DNA from: Planctomycetota bacterium
Lineage (GTDB): Bacteria > Planctomycetota > UBA1135 > GCA-002686595
Reading direction: 5' to 3'
Assembly (NCBI GenBank): GCA_004296785.1
Contig: SCVU01000203.1
Span: forward strand, 1-33,728
DNA: 33,728 nt
Shown here: piece after piece, positions 1 to 33,728 of the stretch
Numbering within the stretch: position 1 is the first letter of the stretch
Layout of the letters: each line of letters opens with the position of its first letter
Notes under the pieces: generated by a model
Seen by the model: the letters and a program-made list of their open reading frames with translations, nothing else
The model's database searches: none
What the model was told of the DNA's origin: nothing
Made by a program: the position numbers and the translations under genes

Positions 1-13
1 GCTCTTCCGATCT
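1..13. other. Residual Illumina adapter tail (GCTCTTCCGATCT) at the contig edge
   Basis: Bases 1-13 read gctcttccgatct, identical to the 3'-terminal 13 nt common to Illumina TruSeq read adapters. It sits exactly at the window start. Confidence 0.8.
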
Positions 14-1538
14 GGCCGTTTGGTTGCTCGCGCCGCCCGACGCGCGCGCGTACTCGCTGATCGGCGGCTCGCTGTCGACGTCGCAGCGCGACGTGCGCGT
101 GTTCGACAACTTCAGCGATGCGGCGGCCAACGACAACACGACGCCGAGCCCGAGCTTCCCCGGCGCATTGGGCGCCGAGCTCGCGATCTGGAAGGCCGTC
201 GTCGAGTGGCAGAGCGAGCTGCACGGCGGCGGCTACGGCGATCCGACGCAGGTCGGCGGACTCGGCTCGGGCGGCGCGAACTTCGATCCGAGCTGGCAGG
301 GCAACGCCGCGTCCGTCGGCAGCCCGAACGACAACGTGCACTCGGAGGAGTCGGGGTCCGACAGCGGCGTGCTCGCCTACTGCGAGACGCCGATCAGCGA
401 CGGCTGGCGCATCCGCTACTACTCGGTCTGGACGTGGGCCGACGGCCCCGACGCGGGCTTCGGCGGCACCGATCTGCAGGGCATCGCGTGCCACGAGTAC
501 GGCCACGCGCTCGGCCTCGGCCACTCGAACGACCTCACCGGCGCGACGATGTTCCCGTCCATCGGCGGCAACGGCTCGCTGACGCGCTCGATCGAGCCCG
601 ACGACATCGCGGGGATCAAGGCGATCTACGGCGTGAAGAGCGCGTCCAAGCCGCGCATCGCATCGACGCAGGTCACGGGCGCGACGCTCGTGATCAACGG
701 CGCGAACTTCACGTCGACCGGCAACGAGGTGTGGTTCACGCGCGCCGGCGGCAACACGACCGGCGAGCCGGTCAAGGTCACCGGCCTCGCGTCGACCAAC
801 GGCGGCACGAAGCTCACGTTGACGATTCCGGCGACGGCGGGCGACGGCGACGTGCTAGTCAAGAAGAACGCGTCGGGCGGCTCGTCGCTGTCGAACGCGT
901 TCCCGTTCGACAGGGAAGGCGGGCCGCTGGTCGGCGGACCGCAGCTGTCGAGCGTGACGCCGTCGAGCGTCCCGGTGCTCGCGCTGCCAGCGAGCACGTT
1001 CCAGATCGGCGGGACCGGCCTGTCGAGCACGTCGAGCGTCACCGTCGGCGGCGTCGCCGCGAGCTTCACGAAGCAGGGCGACACCGGCCTGACGATCGAG
1101 GTGCCGCTGCTCGGCGCGCTCGGCGCGGTGAGCGTCGTCGTGACGAACCAGGAAGGTCCGGCGACGACGACGCTCGGCATCGTCGCGCCGACCGCGCCGG
1201 TGCTGTTGCTCGATCCGCCGCTGATGCTCAACGGGCAGACGCTGACCGCGACGCTGGGCGCGGGCGTCGGCGACATCGTCTACCTGTGCGCGTCGACGAC
1301 GTTCGCGCCGACGGTCGTGCCGGGCATCCTGTCGCTCGACATCGGCGGAGGCATCGGCGGCATCACGGTGCTGTCGACGAAGCTGATCCCCGCGAAGGGC
1401 TGGACGACGTTCACGTCGCCGACCCTCGGGATGCCGGCCGGCACGTCGGTCTACGGACAGCTCGCGGTGTTCTCGGCCGCCAACCCGGGGCTCCCGCTCG
1501 GCTCGAGCAACTTCCAGTCGACGCTGGTCGTGTTCTAG
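3..1538 (+). CDS. Matrixin-like (M10A-type metzincin) zinc protease, 5'-partial: catalytic domain + two IPT/TIG-like domains + shared C-terminal module
   Basis: The reading frame is open to the window edge; the listed ORF 24..1538 merely begins at a TTG. HEYGHALGLGHS (nt 492-527) is HExxHxxGxxH followed by the matrixin-diagnostic Ser. A Met-turn ATMFP lies a few residues downstream. Two ~85-aa Ig-like repeats follow (..VTGATLVINGANF.., ..FQIGGTGLSSTSSVTVGG..), then a 115-aa C-terminal module (nt 1191-1535). The signal peptide is missing because the N-terminus is cut by the contig end. Confidence 0.85.
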   Translation, partial: SSDLAVWLLAPPDARAYSLIGGSLSTSQRDVRVFDNFSDAAANDNTTPSPSFPGALGAELAIWKAVVEWQSELHGGGYGDPTQVGGLGSGGANFDPSWQGNAASVGSPNDNVHSEESGSDSGVLAYCETPISDGWRIRYYSVWTWADGPDAGFGGTDLQGIACHEYGHALGLGHSNDLTGATMFPSIGGNGSLTRSIEPDDIAGIKAIYGVKSASKPRIASTQVTGATLVINGANFTSTGNEVWFTRAGGNTTGEPVKVTGLASTNGGTKLTLTIPATAGDGDVLVKKNASGGSSLSNAFPFDREGGPLVGGPQLSSVTPSSVPVLALPASTFQIGGTGLSSTSSVTVGGVAASFTKQGDTGLTIEVPLLGALGAVSVVVTNQEGPATTTLGIVAPTAPVLLLDPPLMLNGQTLTATLGAGVGDIVYLCASTTFAPTVVPGILSLDIGGGIGGITVLSTKLIPAKGWTTFTSPTLGMPAGTSVYGQLAVFSAANPGLPLGSSNFQSTLVVF

Positions 1539-1539
1539 T

Positions 1540-1559
1540 CGCCGCGCTCGCCCGCGGCG
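1540..1559. terminator. GC-rich hairpin between convergent stop codons (possible bidirectional terminator)
   Basis: cgccgcg (1540-1546) pairs with cgcggcg (1553-1559), giving a 7-bp stem and 6-nt loop in the 28-nt gap between the stops at 1538 and 1567. There is no U-tract. Confidence 0.3.
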
Positions 1560-1566
1560 CAACAGC

Positions 1567-2256
1567 TCAGCGCCTGCCGAACAGCGGCAGCAGCGTGTCC
1601 TTCACGCGGCCGTACAACTGCGCGGTCGCGCGCACGTCGCGCAGACAGTACTCGCCGATCTCGTCGATGCGGCCCTCGCGGTACGCGCGCGAGACCTGGC
1701 TGCCGTCGAGGCCTCCCTTCGGGCTCTCGATGTCGAAGCGCCGGCACCAGTAGTCGAGCTTGTAGCTCTCGCGCACGCTGCCCTGGAAGTTGAACACCTC
1801 CATCAGGTCGACGTGCGTGCTCATGTCGTAGCGGTAGCCGCACAGGTTCATGCTCGGCGACAAGCCGTGCTGCGCCGAGCGGATCATCAGCATCGGGCCG
1901 TCGTAGCCACGGCCGTTGAACGTCACGACGCGCAGCCCGCCGCGGCCGACGATCTTCCAGAAGCGCTCGAGCAGCTCGGGCTCCGACCCGCGCATGACCT
2001 TCGAGTGCGGCACCTTCTCCCAGTCCTTCTCGGCCTCGCTCTCGCCCTCCAGCAGCAGCAGGCCGCGCTCGTCCTCGTACAGCCACATCCCGATCGCGAT
2101 GATCTTGCCGAGGCCCGGGAACAGCGCGGTCCGATCGGGCACCGACTTGCGGTCCGCCTCGTCGCGGGCGCGCGTCAGCAGGTAGCCGCGCGTGATCTCG
2201 TCGACCTCCTCCCAGTCGAAGCCGGCGACCTCGATGTCGAACACGATCGTCTTCAT
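1567..2256 (-). CDS. Stand-alone DEDDy 3'-5' exonuclease, PolB-exonuclease-like (RNase H fold)
   Basis: 229 aa. Exo I is VFDIEV, Exo II is TFNGRGYDGPML and Exo III is YCLRDVRAT, in the canonical order and spacing. GC3-rich coding pattern. Confidence 0.8.
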   Translation of the reverse strand: MKTIVFDIEVAGFDWEEVDEITRGYLLTRARDEADRKSVPDRTALFPGLGKIIAIGMWLYEDERGLLLLEGESEAEKDWEKVPHSKVMRGSEPELLERFWKIVGRGGLRVVTFNGRGYDGPMLMIRSAQHGLSPSMNLCGYRYDMSTHVDLMEVFNFQGSVRESYKLDYWCRRFDIESPKGGLDGSQVSRAYREGRIDEIGEYCLRDVRATAQLYGRVKDTLLPLFGRR

Positions 2257-2265
2257 GGCCCGCGT

Positions 2266-2271
2266 ACTCTA
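2266..2271 (-). promoter_or_regulatory. Candidate -10 element TAGAGT only 9 nt upstream of the exonuclease ATG (would imply a leaderless or near-leaderless mRNA)
   Basis: The minus strand reads gcccgcgcTAGAGTacgcgggccATG. It belongs to the same TAGAnn motif class seen upstream of four other minus-strand genes in this window. Confidence 0.3.
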
Positions 2272-2505
2272 GCGCGGGCGCCGCGGTGGAAATCCTTGCA
2301 TCTTGCAGGGGCCCGGAAGCTGGAGCATGATCGGGTCATCGTGCGATGCGCGCTGCAACAGCACCTCGGTGCCCGAGCTTCGACGAGTCGCTGCGACGCC
2401 CGGCGGGTGCGTCACCTGTCGAGCGATGGACTTCCGGGACGCCGGAAGCATCGGAGCCCGACGGCCGATCCTCTCGTGGTCGGCGGTTCGGGAAGGCCGT
2501 TTCTG

Positions 2506-2562
2506 AAAGGAGGTGGTCCTTCAATGACTACCGGTGACAGTTCTCGAGGGTTGCACTGCTAG
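2506..2562 (+). promoter_or_regulatory. Near-perfect Shine-Dalgarno (AAAGGAGGTG) plus 12-codon mini-ORF MTTGDSSRGLHC (candidate leader peptide or part of an sRNA)
   Basis: aaaggaggtg lies at 2506-2515, the ATG at 2524 and the TAG at 2560-2562. This is the strongest SD in the window. Codons are AT3-rich (act, ggt, agt, tct, cga, ttg), unlike the real genes here. The stop codon lies inside the hairpin at 2548-2602. Confidence 0.25.
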
Positions 2563-2602
2563 ACCCGTGCTCCTGACGGGGATGCACGCAGAGTGCAATC
2601 CC
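2548..2602 (+). other. Nested imperfect RNA hairpin
   Basis: The outer arms gggttgcact (2548-2557) and agtgcaa(t)ccc (2592-2602) form 10 bp with a 1-nt bulge. The inner stem cccgt (2564-2568) / acggg (2576-2580) encloses the 7-nt loop gctcctg. Confidence 0.35.
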
Positions 2603-2612
2603 AACTCACCAT

Positions 2613-2656
2613 CGCTCGGCGCTCGCGTCACTGACGCCCGCGCCGAGCGTCTTTTT
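2613..2656 (+). terminator. Intrinsic-terminator-like hairpin T1 followed by TCTTTTT
   Basis: cgctcggcgc (2613-2622) pairs with gcgccgagcg (2640-2649) for 10 bp. An inner stem gcgtc/gacgc (2625-2629 / 2633-2637) sits within it. A T-run follows at 2652-2656. Confidence 0.5.
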
Positions 2657-2814
2657 CGGAGCGAAGGATCACCGCGACGCGATCGCGCGCTCACGAGCGC
2701 CGAGCCGAATCAGGTCCTGCGGACGGCGAGGGCGCCCGCGTCACCTGACGCCCGCGCCGAGCGTCTTTTTCGGAGCGCAGCGTCGCCGCGATGCGAGCGA
2801 GTCACCACGAGCGG
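2625..2814 (+). repeat. Imperfect tandem duplication (period ~113 nt) carrying both terminator-like hairpins
   Basis: gcgtcac(c)tgacgcccgcgccgagcgtctttttcggagcg occurs at 2625-2663 and 2738-2777 and is identical except for one inserted c. Weaker similarity continues to ..tcac(ca)cgagcg.. (about 2699 and 2814). The duplication shows in frame translation as DARAERLFRS..SPR..TS twice. Confidence 0.75.
2731..2770 (+). terminator. Intrinsic-terminator-like hairpin T2 (degenerate copy of T1) followed by TTTTT
   Basis: ggcgc-cc-gcgtca-cc-tgacgc-cc-gcgcc (2731-2758) forms 11 bp with a 2x2 internal loop. A T5 run lies at 2766-2770, 7 nt after the stem. Confidence 0.4.
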
Positions 2815-2850
2815 CGACCGCCTCGTCTCCTTTTCAGACAATCCGCGCAC

Positions 2851-2879
2851 TTGACTCGCACTCGCGCGAGTTGTTGAGT
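2851..2879 (+). promoter_or_regulatory. Sigma70-like promoter candidate TTGACT-17nt-TTGAGT upstream of the EBD-PAS-GGDEF-EAL gene
   Basis: TTGACT lies at 2851-2856 (5/6 match to TTGACA), followed by a 17-nt spacer and TTGAGT at 2874-2879 (3/6 match to TATAAT, preceded by TG). It is 62 nt upstream of the ATG at 2942 and downstream of T2. Confidence 0.35.
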
Positions 2880-2941
2880 CCGAGCGTGTCCCCCATCGCG
2901 CGTCGCTCGACGCGCTCGCTCGCAATCGAGAGGAAGCCTCC

Positions 2942-4975
2942 ATGCTCGATTTCCTCGGCGGCCTGTTCGACACCTCGGGTTTCATGGCGCGCTGGAACTG
3001 CGGCGAGTGGAGCGCCGCGCACGGCTGGACGCACGTCGCGGCGGACCTCCTGACCTGGTCCGCGTACACCGCGATCCCGATCGTGCTGCTGTTCTACGTG
3101 CGCAAGCGCCGCGACGTGCAGTTCCACAGCGTGTTCCTGCTCTTCGGCGCGTTCATCTTCTCGTGCGGCACCGTGCACCTCGTCGAGTCGACGCTTTTCT
3201 GGCAGCCGTGGTACCGACTGTCCGCGCTGACCAAGGTCGCGACCGCGATCCTCTCGTGGGGCACCGTGTTCGCGCTGATCCGCCTGACGCCGGGCGCGCT
3301 GCGACTGCCGAGCATGGCGCAGCTGTCCGCGCTCGTCGAAGCCTCCGGCGACGCCGTCGTCGGCATGGACTTGAATGGGCGCATCAGCGTGTGGAACTCC
3401 GGCGCGGTCGCGCTGCACGGCCGTGATTCCGACGCGATGATCGGCAGCGACGTGCGCGCGCTCGTGCCGCCGGAGCACCGCGCCGAGTACGCCGACGCGC
3501 TCGCGCGCGTGCGCGAGGGCCAGGCGGTCCCGCCGTTCGACACGCAGCGCCTGCGCGCCGACGGCTCGCGCTTCGACGTGTCGCTGCGGTTGTCGCCGGT
3601 GCGCGACCGGCACGGCGCGGTCGTCGGCTGCGCGATGATCGAGCGCGACGCCACGAGCCGCAAGGAGGCCGAGCGCAAGCTGCAGCGGCTGGCGCGCGAG
3701 CTCGAGGAGGAAGCGCAGCAGGATCCGCTGACCGGTCTGCCCAACCGCCGCGCGATCGAGGCCGCGCTGGCGCGCGAGACTTCGCGCGCGCGCCGCAGCG
3801 GCAGCCACCTGCTCGCCGTGCTGCTCGATCTCGACGACTTCAAGCACATCAACGACACGCTCGGCCACGCGGTCGGCGACGTCGTGCTGCGCAACGCCGC
3901 GCGCCGCATGGCGGCGTGCCTGCGCACCGAGGACGTGCTCGCGCGCATCGGCGGCGACGAGTTCGTCGCGCTGCTGCCGGAGACGCGCCTGGCCGAGGGC
4001 CGCTGCGTCGCCGAGCGGCTGCGCCTGTCGGTGCGCGAGCAGCCGGTCGAGGCCTCCGGGCACGAGCTGCGGCTGTCGGCGAGCTTCGGGCTGACCGAAC
4101 TGCCGCACGACGTCGCGTCGATCGAGGAAGTGCTGACGCTGACGCGCGGCGCGCTCGCGCACAGCAAGGCACGCGGCAAGAACCGGCTCGCGTGGGTCGC
4201 CGGCGGCGGCCGGCTGTGCGACGACGCCGGCGGTCCGCCGCACGCGATCGACGCGCGCGAGCTCGCGCGATCGCTGCGCGTGCTCGCGCAGCCGCTGGTC
4301 GACCTGCGCCGCCGCGAGATCGTCGGTCAGGAGCTGCTCGTGCGCGGCCCGGCCGGTCCGTACGAGCGCCCGGACGACCTGTTCCGCTACAGCATCGAGA
4401 ACAACGCGCTGACCGCGGTCGACCTGTGCTGCATGCGCGCGTGCGTCGCCGCGTCGCGCCGGCTGCCGGTGCGCGGCCGCGTGCACCTGAACGCGTTCCC
4501 GAGCACGCTGCTCGTCACGCCGACCGAGCGGCTCGTCGAGCTGCTCGCGGCCGGCGGCTCGCCGTCGCGCTACTGCATCGAGATCAGCGAGCAGCAGTTC
4601 CTCGGCGATCCGGCGGCGCTGCGCTCGCGCCTGGCGGGCCTGCGCGCGAGCGGCATCGCGTTCGCGATCGACGACGTCGGCTTCGGCAAGAGCTCGCTCG
4701 AGGCGCTGATCGTGCTCGAGCCGGAGATCGTCAAGATCGACCGCAGCTTCGTGCACGGGATCGCGCGCGACGCGCAGCTCGCCGCGCGGCTCGAGCGGCT
4801 CTTGCGCACGGTGCAGGCGCTCGACAGCGAGATCGTCGCCGAGGGCCTCGAGGATCCGGCCGATCAGGACGTGCTGCTGCGACTGGGCGTGCGCGTCGCG
4901 CAGGGCTACGCGCTCGGCCGGCCGACCGAGATCGCGGACGAGGCGCTGACCGGGGACGGCGAGCTGCGCGCGTGA
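2942..4975 (+). CDS. Membrane sensor: ETR1-like ethylene-binding-domain homologue + PAS + GGDEF (diguanylate cyclase) + EAL (c-di-GMP phosphodiesterase)
   Basis: 677 aa. The N-terminal ~125 aa (3 TM helices) aligns by eye with plant ETR1: AADLL..AYTAIPIVLLFYVRKRR..FLLFGAFIFSCGTVHLVE..TKVATAILS versus ISDFF..AYFSIPLELIYFVKKSA..LVQFGAFIVLCGATHLIN..AKVLTAVVS. Cys75/His79 (nt 3164-3178) correspond to ETR1 Cys65/His69. GGDEF is intact (RIGGDEF, nt 3950-3964) and the RxxD I-site (RTED) has canonical spacing. The EAL domain has an ELL variant (nt 4331-4339) plus conserved N (NAFPS), EISE, DDVG, KID, EGLE and QGY. GAGAGGAAG lies 5 nt upstream of the ATG. Confidence 0.9.
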   Translation: MLDFLGGLFDTSGFMARWNCGEWSAAHGWTHVAADLLTWSAYTAIPIVLLFYVRKRRDVQFHSVFLLFGAFIFSCGTVHLVESTLFWQPWYRLSALTKVATAILSWGTVFALIRLTPGALRLPSMAQLSALVEASGDAVVGMDLNGRISVWNSGAVALHGRDSDAMIGSDVRALVPPEHRAEYADALARVREGQAVPPFDTQRLRADGSRFDVSLRLSPVRDRHGAVVGCAMIERDATSRKEAERKLQRLARELEEEAQQDPLTGLPNRRAIEAALARETSRARRSGSHLLAVLLDLDDFKHINDTLGHAVGDVVLRNAARRMAACLRTEDVLARIGGDEFVALLPETRLAEGRCVAERLRLSVREQPVEASGHELRLSASFGLTELPHDVASIEEVLTLTRGALAHSKARGKNRLAWVAGGGRLCDDAGGPPHAIDARELARSLRVLAQPLVDLRRREIVGQELLVRGPAGPYERPDDLFRYSIENNALTAVDLCCMRACVAASRRLPVRGRVHLNAFPSTLLVTPTERLVELLAAGGSPSRYCIEISEQQFLGDPAALRSRLAGLRASGIAFAIDDVGFGKSSLEALIVLEPEIVKIDRSFVHGIARDAQLAARLERLLRTVQALDSEIVAEGLEDPADQDVLLRLGVRVAQGYALGRPTEIADEALTGDGELRA

Positions 4976-7146
4976 CGCGCGCGCGCGGCGCCGAGCGCGA
5001 GCGCCGCGAGCAGCCACCACGTGCCCGCCAGGATCTCGCGCGCACCCGGGGGCCCGCGCCGCGCCGCGCTCGCGAGCGCCGCGCAACCGCCGCCGCCGCC
5101 GTCTCCGCCGTCGACGTCGAAGCCGGCCGTGACGAGCACCGCCTGGCCCTCGGCGTCGCACACCATCACGCTGTGCGCGCCGCCGGACAGCGCGGGCACG
5201 ACGACCGTGATCGTCTCGTCGTCCCACACCGTGAGGTCGGTCGCGGCGACGCCGCCGAGCCCGGTCTCGGGATCCGCGCCGAACACGACCGCCATGTCGG
5301 GCGTGAAGTGCAGGCCGCTGACGGTGACGACGTCGCCGGCCGCGCCGAAGGACGGCTCGATCGACGCGAGCTGTGGGTCGGGCTCGTTCGCGTACGCGAA
5401 CAGCCCGCTCGCGACCGCGCCGCCGGCGATCTCGAGCTCGAGCAGGTACGGCCCGCCCGCCGCGCCCGGCGGCGTCTGGATCCGCACGCGCTCGTCGTCG
5501 AGCACCTCGACCGCGGCGACCGGCTGGCCGTCGATGCGGACCTGCACGCCGTCGGCGTAGTGCTCGCCGCGCAGCAACAGCTCCGTGCCGCCCGTCGCGG
5601 TGCCGGCGGTCGGGAAGATCGTCTCGATCGATGGCAGCAGCGCAGCCTGCACCGCACCGGGCAGGCGGCCCTCGACGCCGCTCGCGTCGACGACGACGAG
5701 ATCGTGCACGCCGTCGGCGGTCGCGGCCGTCGTCACGCGCAGCGTCTGAGCGTCGACGAGCTCGAGGCCGCTGCCCTGCGCGTAGATCCGATCGCCGAGC
5801 GCGACGTGCAGTCCGCTGCGGAACGCGCTGCCCTCGACCAGCACGACGGTGCCGCCGTCGGAGTCGATCGCGCTCGGCGAGACCGCGTCGACCTGCGGCT
5901 CGGGCGGCACGACCTCGAGCGCGCCCGGCAGCCGCGCGAGCTCGCCGGCGCCGCTCGTCGCGACGAGGTCGTAGTTGCCCGTCGCATGTCCGACCGGCAC
6001 GTCGACGAACAGCTGCACCAGCCCGCCCCACAGCGCGACCGCCGTCACGTCGATCGCGGGGTCGCTGCACGCGAGCGCGACGCCGGGCAAGAGCCCCGCG
6101 CCGTGCAGCGAGAACGGCGTGGTCTCGCCGCTCGTCGCGCGCAGCGGGAACGCGTCGGACGAGCTGCCGAGCGCGAGGCCGTGCAGCGGCGGCACCGCGA
6201 TCTCCCCCACCTGCGTCGCCGCCCCCGCGGCGACGACGACCGGCGTGCCGAGCGCGCTCGCCTCGAACGACGTCGCGATCGACCAGCCCGTCGTCAAGTT
6301 GTACGAGCTCACCGGGCCGTCGAGCGGTCGCGCGTAGACGCGGTACGTGCCCGGCGCGAGGCCCTCGAGCTCGAACGCGCCGAGACCGTCGCTGAGCACG
6401 CTCGCGGCCTGCCGCCCGCTCGCGTCGAGCGCGACGACGAGCGCGCCGGGAACTTCGTCGCCGTTGCTCGCGCGCGCGACGTTGCCGACGAGCGCGCCGC
6501 TCTCACCCGGCTCCGGGTACGCACAGCGCAGTCCGACCGCATCGTCCGCCGAGACCGAGCGGTGCAGCACCACGCTGGGATCGACGTACGGATAGAGCGT
6601 CGCGCCGGCCGAGCCCGAGTGATCGAGGCCGAGCAGGTGGCCGAGCTCGTGCGCGCCGACGTCCGCGACGTCGAAGCGACCGAGCTCGCCGCTGGTCGTG
6701 AAGTGATAGCTCGCGCCGTTGAACAGCACGTCGGCGTCGGTGATCTTGCCCTGGCTCGTGAACCAGATCGGCGTGATCGCGACGACGCCCGAGCCGAACG
6801 GGAAGTAGCCCGACGCGTTCGTCTCGTCGAAGACGATCGAGTGCAGGTCGTCGGACGCCCAGTCGGTGCGCGCCTGCTGCACGCTCGACTGATTCTCGAC
6901 CAGCCGCGCGGTCGTGCCGTCGACCTCGTTCCACGCGCGGATCGCCGCGCGCAGCGCCGCGAATTCCTCGGCGCCGTCGAGGTCGTCCGAGCCCGCGGCC
7001 TGCAGCACGACCGAGATCGAGCCGGGGTTCGCCCAGTACAGCGGCTTCTTGTTGGCCGGATTGTGCAGCCGCACGTGCGACCAGCCGAGCGCGGCGGAAG
7101 CCGCGATCGCCGCCGCGGCCGCGGCGAGCGCGCGAACCGTGCGCAT
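4906..7146 (-). CDS. Secreted matrixin-like metzincin 2: catalytic domain + CarboxypepD_reg-like domain + multiple IPT/TIG domains + Gly-Cys/TM/basic C-terminal anchor
   Basis: 746 aa starting at MRTVRALAAAAAAIAASAALG (signal peptide). The listed ORF 4906..7902 is an upstream in-frame extension running over the neighbouring gene. HELGHLLGLDHS lies at nt 6616-6651. The Met-turn position reads ATLYP (Leu instead of Met). ..VPGALVVALDASG..FELEGLAPGTYRVYARP.. resembles the carboxypeptidase regulatory-like fold. At least 3 clear IPT/TIG repeats are present. The C-terminus is GGGGGC..ILAGTWWLLAALALGAARARHAR. The start codon overlaps the stop of the upstream gene (TGATG). Confidence 0.85.
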   Translation of the reverse strand: MRTVRALAAAAAAIAASAALGWSHVRLHNPANKKPLYWANPGSISVVLQAAGSDDLDGAEEFAALRAAIRAWNEVDGTTARLVENQSSVQQARTDWASDDLHSIVFDETNASGYFPFGSGVVAITPIWFTSQGKITDADVLFNGASYHFTTSGELGRFDVADVGAHELGHLLGLDHSGSAGATLYPYVDPSVVLHRSVSADDAVGLRCAYPEPGESGALVGNVARASNGDEVPGALVVALDASGRQAASVLSDGLGAFELEGLAPGTYRVYARPLDGPVSSYNLTTGWSIATSFEASALGTPVVVAAGAATQVGEIAVPPLHGLALGSSSDAFPLRATSGETTPFSLHGAGLLPGVALACSDPAIDVTAVALWGGLVQLFVDVPVGHATGNYDLVATSGAGELARLPGALEVVPPEPQVDAVSPSAIDSDGGTVVLVEGSAFRSGLHVALGDRIYAQGSGLELVDAQTLRVTTAATADGVHDLVVVDASGVEGRLPGAVQAALLPSIETIFPTAGTATGGTELLLRGEHYADGVQVRIDGQPVAAVEVLDDERVRIQTPPGAAGGPYLLELEIAGGAVASGLFAYANEPDPQLASIEPSFGAAGDVVTVSGLHFTPDMAVVFGADPETGLGGVAATDLTVWDDETITVVVPALSGGAHSVMVCDAEGQAVLVTAGFDVDGGDGGGGGCAALASAARRGPPGAREILAGTWWLLAALALGAARARHARSSPSPVSASSAISVGRPSA

Positions 7147-7772
7147 CAGCGAACCTCCGCGCCCTTGCTCGACGCGCCCTTCGCGGCGGCCTTCGCCGCG
7201 CGGGCCTTCACCCCGCGCTCGATCTCGCGCGCCAGCCGCTCGTACGAGAGCGGCGCGCCGCGCGCGCCCTCGCTCGCGACGCCGGTGCGCGGATCGACGA
7301 GCGCGAGGCTCGACGTGTCCGTGTACGCGAACGCGTGGCCCTGCGCGTCGACGTGCACGCGCGCGCAGCCCTGCGCGAGCCCGACCGGCAGCCGCAGTCC
7401 GTCCGCGCCCGCCGCCGACAGGAACAGCACGCAGCGCTCGCCCGGGCCGGGGATCGGCACGCCGGCGAGCAGCAGACCGCTGCCGTCGTCGAGCACGCCG
7501 CCCGGCAGGCGCACGACGCGCTCCTGCAGCGGCTCGCCAAGCCACGTGCGGCCGACGTCGAGCGTGAGCTCGGTCAGGATCCGGCGCCCCGGCTGCTCGA
7601 TCGCGCGCGCCGAACGCACGCGCGCATCGACGATCAGCTCGGCGCCGTCGACGAGCGCGGCGGTGTCCATCCGCACCACGGTGCTCGCGCGCACCGACGG
7701 CGCGCCGTCGTGGAACAAGGGCAGGGCGACGAGCCCGACGAGGAGGCCGGCGGCCAGCAGGAGCGGACGCAT
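7146..7772 (-). CDS. Secreted hypothetical protein (208 aa), translationally coupled to matrixin 2
   Basis: Signal peptide MRPLLLAAGLLVGLVALPLF. GC3-rich frame. Lys/Ala-rich tail KARAAKAAAKGASSKGAEVR. Its TGA (7148-7146) shares one nt with the matrixin-2 ATG (7146-7144). I recognise no family. Confidence 0.7.
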   Translation of the reverse strand: MRPLLLAAGLLVGLVALPLFHDGAPSVRASTVVRMDTAALVDGAELIVDARVRSARAIEQPGRRILTELTLDVGRTWLGEPLQERVVRLPGGVLDDGSGLLLAGVPIPGPGERCVLFLSAAGADGLRLPVGLAQGCARVHVDAQGHAFAYTDTSSLALVDPRTGVASEGARGAPLSYERLAREIERGVKARAAKAAAKGASSKGAEVR

Positions 7773-7837
7773 GGTGGGGAAGAGGCCATGCGCGGCGTAG
7801 GGACAGCCGCTGTGGGGAAAGCGGTCCCGCGCTGGGT

Positions 7838-7843
7838 TCTCTA
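7838..7843 (-). promoter_or_regulatory. Candidate -10 element TAGAGA upstream of the 208-aa gene / matrixin-2 pair
   Basis: The minus strand reads gggcgacTAGAGAaccc, 65 nt upstream of the ATG at 7772. It is a member of the recurrent GC-run + TAGAnn motif. Confidence 0.3.
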
Positions 7844-7924
7844 GTCGCCCAGTTCGTCCGCCGTTTCAGCGCATCTTGAGCGCGAGCCCCGCCGCGGCGC
7901 ACGGCGCGCGCGCGCCGCGCCGAG

Positions 7925-7950
7925 CGTGCGGAAAAAACCGCGCGGCGCGC
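7925..7950 (-). terminator. Weak terminator candidate directly after the propeller-1 stop
   Basis: After the TGA the minus strand reads gcgcgccgcgcggTTTTTTccgcacgc. This is a short GC dyad followed by T6 (A6 at 7932-7937 on the plus strand). Stem quality is poor and alternative pairings exist. Confidence 0.3.
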
Positions 7951-9654
7951 TCAGGGCGCCAGCACGTGGATCACGCCGAGCTTCGAGAACAGGAAGCTGC
8001 TCGTCGGCACGTCGAACACGATCCACTGCAGCGGCATGTCGACCCCGTACAGCGTCGGGTCGTTCGCGAGCACCGCGGACTTCTTCGCGACGCCGCCGGT
8101 CGGGCCGACGCCCGTCGTGACCGCCGCCATTTGCACGAGCGCGTTCTGGTACAGGAAGCAGCCCGGCATGCCGACCGCGCCGAGATCGAACGGCAGCGGG
8201 AACCCGAACCAGCTCGTCGTGCTGCTGCCCATCGACAGGAACGCCGGCATCCCGCCGGGCACGCTCTCGACGCGCACCTCGATGCCGCCCGGGTGCGCGA
8301 CGTGCGTGTCGCCGACGAAGCCGAGGATCGGCTTCGCCGCGGTCGGCGCGCACGCGACGCCGCTGTCCTGGAAGTAATTCTGCAGCCAGCCGTTCGGCGC
8401 CGCGGCGATGTCCCACACCCACGGGTTGCCGATGAAGAACGGGCTCGGGCCCGCGAACGTCGCGTAGTCGAACGCCTTGAACGTCTGCTCGCCCGCGTCC
8501 GACGCATCGCCGTCGGAGTTCGTGTCGCGCAGCCGGTGCACGACCGCGTCGCCCTGGTCGATCGCGCCGACGTAGATGCCCTCGGGCGACGCGTCGAGGC
8601 CGGTGATCTGGTCGATCTGGAACGGCGCGCCGCTGGTCGTGCTGCCGTCGTAGTACAGGCGCACCTCGCCCGCGTCCTGCAGGTCTTCGTCGGAGTTCAG
8701 ATCGACGCCGCGATAGACGAGGCCGTTGACCGCCTGGCCGAGCGTGTTCAGCGCGTTGAAGCCGGCCGGCTGATTCGTCGCGAAGTACCACGCGGTGACG
8801 CCGCCCTCGTCGCGCGAGCACAGGTAGCACAGCTTGCCGTACACGAAGCCCTTGCCGCCCGGCGCGGGCAGCACGAGGCTGCGCAGCTGCCCGTTCGCCC
8901 AGTCGGCGTTCTGCGGCAGCGCGGGGCTCTTGCCGGCCGCGTTGAGGTACAGGCGCGACTCGCCCGGATCGGCGAGGTCGGCGTCGGAGTTGCGCCGCTC
9001 GAAGCGCATCAGCGCTTCGTCGTCGCCCTGCACGTACGCGATGACGACGTTGTTCGAACTCGCCAGGCGCAGCAGCGCCGCGCCGTCGAGCGGGACGGGG
9101 CCGAGATCGGTGCCGACGAAGTTCGCGCTCGCTCCGTCGATCATCTTCTCGCTCTCGCCGGCGTCGTTCGCGTCGCCGTCGCCGTTCAGGTCGATGCAGC
9201 GGAACAGTCCGAGCGCCTGGCCGGCGTCGGAGCACCACCACACCGCGGAGTCGGCCGTCGGCGCGAGCCCGTCGGGGCTCGTCTCGCCGTCGAACGTGCT
9301 GATCAAGCGGAAGCGCGACTCCTCGCCGAGGTCGATGCGGCCGTTGCCGCTGTCGTCGGTCGCGCGGAACAGGAGATCGCGCTGCGTGTCGATCCAGTAG
9401 AGCACCGGCTTGGGGCCCTCCATCCGCGCGAACACGCTGCGCGGGCTCGAGAAGTTCGCGCCGAGCATGTCGTCGTAGAACAGCGCGCGCACCTCGCCGC
9501 TCGACAGGTACTTCCCGTCGCCGTCGAGGTCGGTCAGGCGGACCAGCTGGTCCTGCGTCGTCTCCACGAGATAGACGTCGGATGCGGTCTGCCCGGAAGC
9601 GGGAAACGCCGCGCAGACTGCGAGCGCGGCGGCGAGGAGAGCGGGGCGAGACAT
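7951..9654 (-). CDS. Secreted six-repeat Ca-loop (DxDxDG..GE) propeller-like protein 1 with shared C-terminal module
   Basis: 567 aa from MSRPALLAAALAVCAAFPASGQ (signal peptide); an alternative ATG lies at 9693. Six spaced loops are present: DLDGDGKYLSSGE, DDSGNGRIDLGEE, DLNGDGDANDAGE, NSDADLADPGE, DLNSDEDLQDAGE, DTNSDGDASDAGE. The C-terminal 133 aa (nt 7954-8352) starts at a Cys and matches the module in its paralogue. Confidence 0.8.
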   Translation of the reverse strand: MSRPALLAAALAVCAAFPASGQTASDVYLVETTQDQLVRLTDLDGDGKYLSSGEVRALFYDDMLGANFSSPRSVFARMEGPKPVLYWIDTQRDLLFRATDDSGNGRIDLGEESRFRLISTFDGETSPDGLAPTADSAVWWCSDAGQALGLFRCIDLNGDGDANDAGESEKMIDGASANFVGTDLGPVPLDGAALLRLASSNNVVIAYVQGDDEALMRFERRNSDADLADPGESRLYLNAAGKSPALPQNADWANGQLRSLVLPAPGGKGFVYGKLCYLCSRDEGGVTAWYFATNQPAGFNALNTLGQAVNGLVYRGVDLNSDEDLQDAGEVRLYYDGSTTSGAPFQIDQITGLDASPEGIYVGAIDQGDAVVHRLRDTNSDGDASDAGEQTFKAFDYATFAGPSPFFIGNPWVWDIAAAPNGWLQNYFQDSGVACAPTAAKPILGFVGDTHVAHPGGIEVRVESVPGGMPAFLSMGSSTTSWFGFPLPFDLGAVGMPGCFLYQNALVQMAAVTTGVGPTGGVAKKSAVLANDPTLYGVDMPLQWIVFDVPTSSFLFSKLGVIHVLAP

Positions 9655-9716
9655 GGCGGCGAGTTCCGAGAGCGCGGTGCCGAACGCCTGCATCCTACCA
9701 GGGCCGCGAATGCGGA

Positions 9717-9722
9717 GTTCTA
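9717..9722 (-). promoter_or_regulatory. Candidate -10 element TAGAAC upstream of propeller-1
   Basis: The minus strand reads gcccggcTAGAACtcc, 62 nt upstream of ATG 9654 and 23 nt upstream of the alternative ATG 9693. Confidence 0.3.
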
Positions 9723-9755
9723 GCCGGGCCCGGGCATTTCAGGGCCTGCGAGCGG

Positions 9756-9800
9756 TGCGAAAACGCACGCGGGCCGCGCCACTGCCGTGGGCGGCCCGCG
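9756..9800 (-). terminator. Intrinsic-terminator-like hairpin after propeller-2
   Basis: On the minus strand, cgcgggccgc / gcggcccgcg form a 10-bp stem (plus-strand 9768-9777 and 9791-9800) with a 13-nt loop, followed by tgcgTTTTcgca. It lies 34 nt downstream of the TAG at 9834-9836. Confidence 0.45.
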
Positions 9801-9833
9801 TCGGAGTCGCGCGCTCGCGCGCGCGGCCGGCCG

Positions 9834-11555
9834 CTACTGGTACAGCGTCGCGACGCCCAGCGCGGACAGCCCGAGCTGCGCGAAGATCGGCTCGATCACG
9901 ACCCACTGGAACGGGACCGGCACGCCGTTCAGGCCCGGATCGGCCGGAATCGTCAGCGTCTTCGACAGCGTGCCCGAGGCGTTCATGAAGCCCTTCAGCG
10001 AGAACGCGAGGTCCTGGTACAGCGTGCAGCCCGACAGTCCGAGCACCGTGAGGTCGAGCGGCAGCGGAACGCCGGCCCACGTCGTCGTCGACGCGCCGAG
10101 GTACAGGATCGCCGGCAGACCGGGCAGCCCGTTCTCGACGCGCACCGCGAAGCCGGTCGTGCCGAGCTTCGGCGTGCCGCTCGCGCGGATCTGCGGCAGC
10201 GGGCCGAAGTACGAGCACGGCGTGCCGCTGATCGACCAGCCGAACTGGAACGCGCCCGCCGGAGCGACCGCGATGTCGTTGACGAACGGCGCGGCCGGAA
10301 TCGGCGCCGCGCCCTGGTAGTTGACCGAGTCCCACGCCGCCTGCACCTGCTCGCCGCCGTCGTTCGCATCGCCGTCGGCGTTGAGGTCCTGCAGGAAGTG
10401 CACGCGGTTCGCGCCGTTGTAGTCGCAGACGTACATGCCGTCCGCGCTGCCGTCGAGGCCGACGACCTTGCCGATCTCGAAGGCCGAGTACGACGTCGTG
10501 CTGCCGTCGTAGTAGAGGATCACTTCGCCGGCGTCGTTGATGTCGTTGTCGAGGTTCTGGTCGAGGCCGCGGAAGATCAGGCCGTTGATGCCCTGGCCGA
10601 GGAAGTTCTGCTTGAACTGGCTCGTGTTCGACGAATCGCAGGCGAGGTAGTAGACGCGCGTCGCGCCCTCGGTGCGCGTCGCGACGTGCGACAGACGGCC
10701 GTAGGTGTTGTTCGCCACCGACACGAGCAGGCTGCGCAGCGCGCCGCTCGCCCAGTCGGGATTCTGCGGCAGCAGCGCGTTCTTCGCGGTCGCGTTGAGG
10801 AACAGGCGCGCCTCGCCCGCGTCGAGCAGGTCGCCGTCGTTGTTGATGTCCTCGAAGCGGAACGCGGCCTCGTCGAGCCCGTCCTCGTACGCGATCACGC
10901 CGTTGCCGTCCTCGGCGAGGCGGCGCAGCGTCGCGCCGTCCATCGACTTCGGACCGGCGTCGGTCTCGACGGTGAAGCTGCCGGCCATGCCGTTGATCAG
11001 CTGCGCGGTCTCGCCCGCGTCCATCGCGTCGCCGTCGGCGTTCAGATCGCGGCAGCGGAACAGGCCCTTGTCGGTCTCGGTGATGTTCGCGACCGTGCCG
11101 CCCGACCACCACACCGCGCCGTCCGCGGCGACCGCGAGGCCGTCGCCGCCGAGCTTTCCTTCGAGCGTGCCGAAGTCGTAGAAGAGCGTGACCTCGCCGC
11201 CGGTGAACGAGCCGTCGCTGTTCGAGTCAGCGCCGCGCCAGATCGCACCGAGGCCGTTGCTCGGCGTGCCGGTCGTGACCTTCTGGTCGTACCAGTACGC
11301 GACGGGAACGCCCGCCTCGGTCGTGTACTCGGCGGTCGTGATCCAGTTGCCGAGGTTCTGGTAGACGGTGCCGAGCTCGTACTGCGAGGCCCAGAAGCCG
11401 TCGGAGTCGATGTCGCGCGCGACGAGGATCTGGTCCTGGTTCTGCGCGTCGTCGACGATCAGGAGATCGCGCTGCGGCACGACTTGCGCGAGCGCGGGGA
11501 GGCAGAGGAGGCACGGCGCCGCGACGAGGCGCAGCGAGAGTCGGGTGCGGATCAT
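9834..11555 (-). CDS. Secreted six-repeat Ca-loop propeller-like protein 2 (paralogue of 7951..9654) with shared C-terminal module
   Basis: 573 aa from MIRTRLSLRLVAAPCLLCLPALAQ. The listed ORF 9834..12734 is an in-frame upstream extension. The six loops are DIDSDG, DSNSDGSFTGGE, DLNADGDAMDAGE, DINNDGDLLDAGE, DQNLDNDINDAGE, DLNADGDANDGGE. It is collinear with propeller-1 throughout. The C-terminal 127 aa is nt 9837-10217. Confidence 0.85.
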   Translation of the reverse strand: MIRTRLSLRLVAAPCLLCLPALAQVVPQRDLLIVDDAQNQDQILVARDIDSDGFWASQYELGTVYQNLGNWITTAEYTTEAGVPVAYWYDQKVTTGTPSNGLGAIWRGADSNSDGSFTGGEVTLFYDFGTLEGKLGGDGLAVAADGAVWWSGGTVANITETDKGLFRCRDLNADGDAMDAGETAQLINGMAGSFTVETDAGPKSMDGATLRRLAEDGNGVIAYEDGLDEAAFRFEDINNDGDLLDAGEARLFLNATAKNALLPQNPDWASGALRSLLVSVANNTYGRLSHVATRTEGATRVYYLACDSSNTSQFKQNFLGQGINGLIFRGLDQNLDNDINDAGEVILYYDGSTTSYSAFEIGKVVGLDGSADGMYVCDYNGANRVHFLQDLNADGDANDGGEQVQAAWDSVNYQGAAPIPAAPFVNDIAVAPAGAFQFGWSISGTPCSYFGPLPQIRASGTPKLGTTGFAVRVENGLPGLPAILYLGASTTTWAGVPLPLDLTVLGLSGCTLYQDLAFSLKGFMNASGTLSKTLTIPADPGLNGVPVPFQWVVIEPIFAQLGLSALGVATLYQ

Positions 11556-11631
11556 GGCAGGGGCGAAGGGAACGGAAACTGGGGTTCGAGCCGCGGAAAG
11601 CGGCCCTTTTCGGGAGTTCGAGAGGCGCCGG

Positions 11632-11637
11632 ATTCTA
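11632..11637 (-). promoter_or_regulatory. Candidate -10 element TAGAAT upstream of propeller-2
   Basis: The minus strand reads gagggcggTAGAATccgg, 76 nt upstream of the ATG at 11555. Confidence 0.3.
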
Positions 11638-11707
11638 CCGCCCTCCCCCGCCGCGCACCCGCGGCGCGCGGCGAAGATCCGGCAAGGAACGCCCAAAGGC
11701 CGCAGGC

Positions 11708-14467
11708 CTATTGCAGCAGGCAGCTTGCGGCGGTGCTCGTGTCGAGCGCACCGCTCGCGCCGTCGAAGAACAGCGCCTCGAGCCACACCGTGACGCCGGC
11801 GAGGCCGGTGCCCGCGGGCACGGCGACCCCGAGCGTCGCGGTGCCGGCGGCCGACAGCGGCGCCTGCGCGACGCTGCGCAGATCGAGCAGGTTGCCGTTG
11901 CCGATCTCGAAGGTGACCAGCCCGGGGATCACGGTCGCGCCCGGCTGGCTGGCCGCGACGAGCCAGCTCCAGCCCGCGCCCGCGCTGCCGACCGGGACGA
12001 CGAGCGTCGCGCCCGTCGCGTGCGTCGGCGGCGACTGCTGCGCCGGCGGCGAGGTCGCACTGATCGCGAGCGCGGCGCTGCCGCTGCCCTGCGCGGTCGT
12101 CACGACGACGTCGACCGAGCCGAGCGCGAGCTGCTGCGGCAGCGCGAACGCGACCTGCCCCGCGCCCTGCGTGAACGCGACCGGCGCGCCGCCGACCGTC
12201 ACGCTCGTCGCGCCGCCCAAGCCGCTGCCGCTGGCGGCGATCGCCGCGCCGCCGATCGCCTGCGCGGTCGCGGGCGCGAGCGCGAAGACCGGCGGCCCCG
12301 GCGGCGGCGCCGCGTTCCAGCGCGTGACCGCGAACTGGTCGAGGTTCCAACCGCCGAAGTTCAGCGTCGCATTGGCCTTGATGCGGAACTCGAAGACGAC
12401 CGCGCTCTTGCCCGCGGCCTGCGCCGTCACGTCGAGGTCGAACGCGCGCCAACCGAAGTCGGTGAGCGGCGCGCCGGCGGGGTTGCGCCACACGAGCTGA
12501 TTGTCGCACCACAGCTCGGAGGAGTCCTTGACGCGATCGTCGACCGTCAGCCAGCGCGCGAACTCGACGTGCACGTTCGCCGCGCTCGCGCAGTTGATCG
12601 CGGGCGAGCGCAGCCACGTCCAGCCGTTCGCCGCGTACTCGCCGTTCGACGTGAGGTCGGTCCCCCACGCTTTCGCGCCCGCGAACGCCTGCGCCGGATC
12701 GCCGCCCTTGCCGGCCGGCGTGCCGCGCGCCCAATCATCGGTGCCCGAGTACGCGCCGTGCGTCCAGCCCTCGTCGGTCGCGGCCTCGAAGCCGTTCGCG
12801 TACAGCGTGGTCTTCGAGCCGGCGAAGAACTGCAGCACCTCGCCACCGAGCGCGGCGCCCGTCGGCAGATCCTCGGTGCCTCCGGCGGTGTCGGTCGCGC
12901 TGACGTAATAGCGCACGACGAGCGGCGAGCCCGCGCCGGGGATCAGCGCGGAATACGTCGAGCCGCTCGCGCTCATCGGCGCGCTCGACCACTGTGCGCC
13001 GCCGTCGAACGACCAGTGCAGCGTCGCGCTCGCGACGCTCGCCGCGGTCAGCGACGTGATCTGCGCCGAGACGAGGTACGGCCCGACGCCGTCGTTCACG
13101 TCGGCGAGCGGCGCGTGCGCGATCGCCAGGTCGAGCGGTTCGGCCAGCGCGGCAGCAGAGGCGGCGACGCCCTGCGCGATCAGCTTCGCGAGATCGAAGT
13201 CGGTGCACGCGAGCGCGACCGTGTCGTTGAGCGTGTGGATCGGCCCGTAGTAGTCGGGCAGGTCCTCCGAGAAGTACGCGGCCGGGATGCCCTGCGTGTT
13301 GTACGACGCGTGATCGGAGCTGCCGGCGTCGAGGATGTCCCACCACGAGGCCCAGCCCGGCACGTGCAGCGCGCTGATCGCGTCGCAGAAGCCGGTCAGC
13401 GAGGTCGACGAGCTGTTGGTCGTGAAGTCGCAGTCGACGATGTCGCCCGGCTTGCGGTACGCGACCATGTCCATGTTGAGCATGCCGAGCACTTGCTCGC
13501 CCGCGAGCTTGGCCTGCTGCGCGTTGTACGCCGAGCCGAGCAGCCCGAGCTCCTCGCCCGAGAAGAACACGCAGCGCACCGTGTGCTCGTACGCGCCGCC
13601 CAGCTTGAGCGCGCGCGCGATCTCGAGCAGCGCCGCGGTCCCCGACGCGTTGTCGTCGGCGCCGGGCGCGTTGAGGCTCGGGCCCGACTGGTTGATCGAG
13701 TCGTAGTGCGCGCCGGCGATCACGACCTTGTTCGGGAACAGCGTGCCCGGGATCTCGGCGATCACGTTGCGCGACATCGACGCGTTGAACGTCTGCAGGA
13801 TCGGCGCGTAGCCGTAGCTCTGCAGCTCGGCGACGAGCATGTTCTGCGCGGTCGTCGCGCCCGCCAGGTTCGCGCGGCGCGTGGGGATCGCGGCGAGCTG
13901 CGTCGTCCAGTTGACGATGCGCGCCTTGTCGATCGCCGCCGCGACGGCGCTGATGCGCGCATCGGGCTGTGTGAGCGACACCGCGATCTGGTCGGCGCGC
14001 GCGCCGCGCCACACCACCGGCGGCGCGGGCTCGATCGCGGCGGCCGCCGTCGTCGCGATGCGCAGCGGACCGCAGTGCGGCCGCCCGGCGGCATCCGACT
14101 CGCGCAGCTCGCACTCGCGCTCGCTCGTCGCCGCGACGAGCACGCGGCCGTCGAAGCGGAACACCTCGCGCGTGCCGGCGGGAGCGCTCCAGTCGGGCTC
14201 GTGCGCATCGAACGCGTACAGCTCCTCGCCGCGCGAAAGCGGCGGCAGCGGCACGAGCACCACGCCCTCGGCGAGCAGGCCCGCGCGCTGCTCGTCGTCG
14301 ACCGCGCCGACGCCGAACGTGCCGCCGTCCCACCACAGCTCGCAGCAGCGCGCGAGCGCCGCGTCGCTGCGCAGCAGACCTCCGTGCAGGATCGCGACGG
14401 GCTCGCGCGGCTGTTGCGCGGCCGCCGCGGAGACGACGCAGGATGCGAGAGCGAGCGAGCGAATCAT
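11708..14467 (-). CDS. Secreted multidomain M28-family zinc aminopeptidase 2 (N-terminal domain + M28 + Ig-like + jelly-roll/MAM-like + IPT/TIG + shared C-terminal module)
   Basis: 919 aa from MIRSLALASCVVSAAAAQQ. The listed ORF 11708..16909 is a spurious in-frame upstream extension. M28 metal and catalytic motifs are in order: GAHYDS, GADDNASG, FSGEELGLLGS, NMDMV, SSDHASY. These are followed by ..LYANGFEAATDEGWTHGAYSGTDDWARGTP.., then IPT/TIG (PPVFALAP..TSVTVGGAPV..), then a 105-aa tail (nt 11711-12025). Its ATG overlaps the stop of the upstream paralogue (ATGA, 14467-14464). Confidence 0.9.
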   Translation of the reverse strand: MIRSLALASCVVSAAAAQQPREPVAILHGGLLRSDAALARCCELWWDGGTFGVGAVDDEQRAGLLAEGVVLVPLPPLSRGEELYAFDAHEPDWSAPAGTREVFRFDGRVLVAATSERECELRESDAAGRPHCGPLRIATTAAAAIEPAPPVVWRGARADQIAVSLTQPDARISAVAAAIDKARIVNWTTQLAAIPTRRANLAGATTAQNMLVAELQSYGYAPILQTFNASMSRNVIAEIPGTLFPNKVVIAGAHYDSINQSGPSLNAPGADDNASGTAALLEIARALKLGGAYEHTVRCVFFSGEELGLLGSAYNAQQAKLAGEQVLGMLNMDMVAYRKPGDIVDCDFTTNSSSTSLTGFCDAISALHVPGWASWWDILDAGSSDHASYNTQGIPAAYFSEDLPDYYGPIHTLNDTVALACTDFDLAKLIAQGVAASAAALAEPLDLAIAHAPLADVNDGVGPYLVSAQITSLTAASVASATLHWSFDGGAQWSSAPMSASGSTYSALIPGAGSPLVVRYYVSATDTAGGTEDLPTGAALGGEVLQFFAGSKTTLYANGFEAATDEGWTHGAYSGTDDWARGTPAGKGGDPAQAFAGAKAWGTDLTSNGEYAANGWTWLRSPAINCASAANVHVEFARWLTVDDRVKDSSELWCDNQLVWRNPAGAPLTDFGWRAFDLDVTAQAAGKSAVVFEFRIKANATLNFGGWNLDQFAVTRWNAAPPPGPPVFALAPATAQAIGGAAIAASGSGLGGATSVTVGGAPVAFTQGAGQVAFALPQQLALGSVDVVVTTAQGSGSAALAISATSPPAQQSPPTHATGATLVVPVGSAGAGWSWLVAASQPGATVIPGLVTFEIGNGNLLDLRSVAQAPLSAAGTATLGVAVPAGTGLAGVTVWLEALFFDGASGALDTSTAASCLLQ

Positions 14468-17292
14468 TGCAGTTGCACCGAGGCGGCGTTGGTCGAGTCG
14501 AGCGTCGACGTCGAAGGATCGAAGAGCAGCGCCTCGAGCCACGCCGTCTGTCCGGCCAGTCCCGTCCCGCTCGGCACCGGCAGCGCGAACGTCCACGTGC
14601 CCGCGGCGCTGAGCGCGTGCTGCGACAGCGCGTACAAGTCGAGCAGGTTGCCGTTGCCGATCTCGAGCGACACGAGGCCGGGGATCGAGGTCGCGCCGCT
14701 GTGCGACGAGAACAACAGCCACGCGAATCCGTTCGGCTGCGCGCCGACCGGCAGCGACAGCACCTGTCCGGTCGCGTGCGTCGCGGGAGCGACGAGCGCC
14801 GGCGGAACCGTCTGCACGATCGACAGCGGCTGCGCGTTCGTGCCGGCCGCGGTCGCGACCTGCACGAGCACGTTGCCGAGCGCGAGCTGCTGCGGCAGCG
14901 CGAACGAGACCTGGCCGGCGCCCTGCGCGAACGCGACCGGCGCGCCGCCGACCGTCACGCTCGTCACGCCGCCCATGCCGGTCCCGCTCGCGACGATCGA
15001 CTGGCCGCCGATCGCCGCCGCGCTCGACGGTGCGAGCGCGAACACGGGCGGTCCCGGCGGCGGCGCCGCATCCCAGCGCTCCAAGCGCAGCTCGTCGAGC
15101 GTCCACCCGCCCATCTGCAGGCCGCCGTCGCTCTTCAGGCGGAACTCGACGCGCGTGCTCGCGACGCCCGCCGCCTGCGCGCTGACGTCGAGGTGGATCG
15201 ACTGCCACGCGCTGTCGTTCGTGTGATTCGAGCCGCCCGCGCTGCTCGGATTCGTCCACACCTTCGCGTTGTTGACCCAGATCTCCGCCTGGTCGAACAG
15301 CGCGTCCTCGACGTTCAGCCAGCGCCGCAGCGACAGGTGCACGTTGCTCGCGCTCGCGCAGTTGACGACCGGCGAGCGCAGCCAGTTGTGCGCGTTGGCC
15401 GGGTACTCGCCGTTGAAGTTGTTCGCGCCGAGGTCGTTCGCCCAGACCTTCGTGCCCGCGAACGCGCTGCTCGGGTCGCCGGCCTTCCCGACCGGCGTGC
15501 CGCGCTGCCAGTCGTCGGTGCCGCTGAGCGCGCCGTGCGTCCAGCCGTCGTCGGTGCCGGCCTCGAAGCCGTTCGCGTAGAGCTGGGTCTTCGAGCCGAC
15601 GAAGAACGAGTGGTACGCCGCGCCGAGGTCGGCGCCGCTCGGCGCGACCTCGGTGTTGCCGGCGCTGTCCTGCGCCTCGATCCAGTAGCGGATCGTCTTC
15701 GGCGAACCGGCGGAGGGAACGAGCGCGCTCCAGCTCGCGCCGGCCCCGCTCATCGCGACGCCCGACCAGCTCTGGCCGTCGTCGCTCGAGTGCCACAGCG
15801 TCGCGCCCGCGACCGTGGCCGCGGTCTGGCTCGTGATCGACGCGCTCGCGAGGTACGGACCGACGCCGTCGTTCGTGTCGGGAAGCGGCGTGTGCGCGAT
15901 CTGCAGGTCGACGGGCTCGGCCATCGTCGCGGCCGTCGCGAGCACGCCGCGGCCGATCATCTGCGCGAGGTCCCAGTCGGTCGTCGACAGCGCGTTCGTG
16001 TCGCTCGCCGTGTGGATCTGCGCGTAGAAGTCGACGAGGTCCTCGAAGAAGAACGCCGACGGGAAGCCCTCGGCGTTGTACGCCGCGTGATCGGAGCTGC
16101 CGGCGGTCAGCACGCCGTACTGGCTCGCCCAACCCGCGACGTACAGCGCGCTCGTCGCGTCGGCGAATGCGGTCAGCGTCGCGGACGTGCTGTTCGTCGC
16201 GAAGTCGCAGTCGCGCACGTCGCCCGCCTTGCGGTACGCGACCATGTCCATGTTGAGCATGCCGAGCACCTGCTCGCCCGAGGACTTCGACAGCGCCGCG
16301 GCCGCCGCCGAGCCGACCAGGCCGAACTCCTCGGCGGAGAACCAGATGAAGCGCAGCGTGTGCTCGTACGGCCCGCCGCTCTTCAGCACGCGCGCGACCT
16401 CGAGCAGCGCCGCGCTGCCGGACGCGTTGTCGTCGGCGCCGGGCGCCGCGAGCGCGCTGCCGCCGAGGTTGATCGAGTCGTAGTGCGCGCCGAGCACGAC
16501 GACCTTCGACGGGTCGACGCTGCCCGGGATCTCGGCGACGACGTTCTTCGAGTAGCTCGCCGAGAACGTGTGCAGCGTCGGCGCGAAGCCGAAGCCCGTC
16601 AGCCAGCCCGCGATCTGGTTCTGCGCGGTCGTCGCGCCCGGCTGGTCGGCGCGGCGCGTGAAGTTCGACGCGAGCGCGACGTCCTTCGCCTGCATGTTCG
16701 CCTTGTCGAGCTGCGCGACGAGCGCGCTGATGCGCGGATCGGCTCCCGCGACGAGCTGCACGCCCTCGGCGCCGCGCAGCCCGCGCCAGCGGAACTCGGG
16801 CACCGGCGGCAGTGCGCGGCGCTCGATGCGCAGCGGGCCGCAGTGCGCGCCCTTCGACAGCGCGGCGAGCGCGTCGGCACCGCCCTGCTCGCGCGCGGCG
16901 TTCGGCCACGCGATCAACGCGCGCTCGCCCTGCGTGAGCAGCACGCGCGCGCCGGTCGGCAGCTCGAGCGCGCCGTCGGCGTGCACGAGGTACAGCTCGT
17001 CCTCCGCGCGCGGCGCGTCGAACCCGACGACCTCGGCGCCGCGCGCGCGCAGCGCGGCGATCTCAGCGGCGCTGGCCGCGCCGAGCGCGAAGCCGCCGGC
17101 GTCCGCCCAGGTCTCGCACAGCCGCGGCAGGCTCGCGCACAGCGCTGCGTCGTCGCCGTAGACGATCGCGACCGGCCGCCGCTCGAGCGCGGATTCCGCC
17201 GCGACGGCGGGGTTTTCCAGCGGGCCTTCCTGCGTCGGAGCGGGGTGCGGAACGGAGACGGAGACGCCGGCGAGCAGGACCGGGAGCAGCAT
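14464..17292 (-). CDS. Secreted multidomain M28-family zinc aminopeptidase 1 (same architecture as 11708..14467)
   Basis: 942 aa with signal peptide MLLPVLLAGVSVSV. Motifs GAHYDS, GADDNASG, FSAEEFGLVGS, NMDMV, SSDHAAY. It is collinear with its paralogue over its full length. The 105-aa C-terminal tail is nt 14467-14781. Confidence 0.9.
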   Translation of the reverse strand: MLLPVLLAGVSVSVPHPAPTQEGPLENPAVAAESALERRPVAIVYGDDAALCASLPRLCETWADAGGFALGAASAAEIAALRARGAEVVGFDAPRAEDELYLVHADGALELPTGARVLLTQGERALIAWPNAAREQGGADALAALSKGAHCGPLRIERRALPPVPEFRWRGLRGAEGVQLVAGADPRISALVAQLDKANMQAKDVALASNFTRRADQPGATTAQNQIAGWLTGFGFAPTLHTFSASYSKNVVAEIPGSVDPSKVVVLGAHYDSINLGGSALAAPGADDNASGSAALLEVARVLKSGGPYEHTLRFIWFSAEEFGLVGSAAAAALSKSSGEQVLGMLNMDMVAYRKAGDVRDCDFATNSTSATLTAFADATSALYVAGWASQYGVLTAGSSDHAAYNAEGFPSAFFFEDLVDFYAQIHTASDTNALSTTDWDLAQMIGRGVLATAATMAEPVDLQIAHTPLPDTNDGVGPYLASASITSQTAATVAGATLWHSSDDGQSWSGVAMSGAGASWSALVPSAGSPKTIRYWIEAQDSAGNTEVAPSGADLGAAYHSFFVGSKTQLYANGFEAGTDDGWTHGALSGTDDWQRGTPVGKAGDPSSAFAGTKVWANDLGANNFNGEYPANAHNWLRSPVVNCASASNVHLSLRRWLNVEDALFDQAEIWVNNAKVWTNPSSAGGSNHTNDSAWQSIHLDVSAQAAGVASTRVEFRLKSDGGLQMGGWTLDELRLERWDAAPPPGPPVFALAPSSAAAIGGQSIVASGTGMGGVTSVTVGGAPVAFAQGAGQVSFALPQQLALGNVLVQVATAAGTNAQPLSIVQTVPPALVAPATHATGQVLSLPVGAQPNGFAWLLFSSHSGATSIPGLVSLEIGNGNLLDLYALSQHALSAAGTWTFALPVPSGTGLAGQTAWLEALLFDPSTSTLDSTNAASVQLQ

Positions 17293-17342
17293 GAATGGGC
17301 AGGACTTTCCGACTGTGGGGGCAGCGCGGCCGGGACCCGAAG

Positions 17343-17348
17343 ATTCTA
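17343..17348 (-). promoter_or_regulatory. Candidate -10 element TAGAAT upstream of the M28 gene pair
   Basis: The minus strand reads cagccggcTAGAATcttcgg, 50 nt upstream of the ATG at 17292. It lies in the 198-bp divergent gap shared with the HDOD gene. Confidence 0.35.
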
Positions 17349-17490
17349 GCCGGCTGTCCGCGCTTCGGCTCCACTGCGCCGACCGCGGATACCGATTGGC
17401 ACACGCGGCAGCGCGCGCTCCGGCCGCATCGACACGTCACCTGGATCCGCACCACGCGGACGGGGCGCGCCGCATGCCCTTCCTTTCGCG

Positions 17491-18327
17491 ATGAGTCCAC
17501 AGCCGCTCGATCTGTCGAACGTTCAGATCCCGACCCTGCCCGAGGTCGTGACGAAGCTCTCGGCGATGGTCGAGAATCCGCTCGTCGGCATCGCGGAGAT
17601 CGGCCGCACCGTGCGCGAGGACGCCGCGATGACGACGCGGCTGTTGCGCGTCGCCAACAGCGCCACGGTCGGGCTGAGCGAGCCGGTGCTGTCGGTCGAG
17701 CAGGCGACCGCGACGCTCGGCGCGCGCGCGGTGCGCAACCTCGCGCTGCAGGCCGCGGTGATCGACCTGTTCGAGGACCTGCCGAGCACCGACGAGCTCG
17801 ACATCCAGCTCGTGTGGCGCCACGCGATCCTGACCGCGCAGGTCGCGCAGCTGCTCGCGACGGAGCTCAAGGCGGGCCTGCCGCTCGCGCCCGACGAGTA
17901 CTACTCGTGCGGCCTCGTGCACGACATCGGCAAGCTCGTGCTGCTGCAGGCGCTCGGCGAGGAGTACCTCGCGGTGATGCACGACGCGCGGCGCAACGGC
18001 AAGGCGACGCACGTCGCGGAACAGGAAGAGCTCGGCTACACGCACGTCGACGTCGGAGCGCGCGTCGCCGCGTACTGGCGGCTGCCGCCGGTGCTGATCG
18101 AAGCGCTGCAGTTCCACCACGGCCCGCTCGAGCGCATCCGCGCCGACAAGAGCATCGCCGTGGTCGCGTTCGCGGACCAGATCGCGTACCGCGTGCAGGC
18201 GGGGGCGGCCGACGCATGCGTCGCGACGCTGCGTCCGGAGGCGGGACGGGTGCTCGGAATCGCGCCGCAGGCGTTCGAGCGGATCGTCGCGCAGGCCGCC
18301 GAGCTGTGGCCGACGATCCAGCCGTAG
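17491..18327 (+). CDS. HDOD domain protein (HD-related output domain, signalling)
   Basis: 278 aa. IPTLPEVVTKLSAMVENP.., ..MTTRLLRVANSA.., ..SVEQATATLGARAVRNL.. and ..CGLVHDIGKLVL.. match the HDOD pattern. Confidence 0.85.
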   Translation: MSPQPLDLSNVQIPTLPEVVTKLSAMVENPLVGIAEIGRTVREDAAMTTRLLRVANSATVGLSEPVLSVEQATATLGARAVRNLALQAAVIDLFEDLPSTDELDIQLVWRHAILTAQVAQLLATELKAGLPLAPDEYYSCGLVHDIGKLVLLQALGEEYLAVMHDARRNGKATHVAEQEELGYTHVDVGARVAAYWRLPPVLIEALQFHHGPLERIRADKSIAVVAFADQIAYRVQAGAADACVATLRPEAGRVLGIAPQAFERIVAQAAELWPTIQP

Positions 18328-18440
18328 CGGCGAGCGGAAATCCGTTCCGAGAGTGCGCCGACACAGGTGCGGCGCGCGGCCGGGTCGCCGCGGCGGGGAT
18401 ACGCTTCGCCACAGCAGCGGCAGTCCCCCCTGCAGTCGCC

Positions 18441-18725
18441 ATGAGTTCCCGCGAGCCACTCGACGAGCTGTACCGGCGCTACCCGCTCGTCCCGCAGAGC
18501 TTCGGCGAGCGCTTCGCGCCGCTCGTCGAGCGCGCGGTCGCGGCCGAGCCGGAGGTCGGCGTGCGGATCCTGCAGTTGATCGAGGCGAGCTTCGAGAAGG
18601 AGCACGCGCGGCGCGCCGACGAACTCGCGCTGCGGCGCTCGCAGGAGCGACAGGTGCTGACGCTCGTCGCGAGCGTGCTGCACGGCTGGGATCCGCCGGA
18701 CTGGCTGCTGCAGCACAAGCGCTAG
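18441..18725 (+). CDS. Small hypothetical protein (94 aa)
   Basis: MSSREPLDELYRRYPLVPQSFGERF.. is the last in-frame ATG segment of listed ORF 17295..18725. It has strong GC3 bias and a balanced, helical-looking composition, unlike the Arg/Ala-rich upstream part of that ORF. I recognise no family. Confidence 0.5.
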   Translation: MSSREPLDELYRRYPLVPQSFGERFAPLVERAVAAEPEVGVRILQLIEASFEKEHARRADELALRRSQERQVLTLVASVLHGWDPPDWLLQHKR

Positions 18726-18844
18726 TCGACGCCGCGCGGCGACGCCGCGGCACGCGCGGCGCACAAGCCGCGTAACGCGCGCCGCACGGCGCGGATGCTA
18801 ACGGAGCCGGAATCCACGGCTCCCCTCCCACCACCGGAGTGCCC

Positions 18845-21118
18845 ATGCATCCGCTTCGCGATCTCTCGCTTCCCCTCGCCCTCTCCGTCGTCTGCGCGCT
18901 CCCGAGCGCGGGGCAGCTCGGCTCGCCGGCAGCGGCGTCCACCCCCGCCGCGCTGTCCGCGTCCGTGTGGCGCTCGGCGCACGGCGTCGCCGCGGTCGAC
19001 GGCAAGTTGTGGGCGAACGGCCCCGACTACCGCGTCGAGCTCGACGCGCGCGGCATCGAGTACGCGGCCGCGTTCGGCGAGCGCGCGCCGACCACGCAGA
19101 CCGCGCGCTTCGACCTCGTCGGATTCGGCCGCGCCGGCGGACCGCTCGTCGCGGGCGCACCGGACGTGCCCGATCTGTCGAGCGGCAGCGCCGTCTACGA
19201 GCGCGGCGCGGGCGTGCAGGAGATCTACGCGACGCGCCGCGACGGCATCGAACAGAGCTTCGTGTTCGCACAGCCGCTCGCGGGCGACGGCGATCTCGTC
19301 GTGCGCATCGCGGTCACGAGCTCGCTCGCGCGCGCCGGCGCCGCCGACGGGCTCGCGCTCGAAGCGCCCGGCCTCGGGGCGATCGCGATCGGCGCCGTGA
19401 CCGGGATCGACGCGCGCGGAGAGCGCGTCGCCGGCTCGCTGCGCTGGGTCGGCGACGAGCTCGAGCTCGCGCTGCCGGCGGCGTTCGTCGATGCGGCCGC
19501 GTACCCGCTGGTGCTCGATCCGCTGATCGGCACCGAGTTCGAGGTCGATTCGGATGCGGCCAACTCGTTCGACGACGTCGCCCCCGCGATCGCGCACGAC
19601 TGGAGCGCGGGCAACTACCTGATCGTGTGGGCGCGCGTGTTCGGGCTCGGCGACTCCGACATCCGCGGCCAGCGCGTCGCGGACAACGGCGCGCTGGTCG
19701 GCGGCCTGCTCGCGATCGAGGTCGGCGGGACGGTCTCGCCGTCGGCGCAGTCGCCGACTGTCGGCAACGTGAACCTGACCAACATGTACCTCGTCGCGTG
19801 GGAGAGCTCGTCCGGCTTCCTCGCGCAGTCGGACATCGTGTGCCGCAGCGTGAATCCGGCCACGGGCGCGCTCTCGGCGAACACGCTGACGGTCGGCGCG
19901 TCGGCGACGTACGACATCGACCCCGCGATCGGCGGTGAAGTGCAACTGTCCGACGACGACGCGATCGTCGTCTGGGCGGAGTTCGATGCCGGGATCCGCG
20001 CGCGGCAGGTCAGCGTGCCCGCGGGCGGCAACCCGGTGCTGGTCGGGCTCGAGCTCGACGTCAGCGACACGGTCGGGTTCTCGTACGACGACTTCGAACC
20101 GGCGATCTCGAAGGGCACCGGCTACGGCGGCAACTTCCTGATCGCCTGGGAGCGCCACTTCGCCGGAGCGACGACGCCGTACTACGACCTGCGCTATGCG
20201 GTGATCGACCGCAACGCGAACCTGCTCGTCACGACGAAGTCCGTGACGGTGAGTTCGGGCACGGACGAGCGCAACGTCGCGGTCGCCGGCGACGGCGTCA
20301 AGTTCGCGATCGTCTACGACCAGGAGCCGGTCGGCGGCGGCAACGTCGGCATCTACGGCAACCGCGTCACGTACATCAGCGGCGCGAGCGCGCCGATCTC
20401 GAGCCAAATCACGATCGTCGATTCGCCGTTCGCCGAGTCCGACCCGGACGTCTCCAACACCGGCGACACGATCACGCTCGCGTACGTCGGCACGAACATC
20501 CTCTCGTCGAACTCTCCGATCGTCGTGCAGGCGCTCGACCAGGTCGACCTGCAGCCGTGCGGCGGCTCGGCCGGCTTCTCCGACAGCGCGCTCGACTACG
20601 CGTCGCCGGTGATCTCCAGCGCCGCCGAGAGCATCTTCAACGCCGACGGCGGCACGCTCGTCGCGTTCTACGCTGAGGACACGAGCACCAGCCCGGGCGA
20701 GATCTGGGCGCAGCGCTACGACCCGGTGGTCGGGCTCAACGTCGAGATCATCGGCTGCGGCGGCGGGCGCACCGAGGTCGGCTGCGCGCTCGCGAGCGAG
20801 AGCGAGGCGAAGATCCACGTGACCGAGGGCATCGTCGGCGCGCCGGCGTGGCTGATCCTGTCCGCGCAGCCGCTCGATATGCCGATCGGCCCGTGCGTGC
20901 TGTGGGCCGATCCGTTCAGCGGCTGGATCCAATCGGCCGGCGTCGTGAACTCACTCGGCGAGGTCCACACGACGCTCGCGCTCGCGCCGTCGCCGGGCCT
21001 GGTCGGCGTGCAGTTCCACGCGCAGCACGTGAGCCAGGCCGCCGGCGGCCCGGTGACCTTCACCAGCGGCGGTCCCGCCTACCACATCTCTACGGCCGTG
21101 CTCGCAACCTTCGAATAA
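18845..21118 (+). CDS. Secreted repeat protein S1: N-terminal beta-sandwich-like module (..YPLVLDP) + ~50-aa repeats + shared C-terminal module
   Basis: 757 aa from ATG 18845, with GGAG 6 nt upstream; the listed GTG at 18839 is an alternative start. Signal peptide MHPLRDLSLPLALSVVCALPSAGQ. The N-terminal module ..AVYERGAGVQEIYATRRDGIEQSF..GDGDLVV..VTGIDARGERV..LELALPAAFVDAAAYPLVLDP is shared with the next gene. Repeats have the form P.ia....yLivW.....sDI.g.rv. The tail is nt 20753-21115. Confidence 0.85.
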   Translation: MHPLRDLSLPLALSVVCALPSAGQLGSPAAASTPAALSASVWRSAHGVAAVDGKLWANGPDYRVELDARGIEYAAAFGERAPTTQTARFDLVGFGRAGGPLVAGAPDVPDLSSGSAVYERGAGVQEIYATRRDGIEQSFVFAQPLAGDGDLVVRIAVTSSLARAGAADGLALEAPGLGAIAIGAVTGIDARGERVAGSLRWVGDELELALPAAFVDAAAYPLVLDPLIGTEFEVDSDAANSFDDVAPAIAHDWSAGNYLIVWARVFGLGDSDIRGQRVADNGALVGGLLAIEVGGTVSPSAQSPTVGNVNLTNMYLVAWESSSGFLAQSDIVCRSVNPATGALSANTLTVGASATYDIDPAIGGEVQLSDDDAIVVWAEFDAGIRARQVSVPAGGNPVLVGLELDVSDTVGFSYDDFEPAISKGTGYGGNFLIAWERHFAGATTPYYDLRYAVIDRNANLLVTTKSVTVSSGTDERNVAVAGDGVKFAIVYDQEPVGGGNVGIYGNRVTYISGASAPISSQITIVDSPFAESDPDVSNTGDTITLAYVGTNILSSNSPIVVQALDQVDLQPCGGSAGFSDSALDYASPVISSAAESIFNADGGTLVAFYAEDTSTSPGEIWAQRYDPVVGLNVEIIGCGGGRTEVGCALASESEAKIHVTEGIVGAPAWLILSAQPLDMPIGPCVLWADPFSGWIQSAGVVNSLGEVHTTLALAPSPGLVGVQFHAQHVSQAAGGPVTFTSGGPAYHISTAVLATFE

Positions 21119-21142
21119 CCAGGCCCCAAGCCCTCCGCTCCC

Positions 21143-23386
21143 ATGAAGTACGCACCCTCCGTCATCGCCGCGGCGTTCGTCGCGATCGCCGTCGCTTCCC
21201 CTTCCCACGCCGGCGACAAGGTCGTCGGTGGTCCGGTGCGCTCGATCCCACGCGCGAGCGTCGGCCTCGAGCCGCGCGGCGACCATCTGCACGGCGGCGG
21301 CGCCGACTACAAGGCGCGCTTCGACGCGCAGGGCTTCACGTTCGTGCCGGCGCTCGGCCGCGCGGTCGAGCACGAGCAGTCGCTGCACTTCGCGCTGCGC
21401 TCGGCCGGCCGCGAGCACGGGCCGGCGCTCGCGCTCGATCTCGCCGCGGCACCTTCGGTCGACGGAATCTCCGCGGTGTACGAACGCGCGGCACTGGTCG
21501 AGCGCTACGCGCTGTCGAGCGCGGGTGTCGAACAGAGCTTCGAGATCGCAGCCCCTCCCGCGGGCGACGGCGATCTCGTCGTGCGCGGCGCGTTCGCCTC
21601 GACGCTGCCGCGGACTGAAGCGGTGGCCGGCCTCCGCTTCGCGACGCACGAGCACGGCGGCGTGTCGATCGGCGCGGTGACCGGCATCGACGCGCTCGGC
21701 CGCAGCGTGCAGGGATCGCTCGCGCTCGCCGACGGCGAGCTCGAGCTGCGCCTGCCCGATGCGTTCGTCGATCAGGCCGCGTGGCCGGTGCTCGTCGACC
21801 CGCTCTTCGGCACCGTCTTCGGCGTGTCGGCCGGCGCGAACGACGACTCGAGCCCCGACGTGGCCAACGAGGCCAGCAACAACACGTACGTCGTGACGTG
21901 GCAGCGCGACTTCTCGTCCGCGAGCTCGGAGATCCGCGCGCAGCGCGTGCAGACCGACGGCAATCTGGCCGGCGGCACGATCTTCGTCAGCTCGGGCGGC
22001 TACAACGCGCACCCGTCGATCGCGGGCAACACGCTGACCAACGCGATGCTGATCGCGTGGCAGACCGCGGGCAACGTGTTCGGGCCGTACAACGTCGTGT
22101 GCCGCAACGTCGACACGAACACCGGCATCCTCTCGGCCGCGACGCTGCCGCTCGCCAGCGATCCGGGCAACGAGATCGATCCCGTCGTCGGCGGCGAGGC
22201 GATCAAGCTGATCGCGCTCGACAAGCAGGAGGTGCTCGTCGTGTGGGCCGCCGAGAGCTTCGGGATCAAGGGCGCGCAGGTGCGCATCCCCGCGGGTGCC
22301 GGCGATCCGAGCGTCGTCTCGACCTTCACGGTCGCGACCGACACGCCCACCGAATACAACCTGCGCCCCGCGATCACCAAGCACGGCGCCGACGAGGGCG
22401 TGCACCTCGTGGTCTGGCAGCGCCGGCCCGATCTGCTGATCGGCCCGTCGGACCTGCACGCGCAGATGGTCAGTCGCTACGGCGTGCTGATCGGCCCGCC
22501 GGCGGTCGTCGCCGACACGGCGTTCGACGAGCGCGACGCGGCGGTCGACTCGATGCCCGACGGCGCGGCCTTCGTGATCGCGTACGAGCGCGAGGAGGCG
22601 GACCTGCTCGGGCACGACGTCTACGCGCGCTCGTTGATCCCGTCGAACGGCGTGCTCACGAGCGGCGCGGGGCCGGTGGCGATCGACGCGGACGACGACG
22701 ACGAGGAATCCGATCCGGCGGTGATCTGCCCGGGCGCGAAGGCGTGGATCGCGTACTGCGACCAGACGACGTTCGCGAACTCGACGATCCGCGTCGAGGC
22801 GTTCGATCCGAAGAAGCTCGTGCAGTGCGAGGACGTCGTGTTCGCGCAGCCGACGGGCATCGCGCAGAAGCCGGCGCTCGCGTACGTGTACGCGGCCTAC
22901 CTCGGCGGCGTGCAGTCGCTGCTGACGTGGAGCGTGCTCGACGAGGCGCCGCCGTTCCCCGGCGACATCCACGCGCAGCTGCTGCTGACGCACGCCGGCA
23001 CCGGCACGACGCAGGACCTCGGCGGCGGCTGCGGCGGCGGCGGCACGCTGTCGAACACGTTCACGCCGGACATCGGCTCGGGCCTGTTCCTGCTCTCGTG
23101 CACCGGCATCGACCCGGGCGCGTTCAAGGCGATCCTGAACTTCAATCTGCCGACGCCGCCGCTGTCGTGCGGGAGCTGCGCGTGGGTGCCGTTCTTCCTG
23201 CCGATCGGTCAGACGATCCAGGTGCCGGGCTCGGCCGCGTTCCTCACGCCGATCCCGTGCGACCCGGCGCTCATCGGCGGGCAGCTCGACGCGCAGTTCA
23301 CGAGCTTCCTGACCAGCGGCAGCCCGTGCTCGCTGTTCCCGAACGTGTCGCTGTCGAACCGACTGCGGCTGACCTTCGGCCAGTAG
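21143..23386 (+). CDS. Secreted repeat protein S2 (paralogue of S1)
   Basis: 747 aa with signal peptide MKYAPSVIAAAFVAIAVASPSHA. Same N-terminal module (..AVYERAALVERYALSSAGVEQSF..GDGDLVV..VTGIDALGRSV..LELRLPDAFVDQAAWPVLVDP) and repeat region. The 119-aa Cys-rich tail is nt 23027-23383. It starts 24 nt after the S1 stop. Confidence 0.85.
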   Translation: MKYAPSVIAAAFVAIAVASPSHAGDKVVGGPVRSIPRASVGLEPRGDHLHGGGADYKARFDAQGFTFVPALGRAVEHEQSLHFALRSAGREHGPALALDLAAAPSVDGISAVYERAALVERYALSSAGVEQSFEIAAPPAGDGDLVVRGAFASTLPRTEAVAGLRFATHEHGGVSIGAVTGIDALGRSVQGSLALADGELELRLPDAFVDQAAWPVLVDPLFGTVFGVSAGANDDSSPDVANEASNNTYVVTWQRDFSSASSEIRAQRVQTDGNLAGGTIFVSSGGYNAHPSIAGNTLTNAMLIAWQTAGNVFGPYNVVCRNVDTNTGILSAATLPLASDPGNEIDPVVGGEAIKLIALDKQEVLVVWAAESFGIKGAQVRIPAGAGDPSVVSTFTVATDTPTEYNLRPAITKHGADEGVHLVVWQRRPDLLIGPSDLHAQMVSRYGVLIGPPAVVADTAFDERDAAVDSMPDGAAFVIAYEREEADLLGHDVYARSLIPSNGVLTSGAGPVAIDADDDDEESDPAVICPGAKAWIAYCDQTTFANSTIRVEAFDPKKLVQCEDVVFAQPTGIAQKPALAYVYAAYLGGVQSLLTWSVLDEAPPFPGDIHAQLLLTHAGTGTTQDLGGGCGGGGTLSNTFTPDIGSGLFLLSCTGIDPGAFKAILNFNLPTPPLSCGSCAWVPFFLPIGQTIQVPGSAAFLTPIPCDPALIGGQLDAQFTSFLTSGSPCSLFPNVSLSNRLRLTFGQ

Positions 23387-23409
23387 GTCGCCGCGCCGCT
23401 GAAAACACA

Positions 23410-23446
23410 CCGGCCCCCGCACCGCGTCGAGCGGTGCGGGGGCCGG
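23410..23446. terminator. Strong bidirectional terminator hairpin between convergent S2 and cupredoxin genes
   Basis: A perfect 16-bp stem, ccggcccccgcaccgc (23410-23425) / gcggtgcgggggccgg (23431-23446), encloses the loop gtcga. On the minus strand it is followed by gtgtgTTTTc. Confidence 0.8.
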
Positions 23447-23470
23447 CGTCGTTCGAGCCGCGCTCGCGGA

Positions 23471-24235
23471 TCAGCGCGCCGACTTCTTCTTCTTGCCGCC
23501 GACCTTGATCTCGACCGTGGTCGTCTTGCCGGCCTCGACGGTGACTTCCTCGCTCCTGCCCTTGCCGATCGACTCGTGCTCGTGCCAGAACGCGACCTTG
23601 TACTTGCCGGCCGGCACGCCTTCGAGCGTCGCCGAGCCGTCGGCCTTGGTCACGCCGTAGATCGGGTCGTCGGTGACGAAGATGTACGACGACATCCACG
23701 AGTGGATGTCGCACTTGATCGTGACGAGCTCGGCCTTCTCGAGCTTCTGCTCGGCCTTGCTGCCCGCCGCGACCGAGTTGTTCTGGTCGCCGTTCTTCTG
23801 CGCGTACACGTGCACGTTGTGCGCGACCGAGTCGCTGTTCAGGTACTCGACCGTCGCGCCCATCGGCACGACCTGCACGTGCGGCTCGTAGCGGCAGCTC
23901 TTCTGGTCGAGGTGGTACTTGCGACCTTCGGGCACCTTGACCGGCATGTCCTTCACCGCGATCGTCAGCACCGCGTTCGCGACGCCGCCGCTGGCGTCGA
24001 TCAGGCGCTGTTGGTTCGTCGTGTCCATCGCAGTGCCTTCCGCGCAGCAGCCTTTCGCCGCGTCGGCCGGGATCGCGAGCGCGGGCAGCGCCTCGGGCTT
24101 CTCGCCTTCCCAGATGACCTTCACCTGAACGGTGCCGGTCTCGGCCGAAGTCGGAGCGGTCTTGGAGAACGGGATCGCGGCGGCCGCGCAGATCGCGGAG
24201 CCGAGGACGAGGGCGGAAACAGTGAGGATCTTCAT
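23471..24235 (-). CDS. Periplasmic type-1 (blue) copper cupredoxin fused to a CarboxypepD_reg-like domain
   Basis: 254 aa from MKILTVSALVLGSAICAAAA. The listed ORF 23471..24400 is an upstream extension. Cupredoxin pattern G-ATVEYLNSDSVAHNVH ... CDIHSWM supplies His, Cys, His and Met ligands. The C-terminal part ..TKADGSATLEGVPAGKYKVAFWHE.. resembles the carboxypeptidase regulatory-like fold. Confidence 0.8.
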   Translation of the reverse strand: MKILTVSALVLGSAICAAAAIPFSKTAPTSAETGTVQVKVIWEGEKPEALPALAIPADAAKGCCAEGTAMDTTNQQRLIDASGGVANAVLTIAVKDMPVKVPEGRKYHLDQKSCRYEPHVQVVPMGATVEYLNSDSVAHNVHVYAQKNGDQNNSVAAGSKAEQKLEKAELVTIKCDIHSWMSSYIFVTDDPIYGVTKADGSATLEGVPAGKYKVAFWHEHESIGKGRSEEVTVEAGKTTTVEIKVGGKKKKSAR

Positions 24236-24414
24236 GTGTGTTGTGGGGAGTTGTCGCGCCGCGCGGTGTTCCGGCGGGCGCGTGGACAGCGGGGATGGGG
24301 CGAAACCGGGTTGGATCGCGGGGGCCCGATAGTGTGACAGCCCGCCGCTCGAGTATCGACTGGAGCCGCGGCTCCTAGGCCGCGGAACGCACTGCGGCAA
24401 GCCGCGCCGACAGG

Positions 24415-27400
24415 TCAGTTACCCGTCGGAAGGTCTTGCCGGCCCAGGTTGTAGAGCCAATCGAGCAGCGCCTGGATCTGCACCTCGGCCTTGCCCGGGT
24501 ACAGCGCCTGGTGCGACTCCTTGTCGGCCGGGAAGTTCACCGGCATCGAGGTGCCCGGGTAGACCTTGCCGGGGTTCTGGATCCACGTGTGGACCCAGTC
24601 CTCGCGCAGGCGCTCGTGCGTGTTCTTCAGGTCGGGCGCCCACTGGATCGGCAGCGCGGAGCCGCCGCCCGGGCCCTGCCCGTTCAAGTAGTGGCACTGC
24701 ACGCAGTACGGGCCCGATGCATCGCGCGCGAGCTTCTCGGCGCGCGCGAGCTGCTTCGGATCCGCGGCGAGCAGCGCCGACACGTGCGCGGGCGAGCGGC
24801 GCACGACGCGCTCGTAGCGCGGATCGACCGCCGGCGCCACGCCGTCGAAGCCCTGCGCGTCGCCCCAGGCCTTCACCTTCGCGAAGCTCGCCTGGATCTC
24901 GGCGCGGCCGCCGTTCTCGATCGACGCGAGCGTCGCGCTCGGGATGCCGATCGCGCCGGCGAGCTCGTCGAGCGACAGCTTGCGCGCGAGGCGCAGTTTG
25001 CGCGCGTAGTAGGCCGGCCAGTCGCGCTCGGCCTCGTACGCGAAGTAGTCGGCGATCGCGCCGGCCTCGCCCGCGTCGTAGTGGAAGCTCGGCATGCGCA
25101 CGCGCAACTGCTGGCGCAGCGTGATCGGATCGTTGAGGAACGCGTAGAACCAGTCGCGCTGCAGCTTGTCGCCTTCGCCGAGCAGCACCGGCGGCGCGAA
25201 CGTCCAGCGCACCTTGTCGAGCTCTTCCTCGGAGTACTTGCGGAACACGCCGTCGACGTCGCCGACGCCGCCGTCCGGATCGGGCGTGCGGCTGACCTCG
25301 TTCTCGCCGGATTCGTCCGCGACGAGCGGCTTCAAGTACCAGTCGGTGACGACGCGCACGAGATCGCCGCCGACCGGCGCGCGCACCTCGAGCAGGTCCT
25401 TCGCCTGGATCGCGATCGTGTCGCCGATGTCGCCGAAGTCGGGCTCCGGACGCAGCAGGCGCAGCGAGAGTTCGGCCGCATCCGCATCGAACTCCTCGTC
25501 CTCGCTCTTCATGTACGCGACGTAGTCGGCCCAGTGCTCGGACCAGCGGTCCATGCGCGGCGGGAGCTTCTCGCCCTCGAGCTTGCGGATCTCCGCGCCG
25601 ACCGTGTGCGCGACGCCGTTCTCGTCCTTGAACGTGACGAGCCCGGGCTCGAGCACGTGACAGGCCGCGCAGTTGTTCTGCCGCACCGCGCGCAGGCCGG
25701 CGTCGCGCGCCTTCTGGCTCGCGTTCGGCAGCATCTTCGCGCGCTGCACCTCGTCCTCGACCAGGCCGACGACGAACGTCGTCAGCGCCTGGATCTGCTC
25801 CTCGCTGAACCCGAAGTACGGCATCCGCAGCTTCTCGGTCGGGTTCTTGATCTTCTTGCGGTCGTACGAGCGCGGCGCGTGCAGCTTCTGCGTCAGGAAG
25901 TTGCTGTGGTAGCTCTTGTACAGCTCGACGTCGTGCTCGTCCCAGCCGTGCGTCTGCGCGAGGATGTCGGGCATGAAGCCGAAGTCGAGCTTGTCGACCG
26001 TCTTCGTCGCCCACGCCGTCAGTTCGGCGCCGATCGGCATCATCGTCTCCATGCCGGCGACCTCGTGGCACGAGTAGCAGCCCTGGTGCGTCACGTACTT
26101 CTCGCCGACCGCGACCTGCAGATCACCGAGGCGGTCCCAGCGGTGCTTGTCGTCCTTGCCCTCGAAGCGCGCCTCGAGCGTCGCGCGGCCGTCGCGCAGG
26201 AAGAACCAGCGCGCCTGCTCCTGCAGCACCTCGAGTGATGCGGGCGGCAGCTCGGTCTTCCAGCCCTGCGGCACGTCGTGGAAGATCTGGTCGGGATCCT
26301 GCATCAGGTACGCGGTGATGTCCGCCGCGGTCTGGTCCGACAGCCGCAGGTTCGGCATGCGCGTGTCGGGCCAGTACTGCGCGGGATCCTTGACCCACGC
26401 GTAGAGCCAGTCGGCGTTGAGCTTCGTCGCGACGCCGCGCAGGTTCGGGCCCATCTCGTTCTCGCCCGTGCGCTCGTGCGTCATGTCGCCGCCGATCGGC
26501 GCGGGCTCCGTGCCGTACGGCGCCGTGTTGTGGCAACCGAGGCAGCCCGCCAGGCGGAACGCCTCGCGCCCGCGCACCGCGTCGCCCTCGAGCGGCATCG
26601 GCGCGACCTTCTGCACCGGGTGGCGCACCTGCAGGAACGTCGTGACCGCGGCGACCGCGGAGTCGTTCCACTCGCGGCCCTTGAGCTCGCGCCCCTCGCC
26701 GTACTTCGACTTCACGACGACTTCCTCGTCGGCGAAGTTCTCGAGGTTGAAGATCTGCGGCATCCGCGTCGTCGGACGGAACGCCTTCGGGTGCGCGATC
26801 CAGCTCGCGATGAACTCCGGCGTGAGCTTCGCCATCAGGTTCTTGAGCGACGGCCCCGGCTTGCGCGTCGTCGGGAACCACTCGACCTTGTGGCACGCGT
26901 AGCAGCCGTACTCCTCGAACAGCTGGTAGCCCTTCGACACGCGCGGCGCGTCGGGCGCGATCAGCTCCATCGAGTCCTTGTGGCACTGCACGCAGCCGGC
27001 CTCGGCCATCCCGCTCGGCAGCATCGGGTAGTCCCAGTGGTGCTGCTTGTGCCAGTGGTGCTCGGCCTCCCACTCCTCCTGCTGCTTGTCCGTCAGCGGG
27101 CGGTGGTCGACGCGCACGAAGTCGAGCGCCTCGCCGCAGCCGCGGTGGCAGATCGTGCAGCCGACCTTCGACAAGGGGTGCGACGACTTCGCGGTCAGGA
27201 ACAGGTCCAGGCGCGGGTGCGACGTGTACGGCTGCGCGGCGTCGTCGAGCCCGGCTCGATCGATGCCCATGTGGCAGCTCTGGCACATGTCGATGCGCTT
27301 CTTCTTCGTGAAGTTGAGCTCGAAGGTCAGGTTGTCGAGCGCGACTTTCTGCACCTTCAGGTTCGGGCCGATGAAATCGAGGCCCGGGAAGTCGCGCACG

Positions 27401-28047
27401 ACGTTGGCGATCTGCGCGGGCTTGGCGCTCGGATCGAGCTTCTCGAGCTTCGAGCGCACGAGCTCGACGTCCTTCGTCGCCGTCTTCAGCGCGCGCTCGG
27501 CCTCGGTCAGCGGCGCCTTGAGCTTCGCGAGGTCGGCCTCGGCCAGCGCGAGCTTGCGCGCCGACTGCTCCTTCTCGAACGCGGCCTCCTGCATCGTCGC
27601 GTAGACCTTGCCGAGCGCCTCCTCGCCGTAGGCGGGGTCGTTGTGCTTGAGGCGGTGCTCGTCGACGAGGTAGCGCTGCCAGTCGTACTCGGCCTTGGCG
27701 AACTTCGACGCGGTCTCCTTGACGAAGTACTCGCCCTTCGCGACGCGCACGACTTCCTGCTGCGCCGCGATGTCGGACTGCCGCGCGTCGAGCGCGACGG
27801 CCGCCTTCTGCACGTCGCCCTGCAGCGCCGCGCCGCGGCTCGCCTGCTCCTTGAGCGCCGCCGACTCGAGCGACGCGCGCGTGCGCTCGAGGTCGAGCGC
27901 GCGGAACTCGCGCTGGTGCCCCTTCCACGGACGGCTCGCGTCGTCGAGGACCATCCAGACCGAGGTCGCGAGCAGCAACAGGCTCGAGAGCGCGAACCAG
28001 AGGTTCAGGTGCTTGATGTGGTAGTGCGTGTCGCCGCGATCAGCCAT
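24415..28047 (-). CDS. Membrane-anchored octahaem cytochrome c (1210 aa) of the Rieske/cyt b operon
   Basis: N-terminal TM helix LNLWFALSSLLLLATSVWMVL, followed by a ~190-aa heptad-rich Ala/Glu/Lys/Gln segment. Eight CxxCH motifs: CQSCH, CTICH, CVQCH, CYACH, CLGCH, CYSCH, CAACH, CVQCH. Several lie in class-I-like contexts (..MGPNL..W..WV.DP....P.T.MP..). Confidence 0.9.
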   Translation of the reverse strand: MADRGDTHYHIKHLNLWFALSSLLLLATSVWMVLDDASRPWKGHQREFRALDLERTRASLESAALKEQASRGAALQGDVQKAAVALDARQSDIAAQQEVVRVAKGEYFVKETASKFAKAEYDWQRYLVDEHRLKHNDPAYGEEALGKVYATMQEAAFEKEQSARKLALAEADLAKLKAPLTEAERALKTATKDVELVRSKLEKLDPSAKPAQIANVVRDFPGLDFIGPNLKVQKVALDNLTFELNFTKKKRIDMCQSCHMGIDRAGLDDAAQPYTSHPRLDLFLTAKSSHPLSKVGCTICHRGCGEALDFVRVDHRPLTDKQQEEWEAEHHWHKQHHWDYPMLPSGMAEAGCVQCHKDSMELIAPDAPRVSKGYQLFEEYGCYACHKVEWFPTTRKPGPSLKNLMAKLTPEFIASWIAHPKAFRPTTRMPQIFNLENFADEEVVVKSKYGEGRELKGREWNDSAVAAVTTFLQVRHPVQKVAPMPLEGDAVRGREAFRLAGCLGCHNTAPYGTEPAPIGGDMTHERTGENEMGPNLRGVATKLNADWLYAWVKDPAQYWPDTRMPNLRLSDQTAADITAYLMQDPDQIFHDVPQGWKTELPPASLEVLQEQARWFFLRDGRATLEARFEGKDDKHRWDRLGDLQVAVGEKYVTHQGCYSCHEVAGMETMMPIGAELTAWATKTVDKLDFGFMPDILAQTHGWDEHDVELYKSYHSNFLTQKLHAPRSYDRKKIKNPTEKLRMPYFGFSEEQIQALTTFVVGLVEDEVQRAKMLPNASQKARDAGLRAVRQNNCAACHVLEPGLVTFKDENGVAHTVGAEIRKLEGEKLPPRMDRWSEHWADYVAYMKSEDEEFDADAAELSLRLLRPEPDFGDIGDTIAIQAKDLLEVRAPVGGDLVRVVTDWYLKPLVADESGENEVSRTPDPDGGVGDVDGVFRKYSEEELDKVRWTFAPPVLLGEGDKLQRDWFYAFLNDPITLRQQLRVRMPSFHYDAGEAGAIADYFAYEAERDWPAYYARKLRLARKLSLDELAGAIGIPSATLASIENGGRAEIQASFAKVKAWGDAQGFDGVAPAVDPRYERVVRRSPAHVSALLAADPKQLARAEKLARDASGPYCVQCHYLNGQGPGGGSALPIQWAPDLKNTHERLREDWVHTWIQNPGKVYPGTSMPVNFPADKESHQALYPGKAEVQIQALLDWLYNLGRQDLPTGN

Positions 28048-28130
28048 GCGTCACCGGAGTCTCGAGGAGGAGCGAAGCGGAGTCGTGCGGGGTGAGCGGC
28101 GCGCGCGCGAGCGGCGCGCCGGGCGCTGCG

Positions 28131-29213
28131 CTAGATGTTGAAGAACCACTCGGGGATGCCGACGATGTACTTCAGGCCGACGGTCCAGCGCAGCAGCATC
28201 TTCAGCGGGATCAGCCCGAACCAGAGCAGCATGTGCATCATGATCTGGTAGCGGACCATCCCGATCTGCTGGAACATCGAGCGGCACACCGTCTTCGCGA
28301 GCAGCGGCGGCAGCAGCAGGAAGAAGCCGCCGAGGAAGGCGAAGCCCGGCGCCTCGCGCAAGAGGATGTTGTCGGGCCGCGGCTGGCCGAGCAGGTTGAC
28401 CCAGAAGTACGTCGAGAGGTCGACGCTCACCATCGGCTCGAGCTTGTGCAGGTCCCAGTACTCGAACGGGCCGAAGAACGACCAGTTCGGGCCGCGCAAG
28501 AACGTGCCGAGGATGACGAACGACACCCAGAACAGCACGAAGCCGACCCAGAAGAACGAGATCGCGAACTTGCGCTCGTTGAACGTGTAGTAGCCGTTGC
28601 CCTTCGGGTTCGTGTCGACGTACGGGATCGCGCACAGGCCGACGATGATGAAGCTCGGCAGGAGCACGCCCGCGATCCACGGGTCGAAGTACACGAGCAG
28701 CTCCTGCAGCCCGAGGAAGTACCACGGCGCCTTCGACGGGTTCGGCGTGCGCGCGGTCGCGGCGGGCTCTTCCAGCGGCGCCTCGAGCACGATCGACCAG
28801 ATCACGAGCGCCGCCGTGAACAGGATCAGGCAGATGAACTCGGTGTAGACGAGGTCCGGCCAGGTGAAGACCTTCTGCCGGTTGAAGTCGCCCTCCAGCG
28901 TCGGGTCGCCGCGCGCGATGCGCTCGTCGTTGATCACGCTCTTGCGCAGCGAGAGCCACGAGAAGAACACGACCGTCGCGAGCAGGATCACGATCGGCAC
29001 GTTGTCCGGCTTGCCGATGATCTTCGCGAAGTTCGGGTCCTTCCACGCGAACGCGAGGAACGCCCCGCCGAGCACGAAGAAGGCGATGATGACGATCGAC
29101 TTCGCGAAGAACTTGCGGAAGTACAGCACCAGCACGATCGCGAGCCCGAACCCGAGGAAGTAGCGGGTCGGCTCGGTCAGCCAGTTGACGGCGTGTTTGA
29201 GTTGGTCGCCCAT
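28131..29213 (-). CDS. Cytochrome b C-terminal half / extended subunit-IV-like protein (about 8 TM helices)
   Basis: 360 aa. PSKAPWYFLGLQELLVYF matches the P(E)WYF motif of cyt b helix F / b6f subunit IV. I count about 8 hydrophobic helices. It begins 27 nt after the cytochrome b6-like gene. Confidence 0.85.
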   Translation of the reverse strand: MGDQLKHAVNWLTEPTRYFLGFGLAIVLVLYFRKFFAKSIVIIAFFVLGGAFLAFAWKDPNFAKIIGKPDNVPIVILLATVVFFSWLSLRKSVINDERIARGDPTLEGDFNRQKVFTWPDLVYTEFICLILFTAALVIWSIVLEAPLEEPAATARTPNPSKAPWYFLGLQELLVYFDPWIAGVLLPSFIIVGLCAIPYVDTNPKGNGYYTFNERKFAISFFWVGFVLFWVSFVILGTFLRGPNWSFFGPFEYWDLHKLEPMVSVDLSTYFWVNLLGQPRPDNILLREAPGFAFLGGFFLLLPPLLAKTVCRSMFQQIGMVRYQIMMHMLLWFGLIPLKMLLRWTVGLKYIVGIPEWFFNI

Positions 29214-29240
29214 TCGGCTTCGTGGTGGCTTCCGTGGAGG

Positions 29241-30017
29241 CTACAGGGGACCGGAGATGCCGCCGTCCTTGCGGACGCGCCAGAAGTGCACCGCCATCAG
29301 CGTCGCGGCGACCAGCGGGAACCCGACGCAGTGCAGCACGTAGAAGCGCAGCAGCGCGCCTTCACCGACGAAGCGCCCGGCCAACAGGCCGAAGCGCACG
29401 TCGTCGCCCGCGTGCACGAAGTCGAGCCCGCCGAAGCTGATCAGCGCCGCGCCCGGACCTTCGTGACCGAGGAACGGCGTCGCGCGCGCCATGTTCGTGC
29501 CGACCGTGATCGCCCACACGGCGAGCTGGTCCCACGGCAACAAGTAGCCGGTGAACGACAAGAGCAGCGTGATCACGAGCAGGATCACGCCGACGTTCCA
29601 GTTGAACTCGCGCGGCGGTTTGTAGCTGCCGGTCAGGAAGACCCGGTACATGTGCAGCCACACCGTGATCACCATCATGTGCGCTGACCATCTGTGCAGC
29701 TCGCGCATGATCCCGATCGGCACGTGCTCGCGCAGCGCCATGATGTCCTGGTACGCGAGCTCCGCCGTCGGGCGGTAGTAGAACATCAGCAACAGACCGG
29801 TGATGGTCTCGATCAGGAACAGGAAGAACGTCAGTCCTCCCATGCACCACGTGTACGACAGCTGGATGCCGCTGCGGCGCACCTTGACCGGGTGCAGGTG
29901 CAGGAACACGTTCGACAGCACCGCGAGCGTGCGGTTGCGCGGCGTGTCCGGGTAGCCGTGTCGGAAGACCGACTTCCACAGCTGGGACTTGTAAGTCGCG
30001 TCGAGCAGCTTCTTCAT
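29241..30017 (-). CDS. Cytochrome b N-terminal half (b6-like, 4 helices, bis-His haem ligands)
   Basis: 258 aa. ..GLLLMFYYRP.., ..RELHRWSAHMMVITVWLHMYRVFLTGSYKPPRE.NW..GV.. and ..RFYVLHCVGFPLVAATLMAVHFWRVRK.. are the classic cyt b/b6 motifs with paired His on helices B and D. Confidence 0.9.
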   Translation of the reverse strand: MKKLLDATYKSQLWKSVFRHGYPDTPRNRTLAVLSNVFLHLHPVKVRRSGIQLSYTWCMGGLTFFLFLIETITGLLLMFYYRPTAELAYQDIMALREHVPIGIMRELHRWSAHMMVITVWLHMYRVFLTGSYKPPREFNWNVGVILLVITLLLSFTGYLLPWDQLAVWAITVGTNMARATPFLGHEGPGAALISFGGLDFVHAGDDVRFGLLAGRFVGEGALLRFYVLHCVGFPLVAATLMAVHFWRVRKDGGISGPL

Positions 30018-30115
30018 CGAGCGCTAAGGAGCTTGGGGGGCGCGGGAGCGTGCGGGGTCCGAGTCGGCGAGAGCATGCGACCGGCGCGGCGCCGGTCGGC
30101 GGGTGCGGCGTTCGA

Positions 30116-30703
30116 TCAGGCGGTGTACGGCAGGTACGAGCCGTCGAGCAACCACTGGCCCTTCTCTTCCTGATACTTCGTGTTCTTGTCGACGAGGATC
30201 TGGCCGTCCTCCGCGAGCGTGACCTTGAAGCGCTCGAGCGGTCGCGGCGCGGGGCCTTCGACGTTGATGCCGGTCTTGATGAAGCCCGACCCGTGGCACG
30301 GGCACTTGAACTTCTCTTCCGCCGGCAGCCAGTTCGGCGTGCAGCCGAGGTGCGTGCAGACGGTCGAGAGCGCGAAGAACCCGCCCGCGTCGCGCACGAT
30401 CCACACCGCGTAGGAGGCCTTGAAGCGCTCGTCGACCGAGTCGACCGCGAACTCGGCCGGGAAGCCGATCTTGAACTCCTGCGGCGGCTCGTAGAGCACG
30501 TTCGGGAAGAGGAAGCGCGTCAGCGCGCCGATCTGCGCGAGCGCGCCGGCCGTGAAAACGGCCCAACCGACGCCGACGACGGACAGGAATCCGCGTCGCG
30601 ACACCTCGCCGCGCAGCGGGGCGCGGACGGCCTCGGGGGTGGACGGCGCCGGCGCTGCGGGCTCGCTCGGCTGGCCTGTGGTCTGATCCTTGGTCTCGGT
30701 CAC
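30116..30703 (-). CDS. Rieske [2Fe-2S] subunit with twin-arginine signal
   Basis: 195 aa. The Tat motif SRRGFLSVVGVG is followed by a TM helix. Cluster boxes are CTHLGC and CPCHGS. Confidence 0.9.
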   Translation of the reverse strand: MTETKDQTTGQPSEPAAPAPSTPEAVRAPLRGEVSRRGFLSVVGVGWAVFTAGALAQIGALTRFLFPNVLYEPPQEFKIGFPAEFAVDSVDERFKASYAVWIVRDAGGFFALSTVCTHLGCTPNWLPAEEKFKCPCHGSGFIKTGINVEGPAPRPLERFKVTLAEDGQILVDKNTKYQEEKGQWLLDGSYLPYTA

Positions 30704-30860
30704 GGTCGACTCCGGGGGACGGTCGCCCTGGCGCGCAGGGCGTCATGCAGGTCGGTCGGTGCGGGCGCGCCGCGCGAAGACCTGCTCGAAGTGCCGCAGA
30801 TGCTAGGGAAAAGGAAGCGTCGAATCGAGAGCAAGTCGGCGGTCCGCCCAGCCTCAACTC

Positions 30861-31853
30861 CTAGCGGCTGGGTGCGGCCGACAGGGCCCGGATCGCCGCC
30901 TCGCGCACCCCGAGGTCCGCGTCCGTGCGCGAGAGTTCCTCGATGCGCGCCCGGTGCGCCGGGTCGCCGAGGCGCAGCAGCGCCTCCAGCGCCTTGACAC
31001 GCGCCTGCGAGACGTCCCTGGCCTTCGCGAACTTGTGCGACTGGGCGGCGTGCGCCCGCTCGTAGGCGCCGGGCTCGAGCATCTCGACGAGGACGCCCGC
31101 GCCGGCCGCGTCGCCGAGGTGCGACAGCGAGATCGCGGCCTGTCCGCGCAGGTCGAGCTCGCTCGAGCCGAGCAACCCGCGCAGCGCGGCCGCCGACGCG
31201 TCGGACGGGTAGCGCTGCAGCGACATCGCCGCCGCGCGCACGAGCCCCGGGTCGCTGTGCTCGACGAAGCGCACGAGCAGTTCGTTCGCGCGCGCGCGCT
31301 GCGCCGCATCGAGCCGCTCGGCCAATGCGCCGAAGCTGCTCAGCAGCGTGAAGCGCACGAACCCCTTGGGATCGGCGGTGTCGGATGCATCGGCGAGCTG
31401 GACCAGCCGCTCGAATCCGCCCGGCTCGCCGAGCTCGAACAGCACGTTCGCGCACAGGTACGCCTGCTCGTACTGCTCCTCGTCGCGCAAGTCCGCCGAA
31501 TCGAATGCGGACGTCAGGCGCTCGCTGAACACGGGCGTGATCGCGAACGTGGCCGGTTCGCCGCGCGCGATCGCGTCCTTGCGCTCGAGAATCTGCCGCA
31601 CGAGGCCGAACGACGCCTGCTGGCGCTCGTTCTTGCCGCCGTCGAGCATCCGCGAGAGGTTCTCCTCGGGCGGCGCCTCCTTGCCCGAGACCGCGCCGAA
31701 CAGCACGAACACGACGACCAGCACGATGCCGATCAGCGCGGGCACGACGATCAGCGGCACCCACAGATTGCGGTACGGGCTCTGCGATTCGGCGCCGCCT
31801 TGGGATTCGGGCGGGACCGCGGGCGGAAGCTCGGAGGCGGCGGGCGTGGTCAT
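30861..31853 (-). CDS. HEAT-repeat protein with N-terminal transmembrane anchor
   Basis: 330 aa from MTTPAASELPP... The listed ORF 30861..33239 is an in-frame extension. TM helix LWVPLIVVPALIGIVLVVVFVLFGAV. C-terminal HEAT/PBS-lyase-like repeats (..LVRAAAMSLQRY.., ..LRGQAAISLSHLGDAAGAGVLVEML.., ..VKALEALLRLGDP.., ..GVREAAIRAL..). Confidence 0.65.
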   Translation of the reverse strand: MTTPAASELPPAVPPESQGGAESQSPYRNLWVPLIVVPALIGIVLVVVFVLFGAVSGKEAPPEENLSRMLDGGKNERQQASFGLVRQILERKDAIARGEPATFAITPVFSERLTSAFDSADLRDEEQYEQAYLCANVLFELGEPGGFERLVQLADASDTADPKGFVRFTLLSSFGALAERLDAAQRARANELLVRFVEHSDPGLVRAAAMSLQRYPSDASAAALRGLLGSSELDLRGQAAISLSHLGDAAGAGVLVEMLEPGAYERAHAAQSHKFAKARDVSQARVKALEALLRLGDPAHRARIEELSRTDADLGVREAAIRALSAAPSR

Positions 31854-31918
31854 CGGGGGGCGAGGCGCGCGGCTGGAGCGCGGCCTCGAAGCGCGGCACT
31901 GTAGCGCAGCGACGCGCT

Positions 31919-33103
31919 CTAGCGAAGCTGCGCCGGCCGGGGCAGCTCCCCCACCAGCGGCCGCGCGTACGCGAGGAACTTCGCGCTGACGTCGGGCCCC
32001 GCGGCGAGGAATTCCGCGGGCACCGGCTTCGTCACGTGCGCGACCTTCTCGAGCGCGACGAGGCCGCACTCGACGCGGTACGCCTTGCCCGGCGCGCGCT
32101 GCAGCGCGATCGAGCCGCTGCGCGCCGCGCCGTCCTTCGTCGAGCGCACCGCGAAGCGGCCGACCGCGCGCGCCTCGCGCGCATCGACGCGCGACACGCA
32201 GCCGTAGAAGCTGCGCTGCAGGTAGCCGAACGTGTCGGCGCGCACGCGCAGCTTCGCGCCCAGGCGCTGGCGCAGTTGTGCCGCGAGAAAATCGCCGAGC
32301 GTGCCGGAGCCGGACAGCACCGCGTTGCCGTGCGCGTCGACCTCCTTCGTCACCGCGACGGTCTTGCCGTCGGCGCCGCGCACGCCCTCCGACACCGCGA
32401 CGACGCAGCGGCCGAGCTCGGCGCGCACGCGCTCGACGTCGGCGGTGAACGCGTCGAGATCGAACGGCCGCTCGGGCACGTAGACGAGGTGCGGTCCGTC
32501 GCCGTCGCGGTGGCGCGCGAGCGCGCTCGCCGCGGTCAGCCAGCCCGCGTCGCGCCCCATGATCACGTCGATCTTCACGCCGGGCAGCGCGCGCGAATCG
32601 AGGTCGTCGCCCATCAGCGCGAGCGCGACGAAGCGCGCGGCCGAGCCGTAGCCCGGGCAGTGGTCGGTCTCGCACAGATCGTTGTCGATCGTCTTCGGCA
32701 CGTGGCGGACCTGCATGTCCCAGGTCGAGCGCTCGGCGACGAGCTCGAACAACTGCGCGGTCTCCGCCGAGTCGTTGCCGCCGATGTAGTAGAGCCAGCG
32801 CACGTCGTTGGCGCGGCAGAACTCGACGATGCGCGCGCACTCCTCCTCGGTCGGCTTCTTGCGCACCGAGCCGAGCGCGGCGCCCGGCTGCTTCGCGATC
32901 TCGGCGAGCAGCGCCGGCGGCTGCTTGTCCAGGCGCACGATCGAGTTCTCGAGCATCCCCTTCACGCCGTGGCGCGCGCCGAGCACGTGGCGCACGCGCG
33001 AATCCTTGCGCGCCTGCTCGACGACGCCGACCATCGACTGGTTGATCACGGCGGTCGGGCCGCCCGATTGACCGATCAGAACATTGCCCTTGGTTCTTGC
33101 CAT
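31919..33103 (-). CDS. Phosphofructokinase-family enzyme, probably PPi-dependent (Pfp-type)
   Basis: 394 aa from MARTKGNVLIGQSGGPTAVINQS, with AGGAG 9 nt upstream of the ATG at 33103. The listed ORF start at 33148 is further upstream. Motifs IGGNDS, PKTIDNDL and MGRDAGWL. Lys in PKTIDND, at the position that is Gly in ATP-dependent PfkA, favours PPi use. Confidence 0.85.
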   Translation of the reverse strand: MARTKGNVLIGQSGGPTAVINQSMVGVVEQARKDSRVRHVLGARHGVKGMLENSIVRLDKQPPALLAEIAKQPGAALGSVRKKPTEEECARIVEFCRANDVRWLYYIGGNDSAETAQLFELVAERSTWDMQVRHVPKTIDNDLCETDHCPGYGSAARFVALALMGDDLDSRALPGVKIDVIMGRDAGWLTAASALARHRDGDGPHLVYVPERPFDLDAFTADVERVRAELGRCVVAVSEGVRGADGKTVAVTKEVDAHGNAVLSGSGTLGDFLAAQLRQRLGAKLRVRADTFGYLQRSFYGCVSRVDAREARAVGRFAVRSTKDGAARSGSIALQRAPGKAYRVECGLVALEKVAHVTKPVPAEFLAAGPDVSAKFLAYARPLVGELPRPAQLR

Positions 33104-33132
33104 GGAGCGGCTCCTGGACCGAGCATGCGGTC

Positions 33133-33728
33133 GTGATCCGGGTCGCACAAGTCGGGTGCGCGGTGCTGCTCGCCGCCGCTGCGTTCGCGCAGGCCGAGAG
33201 CGCGGCGTCGCGGCCGGCGCCGCTGTTCGACGGTCGCACGCTCGGCGGTTGGCACGCGCTCGGCGATGCGCTCTACACGGTCGAGCCCGGCGAGTTGAAC
33301 CGCGCAGAGATCGTCGGCAAGGTCGGCGGCGGCGCGCAGAGCTTCCTCGTCAGCGACCGCGCGTTCGCGGACTTCGAGCTCGAGCTCGAACTGCGCAACG
33401 AAGCGCCCGGCAACTCCGGCGTGCAGTTGCGCAGCCACGTCAACGACAAGGGCCGGCTGTACGGCTACCAGATCGAGATCGATCCGAGCGTACGGGCGTG
33501 GTCGGGCGGTCTGTACGACGAGGCGCGGCGCGGTTGGCTCGACGATCTGTCGGACGACGAAGCGGCGCGCAAGGCGTTCAAGCCCGGCGCGTGGAATCGC
33601 TACCGCATCGTCTGCGACGGCCCGTGGATCCGCGCGTGGGTCAACGGCGTGCCGACGGCGGATCGGCTCGATCCGCTCGATCTCGAGGGGCACTTCGCGC
33701 TGCAGGTGCATTCCGGCAAGGACACGCA
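33133..33728 (+). CDS. Secreted DUF1080 (3-keto-disaccharide hydrolase-like, LamG fold) protein, 3'-partial
   Basis: It is absent from the ORF track because it runs off the window. From GTG 33133 it reads (M)IRVAQVGCAVLLAAAAFAQA (signal peptide), then PLFDGRTLGGWHALG.., ..FELELELRNEAPGNSGVQLRS.., ..YGYQIEIDPS..WSGGLYDE.., ..WNRYRIVCDGPWIRAWVNG.., the typical DUF1080 pattern. An in-frame TTG at 33097 is an alternative start. The antisense ORF 33076..33711 is Arg-rich junk. Confidence 0.75.
   Translation, partial: MIRVAQVGCAVLLAAAAFAQAESAASRPAPLFDGRTLGGWHALGDALYTVEPGELNRAEIVGKVGGGAQSFLVSDRAFADFELELELRNEAPGNSGVQLRSHVNDKGRLYGYQIEIDPSVRAWSGGLYDEARRGWLDDLSDDEAARKAFKPGAWNRYRIVCDGPWIRAWVNGVPTADRLDPLDLEGHFALQVHSGKDT

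Follow-up and report, generated by a model that had tools for sequence, protein, structure and literature searches.

The window analysed here is a 33,728-nucleotide stretch of Planctomycetota DNA in which seven proteins end in a tail of 105-133 residues, all seven copies lying within 23 kb (Table 1). The first-pass annotation had placed these tails correctly: open reading frame ends and the GC3 frame plot agree, and each protein stops 0-3 residues past the last strand of its tail. S1 and S2 are paralogues whose bodies are 36.5% identical. The last residues of the seven tails are ...LYQ, ...LAP, ...LLQ, ...LQ, ...TFE, ...FGQ and ...VVF, and a basic cluster is absent from them. The window also encodes matrixin-2, a paralogue of matrixin-1, which ends in a tripartite signal (Cys, transmembrane segment and basic cluster). 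The C-terminal slot is interchangeable, as matrixin-2 carries this signal where matrixin-1 has the module, and the two types of tail are therefore distinct.

Table 1. The seven C-terminal tails and the genes that carry them (window coordinates)
Tail	Position	Strand	Subtype	Gene	ORF end	Protein
matrixin-1	1191..1535	+	Cys-less, M28-type	3-1538, 5' end cut by window	1538(+)	M10 peptidase, IPT/TIG
propeller-1 (prop1)	7954..8352	-	canonical, Cys pair	7951-9693	7951(-)	580 aa, signal peptide
propeller-2 (prop2)	9837..10217	-	canonical	9834-11555	9834(-)	573 aa, signal peptide; sequence modelled
M28-2	11711..12025	-	Cys-less	11708-14467	11708(-)	919 aa; M28 peptidase, TIG
M28-1	14467..14781	-	Cys-less	14464-17292	14464(-)	942 aa; M28 peptidase, weak choice-of-anchor J-like region, TIG
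S1	20753..21115	+	divergent, both Cys kept	18845-21118	21118(+)	757 aa, signal peptide, no Pfam domain
S2	23027..23383	+	divergent, both Cys kept	21143-23386	23386(+)	747 aa, signal peptide

It was previously suggested, from their pattern, that these tails are homologous across protein families. Evidence from the window alone is weak. BLASTP among the window tails found only the prop1-prop2, M28-1-M28-2 and M28-matrixin pairs, the S1 and S2 tails gave no significant match to each other in this window-internal comparison, and hhalign of window tails alone yielded P=0.013 for propeller versus M28 and P=0.008 for propeller versus S. Such values would suit an explanation in which the likeness arose by chance among the Ala/Gly/Pro/Leu-rich proteins that a 71% GC genome encodes, and does not mark one family. 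At the sequence level, it is the inclusion of outside sequences that makes the link solid. For a canonical HMM, 145 independent database modules were used, and both the window sequences and the M28-type sequences were left out. These modules had been fetched with a profile containing all seven tails, so that a mild selection bias, which would again favor the chance explanation, is possible. Six tails matched this HMM, all in register at the extreme C-terminus (prop2, 133.6 bits; prop1, 110.9; S2, 22.4; M28-1, 21.6; M28-2, 18.5; S1, 17.5). The 17.5-22.4 bits of the S and M28 tails compare with a maximum of 10.9 bits in a decoy set of matched composition (about 2,350 sequences, shuffled, reversed or natural).

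The extent of the match differs among the tails. Prop1 and prop2 follow the canonical profile over nearly its whole length (HMM positions 7-136 at residues 439-572 of 580 in prop1), and the HMM match of S1 and S2 is partial; hhalign against the canonical alignment gave 95% for S2 over 115 columns, including the GxGC start, and 94% for S1 over 76 columns. For the M28 tails the HMM match is confined to positions 85-133 in M28-2 (residues 864-912) and 86-141 in M28-1 (residues 888-941), and the M28-type alignment was related to the canonical one at 92% over the last 48 columns only. Reciprocally, an M28-type HMM matched canonical modules of unrelated proteins in register, and two genomic open reading frames over almost the full length of the HMM. 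Matrixin-1 had no direct match to the canonical HMM (-1.3 bits; 26% by hhalign), a result in line with the chance explanation. Against an M28-type HMM from which it had been left out, it scored 33.1 bits, versus 8.8 for the best of 1,000 shuffles, and hhalign gave 96% over 101 columns; a related sequence, P0001, is 73% identical. The matrixin-1 tail thus joins the family through the M28-type subfamily only. With predicted strand patterns also agreeing in the C-terminal half, a chance origin of the likeness is extremely improbable.

Judged by these profiles, the seven tails form a single superfamily that divides into three subtypes. Prop1 and prop2 are canonical and have a conserved Cys pair, S1 and S2 are divergent and keep the Cys, and both M28 tails and matrixin-1 are Cys-less. 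The proposed cross-family homology can therefore be kept, for six tails through the canonical HMM and for matrixin-1 through the M28-type; between the Cys-less and canonical subtypes it is demonstrable for the C-terminal half only, and features of recognition may accordingly differ between subtypes. The canonical profile is marked by the motifs GxGC...LPLDLxxxGxPGC...IPxDPxLxG...Q, and the Cys pair is complete in 243 of 247 canonical modules.

AlphaFold2, proposed earlier for the tails and run on two of them, predicted all-beta structures. The 127-residue prop2 module was modelled with a pLDDT of 95.4 and a pTM of 0.87, showing eight strands of at least three residues; the M28-1 tail, modelled from six sequences, reached a pLDDT of 69.9, was also all-beta, and had the canonical strand pattern in its C-terminal half. 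The module is thus predicted with confidence to fold autonomously as an Ig-like beta-sandwich. Foldseek against the PDB returned no specific relative, only generic Ig-like matches (transglutaminase, complement MG and Ig domains; E>=2e-3, TM about 0.5). Conservation falls mainly on Gly, Pro and alternating hydrophobic positions, as is typical of residues that determine a fold. These two observations would be compatible with an ordinary Ig-like domain that binds a ligand (a glycan, for instance) or serves as a spacer, came to be last through domain shuffling and has no targeting role.

None of the named domain models accounted for the module. Pfam and NCBIfam models did not match 55 module-only sequences even at E<=5, and in these scans the tails did not turn out to be already described domains. 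Sorting-domain models for type IX secretion systems (T9SS), namely TIGR04183, TIGR04131 and PF18962, were absent from the seven proteins at E<=0.1 and from 101 full-length homologues; no CTERM model matched in NCBIfam scans of the seven proteins and the module-only sequences; and dockerin, SLH and other known anchor modules had no match in Pfam. The sources name only the cargo part of these proteins, never the module. The module is an unnamed domain family absent from Pfam, NCBIfam and the PDB.

The tails had been likened to the T9SS C-terminal domain (CTD) and to PEP-CTERM-class signals. As membership in either system this does not hold, with no model matched and the PEP-CTERM architecture absent. 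The T9SS CTD is described as a signal for outer-membrane export that the PorU sortase cleaves off (PMC4804311, PMC12618676, PMC11285876) and a compact 3+4, seven-strand sandwich (PMC11285876). Like type A (TIGR04183/PF18962) and type B (TIGR04131) CTDs, the module is an Ig-like beta-sandwich by prediction and occupies the extreme C-terminus of Sec-exported proteins, in one copy per protein, on varied cargo (peptidases and adhesin-like propellers), with many copies per genome and within one lineage. It differs in its length of about 110-130 residues, its eight predicted strands, the Cys pair of the canonical type, the lack of any model match or of a T9SS component in the window, and its hosts, Planctomycetota and not the Bacteroidota for which T9SS is described. 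CTD membership was rejected by sequence, all three models being unmatched, and the compact seven-strand fold by the eight predicted strands and the lack of a T9SS CTD among the top 50 Foldseek matches in the PDB.

With PEP-CTERM, MYXO-CTERM, GlyGly-CTERM and JDVT-CTERM the module shares a strictly C-terminal position, varied exported cargo, multiple copies and restriction to a lineage. Choice-of-anchor NCBIfam families are defined by differing C-terminal anchors in different lineages, and an NCBIfam scan of the full-length homologues placed choice-of-anchor B, Q and Z-repeat domains upstream of the module, as is also the case for tripartite signals. Those signals are about 25-35 residues long and consist of a short motif, a transmembrane helix and a basic cluster (PMC11980579), unlike the module tails of 105-133 residues, which are all-beta by prediction and have neither a terminal basic cluster nor a match to a CTERM model; PEP-CTERM and MYXO-CTERM membership was rejected on these grounds.

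Independent data bear out the variety of exported cargo. Among the 101 full-length matches, 31 Pfam families were found (E<=1e-3), led by FG-GAP (39) and Kelch (about 9), and including LamG, beta-lactamase-like, NosD/beta-helix, CHRD, S8, M10 and M28 domains. By a hydropathy heuristic, 73 of 89 full-length-looking matches have a hydrophobic, signal-like N-terminus. Peptidases (M10, M28, S8) account for three of the seven tailed proteins of the window and for some of the database matches, and the module resembles the pre-peptidase C-terminal domain (PPC, PF04151) in being beta-rich and C-terminal on secreted peptidases. It might thus be a PPC-like pro-domain or intramolecular chaperone that aids folding or latency and is later removed. 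We consider this very unlikely, since the cargo is mostly non-peptidase and dominated by non-enzymatic propellers, module copies standing alone exist, and PF04151 was absent from all Pfam scans; PPC membership was rejected for this last reason.

The strictly C-terminal placement seen in the window is borne out at scale. For 139 of the 151 representatives, no more than 15 residues follow the module envelope (median 3), and the same holds for 122 of 135 open reading frames from at least 118 genomic loci listed (median 1 residue before the stop). Overall, placement is terminal for about 92-99% of the modules; a mostly internal position of homologues is not seen. None of the 135 open reading frames carries two modules or a module between other domains. 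An ordinary binding or spacer domain would commonly be internal or in tandem, and the cargo has no common substrate, which makes that explanation unlikely despite the generic fold. The exceptions are three proteins (P0064, P0097 and L053) in which the module is N-terminal and follows straight on the signal peptide, and at least two proteins consist of a signal peptide and the module alone. The terminal residues of the module are not conserved.

The family is large. When the matches of an exhaustive search (E<=1e-3) were clustered at 50% identity, at least 1,354 clusters resulted. Genomic loci were collected as 8-kb stretches around strict-motif matches in GTDB species representatives, a motif that recovers only 31% of known modules. 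Among the matches listed, at least 118 stretches, from at least 65 assemblies, all belong to Planctomycetota or unclassified MAGs, a one-phylum restriction that holds for these matches and is not proven should the collection be sorted by taxon. The top assembly has at least 8 strict-motif matches, again among those listed, and several module copies per genome do occur in one lineage. The module is widespread in uncultured, mostly high-GC Planctomycetota, with no cultured member among the matches. Orthologue tails are full-length and 56-74% identical, compared to 69-84% for the protein bodies (in the L010 orthologues, 56% for the prop1 tail and 73% for the M28-2 tail). Kept full-length between orthologues, the tails appear to be maintained by selection.

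The seven tails are thus copies of one autonomous Ig-like beta-sandwich of about 110-130 residues, so far unnamed. The candidate sorting or secretion tag that the first-pass annotation saw in them is in keeping with their terminal single-copy position, varied exported cargo and multiple copies per genome, but found no support in membership of a named system or in recurrent neighboring machinery. Our leading reading, plausible if somewhat short of probable, is that of a lineage-specific C-terminal export or attachment tag analogous to the T9SS CTD. The N-terminal signal peptide would carry the cargo over the inner membrane; cargo and tail would fold in the periplasm, the canonical tail being locked by its conserved disulfide; and a dedicated putative partner would recognize the folded terminal domain and either pass the protein across the outer membrane or cell surface or attach it there, following the logic of type IX secretion. 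Beyond Sec export, all functional steps are inferred, as are the partner itself and any cleavage of the tail. The conserved Cys pair suggests extracytoplasmic folding.

Several observations count against a tag. N-terminal and stand-alone copies are odd for an obligatorily C-terminal signal, the last residues are not conserved, the subtypes differ, and no cultured host is among the matches. A secretion or processing component was not identified in the window, as noted earlier for sorting enzymes and secretion components, nor was any of the T9SS core (SprA/Sov, PorK/L/M/N, PorV, PorU), and no neighboring gene is recurrent, the largest neighbor family occurring in 7 of the 118 loci listed.

The N-terminal and stand-alone copies fit equally well with a docking or anchoring domain. 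Dockerin, a duplicated calcium-binding helical module of about 70 residues, acts through partner binding and is likewise a single-copy, usually C-terminal and occasionally otherwise placed targeting module on varied secreted enzymes. In an analogous manner, after general export, the folded module may bind a surface receptor or an envelope polymer non-covalently, with no role in translocation and without being cleaved. An autonomous, confidently predicted fold and unconserved terminal residues would both suit this main alternative. However, the module is a predicted beta-sandwich without a Pfam match to dockerin, SLH or other anchor modules, we know of no cohesin-like partner for it, a non-systematic look at the window and loci saw no protein with repeated receptor modules, and a C-terminal share of 99% exceeds what would be expected with both termini serving equally. 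We regard docking as a possibility to be entertained tentatively.

Returning to the export or attachment tag, the module could be the cargo signal of an undescribed pathway for outer-membrane export and surface attachment in a Planctomycetota clade that is uncultured and mostly high in GC. The pathway would then be a functional analogue of type IX secretion, of independent origin outside Bacteroidota and with its own machinery for recognition and processing, a proposal that we advance with considerable reserve. To our knowledge, the transport of folded proteins to the surface of Planctomycetota is poorly understood. Even if the module is merely an anchor or binding domain, a large and well-folding family has been missing from Pfam and NCBIfam. 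Its profile provides a sequence-defined handle on a large number of proteins presumed to be secreted or at the surface, from lineages known only as MAGs, and can be used now for phylogenetic profiling of partner machinery, for annotating "hypothetical" tails, and for cleavage searches in metaproteomes.

In the window, all seven proteins said to share the C-terminal module (matrixin-1, propeller-1, propeller-2, M28-1, M28-2, S1 and S2) end in it exactly where the first-pass annotation had placed it, with the stop codon 0–3 residues beyond. An N-terminal signal peptide is obvious in six of the seven; matrixin-1 is truncated by the window. Gene order along this 71% GC stretch was read from its ORFs with the help of a GC3 frame plot.

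Table. Genes of the module region and their neighbors in the window
Gene	Coordinates	Strand	Remark
matrixin-1	3-1538	+	5' end cut by window
exonuclease-like gene	1567-2256	-	
ETR1_N/PAS/GGDEF/EAL protein	2942-4975	+	
matrixin-2	4906-7146	-	
small exported protein	7146-7772	-	208 aa, beside matrixin-2
propeller-1	7951-9693	-	
propeller-2	9834-11555	-	
M28-2	11708-14467	-	
M28-1	14464-17292	-	
HDOD protein	17491-18327	+	
S1	18845-21118	+	
S2	21143-23386	+	

Sequence support for homology among the tails is thin when drawn from the window alone. BLASTP matches were limited to propeller-1 with propeller-2, M28-1 with M28-2, and the M28 tails with that of matrixin-1; the S1 and S2 tails had no significant match to each other, and cross-family profile–profile comparison of the window tails gave P of about 0.01. 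A canonical profile was built from 145 independent database modules (retrieved with a profile that itself included the seven tails) and left out the window proteins and the M28-type sequences. It scored propeller-2 at 133.6 bits, propeller-1 at 110.9, S2 at 22.4, M28-1 at 21.6, M28-2 at 18.5 and S1 at 17.5, all in register at the extreme C-terminus, and matrixin-1 at -1.3. About 2,350 decoys (the tails shuffled and reversed, together with composition-matched natural segments of cargo) reached 10.9 bits at best, and it is very hard to believe that a chance pattern accounts for the resemblance. In hhalign comparisons with the canonical alignment, S2 reached 95% (115 columns) and S1 94%; for the M28-type alignment the value was 92%, confined to the final 48 columns. 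Conversely, the M28-type HMM gave in-register matches to canonical modules from unrelated proteins, and two genomic ORFs aligned with nearly its full length. The matrixin-1 tail scored 33.1 bits against an M28-type HMM made without it (best shuffle, 8.8), and its hhalign comparison with the M28-type gave 96% over 101 columns.

Judged from these comparisons, the seven tails are one superfamily with three subtypes. The canonical one, found in both propellers, carries the motifs GxGC...LPLDLxxxGxPGC...IPxDPxLxG...Q; that of S1 and S2 is divergent and retains both Cys; that of the two M28 proteins and matrixin-1 has no Cys. The proposed cross-family homology thus stands at the level of the superfamily, and for the Cys-less subtype it is claimed for the C-terminal half, the part detectably shared with canonical modules, and not for the N-terminal half.

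The AlphaFold2 model of the propeller-2 tail (55-sequence alignment; pLDDT 95.4, pTM 0.87) was all-beta, with eight strands of at least three residues. That of the M28-1 tail, made from six sequences only, was also all-beta (pLDDT 69.9), and its C-terminal half showed the long-short-short strand pattern of the propeller-2 model. Neither model had a Foldseek match in the PDB at E ≤ 1e-3. The best matches were generic Ig-like sandwiches with TM of about 0.5, and the type IX CTD was absent from the top 50. The Cys pair is complete in 243 of 247 canonical modules (hmmalign column count), consistent with a structural disulfide and extracytoplasmic folding.

No Pfam or NCBIfam model overlapped any of the seven tails at E ≤ 0.1, module-only sequences had no consistent similarity to either collection even at E ≤ 5, and a PDB sequence-profile search returned nothing. 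Nor was a description of the module present in Pfam-A (2025 copy), NCBIfam 20.0, the PDB or the full-text literature searched. Exact-sequence look-up of two window proteins gave no database record for either. Word-indexed protein searches found no match with the propeller-2 tail, one (P0001) with the seven-tail alignment, and two (P0152 and P0001) with the 55-sequence alignment, since close relatives of this lineage are poorly represented. When the seven-tail alignment was run exhaustively with HMMER against 1.84 billion cluster representatives, 1,354 proteins reached E ≤ 1e-3; among the best 150, 147 were closest to the propeller tails and only three were of the M28/matrixin kind. The third-ranking match, a 2,030-aa protein (P0004), was rejected as a repeat artefact: a profile piece of about 40 residues around IPxDxxxxG matches each of its 11 tandem repeats. 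This false positive is a warning for later HMMs of the family. The labels in source records describe nothing but the cargo ("CHRD domain-containing", "S8 family serine peptidase", "VCBS repeat-containing" or "hypothetical").

The terminal placement and the diversity of cargo noted in the window extend well beyond it. In 139 of 151 representatives, no more than 15 residues separated the end of the module envelope from the C-terminus (median 3). GTDB species representatives were scanned with the back-translated motif W.G..LP[LF]DL...G.[PSAT]GC, which recovers 31% of known modules, and at least 118 stretches from at least 65 assemblies were found. These held at least 135 ORFs with the module, none of 135 with two; among the matches listed, the distance from module to stop was 1 residue at the median and at most 15 in 122 of 135. 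Also among the matches listed, every assembly was a MAG labelled either as Planctomycetota or as unclassified, the median GC was 70%, and one assembly had at least eight motif matches. Wastewater, lake and groundwater are the sources hinted at by the names of the MAGs, among them those behind L007/L036 and L026/L027. The restriction to Planctomycetota is that seen in these listed matches and in the database matches named with an organism (4 of 4). FG-GAP/VCBS propellers made up 39 of 101 cargoes and Kelch about nine; LamG, beta-lactamase-like, NosD/beta-helix, CHRD, subtilase and matrixin cargo also occurred, as did "Choice-of-anchor" B, Q and Z-repeat domains. A signal-like hydrophobic N-terminal segment was present in 73 of 89 full-length-looking matches, and the remainder resemble truncated gene calls.

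In the proteins and loci examined, the module was terminal, was never in tandem and never stood between other domains. Together with unrelated exported cargo, several copies per genome and a single lineage, this is characteristic of a targeting tag rather than a binding or spacer domain of general use. The reading as an ordinary Ig-like binding domain is accordingly improbable, and that as a pro-domain far less probable still. Our favored, though tentative, reading is that the module would act as an export or attachment signal in the manner of the T9SS CTD. The first-pass analogy with T9SS CTD and PEP-CTERM-class signals is borne out in the tag-like placement; the module nevertheless fails the sequence and structure tests of the T9SS CTD family and lacks PEP-CTERM architecture.

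Several observations complicate a pure C-terminal secretion signal. About eight representatives have 30–40 residues beyond the module, and the final residues are not conserved. At least two proteins (P0019 and P0021) consist of a signal peptide and the module alone. In three others (P0064, P0097 and the L053 ORF 4604-6521, minus strand), a signal peptide is followed by the module and then by 420–660 residues; these are real architectures and not gene-call fusions, because each begins with its own signal peptide. A dockerin-like docking or anchor module, a close rival that we hold to be somewhat doubtful, better accounts for the N-terminal and the stand-alone proteins.

As first reported, no secretion or sortase component is recognisable in the window, and ORF clustering over at least 118 loci found no recurrent partner gene beside module genes. 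In T9SS and PEP-CTERM systems, too, cargo is as a rule scattered, so a missing neighbor gene is neutral evidence.

The Planctomycetota MAG contig VGZE01000021.1 keeps the order matrixin-2, small exported protein, propeller-1, propeller-2 and M28-2 (65–82% protein identity), with tails full-length in both (tails 56–74% identical, bodies 69–84%). Parts of the order at 4906-14467 (matrixin-2 with the small protein and a propeller; HDOD; PFK) recur at 30–60% identity in other MAGs (L012, L021, L026, L027, L060 and L106). The small protein has no family match. M28-1 and M28-2 are a tandem duplicate pair, since their last 150 residues are 58% identical, and are probably co-transcribed; the M28-2 start codon and M28-1 stop codon overlap at 14464-14467 (ATGA-type). 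S1 and S2 form a tandem pair of paralogues (36.5% identity across residues ~40-570) to which Pfam and NCBIfam assign no family, and the S1 body resembles the P0004 repeat region (26% over 296 aa, E=1e-6). At its N-terminus, the c-di-GMP turnover protein (PAS, GGDEF and EAL) has a membrane domain like that of ethylene receptors (PF25487 ETR1_N, E=3.8e-32). Downstream of the tabulated genes lie cupredoxin-like, phosphofructokinase-like and 3-keto-disaccharide-hydrolase-like genes, and an operon-like run (24415-30703, minus strand) of a Rieske protein, cytochrome b split over two genes and a 1,210-aa multihaem cytochrome c with a helix-turn-helix Pfam match at residues 1016-1050.

Matrixin-2 (M10 peptidase with three TIG domains), a paralogue of matrixin-1, ends differently. 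Its last ~75 codons encode a stretch rich in Gly that contains a single Cys, followed by a hydrophobic segment resembling a helix and then by a basic cluster, and homologues in three other MAGs (L027, L060 and L106) share this ending (..GG[AS]C.. TM .. RSRR/KRR). A Kyte-Doolittle TM-helix test did not discriminate, as even this TM-like tail scores 1.51. It goes unrecognised by the CTERM models of NCBIfam (JDVT-CTERM, E=2.3; MYXO-CTERM, E=7.2) and may represent a so far undescribed kind of invariant-Cys sorting signal. Two different kinds of tail therefore occupy the C-terminus of this peptidase family within one lineage. By our analysis, the module shared by the seven proteins appears to be a novel C-terminal beta-sandwich domain, with a putative role in targeting.

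Follow-up and report, generated by a model that had tools for sequence, protein, structure and literature searches.

The described systems closest to the locus presented here are the plant ethylene receptors ETR1 and ERS1 (from Arabidopsis and others), in which a three-helix ethylene-binding domain precedes an output of the GAF-histidine kinase(-receiver) type. ETR1 is a homodimer linked by disulfides via the N-terminal residues Cys4 and Cys6. Cys65 and His69 of ETR1 have reportedly been proposed as its Cu(I) ligands, and alanine at D25, Y32, I35, P36, I62, C65 or H69 is said to abolish ethylene binding. Among bacteria, Synechocystis SynEtr1 (slr1212/UirS) is a membrane protein with an ethylene-binding-type domain that controls phototaxis and biofilm formation, and both SynEtr1 and AzoEtr1 of Azospirillum possess bacterial domains that have the key residues and bind ethylene.

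Here, we describe a bacterial gene that joins such a domain to enzymes of cyclic di-GMP (c-di-GMP) turnover. The window, that is, the whole stretch of DNA analysed, comprises 33,728 nt of contig SCVU01000203.1 (assembly GCA_004296785.1) from a Planctomycetota bacterium. It contains on its forward strand, which carries all features given below with a strand, a complete gene for a 677-aa membrane sensor protein (2942..4975, +, stop codon included), recognized by the open reading frame list, Pfam matches, the GC content at third codon positions (GC3) and dN/dS. The frame opens with ATG and has exactly the coordinates claimed for it in an earlier note on this DNA; its GC3 is 0.96 and its GC content by codon position is typical of the real genes of the window. 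A Shine-Dalgarno-like GAGGAAG, read from the sequence, lies 5 nt upstream of the ATG (2930..2936, +), and the start at 2942 is further supported because the N-terminus is collinear with the homologues. The protein consists, in this order, of a conserved N-terminal motif, three transmembrane helices, PAS, GGDEF and EAL. Helices 1 and 2 are joined by an RKRR loop, which is compatible with an N-out, C-in topology and would therefore place the PAS-GGDEF-EAL part in the cytoplasm. Pfam domains and intact catalytic motifs agree with the earlier assignment of a PAS-GGDEF-EAL output rather than a histidine kinase, and no GAF, HisKA or HATPase_c domain was found by Pfam in the 677-aa protein. The layout of ETR1-type receptors, with GAF and histidine-kinase-like domains after the sensor, is thus not that of the protein described here, which has only the sensor domain in common with ETR1.

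The sensor domain (aa 27-122; 3020..3307, +) was delimited by Pfam, AF2, hydrophobicity and hhalign. It matched the Pfam family ETR1_N (PF25487) over model positions 2-97 of 97 with 110.8 bits (E 3.8e-32), the gathering score of this family being 27 bits, and the N-terminal 133 aa alone scored 115.3 bits. BLASTP against a plant ‘ethylene receptor’ returned 30% identity over 114 aa (E 8e-11), and hhalign of the bacterial profile against the plant profile gave 99.2% with an E value of 7.4e-20. Together with a MAFFT alignment of the bacterial sequences and named plant receptors, these comparisons concur in aligning the N-terminus with the binding domain of plant ethylene receptors, as had been proposed in the earlier note. 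Three hydrophobic peaks appear at the N-terminus in the Kyte-Doolittle profile, and AF2 run with an alignment predicted, for the ethylene-binding-type domain, helices at residues 25-55, 62-84 and 91-121 of the protein (pLDDT 91.4); the AF2 model of the full-length 677-aa protein computed without an alignment (pLDDT 38.6) was unusable. The earlier note had allowed for a better match to a different sensor family, but no such rival was found for the N-terminus in Pfam or NCBIfam, even at E≤10, and the PDB sequence search yielded chance matches only (E>1). Foldseek with the confident AF2 model found nothing in the PDB at E≤0.001, and neither of the two PDB searches (sequence, Foldseek) turned up a solved structure of an ethylene-binding-type domain for comparison. 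Judged by sequence comparison, the bundle of three N-terminal helices is genuinely homologous to the plant ETR1-type ethylene-binding domain and to its bacterial counterparts. As ETR1_N is now a Pfam family of its own, this identification is routine and no discovery.

The residues of the predicted ligand pocket could be assigned one by one. Helix 1 contains D35, Y42, I45 and P46 (3044..3079, +), the counterparts of ETR1 D25, Y32, I35 and P36, and the stretch A41-Y42..I45-P46 faces A31-Y32..I35-P36. In helix 2, F68-G-A-F-I72 corresponds to ETR1 F58-G-A-F-I62 and is followed by C75-G-T-V-H79 (3164..3178, +), in which Cys75 (codon TGC, 3164-3166) and His79 (codon CAC, 3176-3178) are the predicted Cu(I) ligands, equivalent to Cys65 and His69. 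Helix 3 carries K98-V-A-T-A102 (3233..3247, +), equivalent to ETR1 K91-V-L-T-A95. BLASTP, MAFFT and hhalign agree on these assignments, and in the profile alignment Cys75 and His79 fall inside the ligand columns of ETR1. Most of the residue matches that the earlier note had listed are therefore borne out by three alignments (Asp, AY..IP, FGAFI..CG..H and K-V-x-T-A), but the Tyr of its Y.V.K match is off by one column, F51-Y52 of the 677-aa protein facing ETR1 Y41-F42. In the mixed MAFFT alignment of bacterial and plant sequences, D35, Y42, I45, P46, F68, F71, I72, C75, G76, H79 and K98 are all conserved to at least 90%. Among the nearest representatives, which form two sets of 81 and 68 (149 in all), D35, C75, G76, H79 and K98 are invariant throughout, whereas Y42, I45, P46 and I72 do not vary in one of the sets and reach at least 90% conservation in the second; every representative has a C[GA]xxH motif within its first 260 residues (149/149).

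The most probable mechanism for this combination of sensor and output, as read from the sequence, is modulation of c-di-GMP turnover by ethylene, or by a similar small ligand, bound in a Cu(I)-dependent manner. The protein would act as a signalling protein of the inner membrane, presumably as a dimer, in which Cys75 and His79 of helix 2 would hold Cu(I) within the membrane. This site would be occupied by ethylene or by another small Cu(I)-binding ligand of similar chemistry, and the movement so induced would pass through helix 3 and the cytoplasmic PAS domain. It would thereby shift, in either direction, the balance between c-di-GMP synthesis by the GGDEF domain, with product inhibition through RxxD, and c-di-GMP hydrolysis by the EAL domain, which would lead to changes in surface attachment, biofilm formation or motility. 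In its most specific form, this would be a one-component pathway, made up of the protein and its Planctomycetota orthologues, in which ethylene bound to Cu(I) in the membrane directly switches an enzyme from making to degrading c-di-GMP or back. No earlier ethylene receptor would then have had an enzymatic second-messenger output in place of a kinase-type one; we put this form forward tentatively, as a serious possibility.

On the output side, the PAS domain (aa 127-242; 3320..3667, +) was detected by Pfam as PAS_4 (52.4 bits), PAS (49.3) and PAS_9 (49.0), with E values of 1e-13 to 1e-14, and by TIGR00229 (73.9 bits). It is likely a transmitter or a secondary sensor, and might even be the actual sensor; no cofactor motif was recognized in it. 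The GGDEF diguanylate cyclase domain (aa 258-415; 3713..4186, +; Pfam E 4e-41) has an intact active-site motif, G337-G-D-E-F341 (nt 3950-3964, +), and, five residues upstream of it, the I-site R328-T-E-D331 (nt 3923-3934, +), an RxxD that is kept in the homologues P0020-23 and P0028. Its metal and GTP residues D-x-D..N..D (LDLDDFKHINDTLGHAVGD, 295-313) and K409..G412-K-N align with those of 5M3C and MorA (4RNH). The EAL phosphodiesterase domain (aa 443-661; 4268..4924, +; Pfam E 3e-39) bears the variant motif E464-L-L (aa 464-466; nt 4331-4339, +), and its residues E464, R468, N517, E547/E550, D577/D578, K598, E634/E637 and Q654 are present and align with MorA and 5M3C. Motif positions and alignments hence agree with the intact GGDEF, RxxD and EAL (ELL variant) catalytic residues reported before. 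The earlier note had missed, however, a variant of EAL loop 6, D577-DVGFGKSS585 (nt 4670-4696, +), where DDVGFGKSS stands instead of the canonical DDFG[T/A]GYSS, i.e. DFG(T/A)GYSS is not retained; DDVG[F/Y]G[K/R]S[S/A] together with E[L/M/F]L is common to about 20 of the 120 best homologues. With loop 6 departing from the canonical form, the phosphodiesterase may be unusual in its activity or in how it is regulated.

This loop bears on the possibility that the input works as outlined above while one output domain alone is catalytic, the protein being either a phosphodiesterase with an allosteric GGDEF domain or a cyclase with a c-di-GMP-binding EAL domain. Such an arrangement is common among tandem GGDEF-EAL proteins, and the closest NCBIfam similarities of the EAL domain are to the phosphodiesterases DibA and DosP, all of them well below the cut-offs; both active sites nevertheless keep all their catalytic residues, as they do in 5/5 orthologues examined. 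We consider a single active domain possible, but rather doubt it.

The identity of the ligand is a separate matter. The domain might bind Cu(I) and yet respond physiologically to something other than ethylene, be it a different small molecule of unsaturated or pi-acceptor character (other alkenes, CO, NO, isocyanides), the redox state or the supply of copper itself, and convert that signal into a c-di-GMP response. In line with this, the relatives are spread over thousands of environmental clusters (7,290 representative clusters of the ethylene-binding-type family at E≤1e-3), and the nearest named relatives are Planctomycetota metagenome-assembled genomes (MAGs) with no obvious plant association. 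The N-terminal motif LFDTSxFxxRWxCGxW (aa 1-26; 2942..3019, +), delimited by conservation and predicted to be periplasmic, points in the same direction. Its residues R17, W18, C20 and G21 are invariant in the 81 representatives and near-invariant in the 68 more, H31 is counted with them among the invariant residues of the bacterial clade, and C20, H31, R17 and W18, which are not conserved in plants, could reshape the site. Since this R17/W18/C20/G21/H31 motif lies outside the Pfam model and is shared with plants only in part, ligand pocket or specificity may differ. The part shared with plants is N19-C20, which hhalign and BLASTP align with plant N5-C6, so that Cys20 corresponds to ETR1 Cys6; Cys20 alone is matched in this way (without variation in one set, with at least 90% conservation in the second), and ETR1 Cys4 is without a counterpart. 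RWxCGxW may be an ancestral element for dimerization or copper loading, of which Cys4/Cys6 of the plants would be a remnant. Against a signal other than ethylene stands the conservation in the 677-aa protein of what we take to be all the ETR1 residues required for ethylene binding, and the bacterial domains of the ETR1_N type that have been assayed do bind ethylene. Furthermore, ethylene arises abiotically in sunlit water, and a plant association is therefore not required. On balance, a non-ethylene signal appears unlikely.

Selection and gene context bear on whether the N-terminus is a sensor at all. Four relatives, P0020-P0023, have an identical domain architecture, and two of these are named as Planctomycetota MAGs. 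Judged by its named homologues, the host is probably a planctomycete of high GC content, uncultured and probably aquatic. A scan of the genome contigs left the N-terminal domain unmatched and found only PAS/GGDEF-EAL modules. The gene is under purifying selection, with a dN/dS of ~0.27 over the whole gene relative to the L082 orthologue, and the sensor has the lowest dN of the domains (0.074; dN/dS 0.23). Compared with P0020, the sensor domain is 90% identical versus 76-84% for the catalytic domains, and compared with P0022, 60% versus 40-51%; in conservation among orthologues, the sensor domain thus equals or exceeds the catalytic domains.

No conserved gene neighbourhood or partner gene was found across five loci, and no copper-handling genes were found in the window. 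The window also contains no Rfam match anywhere and no tRNA or tmRNA. A conserved RNA-like element is located upstream of the sensor gene (2257-2657). As a leader of the sensor gene it was ruled out, because in L083 the element adjoins an exonuclease gene, with no ethylene-binding-domain gene within ~700 nt downstream, and because its terminator is followed by a spacer of 285 nt that is not conserved.

That the three-helix domain is mainly a membrane anchor or dimerization module, with PAS or I-site feedback regulating what would in effect be an ordinary PAS-GGDEF-EAL enzyme, is very improbable: PAS-GGDEF-EAL modules that are 41-49% identical do occur with unrelated N-terminal domains (REC, CHASE), the PAS domain resembles the PAS of proteins both with and without an ethylene-binding-type domain, and partner and copper genes are absent nearby, but in a mere anchor D35, C75, H79 and K98, which are polar and buried, would not stay invariant in 149 representative clusters, nor would such a domain show the highest conservation of all among orthologues.

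The family of ethylene-binding domains is already known, and the 677-aa protein is an uncommon addition to it that is well suited as a test case, rather than a system of a new kind. If a Cu(I)-dependent ethylene input into c-di-GMP turnover is correct, a gaseous signal would be coupled directly, without a phosphorelay, to the principal switch of bacteria between a sessile and a motile lifestyle, and the finding would suggest that ethylene sensing is a widespread environmental sense among bacteria that neither photosynthesize nor live in association with plants. The protein would also be a compact test system for signal transmission by the ethylene-binding domain, provided that activity is shown, because its readout is enzymatic. 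The nearest relatives are mostly histidine kinases (114/149), and only 2/149 have a GGDEF output. With the domain so abundant in environmental bacteria and its nearest kin mostly histidine kinases, the ‘plant hormone receptor’ is to be seen in a wider microbial context.

Compared with ETR1 and ERS1, the bacterial protein has a homologous three-helix domain with the copper-ligand Cys and His and the equivalents of D25, Y32, I35, P36, I62 and K91, but leads into PAS-GGDEF-EAL. Its loop between helices 2 and 3 is three residues shorter than in the plant receptors, the RWxCGxW motif belongs to the bacterial clade and not to plant ETR1/ERS1, and only one of the two disulfide cysteines of the plant receptors has a counterpart. 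Whereas SynEtr1 signals via a cyanobacteriochrome GAF domain and a histidine kinase, the 677-aa protein would do so via c-di-GMP enzymes. A further relative is encoded on plasmid p1 of Azospirillum brasilense Sp7 (L088:3977-5554), an ethylene-binding-domain PAS-histidine kinase of 525 aa. Its sensor domain is ~40% identical and, by eye, aligns without gaps over aa 1-123; it shares C20, D35, Y42, C75, H79 and K98 and likewise has the PAS directly after the sensor, but its output is HisKA-HATPase_c instead of GGDEF-EAL and its N-terminal motif is of the PHGxCxxW rather than the RWxCGxW type. This protein is presumably AzoEtr1, which is biochemically characterized, and the earlier statement that no ethylene-binding-domain protein outside the cyanobacteria has been characterized was probably too broad. 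Because the Sp7 protein is a PAS-histidine kinase, the statement still holds, as far as we know, for the GGDEF-EAL output class, of which we know of no biochemically studied member with an ethylene-binding domain.

For the cytoplasmic part (aa 123-677), the closest comparison is with the Pseudomonas aeruginosa proteins RbdA (PA0861, 5XGB) and MorA (4RNH) and with 5M3C, all matches of the PDB search, to which it aligns end to end (E 6e-48 to 1e-37). In these proteins, and in E. coli DosP, a sensor domain likewise sets c-di-GMP turnover. RbdA, MorA, 5M3C and DosP sense O2, GTP or unknown signals via PAS or haem and none has an ethylene-binding-type domain, whereas the 677-aa protein combines such a domain with an EAL domain that, unlike theirs, belongs to the E[L/M/F]L and DDVG[F/Y]G[K/R]SS subfamily.

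The sensor gene is an ATG-started ORF that the ORF listing places at exactly 2942-4975 (+), encoding 677 aa. A ribosome-binding site (GAGGAAG), read from the sequence, precedes the ATG by 5 nt, and GC3 of 0.96 with GC2 of 0.49 is the codon-position pattern of real genes in this window of 70-75% GC. An earlier sequence-only note had interpreted the N-terminus as a homologue of the ETR1-type ethylene-binding domain, and this was confirmed by three alignments with plant receptors and by a full-model Pfam match to ETR1_N (PF25487; aa 27-122, model positions 2-97 of 97), which at 110.8 bits versus a gathering score of 27 is far beyond chance. No other family in Pfam or NCBIfam matched the N-terminus, even at E<=10.

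The plant references for the alignments were database proteins named 'ethylene receptor', to which the Arabidopsis ETR1 N-terminus was 92-95% identical when searched against the protein collection. In BLASTP, the window N-terminus was 30% identical over 114 aa (E 8e-11) to the plant protein P0140 (JGI name 'ethylene receptor'). The MAFFT alignment comprised 35 bacterial and plant N-termini, and hhalign matched a bacterial profile of 17 sequences to a plant profile of 15 with 99.2% probability (E 7.4e-20, 108 columns). The earlier note had set profile alignment as the refuting test for its ligand positions; because C75 and H79 lie on ETR1 C65 and H69 in all three alignments, with the profile result agreeing with BLASTP and MAFFT, both residues are placed within the ligand columns. 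In the same three alignments D35, Y42, I45, P46, I72 and K98 correspond to ETR1 D25, Y32, I35, P36, I62 and K91, so that most of the residue matches listed in the note stand; the Tyr of its 'Y.V.K' match is offset by one column. ETR1 reportedly requires Cu(I) bound by Cys65 and His69, and alanine scanning is said to have shown that ethylene binding depends on D25, Y32, I35, P36, I62, C65 and H69. The sole gap between ETR1-type plant receptors and the bacterial proteins is in the loop between helices 2 and 3, which is 3 residues shorter in bacteria. Beyond the limits of the Pfam model, aa 1-26 (window 2942-3019, +) carry the motif LFDTSxFxxRWxCGxW, of which R17, W18, C20 and G21, as well as H31 farther on, are invariant in 81 of the nearest relatives and, for the most part, invariant or nearly so in another 68. 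C20 aligned to plant ETR1 Cys6, one of the dimer-disulfide cysteines, in BLASTP and hhalign; proteobacterial relatives, the Azospirillum protein included, have PHGxCxxW at the same place.

AlphaFold2 with a 35-row alignment modeled residues 1-133 (pLDDT 91.4, pTM 0.77) as three long helices (25-55, 62-84 and 91-121) that match three hydropathy peaks. An N-out, C-in topology, which is also that of ETR1 and would make the PAS-GGDEF-EAL part cytoplasmic, is consistent with the RKRR cluster in the loop joining helices 1 and 2. No solved structure resembled the sensor domain by sequence or by fold search (best E 2.2), and a full-length AlphaFold2 model without alignment (pLDDT 38.6) was unusable.

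The proposed output, PAS-GGDEF-EAL with intact catalytic residues, likewise held up: Pfam assigned PAS to aa 127-242 (E about 1e-13), GGDEF to aa 258-415 (E 4e-41) and EAL to aa 443-661 (E 3e-39), and the cytoplasmic part aligned end to end with the structurally characterised GGDEF-EAL proteins 5M3C, MorA (4RNH) and RbdA (5XGB). The GGDEF domain has its signature motif (337-341), the metal- and GTP-binding residues upstream of it (LDLDDFKHINDTLGHAVGD, 295-313) and, five residues ahead of GGDEF, the I-site R328-T-E-D331, all intact. The EAL domain retains E464 (as ELL, window 4331-4339, +), R468, N517, E547/E550, D577/D578, K598, E634/E637 and Q654. Its loop 6, overlooked in the earlier note, reads DDVGFGKSS (aa 577-585, window 4670-4696) versus the canonical DDFG(T/A)GYSS. 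Together, E[L/M/F]L and DDVG[F/Y]G[K/R]S[S/A] mark one subfamily of GGDEF-EAL modules, of which we know no characterised member; among the closest homologues such modules also follow REC, CHASE and PAS N-termini, other phyla included.

The same architecture is found in the database proteins P0020 (84% identical, on a syntenic contig), P0021 and P0023 (52% and 44%, both from Planctomycetota MAGs) and P0022 (49%). P0028 lacks the PAS domain, and the more distant P0091, P0093 and P0105 have several PAS domains each, the sensor domain of P0105 being without the conserved Asp, Tyr and Lys. In the orthologues, conservation of the sensor domain equals or exceeds that of the catalytic domains, and the gene is under purifying selection, with dN/dS of 0.23-0.29 in each domain and the lowest dN in the sensor domain in comparison with P0020. 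In the latter (L082:2740-5004) a 2-nt insertion falls at codon 634, inside the EGLE motif of EAL, and the frameshift leads to an Arg-rich tail and a 754-aa product; either the assembly is wrong at this point or the gene is a pseudogene in that population. When the N-terminal 133 aa were used for an exhaustive HMMER search, 7,290 representative clusters matched at E<=1e-3, 629 of them at E<=1e-30. Those close relatives of the sensor domain that carry names belong to Planctomycetales, Phycisphaera and Gimesia, which makes a planctomycete the probable host. ETR1_N was present in all of the 149 nearest representatives, HATPase_c in 114 (histidine kinases, often with PAS directly after the sensor domain), GGDEF in only 2 and EAL, at E<=1e-5, in none; thus, the GGDEF-EAL output is a minority fusion in a large, mainly kinase clade. 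Neither set of these representatives shows any variation at D35, C75, G76, H79 or K98; at Y42, one set is invariant and the second at least 90% conserved.

The sensor gene appears to stand alone. Except for the near-identical L082, the five orthologue-bearing loci share no neighbours, and no copper transporter or chaperone is encoded among the window genes. The flanks consist of a PolB-type 3'-5' exonuclease gene and genes for matrixin-like secreted metalloproteases (Peptidase_M10), one at 24-1538 (+) and one, with IPT/TIG and CarboxypepD_reg domains, at 4906-7902 (-), which is convergent with the sensor gene and overlaps its 3' end by 70 nt (4906-4975, as listed). Farther out lie genes for an M28 peptidase, phosphofructokinase, cytochromes b and c and, 12.5 kb downstream (17491-18327, +; E 1.7e-54), a protein of the HDOD signalling family that is not evidently linked to the sensor gene. 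What looks like a bc-type respiratory cluster occupies 24415-30017 (-), where the gene of a 1,210-aa protein that has cytochrome c domains and matches HTH_3 adjoins cytochrome b genes that are split (28131-29213 and 29241-30017, -). The large ORFs 7951-9693, 9582-12500, 18839-21118 and 21143-23386 had no Pfam match.

Between the exonuclease and sensor genes, we noticed a conserved element of ~400 nt (2257-2657, +), about 90-96% identical to counterparts on two related contigs (L082:2165-2570 and L083:2436-2838), with compensatory changes in predicted stems and with 1-nt indels, because of which we consider it non-coding. Similarity extends exactly as far as a strong terminator (2613-2657; hairpin plus TCTTTTT, -30.4 kcal/mol, z -3.8), and Rfam gave no match even at E<=1. 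The element was rejected as a leader of the sensor gene: in L083 its neighbour is the exonuclease gene, and the ~700 nt fetched downstream contain no gene with an ethylene-binding domain. It is a candidate sRNA or, alternatively, belongs to the exonuclease gene as a long divergent leader. Inside it, at 2525-2563 (+), a perfect Shine-Dalgarno sequence (AAAGGAGGTG) precedes a 12-codon ORF (MTTGDSSRGLHC, then stop). The one substitution that this ORF shows in L082 (Leu to Val) is matched by a compensating change in the other arm of a predicted hairpin, and RNA structure therefore seems more likely here than a micro-protein. A 73-nt direct repeat (2631-2703 and 2745-2817, +; 84% identical, first 33 nt identical) duplicates the terminator's 3' arm and T-run; copy 2 is missing at the orthologous L082 locus, and shuffled sequence folds just as well.

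The observation in the earlier note is real and its interpretation supported: the homology of the sensor domain and its three-helix topology are established, its ligand residues are conserved, the catalytic domains are intact and selection is purifying. The window protein would dimerise, hold Cu(I) by Cys75 and His79 and bind ethylene or a similar ligand, and the signal, passing via helix 3 and PAS, would tip the cyclase/phosphodiesterase balance in one direction or the other. Alternatively, the same copper-dependent sensor may serve another small ligand, or copper or redox state, and at the output end just one of the two domains may be catalytically active. That the three-helix domain is an anchor only is opposed by its invariant buried polar residues. 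As a putative ethylene sensor, the protein is a compact test case in which signalling by the ethylene-binding domain could be read out enzymatically, and it may connect ethylene directly to c-di-GMP.

Among known bacterial systems, Synechocystis slr1212/SynEtr1 is reportedly a functional ethylene receptor, and reviews from the Binder laboratory are said to mention GGDEF, EAL and other outputs in bacterial proteins of this family. The earlier note held that no non-cyanobacterial member had been characterised; AzoEtr1 of Azospirillum brasilense reportedly binds ethylene and affects biofilm formation and root colonisation, so this was probably too broad, but it holds, to our knowledge, for the class with GGDEF-EAL output. 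The domain family is already in Pfam and the architecture already in public data, so the window protein joins a known kind. An ethylene-binding-type domain is present on seven Azospirillum plasmids. At L088:3977-5554 the PLSDB gene table for A. brasilense Sp7 plasmid p1 (NZ_CP012915.1) has no feature, and several other Azospirillum plasmid records likewise have nothing annotated beneath the match. The 525-aa protein encoded there combines the sensor domain with PAS, HisKA and HATPase_c, and its sensor domain is, by eye, collinear without gaps with that of the window protein.
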